From assembly GCA_965198225.1 (NCBI GenBank), contig CBDAOY010000007.1:192001-256000 (forward strand): a stretch of DNA of 64,000 nt, in the 5' to 3' direction. Positions within the stretch are counted from its first letter, which is position 1; each line of letters begins with the position of its first letter. The translations under genes were made by a program, and so were the position numbers. This DNA comes from Terriglobia bacterium (GTDB lineage: Bacteria > Acidobacteriota > Terriglobia > 20CM-2-55-15). Positions 1-64,000 of this stretch are shown piece after piece. The notes under the pieces are model-generated. The model ran no database searches. It was not told the origin of the DNA and saw only the letters and a program-made list of their open reading frames with translations.

Positions 1-1072
1 CGAAGGCATGGAGAACGTCACGCTGGTCCGTGGGCACGCAAGGTTCGTCGGCTCCCGCCAGGTCCGGGTCAGCCAGGACACGTTTGAAGCGGAGAAGATC
101 TTCATAGACGTAGGCGCTCGCGCCCGCATTCCCGACATCGAAGGCCTCGATGACGTGGATTATCTAACCAACTCGAGCATGATGGAAATCGACTTCCTGC
201 CACGGCATCTGATCATTATCGGCGGCAGCTATATCGGACTGGAGTTCGCTCAGATGTATCGACGCTTTGGCGCCGAAGTCACTGTCATCGAGATGGGTGA
301 TCGGCTCATCGCCCGCGAGGACGAAGACGTTTCGCAAACCGTGCGCGAGATCCTGGAAGGAGAAGGCGTCAACATTCGATTGAATGCGGAGTGCGTCAGA
401 GTGCGTCGTTCCTCAGGCGGTGTCACTGTGAATGTGAGCTGCGAGGAAGAACCCCTCGAAGTCGAGGGGACCCATCTGCTGCTTGCCGTGGGGAGGACGC
501 CCAATACCGATGACCTTGGCCTCGACAAGGCCGGCATTGAAACCGGTGGGTACGGCCACATCGTCGTCGACGATTTCCTGCGCACGAATGTCCCGGGCGT
601 TTGGGCTATCGGCGAGGTGAACGGTCGCGGCGCATTCACGCATACGTCCTACAACGACTACGAAATCGTCGCCGCCAACCTGTTCGACGACGACCCGCGC
701 CGCGTCACGGACCGCATTCTCTGTTACGGGCTCTTCATCGATCCACCGTTGGGCCGGGTCGGAATGACCGAGCGACAGGCAAAAGAGTCCGGCCGAAGTG
801 TGCTGGTCGGGAAACGGGCCATGACCCGGGTGAGCCGGGCGAAAGAATTTGGAGAGACCCGCGGGTTCATGAAAGTTCTGGTGGATGCCGACAGCAAGGA
901 GATCCTCGGTGCAGTCATCCTCGGGCTCAGCGGCGACGAAGCCATCCATTGCATTATGGACGTGATGTACACGGGGAAGCCCTACACGACGATATCCCGG
1001 GCGGTCCACATCCACCCAACGGTCGCCGAACTGATCCCAACCGTTCTTCAAGAATTGAAACCGATGACGTAA
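1..1072 (+). CDS. FAD-dependent pyridine nucleotide-disulfide oxidoreductase (dihydrolipoamide dehydrogenase/mercuric reductase-like family), 5'-truncated by the window edge
   Basis: NAD-binding GGSYIGLE, GRTPN, TNVPGVWAIG and C-terminal HIHPTVAE motifs. The N-terminal FAD/CxxxxC part lies outside the window. Confidence 0.9.
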   Translation, partial: EGMENVTLVRGHARFVGSRQVRVSQDTFEAEKIFIDVGARARIPDIEGLDDVDYLTNSSMMEIDFLPRHLIIIGGSYIGLEFAQMYRRFGAEVTVIEMGDRLIAREDEDVSQTVREILEGEGVNIRLNAECVRVRRSSGGVTVNVSCEEEPLEVEGTHLLLAVGRTPNTDDLGLDKAGIETGGYGHIVVDDFLRTNVPGVWAIGEVNGRGAFTHTSYNDYEIVAANLFDDDPRRVTDRILCYGLFIDPPLGRVGMTERQAKESGRSVLVGKRAMTRVSRAKEFGETRGFMKVLVDADSKEILGAVILGLSGDEAIHCIMDVMYTGKPYTTISRAVHIHPTVAELIPTVLQELKPMT

Positions 1073-1264
1073 GGTGGGTACCGGCGCAACGCCCGAAGCG
1101 GCCGTGCGCTGGCGGACAATCAGCTGGTGTGACGGATGAGTGTTTGCCCGTGCCCGTCTTCCCCGTTCGAAAAGCGCCAGCCCTTGACCTTTAACTGTGG
1201 GGCTTCTACCCTTCGGCGAGAACCGTCATTTGTCCCAATTCTCTAAGCACATCCGCGTGTCTGT

Positions 1265-2746
1265 ATGACTCACACATTCCAACGGAGATCGTTTGCGATT
1301 GGCGTCTTCATCGTTACCCTATCGCTGCCCCTGCCGGCCGAAGGGCAAAACAATGAGTGGACTTGGAAGGCATCGGGAAGTAGCCGGACCCGGGCAGAGC
1401 TGGAAGAGATACTTCGTATTCATGAAGAATGGCGAGATTCCGATGGAAAGGGTGGTCGCCGGGCGGACCTGATCGGTGCGGACCTGACCGGCGCCGACCT
1501 GACCGGCGCGACCCTGACCGGCGCAAACTTGACCGGTGCGGACCTGACCGGCGCGAACCTGACTGGGTCGGCCTTGAAGGAGGCGATCCTGACCGGCTCA
1601 GCCCTGGACAACGCGGACCTGAGGAGGGCGATCCTGACCGGCTCAGCCCTGGACTACGCGGACCTGACCGGCGCGAATCTGACCGGCGCGGACCTGACCG
1701 ACGCGTACCTGGCCGGCGCCGACCTGAGGGAGACGATCCTGAGCGGCTCTGCCCTGGACTACGCAGACTTGAGTGAGGCGATCCTGACCGGCTCAGCCCT
1801 GGACCACGCGACCCTGACCGGCGCGAACCTCATCGATGCGGACCTGACTGGCGCGACCCTGAGCGAGGCGATCCTGGACAACGCGATCCTGTCGCGCGTC
1901 GACCTGACCGGCGCTAACCTGACCGGCGCGAACCTGGCCTTCGCGGACCTGACCGATGCGGACCTGACCGGCGCGACGCTGACCGGCGCAAACCTGACCC
2001 GCGCGAACTTGCAAGCTGCGATCTTTCAACCGAATTCCGTTCCGGAAAGCAGAGATGTTGCAACGGCGGAAAATCTGCAGTTTCTTAGGTATGAAAATGC
2101 TCCGGAGGCTCTTGTTCAGCTTCGCAACGTCTTCAAGAACGGCGGCTTTCTGGATCAAGAACGGAAGATCACCTACGCGCTAAGAAGACGCCAGGCTGAG
2201 TTACTTTGGGAAGAATGCGATTCAGCCAGCTTGTTGGCCTGTGGAGCCTATGCCTTCGACAGAATATTCTTCGACATGACTTCCCACTATGGAATGAACC
2301 CGAGTCGGCCGCTGCTGCTGGCGTTAGCCGGTTGGTTTCTATTCACGCTGATATACCGCCTGTTCATTCACTTCCCTGGAGCCTCCGGTGTTTATGTTGT
2401 AAAAAGGGGAATCTATGCAGGACGTGAACACACCAGGAGACTTCAGATTCGTCGCAGAGCTGTTCCGCCGGCGCAGAGATGGAGCCGTACCTGGAAGTAT
2501 CCGCTTCACATGTTTCTTCGAGAGTGGCGTCTCGCTCGCGCAGCCATGTTTTTCAGCTTGATGTCTACCTTTAACCTCGGATTTCAGGCTCTCAACTTTG
2601 GACGGTCGTTGAGGATGCTCACGAAGCGAGAATACGACATGAAGGCGATCGGATGGGTTCGGACGGTGGCAGGTTTTCAATCGCTGATCAGCGTGTACTT
2701 GATAGCATTGTGGGTCCTTACATATTTCGGCAGACCGTTTGAGTAG
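1265..2746 (+). CDS. Pentapeptide-repeat protein with signal peptide and C-terminal membrane domain
   Basis: Long run of A(D/N)LTG-type pentapeptides at ~1463-2020, hydrophobic N-terminus, and C-terminal hydrophobic segments (LLLALAGWFLFTLIY; SLISVYLIALWVLTYF). Confidence 0.85.
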   Translation: MTHTFQRRSFAIGVFIVTLSLPLPAEGQNNEWTWKASGSSRTRAELEEILRIHEEWRDSDGKGGRRADLIGADLTGADLTGATLTGANLTGADLTGANLTGSALKEAILTGSALDNADLRRAILTGSALDYADLTGANLTGADLTDAYLAGADLRETILSGSALDYADLSEAILTGSALDHATLTGANLIDADLTGATLSEAILDNAILSRVDLTGANLTGANLAFADLTDADLTGATLTGANLTRANLQAAIFQPNSVPESRDVATAENLQFLRYENAPEALVQLRNVFKNGGFLDQERKITYALRRRQAELLWEECDSASLLACGAYAFDRIFFDMTSHYGMNPSRPLLLALAGWFLFTLIYRLFIHFPGASGVYVVKRGIYAGREHTRRLQIRRRAVPPAQRWSRTWKYPLHMFLREWRLARAAMFFSLMSTFNLGFQALNFGRSLRMLTKREYDMKAIGWVRTVAGFQSLISVYLIALWVLTYFGRPFE

Positions 2747-2823
2747 GTCTTCATTCAGTGACTGATCCGATCACTAGTCTCAGCGAACGAAGACCGCCAA
2801 GGTGCGCTCGAAACGAGGTATCC

Positions 2824-3363
2824 ATGGATTATCCGATGAATCCCGATTTGAAAGTTGGCAACGAGTTCCCCGACTTTGAGTTGCCCGACCAAGATGGAAA
2901 GGCCCAACGTCTGTCCAAACTCATTCGGGGCTTTCCGACCGTTCTGATCTTCAGCCGGGGTTACTATTGACCAAAAGATCGTCGTCAGTTGACGACGTAC
3001 GTGAAAGAGTTGCAGCCGGAGTTTCGCGTCAACTATTGCAAGATGATCACTGTATCGGTCGATGACCGGATGAACACTAATGAGACGCGGACGGCGCTCG
3101 CGGCGGACTGGCCGTTCTTGATGGACCCGGACCGCACGCTGCTCCCCGAGCTACAGATGGTCGACCGAACGGATCCGGTGCATGGCGAGGTTTACATTCC
3201 GTATACATTCATCCTTGATCGGGGCCGGACCATATACAAGATCTACAACGGTTGGTGGTTTGTGGGTCGGCCGACGGTTGAGGAGATTCGAATGGACTTG
3301 CGGGCTCTCATGAGTCAACGTCCTGACTGGGTCTATTCGGACGAACAGTCCGCTGCAGGCTGA
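2824..3363 (+). CDS. Peroxiredoxin-like (AhpC/TSA redoxin) selenoprotein; in-frame TGA at 2968-2970 read as Sec
   Basis: ORFs 2758..2970 and 2989..3363 are in the same frame and separated only by TGA: ...FPDFELPDQDG...LIFSRGYY(U)PKDRRQL.... U sits at the catalytic Cys position of redoxin RGxxCPK motifs. RBS GAGG precedes ATG 2824. Confidence 0.85.
2980..2997 (+). promoter_or_regulatory. Putative bacterial SECIS hairpin
   Basis: CGTCGTC-AGTT-GACGACG is a perfect 7-bp stem with a G-containing tetraloop, starting ~10 nt after the in-frame UGA. Confidence 0.7.
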
Positions 3364-3382
3364 GAACGCTACCTGGCCAAAG

Positions 3383-4197
3383 ATGACTTCATACGTTCTA
3401 CGTTGCACGATCATCGCTGTTTGCTCAGCGGCGACAGCTACGATGCTCGGTGCCCAGGGCTCGAAACCCGCACTCCTTCAGGGTTCGGAGCTCGAGCACT
3501 TTCTCAAGACAGCAGACATCACTCACATCGAAAACACCGATCGCGGCGTCACAGGATCAAAGAAAGTGACGCTCGAACACGATTCGTTGACGTATTTCGC
3601 GGTTTTCAAAACGATCGATGAGTTTTTGAGCGGACAGACAACGCAGCGAAGTGGTAGTACGGCGGCCGATCCCCATGACAGCTGGAAGACGGAAGTCGCG
3701 GCATACGAACTGGACAAAATGATCGGTCTCGGGATGGTTCCGGCTACGGTCGAGCGTCGCCACGGTCGCGAGCTGGGATCAATGCAGTGGTGGGTCGAAA
3801 ACACGATGGCCGAGCGAGACCGGATCGAAGAGGGCATCCGACCGCCCGACCCGGCGGGGTGGACCGAACAGACGTACACCATCTGGTTGTTCGACAACCT
3901 GATTTACAACGTGGACCGCAATCTGGATAACATGTTGGTCACAGAGGACTGGCGGGTTTACCTGATCGACCATTCTCGATCTTTTCGGAGTGTCAAAGAG
4001 CTGCAGCGCCCGATGCTCCGGTTTTCAAGATCGCTGCTGGATGCGATCGGGAAACTTGACGAAATCTCCCTACAGGAACGGTTGGGACCCTACCTTAGCA
4101 CTTCCCAGATCGGCGCACTCCTGGAACGTCGTGATCGGATACTGGAACGGGCACGCGACCGGATTGCCGGGGAGCGGAAAACGTGCTCTACAACTAG
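3383..4197 (+). CDS. Secreted kinase-like fold protein (PI3/4-kinase/HipA-C-like); probable frameshift near 4170
   Basis: Signal peptide plus EVAAYELD, NVDRNLDN and LIDHSRSF kinase-like motifs. A shifted frame gives a natural-looking end GAENVLYN-TAG(4197) and removes the overlap with the opposite-strand gene. Confidence 0.65.
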
Positions 4198-4225
4198 TCT
4201 GCGGCCCTATCAGGGCCCCGTTCAC

Positions 4226-4948
4226 CTATGTAATCACTTCTCCATCCGGTCCGCAGCACATGCTGTCTTCGGGCTCCTTCTCGTGATCGACGGCGATCCC
4301 GGCTTTCTCTAATCGATCCTCAAATCCTTCCCGCCAGCCGGGCGATAAGGCTCGGATCTGAATCACCTTCTTGCAGTCTTCGAGGTTCTTCCGGTCGAAG
4401 TAGTACAAGTGGCATACGTCTCGAACGCTCATTCCGGCGGGGTCCCTTCTCAACGGCTCGAAAGAGTCGCCGGCGCCGACTTCCCCTTCTTCCAGGACCC
4501 GAAAATAAAAGCCCACGCGGCAGCTCTGAAGAAACATCTTTGGAAATTGCACGTTCTCCATCTTGATTCCGAGCCTGTAGCAGGGGACCCGTGGCTGAGT
4601 GACCTCGACACGGGCGTCTCCGACTTTGAACACATCGCCGACCTGGATCTTGTCTTCCGGCATTCCTTCGACGGTGAAGTTCTCTCCGAACTGCGGGTGC
4701 TTGAAATCGTTGCGGCCGAGTTCCTGCGCCCAGCGGTTGTAGTTCTCGATCGAGTAGACACAGGCTGCCTTGTAGATCCCCCCGTGACCTTTCAAATCCA
4801 CCTGCTGGTCGCCGTCCAGATTCAGGGTTCGAAGCATGACCCGGCCACTTACCGGTTCTTTGAAGATTCCGGTTGCGACCGTCTTGCCCATGTAGGGAAC
4901 TTCTTTCCTGAGAGAGACACTCACCGTGAGAAGCTTCATGACGTCCAC
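4226..4948 (-). CDS. MOSC domain protein (YiiM-like, with 3-alpha domain)
   Basis: TGIFKEPV, HGG, FGENFT, VTQPRVPCYRL and GFYFRVLEEGEV motifs. Confidence 0.9.
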   Translation of the reverse strand: MDVMKLLTVSVSLRKEVPYMGKTVATGIFKEPVSGRVMLRTLNLDGDQQVDLKGHGGIYKAACVYSIENYNRWAQELGRNDFKHPQFGENFTVEGMPEDKIQVGDVFKVGDARVEVTQPRVPCYRLGIKMENVQFPKMFLQSCRVGFYFRVLEEGEVGAGDSFEPLRRDPAGMSVRDVCHLYYFDRKNLEDCKKVIQIRALSPGWREGFEDRLEKAGIAVDHEKEPEDSMCCGPDGEVIT

Positions 4949-5415
4949 TCCTTTCAGCCGAAGGTCGGGAGTGTCCCTTCCTTACAGCGGCTGACGTATT
5001 GCTCACCCGCTTTCTGCCGGAATCTCCGCATCCGCTCGACAGCCAGATTGCCGCCTCCCCGGATCGCCAAGCGCCAGTCTAGTGTCCTGAGTTAGAAGTT
5101 CGTTCACTATCTCCGATGGATGTTGCCACTCGCTGGGTGGACGTTGAACCGATCGACAACGGGGGTATGCACGCGGCCGGCTCGGCCCTCACAACCGGCA
5201 ACTTCCATCGGCCCTGCGGGTTCGGGCGGAACGGCGCTGTCTTTGGAGTCGCTCCGCCTCGCAATGAATGAGCATTGGCTCGTCGTCGCTCCGCCAAATC
5301 CAGTGTCGTTGCGCTCCGAAATATAGCAAACGCACTTCTAATTCAGAACACTAGAGTAGGTGGAACAGTCAAGATAACGTAAAATTTTCGGTTTCTGGCT
5401 GTGGAGGGAATCACC

Positions 5416-6300
5416 ATGCTGCGAAAACGAGACGGATGCGCGTTGGCTCTGGTCGCCGTCCTGGCTAGCACCGCTTGCACCACGTCTTCGGAACGGCCGG
5501 CAGAACCGCTGCGGTTTTCGGGCATCCCGGACCAGAACACAACCGAGTTGGAAGAAAGATTCCAACCTTTTGCCGAACATCTCTCCCGGCAGCTCGGAGT
5601 CCCGGTGGAATACGTTCCATCCCGCGACTACCAGGCCGCCGTGGAGATGTTCAAGAACGGAGATATCGTCCTGGCATGGTTCGGCGGGCTGACCGGCGTG
5701 CAGGCACGCGCCGGGGTGCCTGGGGCTCGAGCCATTGCGCAGGGAGACACGGACCCGGAGTGCTATTCGTATTTCATCGCGCACCGGGACACCGGTTTGA
5801 CGCAGAAGGACGAATTTCCGAGCGATATCGGGAACTTCAAGTTTACCTTCGGCAGCGACAGTTCCACGTCCGGGAGACTGATGCCGGAGTACTTCATCCG
5901 CCAGTACACAGGTAAATCGCCCCGGGATTTTTTTACCGACCCGTTGGGCTTTTCTGGAAGCCACGACAAGACGGTCGAGCTGGTTGAGAGTGGCCAGTAC
6001 GAGGTTGGAGCTGTCAATTATCTCGTCTACGAACGGAGGGTGAATGAGGGTACCACCGACCCCGATGTCGCCCGCATAATCTGGCAGACTCCCACTTACG
6101 TCGACTACCACTGGGTCGCGCACCCGCAGATCGAGCAGGTGTTTGGCGAGGGGTTTACCGAGAGAATACAAGAGGCCCTCATCGGGATCACGGATTCGAG
6201 CCTGCTGTCGGCTCTTCCCAGAGAGCGCCTGATTCCGGCTGCCGATGAGGACTACGACCAGCTGCGGAATGTGGCCGAGCAATTGGGGATGCTGCGTTGA
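5416..6300 (+). CDS. phnD: PhnD-family ABC transporter substrate-binding lipoprotein (putative selenate/phosphonate type)
   Basis: Lipobox-like ASTAC; IPDQ, AWFGGLTGVQAR, SSTSGRLMP and SGSHDKT motifs. Confidence 0.8.
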   Translation: MLRKRDGCALALVAVLASTACTTSSERPAEPLRFSGIPDQNTTELEERFQPFAEHLSRQLGVPVEYVPSRDYQAAVEMFKNGDIVLAWFGGLTGVQARAGVPGARAIAQGDTDPECYSYFIAHRDTGLTQKDEFPSDIGNFKFTFGSDSSTSGRLMPEYFIRQYTGKSPRDFFTDPLGFSGSHDKTVELVESGQYEVGAVNYLVYERRVNEGTTDPDVARIIWQTPTYVDYHWVAHPQIEQVFGEGFTERIQEALIGITDSSLLSALPRERLIPAADEDYDQLRNVAEQLGMLR

Positions 6301-7061
6301 TTATGGAAGACGATTCGGAGAAGGGGCTGTCGCTGGAGGGGGTGTCGGTCGAATTCGGATCCCTTACAGCGCTCCGCGGCATCCATCTCGAAGTCGGCAG
6401 GGCCGAGAGACTCGGACTCGTGGGACTGAGTGGAGCCGGGAAGACCACGCTGCTCCGCCTCTTCAATGGCATGGTCCGGCCCACTCGCGGCCACGTGCGC
6501 ACGCTTGGACAGCGGCTCGATGCTCTTTCGCTCAGCAACCTGCGTAGTGTCCGGGCGCGCGTCGGCTTCGTGCATCAGGAGCTCAACCTGATTCCAAACC
6601 TGAATGCGCTTCAAAACGTGCTGCTGGGAAGACTCGGCCAGATCTCCACAGCTCGGGCTCTCGCACTGCTGACCTTCTCCTCCGGGCAGATCCTGACGGA
6701 AGTCCACGAACTCCTGGACCGGGTCGAGATCGGAGAAAAACTCTACGAAAGGGTGGACCGCCTTTCAGGGGGCGAGCGCCAGCGTGTCGCGATCGCCCGA
6801 GCTCTCTTCCAGAGACCCGAAATCCTGCTTGCCGACGAACCCGTTTCCAGCGTGGACCCGGCCAGGGCAAGATCGGTCTTGGAACTTCTTATCGACCTTG
6901 CGCAGGAACACGGGCTCACGCTTTGCGTCAGCCTTCACAACCTTGGTCTCGCGCGCGAATTCTTCCCGCGCCTGGCCGGGATGAGGGCTGGGGAAATCGT
7001 CTTTGACCGGCCGGCTGATGCCATCGCGGAAAGGGAATTTCAAAGTCTCTTCGAGCTATGA
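6297..7061 (+). CDS. phnC: PhnC-like ABC transporter ATP-binding protein
   Basis: Walker A GLSGAGKT, signature LSGGERQR, and LLADEPVSSVDP. Confidence 0.85.
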   Translation: MIMEDDSEKGLSLEGVSVEFGSLTALRGIHLEVGRAERLGLVGLSGAGKTTLLRLFNGMVRPTRGHVRTLGQRLDALSLSNLRSVRARVGFVHQELNLIPNLNALQNVLLGRLGQISTARALALLTFSSGQILTEVHELLDRVEIGEKLYERVDRLSGGERQRVAIARALFQRPEILLADEPVSSVDPARARSVLELLIDLAQEHGLTLCVSLHNLGLAREFFPRLAGMRAGEIVFDRPADAIAEREFQSLFEL

Positions 7062-7984
7062 CGGATCACAAGAACTCCATTGTTCGGTTTCTTGGCGAAG
7101 CGACGAAATCACCTCCTCGGGTATCCCTGGTCCCAAGAGCCAGGACGGGCGTATTGCTTGCGATCACCGCTCTGGCGGTGTGGGCGTTCTGGCACCTGGG
7201 ATTGCGGCCTTCGAGTCTAATTCCTTCCGCGCCGAGCCTCCAGGTGGCGATGGAGTTCTTCTCCCGGGCGCTGACCCCCGCCCTGGATTATGAGTCTTCA
7301 AACCTGCCTCCCGGTATCGTGTCCCTGCCATGGAAAGCCATCCAGGCCGCCGGAAACACCGTCATTTTCGCATCCGCCGCCATGACCCTCGCGGTTCCCC
7401 TTGCCCTGCTGCTCGGTTTTCTCGCCGCCACGGCATGGTGGACCCAGGACCCGGTTGGGGGCAGTTCTTCCTCGCGCAGGTCTGTGAAGGGAATGTTCCG
7501 GCCACTGGCCTACGGAAGCACGAGGCTTCTGATAGCCCTCATGCGCTCGATTCACGAGTTGCTCTGGGCGGTTCTCTTATTGGCGGCCTTCGGGCTGCTC
7601 CACGTCAATGCGGTTATCGCTCTGGCAATCCCCTTTGCGGGCGTACTGGCCAAGATCTTTTCAGAGATCATCGATGAGGCCCCGCGGGACACGGCACATG
7701 CTCTACGGGGAGCCGGGGCGTCGCCGTCGCAAATCTTCCTGTTCGCGCTGTTGCCGCGCGCCTTGCCCGACATGACCGCTTACACCTTCTACCGCTTCGA
7801 ATGCGCATTGCGTTCGTCGGCGGTGCTGGGCTTCTTCGGCTTCCCGACGCTCGGCTACTACATGGCCGCTTCTTTTGAAAACCTCTACTACGGCGAAGTC
7901 TGGACATACCTCTACGCCCTGTTCCTGCTGATCGTCATCGTGGAGTGGTGGAGCGGAGTCATCCGGCGGCGGTTTGCTCCATGA
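7058..7984 (+). CDS. phnE: PhnE/PtxC-family ABC permease
   Basis: RSIHELLWA, GVLAKIFSE and YRFECALRSSAVLG motifs; multiple TM segments. Confidence 0.85.
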   Translation: MTDHKNSIVRFLGEATKSPPRVSLVPRARTGVLLAITALAVWAFWHLGLRPSSLIPSAPSLQVAMEFFSRALTPALDYESSNLPPGIVSLPWKAIQAAGNTVIFASAAMTLAVPLALLLGFLAATAWWTQDPVGGSSSSRRSVKGMFRPLAYGSTRLLIALMRSIHELLWAVLLLAAFGLLHVNAVIALAIPFAGVLAKIFSEIIDEAPRDTAHALRGAGASPSQIFLFALLPRALPDMTAYTFYRFECALRSSAVLGFFGFPTLGYYMAASFENLYYGEVWTYLYALFLLIVIVEWWSGVIRRRFAP

Positions 7985-8905
7985 CGCGCCACTCCCAGAC
8001 CGTGGCTCGGCTGAAGAAGGAGCGCCCCAAGAACTGGACGGCGCGTGCCAGCGTGCTTGCGTTGTTCGTCCTTGGGGTAGGATCCTGGATAGTGGGCGAT
8101 TTCGGTACTGGTGCCATGTTCTCCGAAAGACGCTTGACGAACCTCGGGAGCTTTCTCGGCGAGCTTCGCCCCTATCCGCTCCAGTCCACGTCGTTCGACA
8201 GTGGAGTTCTTTTCCGTTGGGTTTGGGAATTGATGCAGTCCAAGGGCCTGGAGGCCACCATGACAACGCTGGCGATCTCCATCGCCGCCATCTTTCTTGC
8301 CGGGTGCGGCGGAGCGATTCTGTCCGTGCTTGCGACGCGTACGCTGCTAACGCCCTCCCCGTTTCTCCCTGCCCTGCGAGCGATCCCGTGGCCGGTGCAA
8401 TTGCTGTGGGGAGGGGTCGTAACCGGATCCAGGTTGTTCATGATCTTCGCGCGCTCCATTCCGGAATACATCTGGGCGTTCCTGTTCCTGGCCGTGCTGG
8501 GCCCAATTGCCTGGCCGCTGGTTCTGGCCCTTGCCGTGCATAACACCGGTATTCTCGGCAGGCTGGGCGCGGAGGTGGTGGAGAACACGGAGTCCCGGCC
8601 GGTGACGGCGCTTCGTGCTCTAGGGGCGACGCGCTCGCAGATTGTCTTCTCCGCGTTCTATCCCCTCGCGTTTTCTCGCTTCCTGCTCTTCTTCCTGTAC
8701 CGCTGGGAGACCTGCGTTCGGGAAGCGACGGTTCTTGGAATGTTGGGCATAGCGCGCTTCCTCGCTCGGCTTCTGGATTCAGGATGCGCGGGCGCGCAAC
8801 CATTACGACGAAATGTTCTTCTTGATTCTGCTGGGCGGGACCCTGGTCCTGATCGGAGACCTGCTCTCGGCTGGAGCGCGCGAGTGGGTCCGCCGCCAGA
8901 CCTGA
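7981..8905 (+). CDS. phnE: Second PhnE-family permease, frameshifted near 8750-8760
   Basis: RSIPEYIWA and YRWETCVREATVLGMLG motifs. The hydrophobic C-terminus SLGFWIQDARARNHYDEMFFLILLGGTLVLIGDLLS...RRQT* continues in another frame to TGA 8905. Confidence 0.75.
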
Positions 8906-9305
8906 TCGATCGGCCCTGGATTATCGAAGGGCAGCCATGCACGTATGCAAAGTTGGCATTTAGCGCAATCTGGTCGAGGAGCCCAGGGTCAGAGTGCTCA
9001 TCAATGGCACGGCGCACGAAGGCGAGGCCCGGATCATTGACCGGGAAAGTGATCAGTTCGAGCCGTTGATGAGGAAACTAAGACCGCGGACGTTTAAGCG
9101 AGCCATGCGCATCAACGCTGTGCTGATCGAAGTGGACCTCTCCGTCTAGGCGAGTTTCGGGAAGCCGCTGGAGATTTCGAATTCGATGACGAAATGGATG
9201 CCCGACTGGAAGGATCAGCGTTAGGGGGCCATTGATGTCCAAAACTGCTGGAGGAAACCTCCGGAGACGGGTTAAGGCTGTTGGGAGGCGCGAGCTTCAG
9301 GATCG

Positions 9306-9377
9306 GGTGTAGGTGCGCTCTATGAGCGCACATCGTTTCGGCTTGAAGACTGTGCGGTCATAGACCGCACCTACACC
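9306..9377. repeat. REP doublet (REPIN-like), GTAG family
   Basis: GTAGGTGCGCTCTATGAGCGCACA ... TGTGCGGTCATAGACCGCACCTAC: two inverted copies, each a GTAG tetranucleotide followed by a hairpin. Confidence 0.7.
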
Positions 9378-9548
9378 TCCTCAGGAGCTCCGCCCTTCCA
9401 ATTTTGGACAAGGATGTTCGGGAGCCGCCGGTCGCGGGCGGCCCATTGTTCAACTCGAGGACCGGAATCTGAGACCCGCCGGGCGGCGAAAGAACGTGCC
9501 TCAGGATACGGTGATGAAGCGACAGATCATTCAAATGGAGATGGATCG

Positions 9549-12500
9549 ATGAAGAAAGAGAGTTCACCGCCCAATGAGAAGGACGACGTTCGAGAGAACC
9601 GGGAGTCACGGGGAGCGTCAGGTTTGGGCCGGCGCCGGTTCATCCGCAACACGCTGGTCGCCTCGACGGCCGCGTCACTGGGCCAGGTGGGCGTCGTCCC
9701 GGCAGTGGGCCTCCCCATACAGGGTGGCGGAGGGCAGGGCCAGACCCGAGGGCCGGATGTCCCGGCCGTCCGGGCGGGCGCGACCGAGAATTGGAACGAG
9801 CCCTGGGTCTGGCGGCCGAGCGACTGGCCGGGCCAGCAACTGCACCTCAACGTCGTGGAAAACGAAAACCCCGGACGCGCGGTTGGCTTCGGCAATCCCG
9901 GCTCTATCCTGTTCAGTTACGGTGGCAACACACCGGGACCTACGATCCGGATGAGGGGCGACGAGATTCTCTTTGTGAAGCTCCGAAACATGCTTGGAGA
10001 AGACCTGGGCACGAGCGCGATCCGGGAAAGCCCGGACCCTAATGGACTCACTCCTGGCCTCGACATGCAAATCCGACGGCAGGGAGGCGACACCTACGCC
10101 GTCATTCCGGCCGAGGTCAAGCACGATACCTGCCTTGGGGAACACACTAATGGACTGCACGCCGCTCACGTCACCAATCTGCATACGCACGGACTTCACG
10201 TGCGGCCCGGCCGGAACCCGGATGGGACCCATTCCGACAACGTCATTCTCCGAGTGATGCCCCAGGCGGACCTTCTTCGCCGCGAAGAGCACGCGACGGA
10301 TCCGGATTGCCAGTTCTTGAGAGATCCCGGCCAGATTTCTTTTTTGCGAGACGACGAACAGGTCGGCGAGGCGGACTACGAGTTCCGACTGGGCAATGTC
10401 CAGCGCAAGAAGATGGAAAGGGAAGGCAAGCCCCCACAGCCGCACCCGGCGGGCACCTTCTGGTATCACCCCCACGCTCATGGCGCGACGCACAACCAGG
10501 TGGCCAGCGGCATGGCCGGGTTTCTCATCGTCGAAGGCGACATCGATGACACGGTGAACCGATTCTTCACGAACCGGACCGCCCCGGACCCGGAAGCGAA
10601 GACGGGCGACTACGACTACCGGGAGCGCCTGATGTTCATGCAGCGCGTTCTCAACCTGTCGCAGGACCCGGATGCGCCAGCCCGGCAACGAGGCCTGCGG
10701 CAGGCCGGCCGGAACCCGGCTCTCGTCAACGGCGACAGCGTACCGGCGATCATCCGGATGCGGCCGGGAGCCATCGAACGATGGCGCGTGATCAACGGAA
10801 GCGTCGACGGACGGGGCTTCAAACGGTTCATGGTGGTCAAAGGCCAGTACACGGTCCAGACGGTCCCGAACCCTGCGCCTCCTCCCCAGACCAGCATGGA
10901 GCTGTTCGAAGTGAACGAACAGGGTCAAACCGTCGGTCCGATCACGCTCGCCGACCTGGAGAGCCTGGAATCGCGGAAGCAGAATCTCTATCAGCTCTCG
11001 GTCGACGGGATCGCCCTGGTTACCGGCTCCGGAGACCAGGTCCGGTATGCGATCAAGGATCTCTCCGAGCAGAACGCGGGGTCTCGGAACCCTCTCTGGA
11101 CACCCGACCCCGATGCGTTGGAGTCGCTGGGCGCAGGTCCCGGCGACTCCAGCGTGGATACTCTGTCCAGGTTGAGAAACGTCTGGAAGAGTGGCACCAA
11201 CGTTCGGGATTGCTTCGTCCGCCCGAACGAGTTCTACATGGGACCAGCCAACCGGACGGATCTCTTCTTTCAGGCGCCCCGCCTCGGTTCCGACAGTCGG
11301 ACCGCCGCGGATTCCAATACCCGATATGATGTCTATACCGTATTGGCGAAGGCGGTGGTGGTCCACAGCGACAATCCCGATCAGACGGCCCAACGTCGGG
11401 TCAACGGCAATCGGCCGACCGCGTCTACGCCCTCGCCAGCCGACGTCGTCCTGGCCTATATCGTCGTGGAGGAGGCAGCCGGGCAGAATCCGATAGCCAA
11501 TTACGACATCAAGAGTCTTATCAACCGATTGTCCGACGACCTGCCGCCGGTTCAGGACTATCTGCTGCCCATCGGCGACGACGAACTCATCGTCTCGAGC
11601 GAAGAAGCCACCGCCCGCAACCTACCCCTCGATAGTCACCGCACCCGAACCATCACATACTCGGGTTGGGGTTCCCAAGACGCGCCGTTGCTGAGCACCT
11701 ACCCGACCGATCCGTCCGCCGGCAACTTTAATTCCTTCATCGAAAACGACCAAACCAACAACGGTGGCCGACTGGAGAACCTGATCTATGCCCGGAACGG
11801 CGTCGATGCGGATGGCAACCCCTACTATGTCGCCTTGCCCGCCGCCATTCGAACCATGGCCATCGGCTTCGACAACCCCAGTCCGATCGATCCCGATCCG
11901 CGGAACCTACCGCGCAAGTTCGATCCGACCGACCTGAACCGGGCCCGGATGCTCGAAGATACCGCCGAAGAGTGGGCGTTGTACAACGTCTCGGACATGC
12001 TGTGGGGGAATACACGACCAGTGCGAAAGGGACCGACCGACCCGGTCGACCAGAACAACGATCCCCGAGCGGCCGACTACACGCAGCCGACTACCCAGTT
12101 CAAGGAACACTATGTCTCCTACCCGATGTCGCGAAGGGAAGGACAGGAGATATTCGATCGGAACCACGACTTCCAGGTCGTCAGCCGCGGGGTCGACCAT
12201 CCGTTCCATATCCATCAGAATCCCTTTTGGGTGACGCGGATCGAGATCCCGGACGAGAACGGAGACCTCACCAACATACTGGACGAACCCCGGTGGATGG
12301 ACACCATCTGGATTCCCCGCCACCGGGGACGCGTCGTCTTTCGGTCTCGCTTTCCCGACTACGTCGGGGCGTACGTCCACCACTGCCATATCCTCCTGCA
12401 CGAGGACAACGGCATGATGCACGTGATCGAAGCGACTCCGTTCGTCAGCCAGAGCAACTACGTCGCTAAGGATGGCGCGAGCGACGCCGAGGGGAAGTTT

Positions 12501-12614
12501 CCACGTCCCACACGTCAGGATGCGTACAGGCGGAGCAGCATGTTTCTGGATCCCGATCCGAATACCGGCCAGAACTATCCGGGTTTCGACGTGGAGCCGC
12601 CGGAACTGGCCTGA
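9549..12614 (+). CDS. Large Tat-exported multicopper oxidase
   Basis: RRRFIR twin-arginine signal; Cu motifs TNLHTHG, WYHPH, HPFHIH and HCHILLHEDNGMM. Confidence 0.9.
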   Translation: MKKESSPPNEKDDVRENRESRGASGLGRRRFIRNTLVASTAASLGQVGVVPAVGLPIQGGGGQGQTRGPDVPAVRAGATENWNEPWVWRPSDWPGQQLHLNVVENENPGRAVGFGNPGSILFSYGGNTPGPTIRMRGDEILFVKLRNMLGEDLGTSAIRESPDPNGLTPGLDMQIRRQGGDTYAVIPAEVKHDTCLGEHTNGLHAAHVTNLHTHGLHVRPGRNPDGTHSDNVILRVMPQADLLRREEHATDPDCQFLRDPGQISFLRDDEQVGEADYEFRLGNVQRKKMEREGKPPQPHPAGTFWYHPHAHGATHNQVASGMAGFLIVEGDIDDTVNRFFTNRTAPDPEAKTGDYDYRERLMFMQRVLNLSQDPDAPARQRGLRQAGRNPALVNGDSVPAIIRMRPGAIERWRVINGSVDGRGFKRFMVVKGQYTVQTVPNPAPPPQTSMELFEVNEQGQTVGPITLADLESLESRKQNLYQLSVDGIALVTGSGDQVRYAIKDLSEQNAGSRNPLWTPDPDALESLGAGPGDSSVDTLSRLRNVWKSGTNVRDCFVRPNEFYMGPANRTDLFFQAPRLGSDSRTAADSNTRYDVYTVLAKAVVVHSDNPDQTAQRRVNGNRPTASTPSPADVVLAYIVVEEAAGQNPIANYDIKSLINRLSDDLPPVQDYLLPIGDDELIVSSEEATARNLPLDSHRTRTITYSGWGSQDAPLLSTYPTDPSAGNFNSFIENDQTNNGGRLENLIYARNGVDADGNPYYVALPAAIRTMAIGFDNPSPIDPDPRNLPRKFDPTDLNRARMLEDTAEEWALYNVSDMLWGNTRPVRKGPTDPVDQNNDPRAADYTQPTTQFKEHYVSYPMSRREGQEIFDRNHDFQVVSRGVDHPFHIHQNPFWVTRIEIPDENGDLTNILDEPRWMDTIWIPRHRGRVVFRSRFPDYVGAYVHHCHILLHEDNGMMHVIEATPFVSQSNYVAKDGASDAEGKFPRPTRQDAYRRSSMFLDPDPNTGQNYPGFDVEPPELA

Positions 12615-12709
12615 CCCGAATCTGGAGCTTCGGCCAAAGTTGGCAGCCGTCATTGTGTCGGAAGCTTCCTGGAAGTTGAACCGGTGAACCAATCGAGGAA
12701 TCGGCACCC

Positions 12710-14761
12710 ATGAGCAGACAATTCGATCGCGTCCTGATCGTCATGTTCGAGAACCAGTACCGTCGGTACGTGATGCAGGACCCATTCATGCGCAAACTGG
12801 CGGAGGCAGGCGCCGACATGGCGAACTACTTCGGCGCGTTTCATCCCTCGCAGACCAACTACATCGCATCGCTGGCTGCCGAGGTCTGCGCCGTGACGAA
12901 CGACACACCTCCGGCTGAACCACTATTGCAACAGACTCTGGTCGATCTGCTCGAGGACGGCGGGATCTCCTGGAAGGCTTATATGGAGGACTATCCGGGG
13001 AATACGTGGAATCCGGCCTGGCAACAGTCCGGTTATCCCTCCAGCGACCAACCCCTCAACGAGTACCCGGGTCTCAAAAGCACCGACCTGGCAAGGTTCT
13101 ACCGCAAGCACAACGCTTTCGCGTCGTTCCACACCATTCAGCGGGATGAGAAGCGCTGGGCCAGGATCGTCGGCGCAACCGAGTTCTGGACGGACGTCGA
13201 AAGCGATTCACTGCCCGAATACGGCTGGTTTACGCCCAACATCTGGAACGACGGACACTACCTCCACAACACGCATGTGGACACTGATCCGCGGACCCAG
13301 CTGGTTCCGCAGATATCACGTTGGTTGGAGTACGTGTTCCTCGGCAGGATCGCCGGCGCGAAGGTGCAAGGCGGATCGGGGGTCGGGCAAGGCTTCATCG
13401 GTCTCAACCTCGACCTCGATCTACTGCTCACGGATCCAGCGGCGGCATGGAGCAAATCCCGTGTTCCCAAGGGCACCCTGATCGTGGTGACGTTCGACGA
13501 AGCCGATTTCGACGCCACGGGCTACGACACGAACTACGATGGACCCAACCAGGTCTACACGGTCTTGCTTGGAGACATGATTCGCCCCGGCACCTTTGTT
13601 CAAACTCCATACAATCACTACAGCTTGATCAGGACGATCGAGCGCAACTACGAAATCGGAGACCTTGGCAAGAACGATCGTGACGCGAACTGGTTCCGGT
13701 TTCTCTGGAACGAGAAGTTTGCGTGGTCGGATCCTGCTCCAACAGGTATCGCGACAGCGGGCCACATTGCGCTGACCAGCCCAGCAGCGACGCAGCAAGG
13801 CCCAGGCGGCGCACCAAACGCCCTGCTCGCATTCGACGAGGGAGGCGGCAGCATCATGTCGGCGTCCCTCCAGGACGGTGCGTGGTCCGACCCCGAATCG
13901 ACCGGCCTGAAGGCAAACGGCCGCATCGCCATGGCGACTGTTGGAGACGTCGTCCACCTCGTCATGGTCAACGACGATCAGCTCCTTCGTTGTTCGTACC
14001 AGCCGGGCGAGGGATGGTCGGAAGCAAGGCCCATGAATCTGACCGCTTCCGGCGGCATCGCATTGAGCGCCTACAACGACTACGCCGATCAGAGACAGAA
14101 GTTGATGCTGTGCTGGACGGGCCAGAACGGATTCATCAGATTCCTGATCTTCGACCGAGGCGAGTGGCAAGGCGAGCCGGGAGATGTCGGCCAATTGACC
14201 GACGGCCCAATGGCCCTTCGGCAACTGGGCCCGTCTCTGTTCCTCGTCTACAAGGAACGCAACACCAGAAAGCTCCGGATGACGACCTTCAATCTGGGCC
14301 CGTTCAACGCGTTTCACGCGGTGGACTTCACCAATGACCCTGCCCCTGCGAACGATACTTCCTTGCACGCCTGGTCCCCTTTCGACGTGCACGTCGGCCA
14401 CTTCGCCGGGAAATCGAATACCGTGCAAAACGACTACCAGGCGTTGGGCGACCTCGCCATGGCGACCATTGAAGGAGGAGAAATGCATCTCGTCCATCGA
14501 GGTGCGTATCGGGATACTCCCACCGCTTTCACCGAGATCTTCGGCCTTACAGGGATCTTTACTGCCAGCCAGTCCGAGACCAACGGCTTCGGCACGATGC
14601 GCCAGGCCGGATGGACGCGTGAACAGGAATACTCGAAGATTTGTCTCGACCCCGACAATCCGATCGCAATGGCTTCGGATGGGAGCCGACTGTTGATGGT
14701 GTGGCGTGACGCAGGGACGGGCCAGGCACTGCAGTTTTGTGTTGGGAGCTATGGTGTATAG
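12710..14761 (+). CDS. Phosphoesterase family (acid phosphatase/PLC-like) protein with C-terminal beta-rich domain
   Basis: LIVMFEN, HPSQTNY, ISWKAYME, RKHNAF, TPNIWNDGH, VTFDE and YNHYSLIRTIE motifs. Confidence 0.85.
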   Translation: MSRQFDRVLIVMFENQYRRYVMQDPFMRKLAEAGADMANYFGAFHPSQTNYIASLAAEVCAVTNDTPPAEPLLQQTLVDLLEDGGISWKAYMEDYPGNTWNPAWQQSGYPSSDQPLNEYPGLKSTDLARFYRKHNAFASFHTIQRDEKRWARIVGATEFWTDVESDSLPEYGWFTPNIWNDGHYLHNTHVDTDPRTQLVPQISRWLEYVFLGRIAGAKVQGGSGVGQGFIGLNLDLDLLLTDPAAAWSKSRVPKGTLIVVTFDEADFDATGYDTNYDGPNQVYTVLLGDMIRPGTFVQTPYNHYSLIRTIERNYEIGDLGKNDRDANWFRFLWNEKFAWSDPAPTGIATAGHIALTSPAATQQGPGGAPNALLAFDEGGGSIMSASLQDGAWSDPESTGLKANGRIAMATVGDVVHLVMVNDDQLLRCSYQPGEGWSEARPMNLTASGGIALSAYNDYADQRQKLMLCWTGQNGFIRFLIFDRGEWQGEPGDVGQLTDGPMALRQLGPSLFLVYKERNTRKLRMTTFNLGPFNAFHAVDFTNDPAPANDTSLHAWSPFDVHVGHFAGKSNTVQNDYQALGDLAMATIEGGEMHLVHRGAYRDTPTAFTEIFGLTGIFTASQSETNGFGTMRQAGWTREQEYSKICLDPDNPIAMASDGSRLLMVWRDAGTGQALQFCVGSYGV

Positions 14762-14866
14762 CGCGGCCCTGCATTTATCAAACCGGCAGGCGCACCCGCC
14801 GCTACCGGGAGCAGTTGGGGAAGGAGGTGTGTGTCGATCCCCGATGCGTCTTGATGGAAACCCGCG

Positions 14867-16297
14867 TCAGTTGGTCCCAACCACAAACGTCGTTTCGTCT
14901 TCGCCGTCGGCGTTTTTGATGGTTATGGTCCAGCCTTCGGCGGCCGGCTCGATCACCCCGAAATCGATGTTGTGGATGAACGTCAGGTCTTGCTTGTCTA
15001 CGCCCAATTCCTGAAGCACCGAGGGGTTGGCATCGAGCAACGCGTCGGTGATCTCCGGGTCCAGCGCGGTCGCGCCGCCTCCAAAGACCAGTTGAGGGGG
15101 CCGTCCGTCTGTGAAGGCCAGCTTTTCAAATTGATGCACATGCCCTGCAATTAACATTTTGACCGAAGCCGGGATGCCCTGGTCCTCGGACTGTTTCAAA
15201 GCAGCCTGAAGGGTGAGGTCGGTGAAGGCGATTTTCGGCACGCCGTTGTCAAGAAAACTGGCGACGGCCCAAAAGGGGCGGTGCGTGGTGAGCCAGGCGG
15301 GAGTCCCTTCGCTGGCAAGGCCGTCTATGACGGTGAATTCCTGAGCATAGCGCGCCACGGTGGCGGGATCCGGCGTGGCCGCATAGTCATCGGGGATCTC
15401 CGACGTGTCCATGACGAGGATGTCCTGAGGACCGGCGGGCACTCGATACGGATCGGTGTAATCTTGACAGTTTTCCCACGTCCAGGGGTCGTCTGGCAGG
15501 GTGACGAGGTCGAGAAAATAGAACCACCCTTTCCAGGCACGGGCGGTGGACGGGTCCGTGCCGCAATCTTCATGGTTGCCCCGAATAAACACCCAGGGCG
15601 CTTGCGGAAGAAGGGTTTTCGCCGGCTCGAAGAAGTCCGCTTTCCAACTGGCCCACGTGTACCCGATGTTGCTTTGCTCGCATCGCGCATCGCAGGTCCC
15701 AGACTCACGGTAGTGATAGTCGCCAACGTGAATAATCAGATCCGGGCCGACCGCGTCGATGCTGGCGGCGACTGCAGCGAAGTTCCAGGCAGGTCCCAGA
15801 CTGTCTACGTCCACCCCTGTGCAGTTTTGAACATCGTTTCCTTTGACCCGGCACCCGGTGTCGCCCACGACGACGATCCTTTGAGGGGAGGATACCGGGA
15901 CCGCCAACGCCTGACCGTCAATGGACGCCGAGGCCGTCCCGGAAGGGATCCCATATTCGCACACCTGGATCTCTTCGAACATCGGCGGTGACGCAGGGCT
16001 TCGAAGGGTCATCGTGTGCGTCGTTCCGTCGAGTTGGATGTTCGGACAACCGCCGTTCTGTGCCGTGACTGCCCGCGCCACGGCGTTGCCCTCCGGCCCT
16101 AACGCGACCCATAAATAGTCTGCGGAAGCAGCGTCGTCGGCCTCAGTGGCTTGATCGTCCGAGCAAGAGAGCGCCGCAAGCACCAAAAACGCGCCGATGA
16201 AGCACAGACGAGAACCTCGAAAAGATCGGGGCGCGTAGCGGACTGTGGCGACAGGCTCACGCGGCGTGACTACGGATTTTCGCCCGGCGAATATCAT
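14867..16297 (-). CDS. Calcineurin-like metallophosphoesterase lipoprotein
   Basis: Lipobox ALSC; GDTG, GDYHY, RGNHE, THRP and GHVH motifs. Confidence 0.85.
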   Translation of the reverse strand: MIFAGRKSVVTPREPVATVRYAPRSFRGSRLCFIGAFLVLAALSCSDDQATEADDAASADYLWVALGPEGNAVARAVTAQNGGCPNIQLDGTTHTMTLRSPASPPMFEEIQVCEYGIPSGTASASIDGQALAVPVSSPQRIVVVGDTGCRVKGNDVQNCTGVDVDSLGPAWNFAAVAASIDAVGPDLIIHVGDYHYRESGTCDARCEQSNIGYTWASWKADFFEPAKTLLPQAPWVFIRGNHEDCGTDPSTARAWKGWFYFLDLVTLPDDPWTWENCQDYTDPYRVPAGPQDILVMDTSEIPDDYAATPDPATVARYAQEFTVIDGLASEGTPAWLTTHRPFWAVASFLDNGVPKIAFTDLTLQAALKQSEDQGIPASVKMLIAGHVHQFEKLAFTDGRPPQLVFGGGATALDPEITDALLDANPSVLQELGVDKQDLTFIHNIDFGVIEPAAEGWTITIKNADGEDETTFVVGTN

Positions 16298-16449
16298 CTA
16301 ATTCCTCAAGCGTCCATCGATCGACAAACGCATAGTATCAATTGTCATGGAAAACATTTGGGTAGTAGCGGGATTTTAGTAGGATTGGGACCGATTTGAA
16401 GGAATCTGGGAATTGTCACTAGAACAACACGCCTTGGGGAGACAACGTC

Positions 16450-17827
16450 ATGATCTTGAAGGAACCGACTGTTGGCCCGATCATTGGTTGGACGACCACG
16501 AATTCCGTCAGGCTTTGGATTAGAGGCGATAAGAGCTCGAACAACCGGACTTTCGGCGTCGCTCGAATACGGAAGAGCGGAGCGAAAAGGTTCGGTCAAC
16601 CCAAAGTCTTCAAAATGATGCCGGTGTTTGATTTCACGGGCATCGTCAACTTTGACGGCCTGTCTACAAATCAAGGCTACGACTATCAGATCGGATACGT
16701 CTTTGCCGATGGCGAACCCGACGACTTATCGATCAGTTCGAAAGATGATTGGAGTGATGCTGCGCACGGCACTCTTCGGACGGCGGTTTCAAACTCCACC
16801 GACCACACGTCATTTATTTTCGGGTCATGTCGGTACTTGTTGCGCCTGTTCGGCGGGTCATTCTTTGATGGCCGCGGCGACAAAACCTTTAGATCGATCA
16901 ACCGACAGATCAGTGCCGGAAAATCGACGGATTTGTTGTTAATGGTCGGCGATCAAATCTACGCTGATGACCTCAATTTCCTTGCGCCTGATAATCAAGT
17001 CGACGAATTCCTTTCCCGTTACCGCAAAGTCTTTGGCCAAAAACACATTCGGGAACTCATGAGCCGATTGCCGACCTACATGACATTGGATGATCACGAA
17101 ATCAGCAATGATTGGGATCAGGACCGCGTCAAGAAAGAGGGCGACCTTTTTGCCGCCGCCATTCATGCTTACGAGTGTTATCAGTTTGTCCACGGCCCCG
17201 GCTTTCGGTTTTCGGGCAAAGCGAACAGGTCCGACACGCCCCAAAAGCTCTGGTACAGATTCCGACGGCAAATCGACCTTTTTCGTTACAGAGCGCTATT
17301 CCTCTTATGAACCGGAGCAGATGATCAGCCCGGAGCAAATGGACGCGCTGAAAAAATGGCTGGTCGCCCCTGGGCAGGGCACGAATACCAAATTCATAGT
17401 TACATCGGTGCCGTTCTTTCCCGATACGCGTTCAGGCTCAAAAGACAAGTGGTCTGGCTTTACCGAACAGCGACTGGAAATTCTGGAATACATCCGCAGG
17501 AACAAGGTTTCCAAGGTCGTATTCCTTTCCGGCGACGTCCACTGTTCGATGGCTGGACAACTCAAATGTGCGGGTGATCCGGATTTCCTAGTAACGTCCG
17601 TTGTTTCTTCGTCGTTTTTCTGGCCCTATCCACAGGGTCAGGCTTCGGGGTTCAAACTCAAAGGAACACTCGAAAACAGCGGTGGCCAGAACTACACCCT
17701 GTCAGGCTTCGGGAAGGTCCATTCCGACGACAATTTCACACGCCTCTCGACGGGCCACGGTAAATTAAGAGTGGAATTCTTCGAACGGAAGGGAGCGCTC
17801 TTGGGGACTAGAACATTAACCTTGTGA
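16450..17827 (+). CDS. phoD: Alkaline phosphatase D family protein, frameshifted near 17260
   Basis: FGSC, GDQIYAD and LDDHEI in the first frame; DKWSGF..QR and LSGDVH in the second frame (17090..17827). Confidence 0.8.
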
Positions 17828-17935
17828 CGAGAGAAGGCACTGCGCCCCTGAGGACCGTTCCGCTCCGAAGGCGTGTTCGGGACATTGGTCTGGAGCGAGC
17901 GATGGAGAATCATATCGGCGTAAATGCGATCGTAG

Positions 17936-19605
17936 ATGGAAACAAACGTGATCCCCTCTGAATCGCCTCACTCAGCTCTCTTCTGGCAGGATTCGGACGG
18001 CAATGAGCGTTCCTTTGTCCTAGACGGCGACCGGACCACGATCGGTCGGCAGGACAGTGATGTCGTGATTCTCGACCCGGCTGTCTCGCGGAGCCACGCT
18101 TTCATCGATAGAGTCGACGGCGGTTATCTCATTACGGACAACGACAGCAAGCAAGGCACCTTGGTCAACGGGGAAGCCATCAAGTCCCACGTCCTGGAGC
18201 TCGGAGACCGAATCGAGCTCGCAAGAAAGAGATTCGTCTTGCACTTCAACTGCTGGTCCCGTCCAACAGATCACACCGACCACGCTGCTGGCACCTCCCG
18301 TTCGACCTGATCGAGCGTTCAATCAGCGACATCCAGACCGCACTGATGTCGGATTCCTCCATTCTCGACAAGGTCTCCTGCATTCTCGAGTTCCGGTACC
18401 GGTGGGAACACTTGTTTACGCCGGACGTGGCTTTTGAACAGATCCTCAGCTCTCTGTTGAAGATCAGCCGGGGGGAACGTGCGTTCATGCTCGTCCGGAA
18501 AGGCGATGGCTTTGGCTACGCTTCCGGGATGGGATCGGACGGCCAGACGTTGAGCGAGGACAAGTTTCAGACGAGCCGAACTGTGGTTTCGAGGGTACTG
18601 AAGAGCGGCCGTCCGCTATTCATGACTGAAGAGCTCGATCGGGTCATTGCCGAGCAGCAGAGCATCATGGCGATGCGACTGGGGGCGGTTGCCTGCATTC
18701 CTCTTTACGGTATCCCGGCCGAGGGCGATACCCCGGTCATCCTGGGCATCCTGTACGTCGACAGCACCAAACCCATGCACTCCTTGACCGGCCTGGACGA
18801 AAAGATCGTGAGCAAGCTGGCGCTCGAGGCCGCCAATGTGCTGGAGCGCATCGAGCTCGTCAAGAGCATCGAGCAACGCCAGGCGCTGGAGCAAGAGCTG
18901 GCGTTGGCGGAAGAAACACAGAAGGCTTTGTTGCCGACCGAGCTCCCCGAGATCGAAGGCTTTCGTTTCTGTGGGTATTCCAAGCCGACCCGCTATGTCG
19001 GTGGAGATTTCTACGACTTCATGCCGGCGTCTGACGACGGCTTCTATGGACTGCTGGGCGACGTGTCGGGTAAGGGGGTTGCCGCCTCGCTCGTCAGTTC
19101 GATGGCGCTGGGGTGTTTGAGGACACAACTGCGGTCAGGCCAGCCACTTGTCGCTCCGGCCGAATTGCTGAACCAGTTGCTCTTTGAAACCTCCCCGGAA
19201 CGCTTCGTGACGCTGTTCCTGCTTCAGCTGGGTCGCGACGGTCGTGGCAGCTACCTGAGCGCGGGTCACAATACCGCTTTTCTCTACCGAAGAGGATCAG
19301 GGGGGGTGGAGGACATCTCCTCAAACAACCTGATCGTAGGGGCGTTCGACTTCGCGACGTTCCACTCTGCTTCGATCACGCTGGAGTCGGGGGACGTCCT
19401 GCTGGTTTACTCGGATGGCCTCAGTGAGGCGGAAAATCCGGCCGGGACGATGCTAGGTGAGGACGCCATTCGAGAGACGCTGAAGGAAAGTGCGGAAGCC
19501 GGGGCGAACGAGGTCGAGGCTGCGCTGCTCGATCTGGTCGATGTCTTTACGGAGGGTCACAGCCAGAGCGACGACATTACGATGGTCATTATCGAGTCGT
19601 TATGA
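17936..19605 (+). CDS. FHA-GAF-SpoIIE/PP2C phosphatase (split by indels at ~18250-18300)
   Basis: FHA motifs IGR, VSRSHA and NDSKQGTLVNG; GAF LGILYVDS; PP2C VGGDFYDF, GDVSGKG, YSDGLSE and DDIT. Confidence 0.8.
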
Positions 19606-19896
19606 GGCTCGACTGCACACCACCTCCGGACTGTGAGCGCGACGCCCAGTTATTGTCTCAAGGGAACTGGGCCAGGGCGGTATGGGATCGGTCTGGCTGG
19701 CGCAGTTTCGAGGTCAGGTCGTCAGGTTGCGATCAATACACTACCCAGATGAGACATTTCTTCCGCTTGAATCCCACCTGTAGGTCAACACATCCCTTCT
19801 AATCGTAGACTTTCCACACAGGGGAATTTATTCTTCCTACGCTGCGAGGCCGTTTCCGGGGGAAGCGGGTCGCCAGCGAGCGTCGGAGGATCATTT

Positions 19897-20895
19897 ATGA
19901 AACCGAGTCGAAGACAGTTCTTGAAGAGCGCAAGCGTGGCAAGTATCGCGGCGTTGGCGGGCAGTCCCGTAGGCGCGCGCAGTTCCGAGGCCCAGAGCGG
20001 CGCCGGTCCGCGTGTGCGTATGGTCGAGACCCCGATTCTCGACATCGGGTACGAAGAGCATGGGGATAGCGAGGGGTTTCCGATCATCCTCCTGCACGGC
20101 TTTCCCTACGATGTGCGATCGTGGGACGGGGTAGCGCCGCCCCTGGCCGATGCCGGTTACAGGGTTCTCGTGCCATATCTTCGCGGGTACGGCCTTACGC
20201 GCTTTCGCGATTCCGATGTACTGCGCACGGCCGAGCAGGCTGCGATCGCTCAGGACGTGATCGATTTTGCCGATGCGCTCAGCCTGGAGCAGTGCGCACT
20301 GGCGGGTTTCGACTGGGGGAATCGTGCGGCCTGCATCGCGGCGATCCTGCACCCCGAACGGGTGAGGGCCCAGGTGGCCATCGGTGGGTATTCAGTACAG
20401 AACACGGTGACCCCTGGGCGGCCCGCACCAGCCGTCGCTGAGGCGAGGCGCTGGTACCAGTGGTACTTCAATACGGACCAGGGGCGGGCCGGGCTCGAGG
20501 CGAATCGCCGGGACATCATCCGGTACCTGTGGGAGACGTGGTCGCCCGGCTGGGAGTATACAGACGAGGCGTTCAACCGCTCGGCCCCCTCGTTCGACAA
20601 TCCTGACTTCGTGGATGTCGTCATCCACTCATACCGGCACCGGCATTTGAACGCTCCGGGGGAGAAGCGCTTCCTGGCGGTGGAACGCCGGTTGGCGGAG
20701 CGGCCGCCGATCCAGGTGCCGGCCATTGTGCTGCGTGCGGCAGAGGGCGGCTTTGGCCGCCCCTCGCAGGACCCGTCAGGAGACGAAGCAAGATTCCCAG
20801 GGCTCGTTGCGCGCCGTATCATTGAGAAGGCAGGACACAACCTGCCGGTGCAGCGGCCCGATGCGGTGTCGGCGGCCCTGTTTAAGCTGCTATAG
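19897..20895 (+). CDS. Tat-exported alpha/beta hydrolase (epoxide hydrolase-like)
   Basis: SRRQFLK signal; LLHGFP, GFDWG nucleophile elbow, and AGHNL. Confidence 0.9.
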   Translation: MKPSRRQFLKSASVASIAALAGSPVGARSSEAQSGAGPRVRMVETPILDIGYEEHGDSEGFPIILLHGFPYDVRSWDGVAPPLADAGYRVLVPYLRGYGLTRFRDSDVLRTAEQAAIAQDVIDFADALSLEQCALAGFDWGNRAACIAAILHPERVRAQVAIGGYSVQNTVTPGRPAPAVAEARRWYQWYFNTDQGRAGLEANRRDIIRYLWETWSPGWEYTDEAFNRSAPSFDNPDFVDVVIHSYRHRHLNAPGEKRFLAVERRLAERPPIQVPAIVLRAAEGGFGRPSQDPSGDEARFPGLVARRIIEKAGHNLPVQRPDAVSAALFKLL

Positions 20896-20897
20896 GG

Positions 20898-20952
20898 GAC
20901 CATGGTGTTACCTGGTATTCGGCGGGAAACTGTTCAGGAGATTGTTCAGTCG
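20898..20952 (+). repeat. Partial right arm of the att-like repeat (copy F)
   Basis: GACCATGGTGTTACCTGGTATTCGGCGGGAAACTGTTCAGGAGATTGTTCAGTC matches 22120-22172. Confidence 0.75.
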
Positions 20953-21081
20953 GGTGCGTCCTCCGTACTGGTTCCCTGCGTCTGGTTCAGTGGGCTGACT
21001 CTCCGGACCAAGGGGCTCGAAACCACTGCTACTGCCTCTCCTTGATCCCGGCATGCGCAGGCAGTAGGTGGATTCCGGGCT

Positions 21082-21381
21082 TCAGATTCGCGCCTTCCGA
21101 CGGGCCTCGCGCTCCCGGGCAATGCGTTCAGCCAGAAAGACCTTGAGAAGGGACTGATAGGGAACGTCCTGTTCGTTTGCCAGCGCCTTCAATTCCTCAA
21201 GCATCCCCGCGGGCAGCCGAACCGAAATTGTGGTCGTCGATGGCTTCAGTGCGGGAAACGAGCCCCGCACCGCCTTGTCCCAATCGAAGTAGTCGACAAC
21301 ATCGTGTTCGGCCCAAAACTTGCGTTCCCGATCCTCGGTTCGGAACCGAGGAGGCCTAGTTGTCCTTTTTCGGGCGCTCAT
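21082..21381 (-). CDS. brnA: BrnA/CopG-family antitoxin
   Basis: EDRERKFWAEHD, TISVRLP and DVPYQSLLK motifs; overlaps the toxin gene. Confidence 0.85.
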   Translation of the reverse strand: MSARKRTTRPPRFRTEDRERKFWAEHDVVDYFDWDKAVRGSFPALKPSTTTISVRLPAGMLEELKALANEQDVPYQSLLKVFLAERIAREREARRKARI

Positions 21382-21670
21382 ATATCTTCCGCTCTCGCCG
21401 GCTCATGTCCCGGGCCGATATGACCCGAACGAGTGTTTCCCGTATCGTGAAGACGACTGTCAGGAATCGGCCCTGCGTGGTCTGTCCGAGCGCCGCGTAT
21501 CGAAGTTCATCGCCGGTGCTCTTCGCAGGCGCCACCAGTACGGGCCGATTGAAGAAGAGTTGCTCGGCTTCGCTTTCGATAACGCCGTGCCGTTTCCGGT
21601 TCTTGCCCGAGTTCCCCGCGTCCCATTGGAAACCAACACAGCCTGCCAGTTCGTCCGGGAACTCGGGCAC
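21356..21670 (-). CDS. brnT: BrnT-family ribonuclease toxin
   Basis: GFQWDAGN...RHGV, LTVVFTIR and RVISARDMSRRE motifs. Confidence 0.9.
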   Translation of the reverse strand: MPEFPDELAGCVGFQWDAGNSGKNRKRHGVIESEAEQLFFNRPVLVAPAKSTGDELRYAALGQTTQGRFLTVVFTIRETLVRVISARDMSRRERKIYERPKKDN

Positions 21671-21676
21671 AAGTGG

Positions 21677-21705
21677 AGTATATCTCCAGCATATACGTGA
21701 GTCAA
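21677..21705 (-). promoter_or_regulatory. Sigma70 promoter of brnTA with overlapping palindromic operator
   Basis: TTGACT-N17-TATACT lies 6 nt before the GTG (likely leaderless); GTATAT/ATATAC inverted repeat. Confidence 0.65.
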
Positions 21706-21924
21706 GAATGCCGGCCGTATCGGTTCGACCTAGGTGCGAGAGCCCGACGACGGTGATCGGACCGACCGACAACTTGAGCGCACCTCAGGTGAGGATATCG
21801 TGGTGCTGGCGGTTCATCGTTCCCAGGCCGCGCGGAGATGGCAGGCTCGCACTTGAGAGCACATCTACTTGTCGTTCGGAATGGATCGATTCGGATAGCC
21901 CGCTTCAAACGTGCCGTTGTAAAA

Positions 21925-22194
21925 GGGCTGAGCGGGTCAAAGAGGTGGAGTGATCCCCGGCTTGAACACAGGCGGTCTCTGGGCTTGACGCCTTTCGATA
22001 AGTATAAGAAAATATAGCTACTTACCTGTGGGATCGTAGCTCAGTTGGAAGAGCGCCCGCTTCACACAACAACTCAAACACGTTATCTTGTTGGTTCTTC
22101 GTGTCTCTTGGCTGGGTACGACCATGGTATTACCTGGTATTCGGCGTGAAATTGTTCAGTAAATTGTTCAGTTGCGACGAAGGTTGCGAAACGA
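21925..22194 (+). repeat. att-like repeat copy A (promoter + tRNA-Val 5' half + right arm)
   Basis: TTGACG-N17-GAAAAT; tRNA half at 22030-22067; CAACAA..TTGTTG; two AATTGTTCAGT. Confidence 0.9.
22030..22067 (+). pseudogene. tRNA-Val(CAC) 5' half only
   Basis: GGGATCG TA GCTC AGTTGGAA GAGC G CCCGC TT-CAC-AC comprises the acceptor 5' strand, D arm, anticodon 5' strand and loop. No 3' half follows. Confidence 0.85.
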
Positions 22195-22211
22195 TCCGCA
22201 GCTGCTTGTCC

Positions 22212-22240
22212 TTGATCCAGGCGTGCGGAGAGAGTAGATT
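22212..22240 (+). promoter_or_regulatory. Sigma70-like promoter of the DUF433/DUF5615 operon
   Basis: TTGATC-N17-TAGATT, 9 nt before ATG 22250. Confidence 0.5.
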
Positions 22241-22249
22241 CAAACTGAA

Positions 22250-22477
22250 ATGAGCTACCGGGACATCATCACCATCGAAGCCGGCAAACGGGGGGGGAAA
22301 CCCTGCGTTCGCGGCCTTCGCATCACGGTGTACGATGTTCTCGACTACCTCGCTTCCGGGATGACCGAATCAGAGATTCTTTCGGATTTCCCCGACCTCA
22401 ATGCAGATGACATCCGTGCGTGCCTCGAATTCGCGGCTGACCGCGAGCGCAAACTGGTCTCGCTTCCCCCCGAGTGA
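22250..22477 (+). CDS. DUF433 antitoxin-like protein
   Basis: GKRGGKPCVRGLRITVYDVL...ILSDFPDL..DDIRACLEFAA. Confidence 0.9.
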   Translation: MSYRDIITIEAGKRGGKPCVRGLRITVYDVLDYLASGMTESEILSDFPDLNADDIRACLEFAADRERKLVSLPPE

Positions 22478-22806
22478 AGCTTCTATTCGACGAAAACCTG
22501 AGTCCCAGGCTGGTCAAGGAACTGAAGGCCGACTTCCCGGATTCGGTACATGTTCGGGACATTGGTCTGGAGCGAGCGATGGACGAGGCCGTCTGGAACT
22601 ATGCGAGGGACAACGGATTGGTGATCGTCTCGAAAGACGCCGATTTCCGTCAACTCAGCTTCCTGTTTGGAAATCCTCCAAAGGTGATCTGGATCCAACG
22701 AGGGAATTGCTCGACTGCAGCTGTCCTATCGTTGTTTCGACAACGCATCTCAAACCTCCTCAAGTTCGGTCAGGAGGAAGATGGGGCATTCCTAGCGCTT
22801 CGGTAA
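22474..22806 (+). CDS. DUF5615 PIN-like toxin
   Basis: KLLFDENLS, IVSKDADF and PPKVIWI motifs; GTGA overlap with the DUF433 gene. Confidence 0.9.
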   Translation: MKLLFDENLSPRLVKELKADFPDSVHVRDIGLERAMDEAVWNYARDNGLVIVSKDADFRQLSFLFGNPPKVIWIQRGNCSTAAVLSLFRQRISNLLKFGQEEDGAFLALR

Positions 22807-22984
22807 CCTGAATCACTTCCCTCGGCGGCAACCGGATTCACCACACTCTTCTCAAGCGTCACTTGTCCGAGACGCGCGATTCATTGAACTGACAGTTTGA
22901 TTGCTTCCAACTCCTTCCTCTCGTACTATTTACGCAAGTTTTTCCTGGACATGGCGAGGGAACGCCTGCGAGGCAGCGCGACCT

Positions 22985-25693
22985 ATGGCTCTCACGGCAG
23001 GTACACGTCTGGGTCCATACGAAATCGGCGACCAACTCGGTGCCGGCGGCATGGGAGAGGTGTATCGCGCCACCGACACCCGTCTGGACCGCACGGTTGC
23101 CATCAAAGTCCTTCCTGAACACCTCGCCGACGAACCGCAACGCCGGGAACGCTTCGAGCGTGAAGCCAAAGCCGTCAGCAGCCTGAACCATCCGCACATC
23201 TGCACGCTCCACGACGTGGGTGAACAGGACGGGATTCACTACCTCGTCATGGAGTACGTGGAGGGCGACACACTCCAGCAGCGTTTGGAGAAAGGCCGAC
23301 TGCCGCTGGATCAGGCCCTCGAATACGCCATCCAGATCGCCGACGCGCTGGACAAGGCCCACCGGCAGGGTGTGGTGCATAGGGATTTGAAGCCCGGCAA
23401 CATCATGATCACGAAGTCGGCAGGTGTGAAGCTCCTCGACTTTGGGTTGGCAAAGCTCAAAGGCGATGCCGATCAAGTCTCGCCGCTCTCTCAGATGCCC
23501 ACCCAAGACCCTTCAGCGCCCCTGACAGCAGAAGGCACGATCCTCGGCACGCTCCAGTACATGGCTCCTGAACAACTGGAGGGCAAGGAAGCCGATGCCC
23601 GGACGGACATCTTCGCATTCGGTGCGGTCGTCTACGAGATGGTCACGGGGAAGAAGGCGTTCGAGGGGGCGAGTCAGGCGAGTTTGATTGCGGCCATCAT
23701 GGATCATGAGCCGCAAGCGATGGCTGAGCTTCAGACCATGACGCCATCGTCGCTGGATCACATCGTGACGACATGCCTCGATAAAGATCCCGATATGCGG
23801 TGGCAGACGGCAGCCGACTTGATGCGCGAGTTGAAGTGGATAGAGGATGGAAACGCACAGGTCGGAACCGCTTCTATCGAAATTCCCTCAAAGAAACGCG
23901 AGCGTGTCGCGTGGTCCGCGAGCCTCGTTCTCCTACTTTCGACCCTTGGAGTCGCCTCCGTTGCGTTTTTCGGTAACGCACCACAGGAGCAGACGACATT
24001 CCGATTCTCTTTCGCCCATCCTTCGGAGGCTCGTGGAGACGTACTGACCGTCTCACCCGATGGCCAACGCCTTGCGTTTCTCGCGTCAAGCTCGACCGGT
24101 GCTCAAGCGGTGTGGGTCCGCGATTTCGAGTCCGGTGAGATGCGGATGCTGGCGGGTTCCGAGAATGCCACCGGATCTTTGTTCTGGTCGCCTGATGGAC
24201 AGGCCATCGGATTCTTCACTGTGACCGAGCTCAAGGCGGTGGATCTTTCTGGCGGTTCTCCTCGGACGGTGTCGCCCCAAGTCGCAAACAGGGGCGGCAC
24301 ATGGAACAAGGACGGGGAGATCATTTTGTCCCTAGGAGGAACGCTACAGCGCGTGTCGGCGGAGGGTGGCCAACCCACGCCGCTGGAGTTGTCGGGCGGG
24401 TTCCCGTACTTCCTGCCCGATGGGATTCATTTCCTTTATGAGTCCAGCTCTGGTCGCGGCCAGTCACTCGGACCTGGGCGACGCCAACTTGAGCCGTCTT
24501 CGATTTACGTGGCGTCTCTGGAATCCTCAGAAACGCGCCTTCTGTTGATTGCCGACCGCGATACCAAGGCTGCGTACGCGAGCGGGCATGTCCTGTTCGT
24601 GAGCGGGGGCGTGTTGATGGCGCAACCGTTTGACGTCGATAGCCTCCAGCTCAGGGGAGAAGCCCACCGAATCGGTCCCCAGGTGTCTTCTCCAGGGGTG
24701 GGGCACGGGGATGACATCCCGTTTTCGGTTTCGACCAACGGTATTCTCGCGTTTCGGTCCGGGAACCGCGTGGATGGACAACTCGTGTGGTTCGATCGTG
24801 AAGGAAACGAAACCCGACGGGTTCCTCAGCCACAGTCAGGCGAGTATCTGAACCCGTCCCTGTCCCCGAGCGGGCAACAGATCGCGGTGAACCGCAAGGA
24901 CCCGGCGACCGGGAATGTCGATATTTGGCTCATCGATATGGGAACGGATACACCGGATCCGCTCACCTCAACGGCATCGTTCGATGCCGACCCGGTCTGG
25001 TCACCCGACAGCCAGGAAATCGCCTTTTCGTCCTACCGGAACGGGAAGTGGGGCCTCTGGAAGAAGAATATCCGCACGGGCGAGGAAGAGCGTCTCTGGG
25101 AGGCTGCCGAGGGATCCGAGCCGAGAACCATGGACTGGTCGCCGGACGGAGAGTTCATTCTCTTCGACCTTCGAAGTCCAAACTCCGACCTCTTCGACCT
25201 TCGAGGTTCAAACTCCGACGTTTGGGTGTTGCCCGTTTCCGGGGATGATCCATGGCCGCTCCTGAACAATCCGAATATCTTCGAGTACGCCGCCCACTTT
25301 TCTCCAGACGGTGAGTGGGTCGCATACATCTCGAGTGAGGCCGGCGCGTTTAGCATCTACGTGGCGCGGTTCCCGGAGGGCACCGAGGGAGGACGGGTCT
25401 CGCTCGCTGGAAGTACTCATCCAAGGTGGAGGGGCGACAGAAGGGAGCTGTTCTACAAGGGCGGTTTTGGGAGCGCCCCGGTGATGGCGGTCCGTGTAGA
25501 GGCTGGCTCCTCGGGCCTTCAATTTGATAACCCAGTACCGGTTTTTGATTCGGTAATGTTAGGGATGTCGGACGGTCGGCACCACTATGCTGTGACTGCC
25601 GATGGAAACCGTTTTCTGCTGAGACGACCGAGCCTGGCCCCCCCACCTGTCACCGTCATCGTCAACTGGACTGCTGAACTGGAAAACCAATGA
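22985..25693 (+). CDS. Hanks-type Ser/Thr kinase + TM + TolB-like (PD40) beta-propeller
   Basis: [24 protein letters not shown] and YMAPE; TM segment; repeated (W/F)SPDG motifs. Confidence 0.92.
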
Positions 25694-25893
25694 ACCCCGG
25701 CACCCAACTCGGCAGCTACGAGATCCTCTCCCCGCTCGGCAAAGGCGGCATGGGATCGGTGTGGCTGGCGCGGGATGCGAAGTTGGGCCGGCAGGTGGCG
25801 ATCAAGACCCTGCCTGAAGAGTTCGCCAGAGACGCCGACCGTCTCGCCCGGTTTGAGCGTGAAGCCAAACTCCTCGCGTCGCTGAATCACCCA
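25690..25893 (+). pseudogene. Ser/Thr kinase N-terminal fragment
   Basis: [12 protein letters not shown]...GKGGMG...[12 protein letters not shown], after which homology is abruptly lost. Confidence 0.85.
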
Positions 25894-26026
25894 AAGCGGA
25901 TAAGCGATATAAGCAGGGGCTGACGACTATGGCAGCGCTGACAGTGCCGTCGTATAGGTCTTATGTAAATCCGCGGGCGGCCGCAGGCCGTCGCGCGAAA
26001 ATCCACTCACCCGCTCGCGCGGGAGA

Positions 26027-27280
26027 TCAAGCCAGGAGGGCTTTGACCCCGGCCACAGCGCGCGCGACGTGCTCCATCGTGTTGTAGACGTGGGGGCAAA
26101 GCCGGATGCCGCCCGTGCCGGCACCTGCAATCCCGTGCTCTTCATACAGACGGTTCAAGACTTCGCGGCTCTTCCCTCGCTCGAGTTCGACGATGCACAC
26201 GCCGCCCGAGAGCTTCTCGTCCTCGGGGGTCACGAGCGTGCGACCCGCATCGACGAGCCCGGCTTTGAGCGCCGTGGCGAGCTCCGTCATGCGTGCTTCC
26301 ATCTGAGCCGCGCCTATGGCGTTATGGAAATCCACCGTCGTGCCGATGGCCGCGAGACACGCGTCGTCACGCTGGCCGAGCGATTCGAATTTGCGGGCGC
26401 CTTTCGGATCGGGGTCGACGTCATCGCCCCATCCCGGCGCGACAACGTTCGGCCAAATACGCGCTATGTTTGACGCTTTCACATAGAGGATCCCCGCTTC
26501 TTTCGGCCCCATGAACCACTTGTGCGCCGAAGCAGAATAGGAGTCGCAGCCGATGTCGCGGAGATTCACATCGAGCGCCCCCCAGCTCTGCGCGCCGTCG
26601 ACGTGCACGTAAACGCCTTTTTCGTGCGCTGCCTCGACGATTTGTTTCGCGGGGAGCTTGATGCCGCTCACGTTCGAGACATGCGTAATCGAGAGAACCT
26701 TTGTCTCGTCCGAGAGTGCTTCGATGAAGGTGTCCACGAGCTCCTGGGAGCTCTTCGGGTGCTTCGGCGTCGAAACGCGTCTCACGGTAAGCCCGAAGCG
26801 CGCCGCCCTCACGTCCCAGGCAACGTTGTTCGTCGGGTGATTCTGGCTCCATAGCACGACCTCATCGCCCTCTTCGAGGTCGAGGCCGTTATTGATCATG
26901 TTGTTGGCCTCGCTCGTATTGCGCACGAGGGCGATCTCGTCAGCGGTGACGCCGAGCTGCTTCGCGACCTTCTTCCGTGACTCCTCACGGAGTCCACCGA
27001 ATTTTCCTCGATTGTTGAACGAGCAGTCGCGGTCGATATCCGCAGTCAACTCCGAGACCCGCTCCGCGACGGCGCGTGAAGACGGACACAAGTTGGCGGC
27101 GTTCATCGGCACTCTTTCCTCGCTGAAAGAAAACTGGGCGCGCACGAGATGCCAGTAGGCTTCGCCCTCGACCGACGTTTCCGCGAGCGCCGACGCCTCG
27201 GCCTCATTGGATTTGAGGGCGATGGGTAGAAGTGCCGCCGAGGCGGCGAATTCTTTGAGAAAGGACCGGCGAGAGTTCAT
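26027..27280 (-). CDS. Tat-signal class V PLP-dependent aminotransferase (isopenicillin N epimerase/cysteine desulfurase-like)
   Basis: SRRSFLK signal; RNTSEA, HVDGAQ and SAHKWFMGPK (PLP lysine). Confidence 0.88.
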   Translation of the reverse strand: MNSRRSFLKEFAASAALLPIALKSNEAEASALAETSVEGEAYWHLVRAQFSFSEERVPMNAANLCPSSRAVAERVSELTADIDRDCSFNNRGKFGGLREESRKKVAKQLGVTADEIALVRNTSEANNMINNGLDLEEGDEVVLWSQNHPTNNVAWDVRAARFGLTVRRVSTPKHPKSSQELVDTFIEALSDETKVLSITHVSNVSGIKLPAKQIVEAAHEKGVYVHVDGAQSWGALDVNLRDIGCDSYSASAHKWFMGPKEAGILYVKASNIARIWPNVVAPGWGDDVDPDPKGARKFESLGQRDDACLAAIGTTVDFHNAIGAAQMEARMTELATALKAGLVDAGRTLVTPEDEKLSGGVCIVELERGKSREVLNRLYEEHGIAGAGTGGIRLCPHVYNTMEHVARAVAGVKALLA

Positions 27281-27419
27281 GGAGCCTCCTTCGATCAGAC
27301 CAGTAGCGATCGTAGCCAGGATGATACCGCATTTGTCACGCCGGCTGATCTGCCGTGCTGGTTCCCGCGAGTTTTGAAAACGCGATCAGTAGTGCAACCT
27401 CAGAGGCTGGGGACACTCG

Positions 27420-27949
27420 TTTCTCAGACGAGATGGTGTCGACGACATATGCATCACCGGAGACTGATAAACAGGAGCCCTTCGCTTCGGCACCTGGTTC
27501 ACGCCAAGCGGGAGCGTCGTTCTCGCCTAGCGGAGAGTGGCTCGCCTACCATTCGCAAGAACTAAGGTTCAACGAACTGTACGTCCAGGCGTTTCCGTCA
27601 AATGGCACTCAGCACGCCCACTTTGGAAGAGCTGCCGACCTATCCGATCTGGTCGCAGGACGGTCGTCAGCTTATTTTTCGACCTTCGGCCATTTTGGGA
27701 AGGAGTTTGTTGACCGTTATCGATGTCACGACAGACCGTGGCGTTCCAGAATTCGGGCCTCCCGAGGGGCTTCCCGTGCAGGACTTCCTTACGTTCCCGT
27801 TTTTTCGGAGCTACGACATTCTTCCCGATGGGCAGAGATTCGTCGTCGTCATGCCCGAAGAAGCAGGCGACGGCGGACCGAGGTCCTCACGGATCAATGT
27901 CTGTCAGAACTGGACCGAAGAACTGAAGGAACTCGTGCCGGTTCCATGA
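27420..27949 (+). pseudogene. C-terminal propeller fragment of a kinase gene (frameshifted)
   Basis: FSPSGEWLAY, PIWSQDGRQL and YDILPDGQRF; ends NWTEELKELVPVP like the neighbouring kinases. Confidence 0.8.
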
Positions 27950-28074
27950 CCTCCTGTCACCCGAGTCCGCAACTCTGGAGAGCTCCGGGAAGCGATTGTT
28001 CAGTTTTGTTCAGTCGAGCGAGGCATCGGGTTCGCCCGCGCACGCCCGAACCAGTCGTCGTCAACGGGTTGAAC
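27950..28074 (+). repeat. Left arm of the att-like repeat (copy G), truncated
   Basis: CGATTGTTCAGTTTTGTTCAGTCGAGCGAGGCATCG matches 32776-32811 and 43224-43259. Confidence 0.8.
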
Positions 28075-28105
28075 TGAACCGCCCCGGGAATCCCGGGGCG
28101 GTTCA
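28075..28105. mobile_element. 31-bp palindrome resembling two fused IS3-family (IS629/IS6110-type) ends
   Basis: TGAACCGCCCCGGG-AAT-CCCGGGGCGGTTCA; TGAACCGCCCCGG is the terminal motif of IS629/IS6110. Confidence 0.55.
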
Positions 28106-28183
28106 CTTTCACCCTTCGTTCCTATTGAGAGTCGGGTTGACTACCACTACGAGACGACGAGAGGATGGAGCCCAGGAGACACC

Positions 28184-28825
28184 TCAGCCCTCGTCGTCAT
28201 CGTCATCATCGTCGTCATCATCATCATCGTCATCATCGAAGCCGAGGATCGCATATCCTGACAGAGGTGCGAATGGGACAGTTGGATCACCAGTGAATCC
28301 CCCTGCCATGATCGAGTACAGACCTTCCAAGCCATCCTCTCCGTCAGAGAGCATGAACGAGCACGCCGCTCTAACCGAGGGTGTCGAGGCATTTTCGAAG
28401 ATAACGCAGTCACCACTGAAATCGGACTGACCTGGCGCTGAGTCTAGTACCGTGCCCGTGAAAGTGCCACGCCCTTGATACGTACCGGCACCGCCGGGGA
28501 ATGGTCCGGAAATGATCACCAACTGTTCCAGCTCTAATTGTCCGCTAATGTCTCCTGCAATCTCCCAAGTGGCAACTGTGTGTATGACGGTGTCTCCATG
28601 TTCAGTGATCATAGAACTTACGACGGTGCCTCCCAGGGGCCGAGCCTGCGCGCTCACGGGACTCAGTGGTGTGATCGCTGGGTCATCCGAGGCTCTGACC
28701 GTCGTCAAGCTTGCGAGCAGCACGATCGACGCTATTACTGCCATGCAAGGTATTGGCAGACGTTTTGTGATTAGAGGTTGAGGAGAAGCCAGGTTCATCG
28801 GTTTGGTTTTCTTTGCTTGTAGCAT
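28184..28825 (-). CDS. Secreted beta-rich hypothetical protein with poly-Asp tail
   Basis: RBS AAGGAGG, hydrophobic signal, and C-terminus GF-D14-EG; divergent from the ECF sigma gene. Confidence 0.65.
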   Translation of the reverse strand: MLQAKKTKPMNLASPQPLITKRLPIPCMAVIASIVLLASLTTVRASDDPAITPLSPVSAQARPLGGTVVSSMITEHGDTVIHTVATWEIAGDISGQLELEQLVIISGPFPGGAGTYQGRGTFTGTVLDSAPGQSDFSGDCVIFENASTPSVRAACSFMLSDGEDGLEGLYSIMAGGFTGDPTVPFAPLSGYAILGFDDDDDDDDDDDDDDDEG

Positions 28826-29233
28826 TGATCCCTCCTTCAGGAACCATGAAAGTTCAGACGTTGCGCTAGTGCTAGTCTTCGCGGCCCTCACCGATTAAGG
28901 CGGGAATTGTGATGGAAAACTCCAACGGGATCAGAGAAATCTCTGGAAATCGCCCGAGAGTGGGAGGGGCAATTTTGGTGCCAGCTAACCGAAGCGTTAC
29001 TTCATTGAAACGGAAGACGATGTGATTGGCTTCTTACCAACCCTTCCAAGGACCAATCTACGGATTTTCTATGTCCATTTCCGTTGATGAAGCTTCGGAC
29101 ATCGGTTGACTTTTGATCTTCTCTGACCCGCTGGCGCTTGATACCTGGCTCCTCTCAAGCAACGTTTCCTGTAATGTCCTGAAGCTGTGTGCTAACTTGA
29201 GGTTACATTCAGACCGACGGTGCAAACGCTCAC

Positions 29234-29818
29234 ATGCCGGTACGATCCCACCAGGATGCGACGCAGTTGCTTCACGCCTGGGGTGAAGGCGACAAGAGCG
29301 CACTGGAGAAGCTGACACCTCTCGTCTACAAAGAGCTGCACCGGTTGGCCCGACACTACATGCGTGGGGAACGGCCCGACCACACTCTTCAAACCACGGC
29401 TCTCGTTAATGAAGCGTATGTGCGCTTGATCGATTGGAAAAATGCGCGCTGGCAGAACCGAGCGCATTTCGTGGCCGTTGCCGCGCAGTTGATGCGGCGC
29501 ATTCTGGTGGACCATGCGCGCTCACGGCACTACGCCAAACGGGGCGGTGGAGCGCAGCGGGTGTCGCTGGACGAAGTCGCGCTGGTATCGGAGAAACGGG
29601 CTCCGGAGGTGATTGTGGTGGATGATGCCCTGCGCCGCTTGGATGCCATCGATCCGCGCAAGGCGCAGGTGGTGGAGCTACGGTTTTTTGGGGGGCTCAG
29701 CGTGAAGGAGACCGCGGAGGTGTTGAAGGTCTCCCAGCAGACCGTCTTCCGTGACTGGGATCTGGCTCGCGCGTGGCTGCATCGCGAGATCAGCGAGAAG
29801 GATGACGATGAAGCCTGA
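29234..29818 (+). CDS. ECF sigma factor, kinase-associated (TIGR02999/ECF43-like)
   Basis: LVYKELHRLA, HTLQTTALVNEAY, MRRILVDHAR and VELRFFGGLS motifs; overlaps the downstream kinase. Confidence 0.9.
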   Translation: MPVRSHQDATQLLHAWGEGDKSALEKLTPLVYKELHRLARHYMRGERPDHTLQTTALVNEAYVRLIDWKNARWQNRAHFVAVAAQLMRRILVDHARSRHYAKRGGGAQRVSLDEVALVSEKRAPEVIVVDDALRRLDAIDPRKAQVVELRFFGGLSVKETAEVLKVSQQTVFRDWDLARAWLHREISEKDDDEA

Positions 29819-32734
29819 ACGCTGGGAGCTAATCGAGAAGCTGTACCAGGCCGTTGTCGAGCGGCCGCCGGGCGAGCGGGCGGCCTTTCTGGAGGAAGCT
29901 TGCGCCGGTGACGAAGAGCTCCTGCGTGAGCTGGAGTCGTTGCTGGAGCACCGAGAACAGGCCGGATCCTTTATGAAGGCCCCCGTCGTTGACCAATCGG
30001 CGGGATCATTTGGAGAAGATTCCGTCGGATCGTCAGGTAACAAGGACAGCTCGATAGTCGGCAAGACCATCGCTCATTACAAGGTCCTGGCAAAGCTCGG
30101 TGAGGGCGGGATGGGAGAGGTGTGGAAAGCCCGCGACGAAAAACTCGGTCGTGAAGTTGCCCTCAAGACGCTCCCGGAGGAGTTCGCCAAGGATGCGGAA
30201 CGCCTGTCCCGGTTGGAACGCGAGGCGAGGCTGCTGGCGTCGTTGAACCATCCCAACGTCGCGACGATCCACGGGCTGGAGGAACGCGGAGGAACACGAT
30301 TCCTCGTCCTGGAACTCGTCGAAGGCGACACGCTCGCGGACCGGCTCAAGGGAGGAGCCATCCCCGTCGAAGAATCCCTCAAGCTGGCCCTCCAGATTGC
30401 CGAAGCCCTCGAAGCCGCGCACGAAAAAAGTGTCATTCATCGGGATCTGAAACCCGCCAACATCAAAGTCACTCCCGACGGCAAGGTCACGGTGCTCGAC
30501 TTCGGGTTGGCGAAGGCGTTTGCGGGGGATGGGGCGGATGTGAACCTGTCCCAGTCACCCGCGTTGAGTGCGGCTACCCAGCCAGGGGTCATTCTGGGAA
30601 CGGCAGCGTACATGTCCCCGGAGCAGGCACGGGGACAGGAAGTCGATAAGCGCACCGACATTTGGGCGTTTGGATGTGTCCTGTACGAGATGCTGACGGC
30701 TCGCCGCCCATTTCGTGGGGAGACGCTCTCCGACATCGTCGCCAAGATTCTCGAAAGCGGGCCGGACTGGAGCAGCCTGCCTGCGAACACCCACGCGAAG
30801 ATTCGCGAACTACTCGAACGTTGCCTCGACAAGGACGTCAAGGCTCGGTGGCACGACATCGCCGACGTGCGGGTGGACATTCAGAAGGTTCTTGCTGATC
30901 CAAGCGGCGTGATAGTCCGGCCGGTTGCCGATGAGCTTCAGGCACCGCAGAAACCAACGCCGCGGTGGGTCTGGGCCGCCGTCGCACTGGCGGCGATCGT
31001 AGCCCTCATCGCGACTTTGAACCTGCAACCCGACGCGCCAACTCCCACCGTCGTGCGGTTTTCGCACCGCCTGCCCGCCGGGCAAGCGTTCACCGCCGCT
31101 AGCCCTCAGACTACCCGACGACTGATCGATGTCTCCCCGGATGGTTCCACCATCGTGTACGCGGCAAACGGCGAGCTGTGGATCCGAGATGTCGGTTCCG
31201 AGGAGGTGCGCCCAGTTTCGGGGACTCAGGAGAACTCGCGCCACCCGATCTTTTCACCGGACGGCGAATGGGTAGCGTACTGGGCCGACGGCCAACTCAA
31301 GAAGGTTCAGACCGCCGGTGGGACTCCGGTGGTGTTGTGTGATGCAACGAATCCCACTGGTTGGGATTGGGCTGGAGACACGGTTTTCTTCGGCCAAGGC
31401 GACCGGGGAATTATGAGCGTTTCGTCGAACGGAGGTACACCGGTGGTTGTTGTTGCGGAGGGCGGATGGGGTCCCCGAATGCTGCCCGGCGGCGAAGTCT
31501 TGATGTTCCATCGGATGTCGGCCGAGTCGTCGAGCGGGTTCCAGATATGGGCGCAAACGTTGGAGACAGGTGAACAGACGCTTCTCGTCGAGGATGGCCG
31601 GGCGCAAGGGTACGCTTCGACTCGACATCTCATCTATTTTCTGGACGCCGCGATCTTTGCGGTGCCATTCGACGCTCAAAACCTAGAGGTTTTGGGCGGA
31701 CCCGCGTCGGTAATCGAGAACGTGAGCCGACTGGAGATCCCACAATCTGTGCCGCACTTTAGCCTATCCGACAACGGCACGATCGCTTACATCTCCAGCG
31801 AAAACGCATCCCTGGAACGAAGCCTGGTTTGGGTGGACCGTGACGGACGCAATACGGTGCCACTCGGTGCCGACCCTGCCGACTACGGCCTCCCGCGCAT
31901 TTCGCCGGAGGGGACTAAGGTTGCGGTTGAAATCCTCGCAAGAGGTGATCGTCACATATGGGTGTATGACCTTGAAAGAGAGTCATGGAGCCAGTTCACC
32001 TTCGAAGGCTCCAGCCGGGTGAGCGGAGATAGGGGGCCTGTCTGGACTCGGGACGGTAGCAGAATTGCTTTCATGTCAGACCGGCAACCGCCGAACGACA
32101 TTTATTGGAAACCGGCGGATGGCAGCGGCGAGGCCGAACTGCTCCTGGAACAAGATTTCCACCTGGTACCGGTCTCGTGGTCCCCGGACGACGATGTCCT
32201 GGCGTTTTATCTCATCGACCCGGAAACGCAACGAGACATCTGGACTCTTCAAGTGAACGATGCCGCGGCAAAGCCGGAACCTTTTCTCGCTGGCCCAGCC
32301 GATGAAAGAGCCCCAGCGTTTTCACCGGGTGGCAATTGGATCGCTTACGTTTCAGATGAGACGGGGCGGGACGAAGTTTGGGTGAAACCGTATCCAAGCA
32401 CGAGTGGAGGCCAGCGACGGATTTCGACCGGGAGTGTCGAGCCCGTGTGGTCGCATGATGGCCGAGAATTATTCTTCCGCACGATCGAGGGGGACATGAT
32501 GGCGGTACAGGTGGACGTCGGCACACCCTTCACATTCGAGCCGCCTCGAAAGCTCTTCGACGGACGTATATGAACTTTGAGGATCCCTCTCAGCGAGGAG
32601 TGCAAACATACGATGTTCATCCGGACGGAGATCGTTTCCTGATGGTTACAGAGCCACAAGAACAGATCAGCGAAAGGATCCACATCGTCGTGAACTGGTT
32701 TCAAGAGCTGAAAGAACGCGTGCCGGTGCCATGA
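29808..32734 (+). CDS. Ser/Thr kinase with ECF-partner N-terminal extension + TolB-like propeller; frameshift near 32565
   Basis: PERWELIEKLY...RAAFLEEACAGDEELLRELESLL extension and kinase motifs. The C-terminus ...YDVHPDGDRF...NWFQELKERVPVP* continues in another frame to 32734. Confidence 0.88.
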
Positions 32735-33095
32735 TCTTCTCGTCTGAGTCGCGAACCCTGCAAGGTTCTGGGAACCGATTGTTCAGTTCTGTTCAGTCGA
32801 GCGACGCATCGGACTCGTTGCCAACCCGCAAACACGTCGTGGTGAACGGTGGAGTGGGTCAAAAGAGATGGAATGAGCCCCTGTTTGACCACAGGCGCTC
32901 ATCGGACTTGACGCTCGTTTAGAAATAGCTGATACTAAAGGCCTTACCGAAGGGATCGTAGCTCAGTCGGAAGAGCGCCTGCTTTACACAACAACTCAAA
33001 CACACCATCTTGTTGGTTCTTCGTGCCTGTTGGTTGGGTCAGGGCATGGTGTTACATGGTATTCGGCAGAAAATTGTTCAGTAAATTGTTCAGTC
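32735..33095 (+). repeat. Full att-like repeat copy B (left arm, promoter, tRNA-Val 5' half, right arm)
   Basis: TTGTTCAG/CTGTTCAG pair at ~32779-32796; TTGACG-N17-GATACT; tRNA half at 32952-32989; two AATTGTTCAGT. Confidence 0.9.
32952..32989 (+). pseudogene. tRNA-Val(TAC) 5' half only
   Basis: GGGATCGTAGCTCAGTCGGAAGAGCGCCTGC TT-TAC-AC followed by non-tRNA sequence. Confidence 0.85.
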
Positions 33096-33283
33096 GGCCT
33101 TAAAGCAGGGTCATTCTTATTCGCGGCAACCGGACTCACCGCACTCGTCTCAAGGCGCCATTTGTCCGATACGCCAGTTTCACCTACCCGACACTTTGAT
33201 TGCTTCCAACTCCCACCTTTCGTAGTATTTACGCAAGTTTTTCCTGATCATGGCGAGGGAACGCCTGCGAGGCAGCGCGGCCT

Positions 33284-36082
33284 ATGGCTCTCACGGCAGG
33301 TACACGTCTGGGTCCCTACGAAATCGGCGCCCAACTCGGCGCTGGTGGTATGGGCGAGGTGTATCGTGCCACCGACACCCGTCTGGACCGCACGGTTGCC
33401 ATCAAAGTCCTTCCTCAACACCTCGCCGACGAACCGCAACGTCGGGAACGCTTCGAGCGTGAAGCCAAAGCCGTCAGCAGCCTGAACCATCCGCATATCT
33501 GCACGCTCCACGACGTGGGTGAACAGGACGGGATTCACTACCTCGTCATGGAGTACGTGGAGGGCGACACACTCCAGCAGCGATTGGAGAAGGGACGATT
33601 GCCGCTCGATCAGGCGCTCGAATACTCCATCCAGATCGCGGACGCGTTGGACAAGGCGCATCGGCAAGGTGTTGTGCACCGGGATCTGAAGCCTGGGAAC
33701 ATCATGATCACGAAATCAGCTGGCGTGAAGTTGCTCGACTTCGGGTTGGCGAAACTGAAGGGCGACGCCGGCCACGTGTCTCCTCTGTCGCAGTTGCCCA
33801 CGCAGGACGCCTCCGCACCTCTCACCGCTGAAGGCACCATCCTCGGCACGCTCCAGTACATGGCACCCGAGCAGTTGGAGGGCAAGGAAGCCGACGCCCG
33901 GACGGACATTTTCGCGTTCGGTGCCGTCGTCTACGAGATAGTGACGGGGAAGAAAGCGTTTGAGGGATCGAGTCAGGCAAGTTTGATCGCGGCGATCATC
34001 GAGCGCCAACCACCGGCGATTTCGGAACAGCAGGTTCTGGCCCCTTCGGCCTTGGACCGTTTGGTTCGCACTTGCTTGGCCAAAGATCCTGATGACAGGT
34101 GGCAGTCTATGGCGGACCTCTGTCGCGAACTTGAGTGGCTTTCCAGAAGGGAAACTGTCGATGTGCAGGCGATTAAGGAATCTCGGAGTCGTTCAAACAA
34201 GATTCAAACTGCAATGATCGTCGCGCTCCTCCTGGTTGTGTCGGTCATAGCAATCTCCTACTTCAGCGAAAGTGATCCACTACAAAGTTCCACCGCAGGG
34301 CAGCAAGTTCGGCAGCAACTGACCTATCAAGAATCGGCAAGCAAACCATCGTTATCACCGGACGGCGAGTTTCTCGCTTACGGAGTTGCTGACTGTTCCC
34401 CGGGCGCGGCCTGCAGAGCGCAACTTATGGTCAAGGATCTTGCAGGCGGAGATCCTATTTCGCTTGGTCCTGAGATTTCCTTTGACGGCCAGGAACTTAG
34501 GCCAAACTTTTTCTGGTCCATCGAGTGGAGTCCCGACGGTCAGGAATTGCTCTTTACTGCCCGCTACAATTCGAACCCTGAACTCTCAGGAGTCTACAGG
34601 ATTCCAAGACTGGGTGGTTTCGCCGAGCGGGTCGCAACGGAAGGTGTAGTTACATCTGCGGCGTATCGATTCGACGGAGAAACAATTGACTGGATTGCGA
34701 AGCCAGAAGGGCTCCAAGCGCAATCAGTCATGCGAACCAAGCAGGAAAACTCTGAAGTAGTGACTCGCACGTTGCCTATACGCGCCACACACCACCAATG
34801 GTCACCGGATGGTCAATGGCTTGCGTTGGTGGGGGCACCTGGGTTTGGCTTTTTCCGGAGCGGACCTGAAGTCGTGATCATGAGCCCGAGTTTTGAGATC
34901 GCAGACAAGATTCAGATAGGAAGTGCGACGGAGGGCTGGCCACACGTGCGTTGGCATCCGAGCGGGAACGCCATTTATCTCATGGTTGAGGGGGACCTTT
35001 TACGCGTCGAGATAGATGAGTCGAGCGGTACTTTCCTCAGCACCGAGGAGGTGGTTAGCGGCGTAGAGCCCCACGGTCTGCGGCAGTCCGAATTCGATGT
35101 CTCCCGGGACGGTCTATCCTTCGTCCATACACTGACGCGCGAGCGAATCGAAATTCGAGCCCTAGAAGCAAGTAACGATGGTCTCACAATGTCCGTACTC
35201 GCCGGCGGCATGACGTGGCGCGATTTCCCGGCCCTGTCGCCGGATGGAGAGATCGTCGCATACGTTCGGGAAGACCAACTGGGCTCGAACATTTATGTTG
35301 TTCCTTTCCGAGGTGGAGTCGAGCGAGCACTCACGGCCACGGCGAATGAGAAAACTCATCCACGCTGGTCCCCCGACGGCTCCCAGCTTGCCTATGTTGC
35401 ATTGGAGGATGAAGCTGTCTGGTTGAACGTCACAGCAAGTGTACCTGGGCAGATTGAGCAGATTGCGCGCCTATATGGGGCTGACACTCCTCCTTTTGCC
35501 TGGTATCCGGACAGCGAAAGACTGCTATTTGTAGACGAGTCTGGAAGGCTTTCGATTGCTACACTCGGAGAAGAAGATGTCCAGCACCTGATGGCTTTGT
35601 CGGACACGCCTGGAATAGGTTGGGGCGTGTCTGTGGAGCCGAACAGCGAATCAGTTGCAGTTTTTAATCACGGTCTCGGCGTAGAAGCGGGACTCCCCAT
35701 ATGGCTGGACGTTGCTTCGCTCGCTACTACGGCAAGCAAATGGACAACAGTCTTCAGGTCCCAGTTGGAGAATCTCGTAACGTCCACGCAGTCCGTTGGC
35801 AGCGCCGCCCTGATAGGATGGGTTCGTGGAGGCCTGCACGGTTGGATGCCCGATGGACGGCTGCTTTTGCTGCACTCCCGTTCAGAAGGAGTCGAAGTGA
35901 GCGCCGGTGTATGGGCCATACCAGTGGACGGCGGTACCCCCGAACAGCTTCTGGATCTCAGCGAATCATGTGGCGCACCCACGTGGGGCTCCTTGACCCT
36001 GGACCTGCGACGGATCGTCTGTGCGTATCGCCAGTCCGAAATGGACATCTGGTTGATAAGCAGTTTTGACGGGCGGCAATAA
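33284..36082 (+). CDS. Hanks-type Ser/Thr kinase + TM + divergent TolB-like propeller
   Basis: Kinase domain nearly identical to the 22985 gene; unrelated C-terminal sensor with SPDG repeats. Confidence 0.92.
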   Translation: MALTAGTRLGPYEIGAQLGAGGMGEVYRATDTRLDRTVAIKVLPQHLADEPQRRERFEREAKAVSSLNHPHICTLHDVGEQDGIHYLVMEYVEGDTLQQRLEKGRLPLDQALEYSIQIADALDKAHRQGVVHRDLKPGNIMITKSAGVKLLDFGLAKLKGDAGHVSPLSQLPTQDASAPLTAEGTILGTLQYMAPEQLEGKEADARTDIFAFGAVVYEIVTGKKAFEGSSQASLIAAIIERQPPAISEQQVLAPSALDRLVRTCLAKDPDDRWQSMADLCRELEWLSRRETVDVQAIKESRSRSNKIQTAMIVALLLVVSVIAISYFSESDPLQSSTAGQQVRQQLTYQESASKPSLSPDGEFLAYGVADCSPGAACRAQLMVKDLAGGDPISLGPEISFDGQELRPNFFWSIEWSPDGQELLFTARYNSNPELSGVYRIPRLGGFAERVATEGVVTSAAYRFDGETIDWIAKPEGLQAQSVMRTKQENSEVVTRTLPIRATHHQWSPDGQWLALVGAPGFGFFRSGPEVVIMSPSFEIADKIQIGSATEGWPHVRWHPSGNAIYLMVEGDLLRVEIDESSGTFLSTEEVVSGVEPHGLRQSEFDVSRDGLSFVHTLTRERIEIRALEASNDGLTMSVLAGGMTWRDFPALSPDGEIVAYVREDQLGSNIYVVPFRGGVERALTATANEKTHPRWSPDGSQLAYVALEDEAVWLNVTASVPGQIEQIARLYGADTPPFAWYPDSERLLFVDESGRLSIATLGEEDVQHLMALSDTPGIGWGVSVEPNSESVAVFNHGLGVEAGLPIWLDVASLATTASKWTTVFRSQLENLVTSTQSVGSAALIGWVRGGLHGWMPDGRLLLLHSRSEGVEVSAGVWAIPVDGGTPEQLLDLSESCGAPTWGSLTLDLRRIVCAYRQSEMDIWLISSFDGRQ

Positions 36083-36084
36083 CG

Positions 36085-36117
36085 ATGATTCCCGGCACCC
36101 AACTCGGCAGCTACGAA
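36085..36117 (+). pseudogene. 11-codon remnant of a kinase start ([11 protein letters not shown])
   Basis: CCCGGCACCCAACTCGGCAGCTACGA is identical to the start of the 25690 fragment. Confidence 0.7.
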
Positions 36118-36161
36118 CCCACTTTTCCCCGAGTACGATTCGCGTGCAGCAGGAGGAATCC

Positions 36162-37781
36162 ATGAACCGTAGAGAGGTATTGGCCGGTCTGTTGGCCGCG
36201 GCAGCGTTTGGCCCTGATGCTTGTGGCACAGCCTTTGCAGAGGCCCAACAGGAGAACGCGTCGTTCGATCCGAGGACTCCACGCCCGCTGCGGTCGCCGA
36301 CCCTGCGTGAATTCCGTGCGATCGCCGAGGACTACGGGCTGGAACTTACCGACAGTGAACTCAACGTGTACCTGGAACGCATGAAACCTCAACTGGCTTC
36401 CTTGCGGAAGCTGGAGCAGATGGCCGAGCCGACTTTGCCCGTGAAGTACCCACGAACACCGGGCTACCGGCCAAAACGGGAGGACAACCCGCTTAACGCG
36501 TGGTTCTGGAAATGCTCCATCAAGGGGGCCTCGAGCGGATTGCTGGCCGGCAAGAAAGTGGTCGTCAAGGACACGTATTGTGTTGCAGGGTTGCCTCTGA
36601 CCAACGGTTCAAGCGTCTTGGATGGATTCGTTCCCAACGTCGACGCGACGGTGGTGACCCGGATTCTCGATGCTGGCGGCGAGATCGTCGGCAAATCAGT
36701 CTGCGAGGCGTTTTCATTTTCTGGAGGCAGCCACACTTCAGACACCGGCCCAGTAGTAAACCCCCACGACCGAACCCGCTCGGCCGGGGGTTCCTCAAGC
36801 GGAAGTGGGGCTCTTGTGGCCGCCGGCGAAGTCGACATCGCGACGGGAGGCGACCAGGGCGGATCGATCCGCATTCCCAGTTCCTGGTGCGGGATCTTCG
36901 GTCTCAAGCCGACCTACGGTCTGGTGCCGTATACGGGCATTTTCCCCGGAGAAATGACCATCGACCATACAGGGCCGATGGCCCGGACGGTCGAGGATTG
37001 CGCGCTACTGCTCGAGTCGGTCGCAGGACCGGACGGTTTCGACCCGCGACAGTGGGAACGCCGCGAGGGCGAAACCTACAGCCAGATGCTGACCGGAGAT
37101 GCCCGTGGACTTCGGTGTGGCGTTCTCAAGGAAGGGTTCGGGCGGCCGGAGGGGGAGACAGATGTCGACAATTTGGTCCGCGAGGCAGCAGAGCGGCTCA
37201 CGAGGACTGGGGCATCGGTCACCGAGGTTTCTGTTCCGATGCATCTGGAGGCCGCTGCAATATGGTCCGGCTTGAATGCGGGAGTCCTGCACCTCATGGA
37301 GAGCGGTGCGGTTGGAACGAACTGGCAGGGATTCTACCTGACGCAGTTAGTGGATGCTCTGGGGGCGCGAATGAAGGAGCGCGCAAACGACTGGCCTCCG
37401 AATGTCAAAGGATACATGCTCGGCGCCCGTTGGGTGCGAGACAACTATCACGGGCGTCATTATGCCAAGATGCAGAACATGAGAGGCGTTCTGCGAGACG
37501 CGTACAACCACGCCTTCGATGAGGTCGACCTGTTGGTCCTTCCGACGATTCCGATGAAAGCAACGCCCATACCGCCACCCGACGCGGATCTGAACCAAGT
37601 TGTCGAGCGCGCCGAAGAAATGTCCGGGAACACTTACCCATTCAATTTATCCGGCCACCCGGCAATGAACGTGCCCTGCGGCATGTCGGAAGGCCTCCCG
37701 GTCGGGATGATGCTCGTTGGACGACATGGGGAGGACGGGACGGTTCTACGAGCCGCCCATGCTTTCGAGCAACTCGGGTGA
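36162..37781 (+). CDS. Tat-signal amidase-signature family enzyme
   Basis: RBS AGGAGG; NRREVL signal; VKD, GGSSSGS and GGDQGGSIRIP (Ser-cisSer-Lys triad) motifs. Confidence 0.9.
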   Translation: MNRREVLAGLLAAAAFGPDACGTAFAEAQQENASFDPRTPRPLRSPTLREFRAIAEDYGLELTDSELNVYLERMKPQLASLRKLEQMAEPTLPVKYPRTPGYRPKREDNPLNAWFWKCSIKGASSGLLAGKKVVVKDTYCVAGLPLTNGSSVLDGFVPNVDATVVTRILDAGGEIVGKSVCEAFSFSGGSHTSDTGPVVNPHDRTRSAGGSSSGSGALVAAGEVDIATGGDQGGSIRIPSSWCGIFGLKPTYGLVPYTGIFPGEMTIDHTGPMARTVEDCALLLESVAGPDGFDPRQWERREGETYSQMLTGDARGLRCGVLKEGFGRPEGETDVDNLVREAAERLTRTGASVTEVSVPMHLEAAAIWSGLNAGVLHLMESGAVGTNWQGFYLTQLVDALGARMKERANDWPPNVKGYMLGARWVRDNYHGRHYAKMQNMRGVLRDAYNHAFDEVDLLVLPTIPMKATPIPPPDADLNQVVERAEEMSGNTYPFNLSGHPAMNVPCGMSEGLPVGMMLVGRHGEDGTVLRAAHAFEQLG

Positions 37782-37825
37782 CACGACAGGTCCTTCGGAA
37801 AATAAGGGGGTTGGACACGGAGAAA

Positions 37826-40528
37826 ATGATCGGCAAAACGCTCGGTCACTACGAGATCACCGACAAGCTCGGTCAGGGCGGCATGGGATCGGTGTGGCTG
37901 GCGCAGGATTCGAAGCTGGGTCGGCAGGTCGCGATCAAGACCCTCCCGGAAGAGTTTGCACAGGACGAAGAGCGCCTGGCCCGGTTTGAACGGGAAGCCA
38001 AACTGCTGGCATCGTTGAACCACCCGAACATTGCCGCCATCTACGGACTGGAAGAAGACACCGGCACCCGCTTCCTTGTTCTGGAACTCGTCGAAGGTGA
38101 CACGCTTGCAGATCGGTTGAAGCGCGGTGCCGTCCCTGTCGAAGAATCCCTCAAACTCGCCTTGCAGATCGCAAAAGCCCTCGAAGCGGCGCACGAGAAG
38201 GGTGTCATCCACCGGGACCTGAAACCCGCCAACATCAAGGTCACATCCGAGGAGAGGATCAAGGTTCTGGACTTCGGGTTGGCGAAGGCGTTCGCGGGCG
38301 ATGGTGCCGATGCGAGCCTCTCAAATTCACCAACCCTGAGCATGGCGGCAACGCAACAGGGGGTGATTCTCGGTACCGCAGCCTATATGAGTCCTGAGCA
38401 GGCGAGTGGCGAAGCGACTGATAAGAGAGCCGACATTTGGTCCTTTGGTGTCGTCCTGTTTGAACTGCTGGTCGGACGACAGGTATTCACCGGCAGGACG
38501 GCCTCCCACGTGATGGGGGCAGTCCTGAACATCGAACCAGACTGGAACAGTTTGCCTCCGAATCTCCATCCTCGACTCCGATTGCTTCTTGAACGCTGCC
38601 TGGAAAAGGAGGCCAAGGACCGGGGCCACGACATTGCCGACGTGCGCGTGGATATTCAGAAGGTGCTCGCTGATCCCAACGGGGTGATGGTCCAGGAGGC
38701 TGCCGAAGTCCGGGCGTCGCGACCACCCCTTTCCTGGGTCGCACTCACAGCCGTTCTCAGTATGGCCCTCGTTGGAGTCACAGTCTGGAACATGAGGCCG
38801 ACAGCTCCACCTGACGCGGGACCAATCAGCCGCTTCGACTACCAACCGCCCGAAGGACTGCAGTTTGGAAACCCCGGGGGATCTCTAGTCGCAATTTCAC
38901 CCGACGGTCGTCACTTCGCCTACAACACCGCCGGCGGTCTCTACTTGCGCTCAATGGACGAACTTGAGGCCAGACTCCTCCCCGAAACCCAGGCAGGTGT
39001 CGCTACTCCGGTGTTCTCACCGGACAGTCGATGGATTGCGTACTGGTCCCAAACAGACGCCCAACTGAAAAAGATCGCCGTCGGTGGGGGTGCGCCCGTG
39101 ACCCTGTGCGATGCCGTCAGGCCTGATGGGGTGAGCTGGACAGTAGACGACACGTTACTGTTCGGTCGCCGCAACCAGTTTTCCACAGAGGGAGCCGCGA
39201 TCATGCGGATTTCCTCGAATGGAGGAACCCCAGAAGTACTAATCGAGGCTAGAGAAGGCGAACTGGTCTACGGGCCCCAGTTACTGCCCGATGGAGAGTC
39301 CGTACTCTTCACCGTGACGCGCGACACTGGGCCAACGCGGTGGGACCGGGCCCAGGTTGTCGTGGACTCGTCGGAATCGGGTGAGCGAAGGGTTCTGTTT
39401 GAGACCGGCAACGACGCGCGCTATGTGCCGACAGGCCATCTCACTTATGCGATTGACAATGTGCTGTTTGCAGTTCGGTTTGACGTTGTTGGCCTAGAGG
39501 TCGTTGGAGGTAGCGTTCCGGTCATTGAGGGCGTCGGGAGGGGTAGTTATCCGGGTCAGGCACGAGCCGCCGCGCACTATGGTTTCTCCGACAGTGGGAC
39601 GCTTGTATATCTCAGCGGAGGGGGGGGCTCACGCGATCCGAATCTGCTGCTTGTGGATCGTGAGGGGATCCCCGTCTCGGTGACGGATGACCGGCGCGAC
39701 TACGACGCCAACAGGATGTCCCCGGACGGTCAGAAGATCGCCGTTGGCGTAGTCTCGGTGGGAGAAAGCGACATTTGGGTCTATGACTTGCAGAGTGGGA
39801 CTCCGAGCCAGCTGACGGAGACCGACGGCAGGGAAAAGCGTTTTCCGACCTGGAGCCCAGACGGTTCGATGGTTGCGTTTACGGCGGACGGAGACATTTA
39901 CTGGAAGAAGGCGGACGGCAGCGAAGAAGCCGAGTTGTTGTGGGACGGCGAGTACCCCATCGATGATTACATGTCTTTCTCTTCGGACGGCAAGTACCTG
40001 GCCTTAGCCGAGCGTGGTGAGAACAAATCCAGCATATGGGTGCTATCAATGGAGAACCGGACGGCGGAGCCATTCCGGAATGATCCCGGTTCGGTATACC
40101 GCCCGATTTTTTCTCCAGATGGAAAGTGGATCGCCTACGACACCAATGAGTCCGGACGCGCGGAGGTGTGGGTCGCGCCATTTCCGGGTCCGGGGAGCAG
40201 AATTCAGGTTTCAACGGATGGAGGTGCGTTTCCGATGTGGTCTCCTGACTTGGGAGCGTTGTTCTTTCGGGGAGGTCCAGATAGCCAGGAGATCTGGGTG
40301 GCTCGAATCAAGCCCGAACCCTCTTTCAGCAGAAACGATCCGGCGGTCCTGTTCCGGCTCGACTTCCCGTTCCATGTTAACGACATCGATCCGGACGGCG
40401 AGCGGTTCCTGATGTTGGGGCTTGGGGATAGCGCAGGGCAGACTGGGGACACCGCCGCGCCAAGACAGGACATCATCATCGTCCAAAACTGGTTCGAGGA
40501 ACTGAAGGAACGGGTGCCTGTTCCATGA
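37826..40528 (+). CDS. Ser/Thr kinase + TM + TolB-like propeller
   Basis: GQGGMG, HRDLKPAN, DFG and YMSPE; ends NWFEELKERVPVP. Confidence 0.92.
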   Translation: MIGKTLGHYEITDKLGQGGMGSVWLAQDSKLGRQVAIKTLPEEFAQDEERLARFEREAKLLASLNHPNIAAIYGLEEDTGTRFLVLELVEGDTLADRLKRGAVPVEESLKLALQIAKALEAAHEKGVIHRDLKPANIKVTSEERIKVLDFGLAKAFAGDGADASLSNSPTLSMAATQQGVILGTAAYMSPEQASGEATDKRADIWSFGVVLFELLVGRQVFTGRTASHVMGAVLNIEPDWNSLPPNLHPRLRLLLERCLEKEAKDRGHDIADVRVDIQKVLADPNGVMVQEAAEVRASRPPLSWVALTAVLSMALVGVTVWNMRPTAPPDAGPISRFDYQPPEGLQFGNPGGSLVAISPDGRHFAYNTAGGLYLRSMDELEARLLPETQAGVATPVFSPDSRWIAYWSQTDAQLKKIAVGGGAPVTLCDAVRPDGVSWTVDDTLLFGRRNQFSTEGAAIMRISSNGGTPEVLIEAREGELVYGPQLLPDGESVLFTVTRDTGPTRWDRAQVVVDSSESGERRVLFETGNDARYVPTGHLTYAIDNVLFAVRFDVVGLEVVGGSVPVIEGVGRGSYPGQARAAAHYGFSDSGTLVYLSGGGGSRDPNLLLVDREGIPVSVTDDRRDYDANRMSPDGQKIAVGVVSVGESDIWVYDLQSGTPSQLTETDGREKRFPTWSPDGSMVAFTADGDIYWKKADGSEEAELLWDGEYPIDDYMSFSSDGKYLALAERGENKSSIWVLSMENRTAEPFRNDPGSVYRPIFSPDGKWIAYDTNESGRAEVWVAPFPGPGSRIQVSTDGGAFPMWSPDLGALFFRGGPDSQEIWVARIKPEPSFSRNDPAVLFRLDFPFHVNDIDPDGERFLMLGLGDSAGQTGDTAAPRQDIIIVQNWFEELKERVPVP

Positions 40529-43182
40529 TCGGCAAGACGCTTGGCCACTACGAGATCACCGACAAGCTCGGCCAGGGCGGAATGGGGTCGGTCTGGCTGG
40601 CGCAGGACGCGAAGCTAGGGCGTCACGTCGCCATCAAGACCCTACCCGAAGAGTTCGCCAAGGACGAAGAGCGCCTCGCTCGGTTCGAGCGTGAAGCGAA
40701 ACTTTTGGCGTCGCTGAATCATCCTAACATTGCGACCATCCACGGGCTGGAAGAAGACAACGGCACCTGCTTCCTTGTCCTCGAACTCGTCGAAGGCGAC
40801 ACGCTGGCGGACCGGCTGAAACGCGGTGCGATCCCAGTTGAGGAAGCCCTCCAACTCGCTCTCCAGATCGCCGAAGCACTCGAAACCGCGCACGAAAAGG
40901 GCGTCATTCACCGCGATTTGAAGCCCGCCAACATCAAGGTCACTCCCGAAGGAAAGATCAAGGTGCTGGACTTCGGGTTGGCGAAGGCGTTCCAGGGAGA
41001 TGGGGCGGACGTGAACCTGTCGCAGTCGCCCACGTTGAGCATGGCTGCGACCCAGCAAGGTGTCATCTTAGGCACTGCGGCATACATGTCGCCCGAGCAG
41101 GCGAGAGGGCAGGAAGTCGACAAGCGGGCCGATGTGTGGGCTTTCGGATGTGTTCTCTACGAGATGTTGGCAGGTCGGCAGCTCTGGGAAGGACCGACTG
41201 CAACGGACATGATCGCGGCGGCGATTGCGAAAGACGCTGACTTCAGCACCCTGGCCCCGAGTGTCGATTCCAAGATTCGCGAATTGTTGCAGCGGTGCCT
41301 CCAAAAGGACCCTCGAAACCGGCGACAGTCCGTCGGAGATGTCCGCGTCGACCTTCAGGCTTTAATGGAGCGGGCGGACACTCCAACACAACTTGAAGCA
41401 CTTTCTCTTGGAGGCCGTCGCCGGATAGTGTCTGCGACTTTCGTTCTCTTTCTTGTCGCCGTTGCCATCGCCATATCCGTTATGTCGTACGTCGGTAGCC
41501 GAGAACCGACACGAATGGAAGTCTTCCGACTGACGTCCTCACTATCCCACACTCTCGACCTCGGATCGGCGGAACGTCCGGCCCTAGCAATTTCCCCTGA
41601 TGGTTCCCGCCTCGCCTACGTAGCGGACGGTCAACTGTATGAACGGCCGATGAACCAGTTCGTAGGCCGAGCAGTCCCGGGTTCTGAAGGTGCCTACTCA
41701 CCGTTCTTCTCGCCGGACGGGGAATGGGTCGGGTTCTTCGCCGATAACAGGCTTAAGAAGATCGCGTTAGACGGTGGATTGCTCCAGGAAATCTGTACCG
41801 CCCAATTTGTGCGCGGTGCCGTGTGGGTGGGTGATGAGATCATCTTTGCGCCAGATTTTGGCATTCATGGCTTGTCTCGAGTCTCAAGTTCTGGTGGTGA
41901 ACCATCAAGCTTCACCCTCGTAAAGACTGATGTCGGCGAATCTCGGCACGCTTGGCCGAGCCGGTTGCCAGGCCGTAACGGGATCCTCATGACCGTCAAC
42001 GTGGGTGATGAAGCACAGCAGAACTACAACTTGGCGGCGGTGTCTCTGGAAACTGGTGAGCGGACACTGATAATGGAGGAGGGTGGGCCAAGCGAGTATT
42101 TGCCGACTGGACATCTAGCGTATGTGCGCGGTGGTCAGCTCATGGCGGTTCCCTTGGACCCGGATCGTCTCGAAACTGTCGGAATGCCTTCTCTGCTTGT
42201 AGACAACGTGATGCAGCACACGAGGTCCGGTGCGGCGCAGTTTTCGGTGTCGGCGTCCGGATCCATGGCGTTCATCCCAGGGGGATTGGTTCACTCCCAG
42301 TACCGGCTTGTCTGGGTGACGCGGGATGGAGTGACTGAACCCCTCAATCTACCACCCAGAAACTACGTCCAACCGCGGATTTCCCCCGACGGCACGCGCC
42401 TGGCAACAGGAATCCAGGAGGATCGTTTCGACGTTTGGGTTTACGACATTCGCAGAGGGATCGGAGATCGCGTGACCGTTGATGGTGACAACCGCAGCCC
42501 GATCTGGGCACCAGATGGAGAAACGATTGTGTTCTGTTCCGAACGGGACGGAGTCTGGGACCTGTACCGAATATCGTCCACGGGCGGGCCGTTGGAGAAA
42601 ATTACCCCGGCAAGTCGCGATGAACCGTGGTTTCTCCATCCTGAGTCATGGTCAACAGACGGCAAGGTGCTGTTCTGTACCGGTCTTACGGAGACGATCG
42701 TCGATTCGATCTGGACTCTTGCCCTTGACTCTGGCTTGGAACCGCTTGTGGGGGACACATCGCTCGAACGCGGCGCTCCTGCGCTCTCTCCCGATGGAAA
42801 CTGGATAGCGTATGCCGCGGAAGGGATCGATCAACAGCAGGTATTCCTTCGCAAGTACCCGGAAAGTGGGGAGCGTCACCTAGTCTCCGCGGATGGTGCT
42901 CGGGAGCCATTGTGGTCCCCCGACGGCGAACAACTGTTCTACCGTTCGGGCGACAAGATGATGAGCGTCGAGATCAAGACGACACCCGAGCTTGACATAG
43001 GAATACCTACCGTTTTGTTCAGCGGGAGCTACGGCTCGAGACCCGCGTTCCGACCGAACTACGACATCACCCCGGATGGGGACCGGTTCCTTATGACTCT
43101 GTCGGACGATCCGGGCGTAACTGAGATCAACATCATCTTAAACTGGTTCGAAGAACTGAAGGAACGGGTGCCGGTGCCATGA
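40525..43182 (+). CDS. Ser/Thr kinase + TM + TolB-like propeller
   Basis: ATGA overlap with the previous gene; same kinase motifs; ends NWFEELKERVPVP. Confidence 0.92.
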   Translation: MIGKTLGHYEITDKLGQGGMGSVWLAQDAKLGRHVAIKTLPEEFAKDEERLARFEREAKLLASLNHPNIATIHGLEEDNGTCFLVLELVEGDTLADRLKRGAIPVEEALQLALQIAEALETAHEKGVIHRDLKPANIKVTPEGKIKVLDFGLAKAFQGDGADVNLSQSPTLSMAATQQGVILGTAAYMSPEQARGQEVDKRADVWAFGCVLYEMLAGRQLWEGPTATDMIAAAIAKDADFSTLAPSVDSKIRELLQRCLQKDPRNRRQSVGDVRVDLQALMERADTPTQLEALSLGGRRRIVSATFVLFLVAVAIAISVMSYVGSREPTRMEVFRLTSSLSHTLDLGSAERPALAISPDGSRLAYVADGQLYERPMNQFVGRAVPGSEGAYSPFFSPDGEWVGFFADNRLKKIALDGGLLQEICTAQFVRGAVWVGDEIIFAPDFGIHGLSRVSSSGGEPSSFTLVKTDVGESRHAWPSRLPGRNGILMTVNVGDEAQQNYNLAAVSLETGERTLIMEEGGPSEYLPTGHLAYVRGGQLMAVPLDPDRLETVGMPSLLVDNVMQHTRSGAAQFSVSASGSMAFIPGGLVHSQYRLVWVTRDGVTEPLNLPPRNYVQPRISPDGTRLATGIQEDRFDVWVYDIRRGIGDRVTVDGDNRSPIWAPDGETIVFCSERDGVWDLYRISSTGGPLEKITPASRDEPWFLHPESWSTDGKVLFCTGLTETIVDSIWTLALDSGLEPLVGDTSLERGAPALSPDGNWIAYAAEGIDQQQVFLRKYPESGERHLVSADGAREPLWSPDGEQLFYRSGDKMMSVEIKTTPELDIGIPTVLFSGSYGSRPAFRPNYDITPDGDRFLMTLSDDPGVTEINIILNWFEELKERVPVP

Positions 43183-43546
43183 TCTTCTTGTCTGAGTCCG
43201 AAATTCTTCTACGTTCCGCGAAGCGGTTGTTCAATTTTGTTCAGTCGAGAGAGGCATCGAACTCGCCCGCCCACCCCCGAGCGTGTCGTTATGAGCGGGC
43301 TGAGCGGGTCAGAGATGTAGAGTGACCTCCAGTTTGAACACAGGCGCTCATCGGACTTGACGTCTTTCGATAAGTATAAGAAAATATAGCTACTTACGAG
43401 AGGGATCGTAGCTCAGTTGGAAGAGCGCCTGCTTCACACAACAACTCATTTATAGCAATCTTGTTGGTTCTTCTTGTCCCTAGTTCGCTTCAGACGACGG
43501 TGTTAGCCGGTATTGCCCGGAAAATTGGTCAGTAAATTGTTCAGTC
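43183..43546 (+). repeat. Full att-like repeat copy C
   Basis: Left arm TTGTTCAATTTTGTTCAG; TTGACG promoter; tRNA half at 43402-43439; right arm. Confidence 0.9.
43402..43439 (+). pseudogene. tRNA-Val(CAC) 5' half only
   Basis: GGGATCGTAGCTCAGTTGGAAGAGCGCCTGC TT-CAC-AC. Confidence 0.85.
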
Positions 43547-43629
43547 GGTTGGCAGACGCCACCGACCCCAGTCACGACGTTGACCGGGTGCCTCTCTCCC
43601 TCTGACGGCGAAGAACCCGATTTGTCTTC

Positions 43630-43646
43630 TGCACCACTGTGGTGCA
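43630..43646. promoter_or_regulatory. Perfect palindromic operator upstream of the small gene pair
   Basis: TGCACCAC-T-GTGGTGCA overlapping a CATACT -10-like box. Confidence 0.6.
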
Positions 43647-43656
43647 TACTGGTGCC

Positions 43657-43914
43657 ATGCCGACCAAAGTGAAAACCATCCGCCAAAGCGTAACCCTTCC
43701 CGTCAAGGTTGCCAGCCAGGTGCGCGCGATGGCCAAGCGCCGCAAACTGAGCGCCAGCCGCATGCTCGTCGAGTTGCTTGAAGAAGGGATCGAGTCTCGG
43801 AAGGCCAAGGAGAAGGCCTTTTTCGAGCTCGCTGAACGTTTCCGCCAGGCAGAAAATCCCGGCGAAGCGGCGCGCCTTGGCGAGGAACTGGGCAAGATGG
43901 TCTTTGGGAAGTAA
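43657..43914 (+). CDS. Ribbon-helix-helix (CopG-like) putative antitoxin
   Basis: RQSVTLP beta strand followed by helices (SASRMLVELLEEG). Confidence 0.7.
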   Translation: MPTKVKTIRQSVTLPVKVASQVRAMAKRRKLSASRMLVELLEEGIESRKAKEKAFFELAERFRQAENPGEAARLGEELGKMVFGK

Positions 43915-44159
43915 TGCCCAAGATTGCTGGATGGACTGAATTCCCCTCGGCGATTCGGGAGCATCTGGTTGAGAGAATGCGCGGCCGCTGGATAACGCTA
44001 GAGGACCTGAATCGGCTTCGGTTATGGGTCGAGTCTGATCCTGACGTGCCCGAGGACACGTCGTACAAGGATTTCGGATCTTTCAAGATATGCGGGGAGG
44101 GCCGATATCCGAAAACGTTTCTACTTGCCGCTCAACCTGCAAAGGGAACCGAGGTTTGA
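43914..44159 (+). CDS. Small hypothetical protein, putative toxin
   Basis: 81 aa, translationally coupled (TAATG) to the RHH gene; no family recognised. Confidence 0.6.
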   Translation: MPKIAGWTEFPSAIREHLVERMRGRWITLEDLNRLRLWVESDPDVPEDTSYKDFGSFKICGEGRYPKTFLLAAQPAKGTEV

Positions 44160-44232
44160 GCCTGTCCTGCAAATCCCTACGTCAAACGACTGTCCGCGGG
44201 ACTCGAGTTTGACCTGAAAATATAACGATCGC

Positions 44233-44480
44233 GGAATGATCTCCTGTGTAGAATACAGGCGGTCATTGGACTTGACGCCTTTCGATAAGTATAAGAAAAT
44301 ATAGCTACTTATCTGAGGGATCGTAGCTCAGTCGGAAGAGCGCCTGCTTCACACAACAACCCAGACACGTTATCTTGTTGGTTCTTCTTGTCTCTAGTTC
44401 TTATCAGGCGACGGTATTAGCTGGTATTCGGCAGGAAATTGTTCAGTGAATTGTTCAGTCGCGACGAAGGCCCGAAACGA
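44233..44480 (+). repeat. att-like repeat copy D
   Basis: Promoter with GATAAGTA..TACTTATC inverted repeat; tRNA half at 44317-44354; right arm; shares the GCGACGAAGG..CGAAACGA extension with copy A. Confidence 0.9.
44317..44354 (+). pseudogene. tRNA-Val(CAC) 5' half only
   Basis: GGGATCGTAGCTCAGTCGGAAGAGCGCCTGC TT-CAC-AC. Confidence 0.85.
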
Positions 44481-44575
44481 ACTGCATCATAGGACTATCT
44501 GTAGCCGGTCAGAGCATTTCGGGCCGAATTCACTGAAAACAAAGATGCGCTCTTCTGATCGGAGCGTTCGAAAAA

Positions 44576-45805
44576 TTAATGATGTTCGAAGGCTGATGCC
44601 ACGCGGTCGATTTGACCAGCACTAAGGCCCAGGCCTGCGGCAGCTTCCCGCCATTTCTCCACTGCGCTTTCGACTTTGGTAACTACGCTACGCGCCTCGT
44701 CGGGCGTGAGTTCGAAATACTCGGCAACGCTCATCGCCAAATCGACCGACGCTGTACCGTCATCAAGATCGATCGCTGTCGTCAGGATGCGTGGCTTGAT
44801 GTCCACAGGCACGGGATTGAGATCATATGCCGGCGCCAGTCGCCATCCATCCGGGCCTTCATAGAGAAAGCCGTGATTGCGCAGGTGGTCGTCCGTGTTG
44901 GAAATCAGGACACTGAAAATGATACGCCGCCACAGGGCGTGCATGTCTTCTTTTGGAGCTGCCCCGTGTTGACGCAATGCATCCACAAAGTCGAGATAGC
45001 TGCGCGCCTCGTTGTCGACAGCACCCAGCATGCTCATGGCTGACAGGAAGGGGATGCGCATGCCGTCGACGCGATCGAAGCGGCGCAAGAGAAGCACGGG
45101 CTTACCAGCAACATCTTCCAGTCGCCATTCCGGTACCGAAAGGCCGGCATTTGCCGCCAGCGTCAACGCGACCGCTTCCCATCTCACCGTTTCGATTTCA
45201 TCATCTCGGTGCGGAAACTTGGCAATCGCCAGCGTCCCGTCCCTGTCCCGAACGGAAGCCTTGGGGCGAGCACCGCCCAATGAGGAGCCAGGCGCGAGCA
45301 ACAACCGTAGATCCTCATCGCTGTCAGAATCACCGGCCACGCGGTCGGCAGCGGAGAGCAGCCTTGGCAGATCAATCAGTGGCGGAATTGGCATAGTGTC
45401 ATGTGCGGTATGGAATGGCCCACCTTCCGTGGTCGCAAATCGCAATGCGCTTTGCCGCGCCTCGTCATTGACCATCAGCAGGTAGTCGATTTCCATCAAT
45501 GTGCGTGGCGTCTCGCCGGCGCCCTCGGCACGACGGCGTTCGGCCCGGCGCATGAGCACACGGCCCCAGCGGTCGGGAGCGGAATCGCCGATTGCGCCAA
45601 ATAGAGGTTTGTCTCCTGACGTGTGATACGGGCCGGGCCCCAGCGTCAAGGCTGGTTCCAGGGAGAAGCGGTCTTTATACTCAAGCCATGTTTCGTCGTA
45701 CTCAAATGTGGCGCTTTGACGGTTCTTGCGCGTGCGCGTCCACAGCCGTCCGGTGAGGCACGGAACGCCATCGACATCAACATAGACAAGAACCTCGGTA
45801 TCCAT
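44576..45805 (-). CDS. hipA: HipA-family toxin kinase
   Basis: DSAPDRWG, GSSLGGARPK, RRFDR, NTDDHLRNH and LAPAYDLNP motifs. Confidence 0.92.
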   Translation of the reverse strand: MDTEVLVYVDVDGVPCLTGRLWTRTRKNRQSATFEYDETWLEYKDRFSLEPALTLGPGPYHTSGDKPLFGAIGDSAPDRWGRVLMRRAERRRAEGAGETPRTLMEIDYLLMVNDEARQSALRFATTEGGPFHTAHDTMPIPPLIDLPRLLSAADRVAGDSDSDEDLRLLLAPGSSLGGARPKASVRDRDGTLAIAKFPHRDDEIETVRWEAVALTLAANAGLSVPEWRLEDVAGKPVLLLRRFDRVDGMRIPFLSAMSMLGAVDNEARSYLDFVDALRQHGAAPKEDMHALWRRIIFSVLISNTDDHLRNHGFLYEGPDGWRLAPAYDLNPVPVDIKPRILTTAIDLDDGTASVDLAMSVAEYFELTPDEARSVVTKVESAVEKWREAAAGLGLSAGQIDRVASAFEHH

Positions 45806-45810
45806 TGTTC

Positions 45811-46179
45811 TTACTCTTTTCCTTCTATCCGGTCAGGCTGAATCGATTTGCGCTGGCCCGATTTCCGAATACGTTTGGGCAACCGCTCCTCTTCCAATTC
45901 AAGTCCGACGGTATCGCTCTTCACATCTGCCAGGAGGCTGAGCCTTTCGGCCATACCCAATACGAAAAGTACGGTGGCATAGCTACCCATCGAGACGCCC
46001 GGCTGTCCCTTTTCCACCTTGCTTAGCGTCGTCCGGCTGATTGACGCCCTTTCGGCCATGACCGTCGTCGGAATTCGTCGCCGCAGTCTTGCGTCACGGA
46101 TATCCGCACCAAGCTTACGTAAGGCTCGCCTGATCGGGATCGGGATCGCTGAAGTTGATCGTTCCATAGATTTTCTCAT
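45811..46179 (-). CDS. XRE HTH antitoxin (HipB-like)
   Basis: LGADIRDARLRRR..MAERASISRTTLSKVEKG; directly upstream of hipA. Confidence 0.85.
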   Translation of the reverse strand: MRKSMERSTSAIPIPIRRALRKLGADIRDARLRRRIPTTVMAERASISRTTLSKVEKGQPGVSMGSYATVLFVLGMAERLSLLADVKSDTVGLELEEERLPKRIRKSGQRKSIQPDRIEGKE

Positions 46180-46456
46180 TTATTGTTTATTTTATTAGTC
46201 ATTATAATGCGTACCGTACAATATAGTAGACATTATATCAAGCTATCCCTTCACCACGGCCTTCGGCAAGTTCAACTATCAATTGTCTATAAAAATAACC
46301 CGTATCTCATATAACGTCTATTATTCTAACCTTAAACTGACATAATGGAATATGCCAACACGATATGGAGTCAATTCCAACCGTCCTATCGAGCGCTACC
46401 GGGCGGCATAGCATCGTCCGCAAATCACATCTGCAAGGTTCACGGCCAGCCCGATA

Positions 46457-46495
46457 TTGACAATGTCAGATAATAAATATAATATATATGACATT
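46457..46495 (+). promoter_or_regulatory. Sigma70 promoter with overlapping inverted-repeat operator
   Basis: TTGACA at 46457 followed by an AT-rich TATAATAT -10 region; AATGTCA...TGACATT inverted repeat. Confidence 0.65.
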
Positions 46496-46505
46496 TGAGA
46501 GCGAA

Positions 46506-47075
46506 ATGAGCGACGGCCCACACAGAAGTCTGAATATGCGGCGGGGCTGGAAACAGCTTGCGGAGCGCGCGGATAAGAAAGCTTTCGCGCCCCAAGAGAT
46601 ATGCGATGCGATTCCCATGGCGCTGGAACAAGACTGGCGTGCTGAAGTTCCGCGGCGTCTTCTCCGACAGGTTCGAGCGACATTGGAAGACGACCAAAGC
46701 TCGTTCTTCGAAGACCAGAGACCAAAAACGCTCGAAGTGCTAAGGGGCAATACGGCCGGCAGTTCCCTCGCCACAATGTTTCTGGACTGTGCCATTCAGG
46801 AAGCAGCAGGCGGCAAAGCGGGTGATCAAGTTACGCGAGACGCCGTGCGCGGTGCACTTATGGATCGTACGGCTCGCGGCATACGTCAGGTTGAAGAACA
46901 TTACTACCGTGAATCCACGCAGAACCGCGCCATGAACGTGAGAGAGAGATTGGAGAGCGGTGTCGCGCAAACCAACATTCCGGCGATCGTTGACCGCGTT
47001 ACCGGAACCGACAAGTCCGCATCGCCACGAATGCCTGTAAAGCAGACTGGCCTTGATGACGGGGTGCAGTTGTAA
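46506..47075 (+). CDS. Helical hypothetical protein, first gene of the QueC-like operon
   Basis: ORF MSDGPHRSL..., TAATG-coupled to the next gene. Confidence 0.7.
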   Translation: MSDGPHRSLNMRRGWKQLAERADKKAFAPQEICDAIPMALEQDWRAEVPRRLLRQVRATLEDDQSSFFEDQRPKTLEVLRGNTAGSSLATMFLDCAIQEAAGGKAGDQVTRDAVRGALMDRTARGIRQVEEHYYRESTQNRAMNVRERLESGVAQTNIPAIVDRVTGTDKSASPRMPVKQTGLDDGVQL

Positions 47076-48478
47076 TGGACAATACGAAAGCCGCTGACAT
47101 TCAACTCCCTTCGATCCGCGTTGACGTTGTCGAGCCGGGTACACGACCACGCCGGAACTGGATCAAATGCGCGATCAATGAGAACCTGGAATTCAAAACG
47201 GAGGGTTTGGAATCCTACTGTTTCGCGGAATGGGAATCGCTCGTATACGACGCGTTCCTCATTGCTGCTGCGGTCCAGTTCTGTGATCACGCCAAAGCCC
47301 GGCCAGCAACCGGCTGGGGTAGAGACATCGCCTTGCGTGTTCCGGTTCATGACCCTGTCCATTGGAGCGGAGCTGATGTCTCGGGAACGCTGCATACGGC
47401 GCTGAAGTTCCTCACCGGAGATCAGTGGAACATTTCCTTCACTGGCAGGAAAACACCGGAACCGCCACCTCGACAAGGTCAGTTCAGGATGCCTGATGGT
47501 TCGCGCGTGATCATCCCGTTCAGCGACGGAATCGACTCCCTCACCGTCGCCGGATTAATGAAGCGCGAATACGGCAGCCGCCTAATCCAGGTAAGACTGA
47601 GCTCGCAATCTTTGAAACGCACGCCACCTGGAACACTGCGTTTCCCCTTCGCCTTAGTTCCCTACAAAGTGCGCGCCGGCAAAACACGGTTCGTTGAAAC
47701 GAGTGCGCGGTCACGCGGTTTTAGGTTCGCGCTCCTAAGCGGTATAGCGGCTTACCTTTCGCAGACCGAAACGATAGTCGTGTCGGAAAGTGGCCAGGGG
47801 GCACTGGGACCAACGCTCGTCCCGGTGGGACAAGCCTACGAGGACTACAGAAATCACCCTTTGTTCACGGTGAAGATGGAGGCGTTTATTCTAGCCCTGC
47901 TTGGGCATCAGGTTCGCTATATATTCCCGCGCCTCTGGCACACGAAGGGCGAGACATTGGCCGAATACGTCGCCAAGTGCCCCGATTGCCCAGACTGGGA
48001 AGAAACGCGCTCGTGCTGGCAATTGCAGAGACAGGTATCTGTTGCCGGCCGGATGCGCCAATGCGGCATTTGCGCCGCATGCATGCTCAGACGCATGAGT
48101 ATTCATGCCATCGGCGCAACCGAGAAACATGACACCTATGTCTGGGAAGATCTAACCGCCGCCCGTTTCGAAGATGGTGCTACAGCTCTCTTCGGAAATA
48201 CAGAGCCGAAAGGCGCACTGCATGAGTATGCGATTGCCGGCACCCTCCATCTTGATCATCTCGCCGACCTGCGGCGCTCACCACAAGGCGGCGTAACGAT
48301 CGATCGATCGGCGTTCCAACTGAGCCGAAGTCTCGAAGAATCCCAGACGGAGATTGAGTCACGTCTGAATCGATTGCTTAAACACCATGAGGAGGAATGG
48401 AAGAGCTTCGTCCGTTCTTTGGGACCAAACTCTTTCGTCGCCGGCTGGGCCAGAGGCGCAGAACAACATGTCACTTGA
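47075..48478 (+). CDS. QueC-like PP-loop ATPase (QatC/Cap9-like rather than housekeeping QueC)
   Basis: FSDGIDS PP-loop, TKGE, SCW and CGICAACMLRR Zn site; 467 aa with a long N-terminal extension. Confidence 0.82.
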   Translation: MDNTKAADIQLPSIRVDVVEPGTRPRRNWIKCAINENLEFKTEGLESYCFAEWESLVYDAFLIAAAVQFCDHAKARPATGWGRDIALRVPVHDPVHWSGADVSGTLHTALKFLTGDQWNISFTGRKTPEPPPRQGQFRMPDGSRVIIPFSDGIDSLTVAGLMKREYGSRLIQVRLSSQSLKRTPPGTLRFPFALVPYKVRAGKTRFVETSARSRGFRFALLSGIAAYLSQTETIVVSESGQGALGPTLVPVGQAYEDYRNHPLFTVKMEAFILALLGHQVRYIFPRLWHTKGETLAEYVAKCPDCPDWEETRSCWQLQRQVSVAGRMRQCGICAACMLRRMSIHAIGATEKHDTYVWEDLTAARFEDGATALFGNTEPKGALHEYAIAGTLHLDHLADLRRSPQGGVTIDRSAFQLSRSLEESQTEIESRLNRLLKHHEEEWKSFVRSLGPNSFVAGWARGAEQHVT

Positions 48479-49646
48479 TGAACTAGATTCGATCGACGTA
48501 GGCGAGCGCTTGCGGGTTGCCCGTGAGGCGGCAGGCATTACGCAGGCTGATGCTGCGACAGATATCAATGTCGCGCGGACGACTCTTATCGCAATCGAAA
48601 AGGGACAGCGTCGTTTCCGGATCGGCGAGTTGCAACGACTAGCCCGCCTGTACAACATGTCGGTGAACGCCCTGCTGCGCCGCGAGTCCATCCATGTTGA
48701 TCTGACCCCTCGTTTCAGAAAACTCCAGAAAAGCGGTGAGGAAGCGTCGAGCGCGGCTGCACAACTTCTGACCAATTTGGCAAAGGCTGAAGTTGAACTT
48801 GAAGATCTGCTCGGTATAAAGCGTACGCGCAACTATCCATCCGAGCGTCCGCTTTTACCAGGTGATGTCAGAGCGCAGGCCGAAGGCGATGCATTGGAAC
48901 TCCGGCATTGGTTCGGTCTTGGGATTAGTCCGGTCCGTGATCTCGTGACGTTGCTCGAATTGGAGCTTGGCGTGCGCGTCTACATAAGGAAGCTGGATGG
49001 GCGAATATCGGGGCTATTCGCGTATGACGAAAGGCTCGGCGCATGCATGCTTCTTAATGCCAATCATCCACCTGGTCGAAGGGCGCAGACTGCTGCGCAC
49101 GAACTCGGTCATTTCATCTCGACGCGCAAGACACCGGAAGTCTTACATGTGGACGAAGTAGTTTCGTCCCGCGAAGAGCGTTACGCGAAGACGTTCGGGC
49201 GCAATTTCCTGACTCCTGCAAGGGCGGTCATGCAAAGATTTCAGGAAGTTACTGCAGGATCACCTCGACTTACGCGACGGCACGTCATCGTGCTGGCCCA
49301 TGCATTTGGTGTCGCCCGAGAAGCCATTGTCAGGCGTCTTGAGGAACTTGGCATAGCCAAGGCTGGCACATGGGACTGGTTCCAGGCGAATGGCGGCATC
49401 ACCGACGATCAGGCACGCCACGTCCTCGGAGATCCGATTCATGCAGACACCGGCAAGGCTGATGCGGACCGGCCGGCAACTCTCAGACTCAATATATTGA
49501 CCGCAGAGGCATGGCGTCAGGGCCTACTCAGTGAAGGGCAACTGGCAAATCTTCTGCAAATCGATCGTATCGAGCTGCGTGAACTCTTGGACGATGCAGA
49601 CATCGAAGGGGGCGTGGCAGATGGTATGCCCAAGCTGCTTGACTGA
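48468..49646 (+). CDS. XRE HTH fused to ImmA/IrrE metallopeptidase
   Basis: N-terminal HTH (GERLRVAREAAGITQ) and AHELGH HExxH motif. Confidence 0.9.
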   Translation: MSLDELDSIDVGERLRVAREAAGITQADAATDINVARTTLIAIEKGQRRFRIGELQRLARLYNMSVNALLRRESIHVDLTPRFRKLQKSGEEASSAAAQLLTNLAKAEVELEDLLGIKRTRNYPSERPLLPGDVRAQAEGDALELRHWFGLGISPVRDLVTLLELELGVRVYIRKLDGRISGLFAYDERLGACMLLNANHPPGRRAQTAAHELGHFISTRKTPEVLHVDEVVSSREERYAKTFGRNFLTPARAVMQRFQEVTAGSPRLTRRHVIVLAHAFGVAREAIVRRLEELGIAKAGTWDWFQANGGITDDQARHVLGDPIHADTGKADADRPATLRLNILTAEAWRQGLLSEGQLANLLQIDRIELRELLDDADIEGGVADGMPKLLD

Positions 49647-50244
49647 CCCCTCGGATCTCGTCGTTGCCGATGCGAGTGTAGTCATAAACCTGAACGCGAC
49701 CGGCCGTTCCGCCGCTGTTCTTGACGCATTCCCCAATCGTATGGTGATAGTTCAGGAGGTCTCATTTGAAATAAAGAACGGCCGCCACAATGCGATCAAT
49801 GATGCTGCTGAGCTTTCTACCCTGGCTTCTAGCAATAGGATAGAGATTGTTCAGCTCGGCAAACTTGGATTGCATCATTTCGAGGACCTCATAGCGGGAA
49901 CGACGGCAAACACGCTTGATGATGGCGAGGCGGCGACGATCGCCTATGCTATTGAACAGAGCGCGACCGCCCTAATCGACGAACGAAAAGCAAACCGGAT
50001 CTGCGGTGAAAGGTTTCCGGATCTGCGGACTGGATCCACTGTCGATTTACTCTGTCACCGAGCAATCATAGAGAGCCTCGGGAACGAAATACTCAGCGAT
50101 GCCGTGTTCAACGCTCTTTATCATGGCCGCATGAGGGTCCTACCGCATCATGCGAAATGGGTGGTGAACCTTATAGGCGCGGACCGCGCTGCAAAGTGTC
50201 ACAGCATCCCAACAGCGCTTCGGCGAATCTCTTCATCCCCATAG
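49621..50244 (+). CDS. PIN-domain protein
   Basis: VVADASVVINL, LDDGEAATI and LIDERKA motifs. Confidence 0.82.
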   Translation: MVCPSCLTDPSDLVVADASVVINLNATGRSAAVLDAFPNRMVIVQEVSFEIKNGRHNAINDAAELSTLASSNRIEIVQLGKLGLHHFEDLIAGTTANTLDDGEAATIAYAIEQSATALIDERKANRICGERFPDLRTGSTVDLLCHRAIIESLGNEILSDAVFNALYHGRMRVLPHHAKWVVNLIGADRAAKCHSIPTALRRISSSP

Positions 50245-50264
50245 AACGGCGCTGCACACGAGCG

Positions 50265-50460
50265 ATGGCGGGTGCCGCCAAAGCGACCCGGGCACGCAGC
50301 GCGCTCGCCGGTGCAAACACACCGAAATACCGGGTCAGGTGTGCGCGAGGCTTCGGTACCAGCGCGGCGAGCCGGGCGGTAAAATCCATGGGCTCGAAGA
50401 TCACGTGCGTGGTGCCGTCGCGACAGGCGGTCCTCAACGTATAGCGAACATGCCCCGACC
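50265..50460 (-). mobile_element. IS91/ISCR-family transposase C-terminal fragment
   Basis: DGTTHVIFEPMDFTARLAALVPKPRAHLTRYFGVFAP. Confidence 0.85.
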
Positions 50461-50534
50461 CCGACCCTCGACGAAAACACCGGCCCGAATGTCCAACGTC
50501 AATCAAAATTCCTTCTCGAAAATAATTGACGCTA

Positions 50535-50747
50535 AACACGCTGCATTGGGTAGCGCGGCGCGGGCGTGCTGAAGCCGTGACGGTGCTGTTGGCGGCGGGT
50601 GCGAATCTGGAAGCGCGAAGCGGAGGTTGCCTCACCCCGCTGCATTGGGCAGCGGCGATTGGGACTGCTGTAGCCGTAGCGGAGTTGCTAGAGGCGGGTG
50701 CGGACCCGAAGGCGCGGGACAACGATGGCAGACTGCCTGTCGACTAC
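50535..50747 (+). pseudogene. Ankyrin-repeat gene fragment truncated by the att right arm
   Basis: TLHWVA..., TPLHWAA...LLEAGADPKARDNDGRLPVDY, then the repeat sequence begins. Confidence 0.8.
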
Positions 50748-50853
50748 AACAACCCAAACACGTTATCTTGTTGGTTCTTCTTGTCTCTAGTTCTTATCAG
50801 GCGACGGTATTAGCTGGTATTCGGCAAGAAATTGTTCAGTACATTGTTCAGTC
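50748..50853 (+). repeat. Right arm only of the att-like repeat (copy E)
   Basis: Near-identical to 44355-44460. Confidence 0.9.
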
Positions 50854-50970
50854 GGGATCAGAGGGCCCAGCCCACTACGGCGAAGCAACGAGCGCCTCAG
50901 TGTCCGGATCCCTGCTACCAGGAACGGATTCGGGAAGAGAAGTGGTAAAATTGCCTTTGAGTCGAGAATC

Positions 50971-51162
50971 ATGTCTGAGGCAACACCCTTCAAAGAAGAA
51001 GCCCGCCGGCTCGTTGACGAGCTACCCGACAACGCCACGTGGACGGATTTTGCGCGGCTGGTTATCGAGCGGCAGCGTGTCAAAGACGGAATCGCTGATC
51101 TGGATGCCGGCATTACGTGGAGCAGTGACGAGATTCGAGAAAAGCTCAGTATCCCCAAGTGA
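50971..51162 (+). CDS. Small putative antitoxin
   Basis: 63 aa (LVDELPDNATW..GIADLDAG); GTGA overlap with a RelE/ParE gene. Confidence 0.75.
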   Translation: MSEATPFKEEARRLVDELPDNATWTDFARLVIERQRVKDGIADLDAGITWSSDEIREKLSIPK

Positions 51163-51446
51163 AAGTCGTCTGGTCTGATCGGGCGCTGCGATCCCTGGCC
51201 GATATCCACGCTCACATTTCAGCCGATTCCCTAAACGCTGCGAACCGGACAGTCAATGCCATCTTGAAGCGTGGGGACCGGCTGGCTCAGTTCCCACACC
51301 TTGGTCGAGTCGTCGAGCGTTACGATCAGCCTGACATCCGTGAGTTGGTCGAGAGTCCGTACCGCATCGTGTATCGCGTACGCCCCGAGGCCGTCGAAGT
51401 GATCGATGTCTTTCATTCAGCGCAACTGCCTCCTTGGGAACGCTGA
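51159..51446 (+). CDS. RelE/ParE-family toxin
   Basis: VVWSDRALRSL, FPHLGR and IRELVESPYRIVYR motifs. Confidence 0.9.
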   Translation: MKVVWSDRALRSLADIHAHISADSLNAANRTVNAILKRGDRLAQFPHLGRVVERYDQPDIRELVESPYRIVYRVRPEAVEVIDVFHSAQLPPWER

Positions 51447-51490
51447 AGCTGACACCCGATCGGGCTGTCAATGGCACTCAGAATCTCAAG

Positions 51491-51842
51491 TTATTTGTCA
51501 AAACGACAACGCCCCGATTCCTGGCGCCTTGCCAACGACCGCAGGATCGTATCGAGAATGCCATCGAGGTTCTTGGCCAGGTCCTCGGCGAGGAAACGCA
51601 GCACTAAATAATCGTTTTCCTGCAAGAGCATGTCTTTGCGCCGGTCGCGGCGATAAGCGGCGGCGCCATCCAGATGCTGCGCCCCATCCAGTTCAACGGC
51701 GATGCGGGGGTCCACGCACAGCAGATCGACTTCCATTCGACCCTGGCCGTCAAACGGAATCGGCAGGTCCACATTCAAACGGAATCGTCCCTTTGTTTCG
51801 GTGAGAGTTTCAAGGCGACGATAGAGGAACGCCTCGGAGGCA
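51491..51842 (-). pseudogene. DUF559/Vsr-like endonuclease domain, C-terminal fragment of a larger gene
   Basis: ASEAFLYRRLE...EVDLL..IAVELDGAQH...DRRKD..LQENDYLVLRF; no start region. Confidence 0.75.
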
Positions 51843-52789
51843 TCCGGGACTACCTGGCTTGGCTCGAAGAGAAATACCCGGAACGGTTTCTTCTGCTATA
51901 TATCCCCCCCAACGGCACTCGCCCGTCGGAATGGAGCATTCGAGAGACGGAACTTGAGAAATGGAGCAACGGTTTTGCCATCATGCCGTACTGCGAAGGT
52001 TCCGAGGAGCGAACCGACAAAGATCCCTTCCGTATTCCGCAGTCGGTCGCCGACTGGCTCCGGGAGTGCCGAAAGAATTGCGAAGTGGACCGACTGCGGG
52101 AGTTCCTGCGCAACTTCGAGATGTTTTGCAGCAAGACGTTTGGAGACCAAGCCATGACGACCGACAGCGAAAGGAAGGCCGCTTCTGAATTCATATTGGC
52201 TGAACCGGACCGTCTGGGGACCGCTCTGGCGGTGTCCGCAGCCTGGCCCGCCGTCAAAGACCACGTATGTGAGAAGTTTCTGAAGCGACTGTGTTCTCAG
52301 ATCGAGACGGAAGTCAAAGAGAAACTGAAGGAGTTCGCCGACGACATGCAGCTCTGCCATACGTGTGACGGCCGCTGGTCAAGCATCTCGCTATATCGAG
52401 ATTGTTGGGCTCAATACGAAGTAAAACGCTCCGATTCAAACCGGCGCACCTCTATTAAACTGGAGGCTGACAAGGACGGGGCCAATGGCTGCTACATTGG
52501 CGTATGGTCTCCTATGGCCGTGGACGAAATGGCGAACGGAGATAAGGAACGACGCCGGCATCTTGATGGAGAGCTTAAGAACAAACTTGATCGTGGCAAG
52601 AAAGACGCTTGGTGGCCATGGTATTCTTACGTGAATGCAGACAAGAGGGATTGGAGACAACTGGTTCCGAACTTGTACAGTGAGTCGCAAGGGCAAGGCG
52701 GCGAGATTATGACGTACTTCGTTGAGAAGTTTGTTGAAGTCGCTGAGAAAGCGCTTCCGGTGATCGACGACATCGAAAGGTCGAACTGA
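51842..52789 (+). pseudogene. Probable PD-(D/E)XK nuclease family gene, 5'-truncated
   Basis: Begins IRDYLAWL...LLLYIPPNG, resembling the segment after the IENK motif of PDDEXK_4 proteins. The catalytic N-terminus is absent. Confidence 0.55.
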
Positions 52790-52849
52790 AATCGCCTCAA
52801 GTAAGAAGCCCGCATAAGTGGGCACGGACGGAATCAAACCGATGACCTT

Positions 52850-53776
52850 CTACCGTGGGAACTGGGCGGCGTTGAGCTTCCAGTAGGCATCGGTCCCTTT
52901 GAGTTGCTCGTTGTCTTCGGCGTAGACGAAAGGCCGTTTGTCATCGTTGTCCCGCGCATTCGGGTCGGCGCCGGCTTCGAGCAACGCCGCTACGACTGTA
53001 GCGGTTCCAGGCAACTCTGCACGCGCCGCGTAATGTAGCGGGGTGCAGCCGAATGCGTCTCGCGCCTCCAGATCCGCGCCTGCCTCCAACAGCGCCGCTA
53101 CGATGGCGGCCACCGTCTCCGAGAACGCCGCCCTCGACGCGTAATGCAGCGGCGTCTGGCCGTCTTCAGCGCGCACCTCCAGGTCGGCCCCGGCCTCCAA
53201 CAGCATCGTGACAACCTCAGGGATCCCGGCCGACGCTGAGTGCAGCGCAGTAAAGCCGTCTGCGGTTCGTGCGTTCGGGTCCGCCCCGGCCTCCAACAGT
53301 ACCGCAACAACCGCCCGAGTCGGGCTCGACGTCGTATGCAGCCCGCGGGATGGCGTCGCCATAAGCAGGGGGGTCTGGCCGCCTTCAGTTTGTGCGTTCG
53401 GATCCGCGCCGGCTTGCAACAGCATTGTTGCGGCCTCAGTGTTTGCGACCGAACACGCGTAATGCAGCGGGGTCCAGCCGCCCGGGCCTCGCGCGTTGGG
53501 GTCCGCGCCCGCTTCCAACAGCACCGTTACAGCCTTAGGGTTTCCGACCGAAGCCGCATGCAGCGGGGTCAAGCCGTCTTCAGCGCGCGCTTCCAGGTCC
53601 GCCCCGGCCTCCCACAGCACCGTTACAACCTCAGGGAGCCCAACCGAAGCCGCGTAATGCAGCGGAGTCCAGCCGCTGGCGCCCCGAGCGGCTAGGTCGG
53701 CGCCGGACTGTAAACAACGGGCCACGTCGGACACGGCGGCCGTCTTGAAGAAAGCTCTTGTATTCCAAGGTTCCAT
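52850..53776 (-). CDS. Ankyrin-repeat protein
   Basis: About 7 G.TPLH.A...LLEAGAD repeats. Confidence 0.92.
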   Translation of the reverse strand: MEPWNTRAFFKTAAVSDVARCLQSGADLAARGASGWTPLHYAASVGLPEVVTVLWEAGADLEARAEDGLTPLHAASVGNPKAVTVLLEAGADPNARGPGGWTPLHYACSVANTEAATMLLQAGADPNAQTEGGQTPLLMATPSRGLHTTSSPTRAVVAVLLEAGADPNARTADGFTALHSASAGIPEVVTMLLEAGADLEVRAEDGQTPLHYASRAAFSETVAAIVAALLEAGADLEARDAFGCTPLHYAARAELPGTATVVAALLEAGADPNARDNDDKRPFVYAEDNEQLKGTDAYWKLNAAQFPR

Positions 53777-53970
53777 GGCGCGCCTTTTCTCTTGGGATAT
53801 TCGGGCCCTCGGCTAGCATTGCATGAGACCCTTTAGCTGGCAGTGGGCCGTCTCCAGCTTAGCCGACTTGGGGCGGAAGTTGGATTTGATCGCGCGGTCG
53901 ATTCCTCGATGTCAGGGTGAACCCACGTTCGGCGCCGGGCTCCCGCGCGACGATTACGAGGATTCCATGA

Positions 53971-55245
53971 TCTGTCCAAGGGGCTGAAGGTCGACTCCTC
54001 CTCAAGACGCTGTCAGAGAGCCTGAACATCAATCGTTATAGCTTCGGCACTGATTTTCTTGCTCGCTATACAAAGTCGGTCGCAGGATCGGAAGATCAAG
54101 TTATAGCAGCGGCGAACCACATTGTTTTTGGGAGGCGCGGTGCTGGTAAGTCCATTCTTCTCCTGTATTCCCTGCACTCTCGCACGAATTTATCTCTTCC
54201 TTCCGTATGGGTAGACATGCAAGTGTATGCGCGGAGAGATGACGTCGGCGTCATCTCAGATGTTCTGTGCGAAGTTCTTCGTCAGATATCGCCCTTTGTT
54301 GGTCATCGACGTGAGCACGACAGAATGCTCACAACGCTACAGGCTGCCGACATTGATGAGGGATATATCCGCCCCAAGCTTCCGGCCTTGCGCCGATTAC
54401 TCTCGCACTTTTCAGAAAAGAGTCAGGATCTCTTCGTTTTCTTGGATGACTTTCATGTTTTGGCCGAATCTCTTCAGCCAAGATTGCTAGATGTTCTCTA
54501 TGCAGTGAGCCGAGGGAACAGAGTATTTCTAAAACTGTCTGCCATCGAAACATTGACACGAACCTTTGATCCGCATACCAAGCAGGGTCTTGAGCTTCCT
54601 CACGATGCACAGCCCATCCGCCTCGACTACAATCTGACTATTCCAGATCAAGCAACTCAACATATCGAAGCAATTCTCAGTTCACACTCAGAGTACTGCG
54701 GATTGCCGTCGGTAAGGAGCCTCTGCACAAGTGCAGACGTCATTCCACGTTTGACATGGGTTGCTGCAGGTGTTCCTCGAGATGCCCTCAATCTCTTTTC
54801 TCAGGCAATGACGAGGGCAGCTAGTGATGTTCGCCGACAAGTGTCGGTATCGAATGTGAACATCGCTGCATCTGAAGCCATCAACAGTAAGATTCACGAA
54901 TTGGAAGCAGATGTGTCCAGTGACGCTTATCCTTCCCTAGATGGCCTGCTTACGACCATCCGAGAGTTTTGCGTCAAGAAACACCGCAGCAACGCGTTTC
55001 TTGTTGAGATCACGAGTGACAGCGCGATACTTGAACAGGTGCGCAAGTTGGTAGACCTCCGGCTTTTGCACGTGATTAGCGAAGGAATCACGATTGGCGA
55101 AGCCGGAAGAAAGTACCTAGGACTGATCCTTGACTATGGTTTCTACACAGGTATCCGTGCCGCGCGGAGTGTGGGCCTATTTAACCGCCAGACGGCACGT
55201 GTAGCCTATAAGGATTTGCGGAAACTACCAGTGTTTGCAGAATAG
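53971..55245 (+). CDS. P-loop ATPase (ORC/CDC6-like) of lower GC; start probably frameshifted
   Basis: The frame is open upstream of 54217 and contains the Walker A HIVFGRRGAGKS; Walker B-like FVFLDDFH; GVPRD. Confidence 0.7.
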   Translation, partial: SVQGAEGRLLLKTLSESLNINRYSFGTDFLARYTKSVAGSEDQVIAAANHIVFGRRGAGKSILLLYSLHSRTNLSLPSVWVDMQVYARRDDVGVISDVLCEVLRQISPFVGHRREHDRMLTTLQAADIDEGYIRPKLPALRRLLSHFSEKSQDLFVFLDDFHVLAESLQPRLLDVLYAVSRGNRVFLKLSAIETLTRTFDPHTKQGLELPHDAQPIRLDYNLTIPDQATQHIEAILSSHSEYCGLPSVRSLCTSADVIPRLTWVAAGVPRDALNLFSQAMTRAASDVRRQVSVSNVNIAASEAINSKIHELEADVSSDAYPSLDGLLTTIREFCVKKHRSNAFLVEITSDSAILEQVRKLVDLRLLHVISEGITIGEAGRKYLGLILDYGFYTGIRAARSVGLFNRQTARVAYKDLRKLPVFAE

Positions 55246-55429
55246 CTTCTGGGCGTTATTGCGGCGCGAAATAGCACTGTCAAGTTAACTGGAATTCACT
55301 CTTTTTCGACGCGAAATCAATTCGAGCCAGGACGAAAAATCAGCGACTTGGCTGGCATGTCAATCAGCGGAATATCTAGGAAATCAGTTAACCTGCCCGA
55401 GGCTACTTAAACGGCCAACGTGACAGTTT

Positions 55430-55642
55430 CGCGGTGCATGCAATTGAGGTGCCCGAGCCCAACCCAACATTGTGGCGATCCGAAGCAAGACGGGACTGTC
55501 TCAACCGGTTTTCGCCAAGAGTATCGGAGTTCCGCTTGGCACTCTCAAGAATTGGGAGCAGGGCCGCCGCCGGCCAGAGGGGCCGGCACGCGTGCTTCTT
55601 GCGTTGATCGAAAAGCGACCGTCGGTTGTTCAGGAAGAACTC
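55430..55642 (+). pseudogene. XRE HTH (HigA/YiaG-like) fragment
   Basis: AIRSKTGLSQPVFAKSIGVPLGTLKNWEQGRRRPEGPARVLL; lacks its own stop. Confidence 0.7.
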
Positions 55643-56001
55643 CAATCCCCGATTCGTGGTGACCTCACTGTCGCCGAAACGCTTGGATGCACGCGCGCTC
55701 TACGAAGACTTTTACTGTGCACGGGGCGACATGGAGAACCGCATCAAGGAACAGCAGTTGGATCTGTTCGCCGACCGCACCAGCGCGGCCACGATGCGCG
55801 CCAATCAACTCCGACTGTATCTGTCCTCGGCCGCATACATGATCATGCACGCGCTGCGCCGGCTGGGACTGAAGAACACCGACTTGGCCCGCGCTCAGTG
55901 CCAGACGATCCGCCTGAAGCTTCTTAAGATTGGTGCCCAGATCCGCCTGACCGTTCGCAACGTATGGATTTCGATGTCGGAGGCCTATCCCTACAGCGAG
56001 C
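55641..56001 (+). mobile_element. IS1380-family transposase C-terminal fragment
   Basis: NPRFVVTSL...YCARGDMENRIKEQQLDLFADRTS...ANQLRL...TIRLKLLKIGA. Confidence 0.88.
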
Positions 56002-58365
56002 TTACCTTCACCCTCACCGTGACTGGGCGCGGGCACGAAAGCAACGGCACCGCCACCGCCACCGCCACGGTGACGGTGAACCGGGAGGCGGACACCGACC
56101 CCACCGCGCCAACGCTCACAAGTGCGAGCGTTGGCCGTTCCGGAGGTTCCACGACCCTTCGGTTCAGCGAGGATTTGGACCTGACGGTCGGGGAGGCTCT
56201 CTCTGCGGCGGCTCGAGGCGCCTTCTCGCGCACCGTCAACGGCGTCGCGCAAGATATCGCTGATATTAGAAGGGATTTTTTGACTGCCTACTCGTTGGTT
56301 GTCTACCACACAACGATCTACAGCGGCCAGACCGTCGTCGTGAGCTACGACCAGTCGGTTGCCGGCGGCGCCGCCATCGCGTACAGCGACGGTGACGAGG
56401 TCGCCTCGTTCACCACCGGTCAGGACGGCGTTCCCGCGGTGGTGAACGGTTCAACGCGGCCGGCGCCGGTCTCGCCGGACGCGACGCTGAGCGATCTGGT
56501 CGTCCACGACGGCAGTGCGAACCTGACGCTGACGCCGCCCTTCGCATCGGACACCACCACCTACACGGCGATGGTGGCGAACGCCGTCGCCGAGGTGACG
56601 GTGACGGCGATGACGAGCGATTCCGACGCGACGATCACCGACGCGGGCACGGCGGACGGCCACCAGGTGGCGGTGGCGGAGGGCGAGACCGTCATCAAGG
56701 TGAAGGTGACGGCCACGGACGGTAACACCACCCAGACCTACACGGTGACGGTGACCCGGGCGGCGGCGACGATCCCGCCGGGGCTGGAGGTGACGCTGCA
56801 GCTCAGCGCTGACGCGGTCCTCGAGGGCGATAGGGTCAGGGTGACGGCGACCGTGTCGCCCGCCTCGCCCGTGGCCTTCACGGTGACGATCTCGGCGACC
56901 CCGGTGGCGCCGGCGACGGATGACGACTTCACGCTGAGCAGGAACCGCGTGCTCAGCTTTGCCGCGGACGCGACCGCGAGCACCGGGACGGTGACGATCA
57001 GGCCGGTCGACGACGACATCCCCGAGCCCCACGACGTCGTGCGGGTGTCCGGCGCCGTGTCGAACGCGGCCATCCCGGACCCGGACGACGTGACGGTCGA
57101 GATCATCAACAACGATCCTGAAGACTTCGACATCGCGGTCAGCGCGCCGCCGGCCGTGGACGAGAACGCTGGGGCCGTGGCCGTGACCGTCACGCTCACG
57201 ACCCGGAAGAACACCGCCCCGATGGCCAACATAGACCTGTTCTATCTCGGGAAGCCGGGGGAAACCGCCACGCGCAGCGACGACTACACGCCGCCGCCCG
57301 GCCGCGACCTTGGTGCGACAGGCGTGCACTTCGCCACCGTGCAGCCCACGGCGTTCTCTCCCAACGCCGCCGGCACGGCCTGGGTGGCGGAGCCTTCCTT
57401 CACGATCGGCATCATCGACGACCAGAAAGCCGAGCTGGCCGAGACCATCGTGTTCGCGCTCCTAACCTATGGGGACCAGACGCCCGCGCACACCATCACC
57501 ATCCGCGACAACGACGGCCTCGTCCCCGGCCCGCCGACGGGCCTGCAGGCCGCGGCCAAGAGCCAGACGCGGATCCAGCTGTTCTGGACCGCCCCGGCGA
57601 ACGTCGGCAGCTTTGCGATCACGGGCTACAAGATCGAGGTCTCCGAGACCGCGGGCGGGCGCTGGCACGTCCTCGTCGCCGACACCCGCGACCCCCGCAC
57701 CGACAAGGCCCATACCGGGCTTTCGGCCGGCGACACGCGCCACTACCGGGTGTCGGCGATCAGCCCCGCGAGCACGTCGGCCCCCTCGGGCGTCGCGTCC
57801 GCCACCACCGTTGCCGCGGGCCCGGCCGCGACGAACGCCGCGCTCCCCCCGCCGCAGGACGTGAATGCGGAGCCCTTGCTGCCCGGCGAGATTCGCCTGA
57901 GCTGGTGGAGAAACCCCGACGCCGCATCGCATAACCTGGTCGATCGCCACCAGTACCAGTACCGGTACCGCATCCGCGACGCGAGCACCTGGATTGCGGA
58001 CTGGACCCCCGTGAACCAGACGGCGCTTCCCGGGACGACCGAGACCAGAAACTACAACTCGGTCCTGCTGAAGGGGTTGACCGCGCGGACGACCTACGAG
58101 TTCCAGGTGCGCTCGGTGGACAAGGGCGGCCGCTACAGCGAGGCCGTCTCGGCCCTGGGGACGGCGGTCCGTCGGCAAATGGTCTGGATCGACGCGGACA
58201 CCCGCTCGGTGGAGGAAGGAGAACCGTTGCGCTTCACGCTGTCGCGCGACCAGCCCCACGGCCGGCTGATGGTGATCCTGCGGACCAGCGAGACCGGCGA
58301 CATGCTCCCGCCGGACGGGCGCACATCCGAAGGATACTGGCACGAGCAGGTCCATTTCGGGGACG
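56002..58365 (+). pseudogene. Internal fragment of a large surface adhesin (cadherin-like beta-sandwich, Calx-beta, FN3 domains)
   Basis: DATLSDL..FASDTTTYTA..TQTYTVTVTRA; PGPPTGL..IQLFWTAP..ITGYKIE..HYRVSA; TYEFQVR. Confidence 0.8.
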
Positions 58366-59035
58366 GAAATTCGCCGATCCCGCCGTCTATATCCGGCGGC
58401 TCCTGTCGCTCGATTACGTCATCGATCACTCCGACCTGCACTGGCTCCCGACCGAAGAGGAAAAGGTTTGGTACTGCGAAGAAGTCGGCATCCCCACCGA
58501 CCGCCTACCGAAGCGGATTTATGGTGGAGCGGCCGGGAATGTCACCCGATATTTCCCCCTGAAGCTCCCCGTTGCGGGAGGGCGGACCACCACGTTTGTC
58601 TATGTCGATCCGGGCAACGGAACCTCCGCCGAACTGCGGCATTGGGGCCGGGCGCACGAGCATGTCTGGAGTGTCATGCGGGGACGCGGGATCACGGTTC
58701 ATGTGGCCGCAATCGGAGTCAACCCGGATGCCGACAGGCGAGCGCGGACTGCATTGGAGGGATGGGCGCGGGACCGGAAAAGAGTCCGGGACGGGAGCCC
58801 CCTGGAGACGGAATTGCGGGAGGAGCTGGACAGAGTTTCCAGAGCCCTCGATACCTCGGATTCCAGGATTCTCGACCGCTACGGCGGCTTTGACAATACC
58901 GGGCGGCGCTACCGGGAATTGACGGATATCCTGGCTCGACCCGCGCCGCATAACATCCGGATCGACACGTTCGAGATATGGCGATCCCGGCGCGTTTATC
59001 CCGACGGTGTGCAAATCTACGAGGCGCCGGTATGA
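58365..59035 (+). pseudogene. 5'-truncated hypothetical gene of a conjugative element
   Basis: Open frame RRLLSLDYVIDHSDLHWLPTEEEKV...RYFPLKLPV...FVYVDPG continuing into ORF 58676..59035. Confidence 0.5.
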
Positions 59036-59435
59036 GATCACAGATCGGTCATTATTTGAGAGGATCGGCCCCTCGGTTTCGCGCGAAAAATCGGGTCCCA
59101 TCCCTGCGACAATTGGATGCCCAATTACCAGCCCCGGTGCCGTACGAGGCTGGTAAAAGGTCAGGGGGTATAAATTACCATGGCCTTTTACCATTTTCCT
59201 TGTTCCATATCGCTTTTCTTAACTTGTGGTTAGGCCATTTTTACCCCCGGGTTCCGGAGCTGCACCAGAGGGGGGGAGAGTGGCGGGAGCGGCCCCACCT
59301 TTTTTTGTCTCGTGCTGCACCAGACCCCCTCGCTATATTCCATCGCGGGGGTCTGGAGCCGCCCTCCCCAAGGGGGACCGCTCCCGCCACAATGATCCCT
59401 GCGGGAAGGCCTGGATTCCGGCGGAGTGCGACGGC

Positions 59436-61466
59436 ATGAAATGGAGTCACATTTTTCTATTTGCCCTGGGTGTTGCCGCCTCGACGGCCCGGTATCTTTC
59501 GAGTCCGTTCCCGGCCGGATCGGAGAACCCTGTCGTCGCGCTCATGGCCCTGAATGCGCCCGTGCTTCTGTCGCTGATGCACGGCTGGTATGCCGCCATG
59601 CCTGGTGTCGTTGTGTTCATCGGCGGGACACTCGCCTTGGGCGTTTGGCGGGTCTGGTTCGAGTCGGGTCCACGGAAGAAACACGGCAAGGGCGAGCTGC
59701 CCCCGTGGCCGATCGCCCCATCGGACGAGCGCCCAGCCATCGTCGTCGGGGAGACGCATCACCCGGTCGAGGCGCGAGAGGTTCCCGACCCGCACTGGCT
59801 CGTGATCCCGGAGCGGGGGCTCTACACCGGAGTCGCCATCTTTGGCGCGGTCGGGTCCGGAAAGACCTCGGCTTGCATGAACCCGTTTGCCCGGCAATTG
59901 CTCGGCTGGCAAGCCACGAAACCCGAGCGGCGGGCCGCCGCCCTGGTCCTCGAAGTCAAGGGGGATTTCTGCTACGACATCCGGGAGATTCTGACAACTG
60001 CGGGCCGGGAAGACGATTACATGGAGCTTGGCATGGGCGGGAAATGGCAGTGGAACCCCCTGGGCGCGTACTGGCTCGATTCCTACTCCCTGGCCTATAC
60101 CGTGTCGTCTCTCCTGAATCAGTTGTTCGGGAAGGGGAAAGACCCGTTCTGGCAGCAAGCCTACACGAACCTGGTGAAGTGGATTATTGAGCTGCACCGG
60201 ATTTTTCCCGACCGCTGGGTGACCTTGCGGGATGTCTACCGATGCGCGATCAACCCGGAACTGTTCAAGCAAAAAATCGGCCAAGCGGCGGTTGTCGTGA
60301 AGAGTCAGGAGAACGGGGCCATCGTGGTTTCGGTCGGTGATTGGAAAGCCCACGAGGAACTGGCCGACTCCGGGCCGTGGGCTGAACTTTCAGGCGAGGA
60401 ATGCCAGACCCCGTGGACGGCCAAGACTGAACACTGGCTGCAAGCGCACGGCGTGGAATACCGCGTCAGCAATCCCGAGGGTCACACCGACACAGACCGT
60501 TTGGCGGCCCGCCTGGACAGTGTCGCGACCTGGTACAGCCAAGATTGGATGAAGCTGGACTCGAAACTGCGGACCTCGTGCGTCGAGGGGATTTCCAGTT
60601 TCCTGTCTCTGTTCGACATGGAGGACGTGGCCGCCATTTTCTGTCCCAAGGCACCACCCCGGCCGGGCAGCGGCAATGAAGCCGGGAATGGTGACGGGCG
60701 GCCGCCGGTGCCGGCCGCCGGAATGCGAAAGCATCTTCCGGTCCTGGATGAGCTGATCGAGACCGGAAAAGTCCTGGCGCTCAACATGCCCGCCGGATCG
60801 AATCCGGCGCTCGCCCGCACCGTGGGCGTGTTCCTCAAAAATGCCTGGCTCCAGACCCTGCTCCGGCGGCCGGCGCAGATGAAGCGGGAGCCGGACCGCT
60901 ACTTCCGGCCCGCCGTCTTCATTTGCGACGAATATCAATCGTTCGCTTCGGTCGGCGAGGACGACCCTAGCGGAGACGAGAAGGCGTTTGCCCTCACCCG
61001 GCAGTGCCGCGTCATCCCCATCGTCGCAACCCAATCCATATCCTCGCTCCGATCCGTCCTGGGCACCTCCGAGGCCTGGCGTGCGCTCTTGCAGACCCTG
61101 CGCACCCGGATCTTCCTCTCCCTCAGCGACGACGCAAGCGCCGACATCGCCTCGAAACTCTGCGGGCAGGTGGCCAAGATCAAGCCGAGTTGGACCGTCA
61201 CCGAATCCACACGCCAGGCCCAGGTGTCCCTGCTTTCGGGAAAGGCCGGAGGCAGCCAGGGTTCGGTCGGAACCAGCAAATCCTTCCGGGAACAGCGGGA
61301 GCCTTTGTTTCAGCCCAGGGAGTTTGCCTTGCTCCCCAATTGTCAGGCGATCTGCCTGCCCTATGACGGCACCCACGCGGCCAGCGCCGTCCGTGTTTAT
61401 CTCAAGCCGCACTACCTTCCGGTCGACACGCCCTACTGGCGCGCCGTCGAGGCGGGGCAGATATGA
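59436..61466 (+). CDS. VirD4/TraD-like type IV coupling protein
   Basis: N-terminal TM segments; Walker A GAVGSGKT, LEVKGD, FICDEYQ and VATQSISSL motifs. Confidence 0.85.
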   Translation: MKWSHIFLFALGVAASTARYLSSPFPAGSENPVVALMALNAPVLLSLMHGWYAAMPGVVVFIGGTLALGVWRVWFESGPRKKHGKGELPPWPIAPSDERPAIVVGETHHPVEAREVPDPHWLVIPERGLYTGVAIFGAVGSGKTSACMNPFARQLLGWQATKPERRAAALVLEVKGDFCYDIREILTTAGREDDYMELGMGGKWQWNPLGAYWLDSYSLAYTVSSLLNQLFGKGKDPFWQQAYTNLVKWIIELHRIFPDRWVTLRDVYRCAINPELFKQKIGQAAVVVKSQENGAIVVSVGDWKAHEELADSGPWAELSGEECQTPWTAKTEHWLQAHGVEYRVSNPEGHTDTDRLAARLDSVATWYSQDWMKLDSKLRTSCVEGISSFLSLFDMEDVAAIFCPKAPPRPGSGNEAGNGDGRPPVPAAGMRKHLPVLDELIETGKVLALNMPAGSNPALARTVGVFLKNAWLQTLLRRPAQMKREPDRYFRPAVFICDEYQSFASVGEDDPSGDEKAFALTRQCRVIPIVATQSISSLRSVLGTSEAWRALLQTLRTRIFLSLSDDASADIASKLCGQVAKIKPSWTVTESTRQAQVSLLSGKAGGSQGSVGTSKSFREQREPLFQPREFALLPNCQAICLPYDGTHAASAVRVYLKPHYLPVDTPYWRAVEAGQI

Positions 61467-62425
61467 GCGCCACCGGAGGCATGGACTACCTTCGGCCGTT
61501 TTTGCCGGGACTGGAATCGGTCCTCGAAGATGAGGACGTCAGCGAGATCATGATTAACGGTCCCGCCAACGTCTGGGTTGAAAGCCGGGGGGAAATCCGG
61601 CAGCATCCCGCGCCGGGCCTCGATCGGGCCGCGCTGGATCGTGCGGCCATTCAGATCGCGCGGCCCCTGGGTCTCGATCCGGCCACCGCGCCCATTCTCG
61701 ATGCGCGCCTGGACGATGGCTCCCGCGTGGCGATCTGTGTCCCCCCGGCCGCGCCGCACGTCGCCATCACCATCCGGCGCTTCGGAAACCGCGCATTCAC
61801 GGCCGAGCAACTCGTCGCCCAGGGTGCCCTGCCGCAGCTCGTCTACGAGACAGCCCGCTCTCTGCTCCGGTCCCGCTCGAACATCCTGGTCAGCGGGGGG
61901 ACCGGGTCGGGAAAAACCACGCTGCTCAATGCCCTGGTCGAACTGCTCCCCGACGACGACCGCATTGTTTCCATCGAGGACCCGCTGGAGCTCCGGATCG
62001 AGAGGGACAACTGTGTCCGCTTCGAGGCACGCGGCCTGACCGATGGCGTCACGATCCGCGACCTGGTCAAGCATTCTCTCCGGCACCGCCCCGACCACAT
62101 TGTGGTCGGCGAAGTCCGCGGCGGCGAGGCCGCCGACCTCCTGCAGGCGCTCAATACCGGGCACGGCGGCTCCCTGACCACCGTCCACGCGAACAACGCC
62201 CTATCGGCGCTGTCCCGGCTCGCAGCCTGCGCCATGCAGGGCGAGAGCGACCTGCCTTGGGAAGTCACCTGCCGGGGCGTGGTGGACGGGATTCAGATGG
62301 TGGTTCACATGACGCGCCGGGAAGGGCGGCGTTTTGTCGAGGAAGCCTTGCTGGTTAAAGGCTACGAAGCGGGTGAAAACCGTTGGCTCACAGAACCGAT
62401 CTGGAGGGAACACGATGATGCATGA
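61463..62425 (+). CDS. VirB11/TrbB/CpaF-family secretion ATPase
   Basis: SEIMING, GGTGSGKTT, IEDPLEL, LRHRPDHIVVGEVRG and NTGHGGSLTTVHAN motifs. Confidence 0.92.
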   Translation: MSATGGMDYLRPFLPGLESVLEDEDVSEIMINGPANVWVESRGEIRQHPAPGLDRAALDRAAIQIARPLGLDPATAPILDARLDDGSRVAICVPPAAPHVAITIRRFGNRAFTAEQLVAQGALPQLVYETARSLLRSRSNILVSGGTGSGKTTLLNALVELLPDDDRIVSIEDPLELRIERDNCVRFEARGLTDGVTIRDLVKHSLRHRPDHIVVGEVRGGEAADLLQALNTGHGGSLTTVHANNALSALSRLAACAMQGESDLPWEVTCRGVVDGIQMVVHMTRREGRRFVEEALLVKGYEAGENRWLTEPIWREHDDA

Positions 62426-62675
62426 CGAAACCAAGGACGAGACAAGGCGTGACGACATGAACTCCCAAGAGAAAGTCATACGGGTCACCTCGCTCGAAGA
62501 CTTCGACCGGGAGCTGGCGCGGGACGGAGGTGAAACCCTCGAGGTCCCGGCCTGGATGGCCACCGAGTACGGCATCTTCCCCGAGGACGTCGGCACGGAG
62601 GACGAAATCCGGGACGACGGCCAAGGGCCAGCCAGCGAAGCTATGACCAAGCGTTCGGCGGAAAGGAGCGACTGA
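62418..62675 (+). CDS. Small acidic hypothetical protein
   Basis: Overlaps the ATPase stop and is coupled (TGATG) to the next gene. Confidence 0.4.
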   Translation: MHDETKDETRRDDMNSQEKVIRVTSLEDFDRELARDGGETLEVPAWMATEYGIFPEDVGTEDEIRDDGQGPASEAMTKRSAERSD

Positions 62676-64000
62676 TGCCGCAACAAGACGATGCTCTCGT
62701 TGCGGCCATTGCGCGCAACGACCCGGCTGGCGTCGAAGCCGCCATCGGCGCGGGCGCCGATCTGAATGCCCGCCAGGGCTACAACCACACCGCCTTGTCC
62801 CGTGCCGTCGCCAATGACTCGGCCCGCCTCGCCGGCCTGTTGCTTGAGCGCGGCGCGGACCCGAACGCTCGCAGCGAGAGCGGAGAAACCCCGCTCCATC
62901 ACGCCCGGCTGGCATCCCGTGAAGTCTTCGATCGGATGATCGCAGCCAGCGCGGATCCGAACTCCGCCGACCGCATTGGCCGGACTCCGTTGCATCTCGC
63001 CGTCTCCGACCCCGATTCAGACAGCCTGGAGCGCTTCGAGCGGGTCGTCCGCTTGATCAACGCCGGGGCGGACCCGAACGCCCGCACGAATCGCCAGGAA
63101 ACCCCCTTGCACCGGGCGGCCCTTTCCTTACGCGACTCCGCTCCAACCATCCGGCAACTACTGGATGCCGGTGCGGACCCGAAGGCCCGGGACGAGCTGG
63201 GCAACACAGCCCTTCATTACGCCGCCGGCAAGTCGTCCATCGACCGGGCCTGTGCGGTGGATCACTTGCTCCGAGCCGGAGCTGGACTCCATGCCCGGAA
63301 TCTCGCCGGAGCCACGCCGCTTCATTTCGCGGCGGCCGGCGATGGGGACGGGCAAGCCAAGACAATGACCCGGCTGCTCCCCGAGCACCCTGACCTGACC
63401 ATCCGCAACGCCGACGGGCAGACGCCCCTAGACGTTGCCACCTCACCCACCGCCAAGGAAATCCTTTCCCGGCGATGGCCCGCGACTGCCCGCCAGCAAC
63501 AGGAGACAACAACCGTGAAGGAACAACCCGAGAAGAACACGCCGAAGAAACCGGACCGTACCGAGGAATACCACCGTCAGTTCGCCGACAGGATCATCAA
63601 GCAGATCGAGCAGGGCACCGCCCCGTGGCAGAAGCCGTGGAAGCCGGGCGAGCGCGTCCTCCCGTCGAACGTCGATACCGGTCGGCCCTATGCGGGCGGC
63701 AACAGCCTCCATCTGGCCGCCGTGGCGCAAGCGCGCGGCTACGCCGACGTCCGCTGGGGAACCTACCGCCAGATCCAGGCCCTCGGCGGCCAGGTCCGAA
63801 AAGGCGAGCAGGGCACCCGCATCCTGTCCTACCAGGATCACAAACGAGTTGCCGTCACTGACGAGCGGGGACAGCCCGTGACCGATTCGGAAGGCAAGCG
63901 GCCGATTCTGAGCGGCGCCGCGCCGCCCAAGACCTGGGCCTTCCCATCGACGAGAACGGGCGCGTGCACTACCCCGACGCGCAACTGGAGTACACCGGTG
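62675..64000 (+). CDS. Ankyrin repeats fused in frame to an ArdC-like (DUF1738) ssDNA-binding domain; runs off the window
   Basis: Hand translation from ATG 62675 gives ~6 ankyrin repeats, then FADRIIKQIEQGTAPWQKPW..YAGGNSLHL..RWGTYRQIQALGGQVRKGEQGT. No stop occurs, so the ORF track omits it. Confidence 0.8.
   Translation, partial: MPQQDDALVAAIARNDPAGVEAAIGAGADLNARQGYNHTALSRAVANDSARLAGLLLERGADPNARSESGETPLHHARLASREVFDRMIAASADPNSADRIGRTPLHLAVSDPDSDSLERFERVVRLINAGADPNARTNRQETPLHRAALSLRDSAPTIRQLLDAGADPKARDELGNTALHYAAGKSSIDRACAVDHLLRAGAGLHARNLAGATPLHFAAAGDGDGQAKTMTRLLPEHPDLTIRNADGQTPLDVATSPTAKEILSRRWPATARQQQETTTVKEQPEKNTPKKPDRTEEYHRQFADRIIKQIEQGTAPWQKPWKPGERVLPSNVDTGRPYAGGNSLHLAAVAQARGYADVRWGTYRQIQALGGQVRKGEQGTRILSYQDHKRVAVTDERGQPVTDSEGKRPILSGAAPPKTWAFPSTRTGACTTPTRNWSTPV

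Follow-up and report, generated by a model that had tools for sequence, protein, structure and literature searches.

We describe a 47-kb array in a soil acidobacterium (Terriglobia) that very probably arose by the stacking of integrative elements 5' of the host's sole tRNA-Val(CAC) gene, through site-specific recombination by a tyrosine integrase. The best explanation of its structure is a graveyard plus one live candidate element: the newest unit is best read as a decayed ICE/IME-like element carrying the integrase, and the older units as CIME-like (cis-mobilizable element) remnants. The window analysed is a stretch of 64,000 nucleotides of contig C7; coordinates, with or without the prefix w, are contig C7 coordinates minus 192000.

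Anatomy of the junctions

The tRNA-half pattern has exactly four matches, all on the + strand (w22030, 32952, 43402 and 44317), and none in 100 shuffles, in agreement with the four core copies claimed in an earlier note on this DNA. The junctions built around these halves (A to D) and the orphan right arms are as follows.

20898..20950, + strand: orphan P' arm truncated to its final 53 nt, the TTGTTCAG pair degenerate; marks the left limit of the array
21910..22029, + strand: P-arm remnant A, with promoter TTGACG(21985)-N17-GAAAAT(22013) and no TTGTTCAG pair
22030..22067, + strand: tRNA-Val 5' half A, positions 1-38, 1 base different from the intact gene
22068..22172, + strand: P' arm A, with AACAAC..TTGTTGGTTCTT, GGTATTACCTGGTATT and TTGTTCAGTAAATTGTTCAGT
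32677..32951, + strand: P arm B, with a kinase 3' end, pair TTGTTCAGTTCTGTTCAGT at 32779 and promoter TTGACG(32908)-N17-GATACT(32936)
32952..32989, + strand: tRNA-Val 5' half B, 2 bases different from the intact gene, anticodon TAC
32990..33094, + strand: P' arm B
43125..43401, + strand: P arm C, with a kinase 3' end, pair TTGTTCAATTTTGTTCAGT at 43227 and promoter at 43357-43385
43402..43439, + strand: tRNA-Val 5' half C, zero differences from the intact gene
43440..43545, + strand: P' arm C, with a single mismatch in the first 9-mer
44233..44316, + strand: P-arm remnant D, with promoter at 44272-44300 and without the TTGTTCAG pair
44317..44354, + strand: tRNA-Val 5' half D, 1 base different from the intact gene
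44355..44459, + strand: P' arm D, sharing 95.5% identity with the orphan arm at 50748
50748..50852, + strand: orphan complete P' arm with no tRNA half, its boundary exactly at AACAAC

Each half stops at tRNA position 38, the final base of the anticodon loop, and AACAAC comes next in all four; the spacings from half to half and on to the last arm are 10,922, 10,450, 915 and 6,431 bp. The promoter-like TTGACG-N17-GAAAAT was called before halves C and D, and the corresponding sequences of A (GAAAAT) and B (GATACT) were read directly from the sequence; those of A, C and D are near-identical. Half B, with its TAC anticodon, is dissimilar to the genome's real tRNA-Val(TAC) gene.

A conserved right arm of ~105 nt lies behind each half. 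The right-arm pair pattern matches six times (w20930, 22152, 33074, 43525, 44439 and 50832; shuffle mean 0.02), and left-arm pairs with 10-nt phasing are located at w27996, 32779 and 43227, where left arms had been placed previously. The junctions are ~250-400-bp direct repeats carrying arm-type 9-mers. P-arm remnant A lacks the TTGTTCAG pair through loss of its left part, and 21910-22172 aligns with 43282-43545 at 81%. The junction copies are 77-96% alike and none are identical, which makes assembly collapse or duplication unlikely.

Two orphan right arms had also been proposed, of which that at w50748 is complete, but at w20898 there are just the last 53 nt, which match right arms A and B at their 3' ends with 88-91% identity and are fused to an alpha/beta-hydrolase ORF (19897-20895), starting 3 nt past its stop codon. 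The arm at w50748 is joined to an ankyrin-like reading frame in place of a tRNA half, and this junction is spanned by a contig from run X4 (49370-50787). To its left, 19/38 positions match the half, a level reached by 0.14% of random genomic 38-mers (p about 0.0014). A boundary at the core/P' edge with a half-like left flank is as expected for recombination at a pseudo-site.

The tRNA-proximal unit

The intact tRNA-Val and nearby tyrosine integrase that the earlier note predicted for the downstream end of the array are both present, beyond the window end.

w50748-67836: integrase-bearing unit, ~17 kb, extending past the window end
inside the window, - strand: ankyrin protein
inside the window: ORC/CDC6-like protein
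inside the window: transposase-fusion ORF
59226-61466: TraG/TraD-like coupling protein
61463-62425: VirB11-like ATPase
from 62675: ankyrin protein
w64510-66075, beyond the window: IS transposase
w66484-67719, same strand as the tRNA: tyrosine integrase, 411 aa
between the integrase-end pair and the intact tRNA, beyond the window: promoter
w67763-67836 (C7:259763-259836), 3.7 kb past the window end: intact tRNA-Val(CAC)

This tRNA gene is the fifth genomic match to the half, the sole one besides the four, and the single tRNA-Val(CAC) among 52 tRNAs. The four fragments all derive from the 5' part of the tRNA, and each lies upstream of the gene and in its orientation. The full-length integrase ORF reads towards the tRNA and ends 43 nt before it; the product matches PF00589 at 75.8 bits together with SAM-like N-terminal domains (Pfam), and the catalytic residues R, K, R, H and Y are retained across 12 aligned sequences. 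The unit is riddled with IS elements.

Within the final codons of the integrase (w67666) is a TTGTTCAGT-type pair, TTGTTCAGTATTGTTCAGT. The pair recurs, with identical DNA sequence, at five loci elsewhere, in genomes or metagenome contigs (L019, L045, L046, L074 and L085), whose integrase matches are 53-61% identical (that in L085 being only a 46-residue C-terminal piece), and in a 63%-identical partial paralogue on contig C5 of the same genome. There are 42 copies of TTGTTCAGT genome-wide on both strands, and 16 of the 17 on the + strand of contig C7 are within the array. DNA-level identity in diverged homologues and clustering in the array point to arm-type binding sites, and the TTGTTCAGT pairs look like arm-type sites for the integrase. 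Immediately to the right of the anticodon loop attP has AACAAC whereas attB has GCAGG; the tRNA's own stem therefore does not serve as the right-hand core site, a point against the accretion model below.

A model for accretion

From these features we infer the resident integrase as the maker of the junctions, and likewise the precise point of crossover and the order in which events took place. The attP would consist of a P arm (a sigma-70-type promoter preceded by direct TTGTTCAGT 9-mers), tRNA positions 1-38, and a P' arm (CAACAA..TTGTTG, two GGTRTT boxes and two TTGTTCAGT 9-mers), with crossover within the anticodon loop or at its 3' edge. Because the element carries its own promoter and half, each integration would swap the promoter and front half of the tRNA for the element's copy, and the old promoter and half would be displaced upstream and fused to the P' arm of the newcomer. 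Repeated rounds would leave P-core-P' junctions between units and a single intact tRNA downstream. The older units would have lost any integrase; they bear kinase/ECF-sigma, toxin-antitoxin and defence-like cargo and are partly deleted, and the tRNA-proximal unit retains its full-length integrase and the coupling-protein and VirB11-like genes. The P arm, core and P' arm layout supports the earlier reading of attP-like junctions, as well as that of elements bringing a promoter and tRNA 5' half and stacked in tandem.

The array offers a complete, readable case of reversed-polarity tRNA integration; with integrase, regenerated tRNA, P-core-P' junctions and a putative pseudo-site junction all in 47 kb, the core and arm sites are directly definable and testable. 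The sole tRNA-Val(CAC) of the host would now be dependent on a mobile-element promoter.

Related loci in other genomes

Half-plus-P' junctions are present in four of the 39 other relatives searched (G015, where there are two, G021, G016 and G006). The sequence upstream of the half differs in G021 and by eye resembles that before the intact tRNA-Val in G014, which suggests a native attL; none with its original promoter is left in the genome described here. In G016, the C-terminal part of an integrase lies immediately upstream of a tRNA-Val match, on the same strand. No full-length integrase orthologue adjoining tRNA-Val was found elsewhere, and no empty site was found in same-genus genomes, reflecting their poor synteny; these absences, like that of a native attL, weigh against the accretion model. 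In each of the 37 homologous loci where a tRNA adjoins the 3' end of the integrase, that tRNA has the opposite orientation, which is the usual polarity. Polarity has therefore flipped in the present lineage, a natural case for how an att site flips and gains a promoter. There are two further 5'-side islands in the same genome as the array.

The integrase-less units and their possible mobility

The units between the junctions, annotated with Pfam, are as follows.

22173..32676, both strands: unit A-to-B, no integrase
22401-22811: small ORF
22901-25693, + strand: Ser/Thr kinase with PD40 propeller
26027-27280, - strand: class-V aminotransferase
27908-28072: orphan truncated P arm, pair at 27996
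29234-29818, + strand: ECF sigma factor
29751-32573, + strand: second kinase
33095..43124, every gene on the + strand: unit B-to-C, no integrase
33284-36082, + strand: kinase
36066-37781, + strand: amidase
37778-40528, + strand: kinase
40525-43182, + strand: kinase
43546..44232: unique sequence, spacer of the 877-bp C-to-D unit, in which Pfam annotates no gene
44460..50747: unit D cargo
44576-45805, - strand: HipA
45811-46179, - strand: HTH (HipB-like)
47075-48478: QueC-like
48387-49646: HTH and ImmA/IrrE peptidase
50171-50722, - strand: Y2-transposase fragment
interrupted at 50747: ankyrin-like frame

The units span 0.9-10.9 kb, have 0 to 6 genes on both strands and are themselves in part truncated. 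Half-plus-arm junctions flank units A-to-B, B-to-C and C-to-D, in which no integrase or conjugation gene was found, and units A to D have neither a PF00589 match nor an integrase remnant by tblastn at E<=0.01, such that their self-integrating origin is presumptive. Neither the rest of the genome nor the relatives examined contain a homologue of the C-to-D spacer. Three P arms each adjoin a homologous kinase 3' end, which could equally represent one integrase-less module multiplied.

It is conceivable, though we consider it unlikely, that the array is a working cassette platform in which integrase-less units are excised, re-inserted and shuffled in trans, and in which displaced tRNA promoters drive cargo in the manner of the integron Pc. 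Junctions B and C retain both arms, each 9-mer having no more than one mismatch, against a 22-26% difference in their flanks, a cognate integrase is present in the array, and the integrase-less left-arm type (TTGTTCAGTTTTG.TCAG) recurs twice in G015, a member of another genus; promoters A and B also point into co-directional genes, unit B being a 10-kb run of four + strand genes. However, the left-arm pair is absent at junctions A and D, one arm of each kind, P and P', is truncated, the C-to-D unit is without a gene, the first genes of unit D are oriented against the promoter, the placing of a kinase next to P' is not conserved in relatives, and units of this size, with several genes on both strands, are unlike integron cassettes. 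Mobilisation of units in trans is possible, and if it occurs the array would be a gene-capture platform and, together with the two further 5'-side islands, part of a tRNA-anchored gene-capture system parallel to integrons. As matters stand, it is a clear yet catalogued phenomenon.

A second and still less probable account is segmental duplication in situ, with an attL-type junction and its kinase neighbour copied several times by unequal homologous recombination and no repeated integration. The array does have five paralogous kinases, with kinases 1 and 3 being 88% identical over their initial ~880 nt and the region upstream, and the A, C and D promoters are nearly alike. But in pairwise comparisons the halves differ at 10/228 positions (4.4%), the adjoining P' arms at 130/643 (20%) and the P/promoter sides at 120/529 (23%), and a divergence of the halves about one-fifth that of the flanks to either side fits independently diverged elements with the half under selection, and not neutral drift following local duplication. 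Junction types also vary, with the left arm present or absent, the cargo is different, the junction is found with unrelated cargo in other genera, and the orphan P' boundary lies exactly at the core, all of which count against duplication.

It is most improbable that the promoter-plus-half units are small RNA genes, either tRNA-half-like regulators or split-tRNA halves, because although promoter-like sites precede near-perfect halves and an invariant 6-bp stem (CAACAA/TTGTTG) lies behind the half, there is no 3' half or complementary partner in the genome, folding of the consensus is weak (-13.15 kcal/mol across 147 columns, 2/35 pairs having compensatory change), no terminator-like site was found, Rfam has no match in the window at gathering scores, and the conserved blocks are phased by about a helical turn, as in protein-binding sites.

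Comparison with known systems

Split tRNA genes of the Nanoarchaeum type have a separate 3' half with a leader that is the complement of what follows the 5' half. Outside the intact gene, the genome has no 3' fragment of tRNA-Val(CAC), and ARAGORN identifies no complete tRNA inside the window.

In integrons, attC sites (imperfect inverted repeats that fold single-stranded) lie between cassettes that are mostly single promoterless ORFs, and the integrase is located by attI/Pc at the head of the array. The present array is similar in having gene units in one orientation with recombination sites between them, one tyrosine recombinase, and promoters directed into units, but it is anchored in a tRNA gene. 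It has no attC hairpins, its junctions have lambda-type arms, and there is no attI/Pc platform by the integrase. The integron-like array of the earlier note is not upheld, as the integrase belongs to a 17-kb ICE/IME-like unit next to the tRNA and the units are multi-gene with both strands used; the integron analogy is a loose one.

A list of tDNA crossover sublocations was reportedly compiled by Williams in 2002. In Islander, 159 of 3919 islands are of the displaced 5' tDNA fragment type (PMC4383910, Table 1), the crossover sublocations given in the table footnote are the anticodon loop, T loop and 3' end, and the account given there has only 4 arrays of three or more, with an integrase required per unit (PMC4383910). 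The array described here resembles the 5'-type islands in the tyrosine integrase of its tRNA-proximal unit, anticodon-centred site, element-supplied 5' part and co-oriented upstream 5' fragments, and all four halves, like those of G015, G021, G016 and G006, end at position 38 in the anticodon loop, a recognised sublocation. It differs in having at least five or six stacked units, with an integrase in the last only, and in its acidobacterial host. The reversed insertion mode, in which the element brings its own promoter and tRNA front half, is rare and already catalogued, and 5'-fragment islands, tandem arrays and integrase-less units have each been published.

Tandem accretion of ICEs and IMEs with CIMEs follows the ICESt1/ICESt3 paradigm (PMC5704250), in which, as set out there, a newcomer enters the regenerated att site beside a decayed element that lacks integrase and transfer genes but retains att sites, and chimeric att sites result. 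Here too, att-flanked units without integration or transfer genes lie in tandem with a co-resident cognate integrase whose end holds the arm-type 9-mer pair, although the ICESt1/ICESt3 cases described involve the 3' ends of genes and demonstrated cis-mobilisation, whereas this array is on the 5' side. Among Dehalococcoides ssrA islands, 15 are reported without an integration module and proposed to be CIMEs (PMC3146451), and these arrays similarly consist of numerous islands in tandem at a single-copy RNA gene, with direct repeats of a gene fragment as their boundaries; they differ, as reported, in using a serine recombinase and a 20-bp 3' repeat from the tmRNA gene, and in lying downstream of the gene (PMC3146451). 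Of the processes described in these sources, tandem accretion of decayed, integrase-less CIME-like elements is the closest (PMC5704250, PMC3146451). The attP of pelagiphages HTVC021P, 022P, 201P and 121P likewise overlaps a tRNA 5' end (tRNA-Cys in that case) and the phage copy completes the gene once integrated, but these are described as lytic/temperate podoviruses with single integrations and no arrays (bioRxiv 10.1101/410191).

Organization of the tRNA-Val junctions

The 28-nt core of the tRNA half (at most 3 mismatches) matches the window four times, always on the + strand, at 22030, 32952, 43402 and 44317 (junctions A, B, C and D), and matched nowhere in 100 shuffles. The right-hand TTGTTCAGT pair occurs at six places (20930, 22152, 33074, 43525, 44439 and 50832; shuffle mean 0.02), and these counts against shuffles bear out the four half copies and right-arm pairs that an earlier note had placed here. 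Left arms with a closer-spaced 9-mer pair lie at 27996, 32779 and 43227. Alignment of the four full junctions gives one conserved unit, which runs from ~85-120 nt 5' of the half to the second TTGTTCAGT ~105 nt 3' of it and includes TTGACG-N17-GA(A/T)A(A/C)T before the half. The halves comprise tRNA positions 1-38, stopping with the final base of the anticodon loop, and AACAAC follows in every copy; the predicted crossover falls within positions 32-38. Each junction can be read as a P (left) arm, a core (the tRNA half) and a P' (right) arm.

Arms of the junctions
P arm: two 9-mers 10 nt apart, ~95-175 nt 5' of the half, then the promoter
P' arm, ~105 nt: CAACAA-N16-TTGTTG; two GGTRTT boxes 10 nt apart; two TTGTTCAGT 9-mers 12 nt apart

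Seventeen copies of TTGTTCAGT are present on the + strand of contig C7, 16 of them within 20898-67700, and the two strands of the whole genome together hold 42. ARAGORN finds no complete tRNA in the window, and Rfam gives no match there at gathering scores. A structured-RNA reading of the junctions was set aside, the consensus fold being only weak, as was a distinctive GC content of the array (0.52-0.69 across the window, 0.60 for the genome).

Two P' arms had been described as orphans. That at 50748 stands as a whole arm, starting exactly at AACAAC and joined to an ankyrin-like reading frame, whereas that at 20898 consists of the last 53 nt only and is joined to a hydrolase gene at its stop codon. 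The 38 nt to the left of the orphan at 50748 match the tRNA half at 19 positions, as good a match being found in 0.14% of 2,000,000 random genomic 38-mers, and this arm may have arisen through recombination at a pseudo-site. The joint is crossed by a contig (49370-50787) of run X4; X4 may be the source sample, and the contig is hence not independent proof.

An intact tRNA-Val gene and an adjacent integrase

A search of the same genome with the half returns a fifth match, at C7:259763, and ARAGORN places a complete tRNA-Val(cac) at 67763-67836 (the window being C7:192001-256000, its numbering, C7 coordinate minus 192000, is continued past its end), the single tRNA-Val(CAC) among the genome's 52 tRNAs. 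Directly upstream and on the same strand is a 411-aa open reading frame (66484-67719) with a PF00589 match of 75.8 bits and phage-integrase SAM-like and central domains (Pfam). The intact gene predicted downstream of the array and the nearby tyrosine integrase are thus both present. When the integrase is aligned with 11 homologues, conservation is seen at the catalytic positions (Arg, Lys, Arg, His and Tyr); in the nearest sub-clade, Leu consistently takes the place of the first His of the HxxR box. PF00589 has no hit inside the window, and a tblastn search for integrase remnants in the array with this protein (E<=0.01) returns only the integrase itself.

The integrase ends in ELFSIVQF, and the codons for these residues, GAATTGTTCAGTATTGTTCAGT, form the left-arm pair; a TTGAGA hexamer overlapping the stop codon is taken to be the -35 element of the tRNA promoter. 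The pair is identical in DNA in five loci at tRNA-Asn genes, found in other genomes or on metagenome contigs and with integrase matches of 53-61% identity (L019, L045, L046, L074 and L085, the last a C-terminal piece of 46 residues only), and in a 63%-identical partial integrase paralogue on contig C5 of this genome. Because the pair is identical in DNA at ~55% protein identity, this 3' end points to a second role, as putative arm-type binding sites.

A second tyrosine integrase, a 168-aa catalytic-domain fragment in the stretch 68036-69711 (G000:C7:260036-261711, G000 being this genome; positions 4036-5711 of locus L024), lies ~200 nt downstream of the tRNA-Val gene on the opposite strand, beside an IS transposase. 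It is the remnant of a classical 3'-side island, and the same tRNA-Val has therefore been used from both sides. In G001 the corresponding position is occupied by an integrase of 49% identity.

Polarity of the integrase clade

We compared 34 integrase loci, our own and 33 others (29 out of 400 sampled genomes of the class and four out of the genome contig collection). A tRNA gene lies 34-254 nt past the integrase 3' end at 30 of the 33 others, the remaining three having none, and in 30 of 30 it is on the strand opposite to the integrase; one of these, L058, is from an unpublished genome (G089), without which 29 of 32 loci have such a tRNA. This is the classical arrangement, in which the element supplies the 3' part of the tRNA. 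The tRNAs concerned are Asn, Ala, Lys, Thr, Arg, Pro, Asp and Val-GAC. Such a tRNA is also found at 7 of 16 metagenome loci, on the opposite strand in all seven. Among the loci compared, only the present one has the tRNA on the integrase's strand, and no closer integrase orthologue beside a tRNA-Val was found in the genome contig collection (5 loci), the 400 genomes of the class or the metagenome contigs (16 loci). In the relative G016, a 50-residue integrase tail sits directly before a tRNA-Val match on the same strand, so that a second genus of the family has also had the reversed type.

Two more islands of reversed polarity are seen in this genome outside the window, at G000:C8:644347-673248 and G000:C8:1098888-1113834. 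In the first, a fragment of the 5' part of tRNA-Lys(ttt) (positions 2-40) lies 29 kb upstream of the complete gene, which is closely preceded by a PF00589 gene on the same strand. In the second, tRNA-Gln(ctg) has its 5' fragment (positions 1-44) at a distance of 15 kb upstream, and an integrase tail immediately precedes the tRNA gene.

Units and cargo

Units between successive junctions
A to B: kinase, aminotransferase, truncated orphan P arm at 27996, ECF sigma factor, second kinase
B to C: kinase, amidase, kinase, kinase, all on the + strand
C to D: 877 bp, no gene
D to 50747: HipA and HTH partner, QueC-like, HTH-ImmA/IrrE, transposase fragment, cut ankyrin frame
50748-67836 (last unit): ankyrin proteins, ORC/CDC6-like, TraG/TraD-like coupling protein, VirB11-like ATPase, IS transposases, integrase

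A homologous kinase 3' end abuts three P arms, which would mean that an integrase-less module has been copied three times or more, either through integration in trans or through unequal crossing-over. For the 877-bp C-to-D unit, no homologue was found in the ~1-kb inter-half unit of the relative G015 or anywhere else searched.

We note that HipA and its HTH partner, a 467-aa weakly QueC-like protein and the HTH-ImmA/IrrE protein are clustered at 44576-49646, which is a defence or addiction-like cargo block. The segment 43150-43184 corresponds to the last ~35 nt of PD40-kinase genes (..EELKERVPVP*) and is 91-100% identical in dozens of loci in several genera; these kinases form a very large family whose 3' end is conserved at the DNA level.

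Related junctions and the origin of the array

Related junctions are present in 4 of 39 other relatives searched, twice in G015 (~1 kb apart) and once each in G021, G016 and G006. The G021 half is preceded by sequence unlike the P arms, which by eye resembles that before an intact tRNA-Val in G014, and this half would be a native attL. Halves in G003 and G015 are also cut at position 38, and are followed by a different right arm (TTATGCACG...), a second family represented by L015 (G003:C1:2913130) and L008 (G015:C41:894618). In G015 this arm precedes a 7-kb IS-filled unit, then a left-arm pair and an intact tRNA-Val.

Pairwise differences among the four halves of the array amount to 10 of 228 positions, compared with 130 of 643 in the P' arms and 120 of 529 in the P sides; the pairs are not independent and Fisher p-values overstate the contrast, although the five-fold difference stands. 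Since the halves are about five-fold less diverged than the arms, we prefer tandem integration to local copying; low divergence of the halves is what would be expected of diverged elements each arriving with the half needed for a working tRNA. Old relics do decay, as the G016 and G006 halves carry 4-5 changes each and share a broken P' arm. No empty site was recovered in three same-genus genomes, where the flanks are scattered and only 70-86% identical.

Comparison with described systems

Table 1 of the Islander report assigns a 3' fragment to 3760 islands and a 5' fragment to 159, and the same source counts 125 arrays of two or more and four of three or more (PMC4383910). Some pelagiphages are described as carrying a tRNA-Cys 5' end (bioRxiv 10.1101/410191). 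Accounts of streptococcal ICEs include a newcomer accreted in tandem beside a decayed, integrase-less CIME (PMC5704250), and the same accretion is proposed for 15 integrase-less islands in the Dehalococcoides ssrA arrays (PMC3146451). Every ingredient of the locus is thus already in print. What it adds is an acidobacterial example of a deep stack that includes the cognate integrase, whose clade shows a documented flip of polarity.

The earlier note had likened the array to an integron. As in integrons, the units share one site orientation, the array has one integrase, the promoters in units A and B lead into genes of the same direction, and the arms are conserved in junctions B and C. Unlike integron cassettes, the units hold several genes on both strands, and attC-like folds are absent from the junctions. 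Junctions A and D lack the left pair, two arms are truncated and one unit is empty, and adjacency of a kinase gene to P' is not kept in relatives, where no conserved P'-kinase link was found. That the array is a platform whose integrase-less units are mobile in trans at the present day seems improbable. Logan contigs of public runs on 32001-52000 break at repeats, and contain no in-register joint between cores; the joints found sit within paralogous kinases and have a shorter side of 20-35 nt, and these contigs speak neither for nor against circles or deletions. The structural inference of the note was right, whereas a new integron-like system is unsupported by the evidence testable here. The feature is real, its mechanism is largely explained, and it belongs to a known, rare class.

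Possible dispersed repeats

Among the other repeats of this genome, tRNA-Leu(gag) has eight scattered 3' fragments (positions 16/24-76; 85-100% identical) far from the gene on contigs C4, C5, C6 and C8, which may belong to a repeated element carrying a piece of the tRNA. PF00589 matches nine places on C4, C6, C7 and C9 with equal score (152 bits, E 5.0e-44), mostly in 313-aa open frames, a pattern suggestive of a tyrosine-recombinase element present in many copies. Window segments 5078-5364 and 9304-9379 are repeated dozens of times, 77-90% identical, across the three genomes of the same genus, and may be dispersed repeats or miniature elements.

Follow-up and report, generated by a model that had tools for sequence, protein, structure and literature searches.

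Recombining receptor-kinase paralogs and a probable array of integrative-element remnants overlap at the tRNA-Val(CAC) gene of a Terriglobia bacterium

Neighbouring kinase genes with constant ends and different middles raise the question of whether a bacterium swaps sensor domains between fixed flanks. Such genes occur in a 64,000-nt stretch of Terriglobia DNA (the window), and the original prediction was that their conserved flanks act as anchors for exchanging β-propeller sensors, giving a kinase repertoire carried on mobile cassettes. We favor, with a probability of roughly 0.7, a reading in which two ordinary things overlap at this locus, a family of recombining receptor-kinase paralogs and an array of integrative-element remnants at tRNA-Val(CAC). 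The features are collected in Table 1.

Table 1. Features of the kinase locus and of the adjoining tRNA-Val(CAC) region; positions are those of the window unless prefixed by C7
Feature	Position	Strand	Evidence
Right (b) arm remnant, directly 3' of an alpha/beta-hydrolase gene	20898-20950	+	Repeat family; blastn C7:212898-212956
Repeat copy h1: promoter-like site, tRNA-Val half, b arm	21910-22174	+	Repeat search, alignment, blastn
DUF433 (22250-22477) and DUF5615/PIN-like (22474-22806) gene pair	22250-22806	+	Pfam E 1.5e-23, 5.5e-37
Kinase A leader	22825-22984	+	blastn; upstream-motif comparison
Kinase A: Pkinase, TM helix, PD40 ectodomain, variant tail; mosaic gene	22985-25693	+	Pfam, best matches, max-chi2
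N-terminal fragment of a second kinase, 68 codons; ATG overlaps kinase A stop (ATGA)	25690-25895	+	Repeat search
Class-V aminotransferase gene between two halves of broken kinase	26027-27280	-	Pfam E 4.4e-46
Decayed C-terminal propeller fragment	27355-27951	+	Repeat families, motif positions
Left (a) arm remnant, with TGTTCAGT pair but no following tRNA half	27963-28072	+	Repeat family, alignment
Kinase K2 with its own conserved tail (32675-32736)	29751-32736	+	Pfam, ORF
Repeat copy h2, complete: a arm, promoter-like site, tRNA-Val half, b arm	32746-33096	+	
Kinase B leader	33123-33283	+	85.7% to 22825-22984
Kinase B; A-like head to about 33997	33284-36082	+	Pfam, DNA identity windows
Amidase gene, where a second kinase is expected	36066-37781	+	Pfam E 1.6e-91
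11-codon remnant of a kinase start; 87% to 25683-25721	36085-36117	+	Repeat family
Kinase K4 with tail NWFEELKERVPVP; stop overlaps kinase K5 start	37826-40528	+	Pfam, repeat families
Kinase K5 with tail; ectodomain modelled all-β	40525-43182	+	Pfam, structure model
Repeat copy h3, complete	43194-43547	+	blastn, tRNA comparison, promoter scan
Small RHH (CopG-like) gene, within the 0.65-kb h3-h4 unit	43657-43914	+	Pfam E 5.7e-4, below curated cut-off
Repeat copy h4; tRNA half about 44317-44354, 1 mismatch	44197-44461	+	
Y2-transposase remnant next to the 50765-50855 b arm	50171-50722	-	
b-arm remnant with TGTTCAGT pair	50765-50855	+	blastn, motif count
Coupling-protein-like gene, conjugation-type, tRNA-proximal unit	59226-61466	+	
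VirB11-like ATPase gene, conjugation-type, tRNA-proximal unit	61463-62425	+	
ArdC-ankyrin gene	from 62675		
Tyrosine integrase, 411-aa ORF	C7:258484-259719		Phage_integrase E 4.5e-21
Intact tRNA-Val(CAC)	C7:259763-259836	+	

All five kinases of the locus (A, K2, B, K4 and K5) scored above the curated PF00069 cut-off of 31.7 (173-189 bits, E values from 7.7e-51 to 1.5e-55) and are Hanks-type Ser/Thr kinases; each contains PD40 repeats (Pfam E values from 2e-17 to 4e-28) and one strong hydrophobic segment after the kinase domain (19-mer score 2.0-2.8, residues 301-425), so that one TM helix and PD40 repeats follow the kinase domain as in a receptor kinase. Four of them (A, B, K4 and K5) are intact, rather than the five originally counted, because K2 carries a frameshift near 32565, which stops its ORF at 32573 and leaves the conserved tail behind it, and the 27355-27951 fragment is decayed, its PD40 motif (27520-27549) and its tail lying in different frames. 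The structure model of the K5 ectodomain is all-β (mean pLDDT 85.7, pTM 0.78), with a strand (567-572) and a helix (574-581) at the tail, and its best Foldseek matches were tandem propellers (LRP6 E3E4, E 4e-17; TolB, E 2e-14) at TM-scores of about 0.3; a β-propeller fold is accordingly predicted for the ectodomain of K5 alone. The receptor would comprise a cytoplasmic Ser/Thr kinase, one TM helix and an outward ectodomain modelled as tandem PD40 β-propellers, and its domains suggest periplasmic sensing with phosphorylation of cytoplasmic targets. The 3' 90 nt of the kinase A leader are part of an upstream motif that is conserved at 34 genomic loci. A promoter role for this leader is unsupported because a sigma-70 consensus scan of it gave no site, and no ECF-type spacing fitted by eye.

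The contrast that raised the question is clearest between kinases A and B. The predicted common leader of about 160 bp was recovered as 161 nt at 85.7% identity, and the DNA of the two genes is 82-100% identical in 60-nt windows from about 22840 to 23680, after which identity falls to 58-63% and, from about 23860, to about 40%, the random level. The drop coincides with SQASLIAAI (23672-23698 in A, 33971-33997 in B), up to which the two kinase heads, 96% identical as proteins, are indeed nearly the same. After the TM helix the ectodomains are 20% identical in the family alignment, and BLASTP gave only out-of-register matches between PD40 blades (best E 6e-08); the description of the two propellers as unrelated is therefore fair at the sequence level, although both are PD40-repeat proteins. 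The ectodomain of B (about 34000-36080) matches no other DNA of the genome, and its best match in 39 relatives is 29% identical over residues 1-432.

Kinase A is a mosaic. Its best DNA match is B at 22855-23380 (87-98%), C9:1194k at 23380-23680 (88-95%), and C9:752-754k or C6:292-294k at 23755-25700. In a max-chi2 analysis the breakpoints fell inside the kinase head, the informative sites of A being B-like in 37/48 cases on the left versus 45/117 on the right, and 1 of 2000 permutations was as extreme. The head of A is 89% identical to three G000 paralogs and at most 84% identical to any head in two same-genus genomes. For the A/B pair, dS reaches 0.73 within the kinase domain and is saturated downstream of it. 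Kinase B would be an old, very divergent member of the family whose leader and head were either replaced by those of an A-like copy 10 kb away or traded for them, a direction of exchange that we infer.

Across the genome, 110 ORFs match the five window kinases; 90 match K5, and 44 of these 90 have both the kinase and the propeller parts. An alignment of 35 full-length members (595 pairs) gave a median identity of 58% in the kinase domain versus 31% in the ectodomain. Plain old duplication, with head and tail under purifying selection, ectodomains relaxed or diversifying and no recombination, would produce this contrast, and it would also fit a tail conserved as a protein motif and an identity drop at the same place in most pairs, as expected of a constraint boundary. 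The change point indeed falls at K5 residues 210-236 in 61 of 80 head-alike pairs, and because it is family-wide, part of the A/B drop at SQASLIAAI may mark a protein-constraint boundary instead of a crossover site. However, plain duplication predicts even saturation of four-fold sites, whereas their identity in the 80 head-alike pairs was 0.51 in the head, 0.40 at the kinase C-end, 0.30 in the ectodomain and 0.63 in the tail (chance, 0.29), an excess that could be due in part to codon selection or to an RNA or translation signal instead of gene conversion. The same explanation is at odds with the A/B dS values and with the switch of best-match partner within the head of kinase A, and the pair C6_302054/C6_985563, in which the pattern is reversed (propeller dS 0.15, kinase dS 0.73), would be impossible without exchange.

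The domain trees bear on the same point. The kinase tree joins A and B as sisters (SH-aLRT 93) within a nine-row clade (99); in the propeller tree, A groups with C6_32720 and C9_778818 (100) and B with two C4 genes (99). AU tests rejected the A+B grouping with the propeller data (p = 0.0029) and the propeller groupings with the kinase data (p = 0.0001 and 0.009), the trees being 'quick' LG+G4 trees in which the B branch is very long (2.57) and the tested groups having been picked after the trees were seen. The kinase and propeller trees are thus incongruent (AU p = 0.0001-0.009), as the original prediction implied, and since they conflict and synonymous divergence is non-uniform, the congruent trees and uniform dS expected of duplication without exchange were not found. 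The head tree clusters by genome only moderately (4 changes of the G000 label versus 8.2 when shuffled; supports 80-92). Tree conflict, breakpoints in the head and non-uniform synonymous divergence all point to a more recent common ancestry of the constant ends than of the middles. Recombination among the kinase paralogs is therefore real, and duplication without it is quite improbable. The family would have evolved by duplication and fast ectodomain divergence, with paralogs repeatedly undergoing homologous recombination or gene conversion that would keep alike the leader with the initial ~215-235 kinase-domain codons and, less so, the last ~13 codons.

Four genes or fragments of the locus do end in a conserved tail (27890-27951, 32675-32736, 40469-40530 and 43123-43184), and three of these tails adjoin the left arm of the repeat within about 10 nt (27963-28072, 32746- and 43194-). 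The family C-terminal motif NWFEELK..VP is present in K2, K4, K5 and the 27890 fragment; kinase A carries the variant NWTAELENQ and kinase B ends in ...SSFDGRQ, without the tail motif, so neither A nor B ends in the 42-nt tail. The further proposal that the kinase 3' end is physically part of the att repeat had to be abandoned. The tail NWFEELKERVPVP gave 44 blastn matches on six contigs (C4-C9), 40 of them outside the locus under study; a motif search of the genome found 36 tails; and the NWFEELK..VP end occurs in 119 of the 120 best public homologs, at only 39-45% ectodomain identity. Because of this family-wide occurrence, the tail is the C-terminus of the family and not part of an att site. 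In the present genome it often overlaps the start codon of the following kinase gene (ATGA), and at least nine tails run directly into ATGATCGG.AAGAC, where the next kinase starts; the tail is a protein motif (last strand and C-terminal helix) that here also bears the overlapping ATGA start. The three tail-arm junctions are copies of one ancestral junction, because they have a common downstream sequence that was found behind no other tail.

The repeat that follows these tails holds 38-39 nt (near-)identical to the 5' half of tRNA-Val(CAC), the similarity stopping in the anticodon loop, with a promoter-like site 16 nt upstream of the half. In copy h3 this site is TTGACG-17-GAAAAT (43357-43385) and the half (43402-43439) is identical to the intact tRNA; the halves of h1 (about 22030-22067) and h2 (about 32953-32990) have one and two mismatches, respectively. 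Pairs of TGTTCAGT lie in both arms of the repeat and at the integrase 3' end, h1 having two TGTTCAGT in its b arm and no left-arm pair; the window contains 18 TGTTCAGT versus 1.23 expected, a count reached in 0 of 100 shuffles. The integrase ORF ends 43 nt before the tRNA-Val(CAC) gene, both being 2.5-3.8 kb beyond the window end, and all eight blastn matches of the repeat are at the tRNA-Val(CAC) locus. The halves are not callable as tRNAs, since ARAGORN found no tRNA gene in the window. An Rfam gathering scan of the whole window gave no match, no PF00589 domain besides 259123-259626 was found between C7:212 kb and 259 kb, and no inverted repeat of at least 30 nt was found in 16000-48000. An origin of the left arm as an integrase 3'-end remnant was considered and dropped because what it has in common with the true integrase end is a stretch of about 25-30 nt (the TGTTCAGT pair).

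The repeat is thus best read as a promoter-like site and a tRNA-Val(CAC) 5' half with arms, i.e. the tRNA-half att scar of an integrative-element array; because an intact tRNA and an integrase lie nearby, the locus would consist of island remnants without integrases, arrayed in tandem at a tRNA gene. As in Islander islands, described in the available passages of PMC4383910, the intact tDNA and its fragments have the same orientation, with four 5' halves upstream of it on the + strand, ending in the anticodon loop, and a tyrosine integrase adjoins the tDNA. In that collection, 159 of 3919 islands have a 5' tDNA fragment, 2083 sites are anticodon-centred, and tandems of three or more account for 4 of 3919 (PMC4383910). 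Each member of an Islander tandem array needs its own integrase, whereas at this locus there is one for four or five fragments, so the array falls outside that definition (PMC4383910). The accretion/CIME model (ICESt1) at tRNA genes (PMC5704250, in part) is closer: the intact target gene and adjoining integrase are at one end, conjugation-type genes are in the tRNA-proximal unit, and att copies bound, on both sides, three units (22174-32746, 33096-43194 and 43547-44197) that lack integration and transfer genes and hold only kinases, the aminotransferase, the amidase and small genes. Unlike the passages on ICESt1/CIME, the displaced fragment is a 5' half with a promoter-like site and not a 3' end, with the array consequently growing on the upstream side of the tRNA, and the units carry receptor kinases and metabolic genes. 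The DUF433 and DUF5615/PIN-like genes form a toxin-antitoxin-like pair between the b arm and the leader of unit 1 and are absent from unit 2.

According to this accretion model, a tyrosine-integrase element would cross over in the anticodon loop and supply a promoter-like site and a tRNA 5' half of its own, so that the previous 5' half is moved upstream with every new insertion. Units of 10.6, 10.1 and 0.65 kb, none with an integrase, would then lie between four displaced halves with arms, the conjugation-type genes and the integrase would persist in the last unit, and the kinases would be cargo or bystanders of the att-bounded units. An array of this kind might also result from a single ancient integration at tRNA-Val followed by tandem segmental duplication through unequal crossing-over between kinase paralogs or repeats. 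Units 1 and 2 are alike in length (repeat spacing 10,922 and 10,451 nt), both start with a leader and an A-type head and end with a tail and left arm, there is one integrase gene for at least five units, and the three tail-arm junctions have been copied from one, all of which duplication would explain; it would not explain why the tRNA half (0-2 mismatches in 38 nt) is better conserved than the arms (75-85%), which fits halves that were once functional or were reset by site-specific exchange. Half-plus-arm pieces also occur in four other genomes, from other genera of the family (G015, G021, G016 and G006), and the same sharp anticodon-loop end and arms with different neighbours in other genera, the recurrence of the 0.65-kb two-copy unit in G015 (about 1-kb spacing), and arm remnants without halves (20898, 27963 and 50765), which suggest several independent decay events, speak against segmental duplication. 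We regard it as somewhat unlikely, although a serious contender, and favor growth of the array by site-specific accretion instead of unequal crossing-over; the units may even be mobile at present. In G015 the left arm lies upstream of an intact tRNA-Val, and because no integrase was found in the 20 kb examined, it could there be sequence that natively precedes the tRNA. Gene order in two complete same-genus genomes is too scrambled for the left island border to be placed; in G002, tRNA-Val is preceded at a distance of about 13 kb by homologs of C7:174.6-197 kb.

Could the same repeat nevertheless act as the site of a cassette system, with the leader/head and an att-joined 42-nt tail as dedicated anchors for an integron- or shufflon-like, site-specific swap of sensors? 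The common ~45-nt junction at the three tails that adjoin the left arm would agree with such a system, but copies of one ancestral junction are not independent captures, and the tail is conserved as a protein throughout the family. The A and B middles differ between a homologous head and a 39-nt downstream piece (25683-25721 versus 36078-36116, 87%), but this pair itself lacks the tail. In G015, another genus, a b arm has a kinase N-terminal fragment about 350 nt away, but no kinase lies upstream of the left arm there. The excess of synonymous identity in head and tail would also fit; the repeat, for its part, is confined to one locus and, as a tRNA half flanked by arms, does not qualify as a cassette site. 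No repeat-repeat joints were seen over 23600-43590 in the contigs of four public runs, which break at conserved kinase and tail segments and are too short to reveal excision or alternative middles; the joints that they did contain are short-sided (20-45 nt) and are likely to derive from paralogs or other organisms. Part of 32400-34400 was found in 13 public-run rows, with no RNA run among the matches listed. None of the other 21 kinase arrays of the genome has the repeat, which argues against a kinase repertoire on mobile cassettes, and the proximity of kinase arrays to tRNA genes (5 of 22 within 5 kb versus 2.9 expected, P = 0.15) is not significant. Of the proposed anchoring role, then, recombination among paralogs stands and nothing shows site-specific cassette swapping, which we consider very improbable.

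An integron consists of attC imperfect inverted repeats that bound single-gene cassettes, together with IntI, attI and Pc. The present locus resembles it in having repeat-bounded units in one orientation near a tyrosine recombinase. Unlike in an integron, each repeat is a direct copy of an arm-flanked tRNA half and not an attC hairpin, the units are of 0.65-10.6 kb, multi-gene and provided with their own leaders, and the recombinase has a phage-integrase SAM-like N-domain and lies next to a tRNA gene; the locus is thus not an integron.

A selected, ongoing modular re-assortment has also to be considered, in which head and tail would serve as homology anchors that place new or foreign double-propeller sensors among ~90 gene segments, with the att-bounded units as an added between-genome route via the neighbouring integrase. 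This reading, which draws on the sharp family-wide boundary, the low synonymous divergence of leader, head and tail, and the saturated ectodomains, is in our judgment unlikely. If true, sensors would be placed under a standard promoter and kinase module, as a bacterial counterpart of the diversification of plant receptor-kinase or NLR clusters.

The recombining family itself has close precedents. Expanded paralog families of 'eukaryotic-like' Ser/Thr kinases are described in the Acidobacteria (Candidatus Solibacter usitatus Ellin6076), where the paralogs are mostly <50% identical over their full length and show no positive selection on average, and many paralogous Ser/Thr kinases per genome are likewise found here (PMC3174227, available passages). 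The terms 'WD40', 'TolB' and 'beta propeller' do not occur in that paper, whereas a PD40/TolB-type ectodomain is seen in the present genome; the contrast of head and tail with ectodomain, the mosaic genes and the tree conflict are likewise features of the present genome that those passages lack (PMC3174227). The public homologs of K5 are annotated as 'protein kinase' or 'Tol biopolymer transport system component', with two acidobacterial ones among the names listed. A literature search on PD40 kinases in Acidobacteria found no related paper. Gene conversion between clustered receptors is described for mammalian TLR1/TLR6 (PMC2077338) and for a plant LysM receptor-kinase cluster (PMC5694491), in both of which, as far as the available passages go, the signalling part is homogenised between neighbouring paralogs and the ligand-facing part diverges, as in the present family. 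Those cases are eukaryotic, whereas this one is bacterial, involves dozens of copies in operon-like overlapping arrays and is read from sequence. No case of gene conversion of the kinase domain in bacterial receptor kinases was among the matches listed, and printed cases may exist.

The locus is tidy but ordinary gene-family evolution, and it does not overturn current understanding. It is a clear example of a rarer type of tRNA island, with a displaced 5' half and promoter-like site in a tandem array of four, and annotation pipelines should recognise such displaced-5'-half arrays instead of calling novel att cassettes or tRNA pseudogenes. Propeller-bearing Ser/Thr kinases are numerous in soil Acidobacteria-type genomes, and the head-alike, sensor-different pairs offer a concrete set for ligand or phosphorylation studies. 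Because head and tail would be kept alike by exchange, with the sensor parts free to diverge, within one genome, the ectodomains are suggested to be the units of adaptation.

Five long plus-strand genes in the window, named A, K2, B, K4 and K5, were found by ORF listing and Pfam scans to share one architecture, i.e. a protein kinase domain, a single hydrophobic helix and PD40 repeats, and they are listed together with the fragments and repeat copies of the locus in the table. Reading of K2 is broken by a single frameshift near 32565, either real or an assembly error, which leaves its conserved tail out of frame. In the contigs of public runs X3 and X4, both from a single sample, 8 nt are missing at position 35555, inside the unique ectodomain of B, and this absence would shift the frame of B relative to the window. 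The stretch 17936-19705, where an FHA-domain gene and a SpoIIE/PP2C-type phosphatase gene are followed by just a 13-codon Gly-loop kinase remnant, is a signalling triad that has lost its kinase.

Features of the kinase and tRNA-Val locus (window positions, except where a contig of the same genome, C4, C7 or C9, is named)
Feature	Position	Strand
Gly-loop kinase remnant	19667-19705	
Repeat copy h1	21910-22174	
Kinase A	22985-25693	+
Kinase N-terminal fragment, 68 codons, starting on the stop codon of A	25690-25895	
Class-V aminotransferase, among the kinase genes	26027-27280	-
Decayed kinase C-terminal fragment	27355-27951	
Kinase K2 (own tail 32675-32736)	29751-32573	+
Repeat copy h2	32746-33096	
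Kinase B	33284-36082	+
Amidase, among the kinase genes	36066-37781	
Kinase start remnant, 11 codons, 3' of B	36085-36117	
Kinase K4	37826-40528	+
Kinase K5	40525-43182	+
Repeat copy h3	43194-43547	
Repeat copy h4	44197-44461	
Arm remnants of the repeat (three)	starts 20898, 27963, 50765	
Copies of the ~2.5-kb element	C9:776018-778535, 790978-793498, 764317-766822, 815098-817607; C4:26879-29361; C7:943944-946450; others	

The original prediction saw real structure in this locus, and its inference was half-right. As it described, A and B have similar leaders (85.7% identity over 161 nt) and nearly identical kinase heads, with DNA identity of 82-100% to about 23680/33978, where the SQASLIAAI codons lie (23672-23698 and 33971-33997). 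Past this motif, identity falls to 58-63% for about 180 nt and is random further on, and the propellers are unrelated at the sequence level, the similarity of the ectodomains being limited to out-of-register PD40 blades. The trees of the two domains, built from 35 full-length members of the family, which counts about 44 with both parts, were incongruent: the kinase tree pairs A with B (90% identity over the domain), and the propeller tree places A with C6_32720 and C9_778818 and B with two genes of contig C4. In AU tests the grouping from either domain was rejected by the data of the other (p 0.0029, 0.0001 and 0.009), the groups having been named post hoc from the trees. The nearest DNA relative of A switches three times along the gene, and a max-chi2 test located a switch inside its head, with 1 of 2000 permutations equally extreme. 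A search for relatives of the B ectodomain found none at the DNA level in the genome and none that was close among 39 related genomes.

Synonymous divergence was likewise non-uniform: between A and B the kinase domain shows a dS of 0.73, and the sequence past it is saturated. In 80 pairs that combine heads of at least 85% identity with ectodomains of at most 50%, agreement at four-fold sites was highest in the tail (0.63), followed by the head (0.51), the remainder of the kinase domain (0.40) and the ectodomain (0.30, against 0.29 by chance); codon identity ranked the four regions in the same way. Like A and B, C6_30007 and C6_37243 have similar heads and different sensors. The reverse pattern was observed in C6_302054_304765 and C6_985563_988298, 684 kb apart, whose ectodomains show a dS of 0.15 (82% identity) and whose kinase domains show 0.73; this pair joins a young propeller to an older head, and therefore exchange ran in both directions. 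The head of A is 89% identical to three paralogs of its own genome, versus at most 84% to any head in two genomes of the same genus, and kinase heads cluster by genome beyond shuffled labels (1 of 500 shuffles as low). Judged by these sequence comparisons, exchange between the kinase paralogs does occur. Identical heads were also observed in C1:7419-10214 and C6:164348-166330; C1 is a 17-kb contig that may be a redundant assembly piece.

The change point in identity lies within K5 residues 210-236 in 61 of the 80 head-alike pairs, and A and B change at the same place. Because most such pairs have it in common, the SQASLIAAI boundary is a property of the family and is not peculiar to A and B as two cassettes. 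It marks either how far protein constraint reaches within the kinase fold, or where conversion tracts end for lack of homology, or both.

The proposal that sensors are swapped between constant ends thus stands as regards recombination, given the divergent middles and non-uniform synonymous divergence, and fails as regards a cassette system, the exchange being homologous and family-wide. The four conserved tails are present, three of them followed by the left arm of the repeat, as predicted. Nevertheless, the 42-nt tail does not bound the A/B pair: A has a variant tail (NWTAELENQ) and B neither form, and on the 3' side of both lies instead the beginning of a further kinase gene, homologous over 39 nt. 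A 62-nt tail query gave 44 blastn matches, spread over six contigs, with 40 lying outside the locus, and a motif search of the genome found 36 tails. When the K5 ectodomain was compared with public proteins, 119 of the best 120 homologs (39-45% identity) had the ..NWFEELK..VP.. ending. In an AlphaFold model of this ectodomain (pLDDT 85.7), for which Foldseek gave tandem beta-propeller structures and TolB as best matches, the tail makes up the final beta-strand and a short helix at the C-terminus. VPVP is the protein end in this genome, and the stop codon often shares nucleotides with the ATG that starts the following kinase gene (..CCATGATCGGCAAGACG.., at least 9 cases); such an overlap would place a further constraint on the nucleotide sequence. 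The three repeat-abutting tails have in common about 45 nt downstream that are absent after every other tail; because of this sequence, the junctions are regarded as copies of one ancestral junction, and they therefore provide no evidence that the kinase 3' end is physically part of the att repeat, as had been claimed.

At 34 loci, namely 22887-22984 and 33 more (e.g. C9:1193579, C4:4335 and C6:143202), many of them directly 5' of family kinases, an upstream block of about 60 nt is conserved (..GTTTGATTGCTTCCAACyCCTTCCT..CGTAGTATTTACGCAAGTTT.., in many copies then GGCGA.GGAACGCC). The copy upstream of A matched nothing in a sigma-70 consensus search and an Rfam scan; the block may serve as a dedicated regulatory site or as a leader RNA. 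A ~2.5-kb element with a 313-aa tyrosine recombinase is present in 9-10 copies of 99-100% identity, several of which start 43-110 nt past a family-kinase stop or sit between tail and leader. A Y2-transposase remnant (50171-50722, minus strand), adjoining a remnant of the right arm, may be of the same kind.

Alignment of the repeat copies revealed a promoter-like site (TTGACG-17-GAAAAT) and then GGGATCGTAGCTCAG..CTTCACAC, a tRNA 5' half that extends to the anticodon loop. ARAGORN located an intact tRNA-Val(CAC) at C7:259763-259836, 3.8 kb past the window end, and copy h3 is identical to its first 38-39 nt; each of the four halves has 0-2 mismatches to the tRNA, and the arms are 75-85% alike. 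A 411-aa tyrosine integrase terminates 43 nt upstream of this tRNA, preceded by an IS transposase, an ArdC-ankyrin gene, a VirB11-like ATPase and a coupling-protein-like gene. The motif TGTTCAGT, with 18 occurrences in the window for 1.23 expected, stands in pairs in both arms and at the integrase gene 3' end, and all 8 blastn matches of the repeat in the genome lie at this single locus. The simplest reading would be a family of elements that cross over in the anticodon loop and bring their own upstream promoter-like site and tRNA 5' half, so that every new insertion would shift the previous half upstream. Some units, i.e. stretches between two repeat copies, possibly arose instead by unequal crossing-over, since units 1 (h1-h2) and 2 (h2-h3) are similarly spaced (10,922 and 10,451 nt) and have homologous ends.

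Half-plus-arm pieces were also found in four genomes that represent other genera of the same bacterial family; among them are one pair about 1 kb apart that resembles h3/h4 and one left arm that lies upstream of an intact tRNA-Val and has no kinase as neighbour. Islands bearing displaced 5' fragments and anticodon-centred sites form a recorded minority type: Islander gives 5' fragments in 159 of 3919 islands and 4 tandems of three or more (PMC4383910). The integrase-less, att-bounded units beside a complete element match what the streptococcal literature calls CIMEs formed by accretion (PMC5704250). In a related genome of another genus (G015), left-arm-plus-half and half-plus-right-arm copies (C41:894444-901737 and 2214682-2215870) lie 1.3 Mb apart in opposite orientation, one left-arm-plus-half copy being the intact tRNA-Val, an arrangement that a large inversion between att copies would be expected to produce. 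At C5:901749-902261 lies a fragment with 63% identity to the last 171 residues of the tRNA-Val integrase; it points towards the 3' end of tRNA-Asn (C5:902302-902375, minus strand), the usual arrangement, in contrast to the 5' side taken by the tRNA-Val integrase.

The island units include at least three toxin-antitoxin-like modules, i.e. HipA-like, DUF433/DUF5615 and an RHH gene. The HipA-like kinase toxin gene (44576-46179, minus strand; Pfam E 1e-48) has an HTH gene upstream, and a segment of the DUF5615 gene (22551-22583) has a 33-nt exact copy at 17874-17906. A 978-aa open frame (55626-58562, plus strand) in a 69% G+C stretch joins the C-terminal third of a DDE transposase to cadherin-like and fibronectin-III domains, and is probably a fusion made by insertion.

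A diversifying kinase repertoire carried on mobile cassettes had been proposed, and the evidence says that mobility is not the driver: the remaining 21 kinase arrays of the genome lack any repeat copy. Proximity of the other arrays to tRNA genes was not significant, and neither att-att joints nor alternative middles were seen in near-identical public metagenome contigs from three studies, which are too fragmented to inform. The sequences indicate that the 'att' repeat is an unrelated tRNA-island scar of a known kind that bounds kinase genes by happenstance, and that recombination among the kinases is a family-wide homologous exchange rather than a cassette system; both parts of the locus belong to known kinds.
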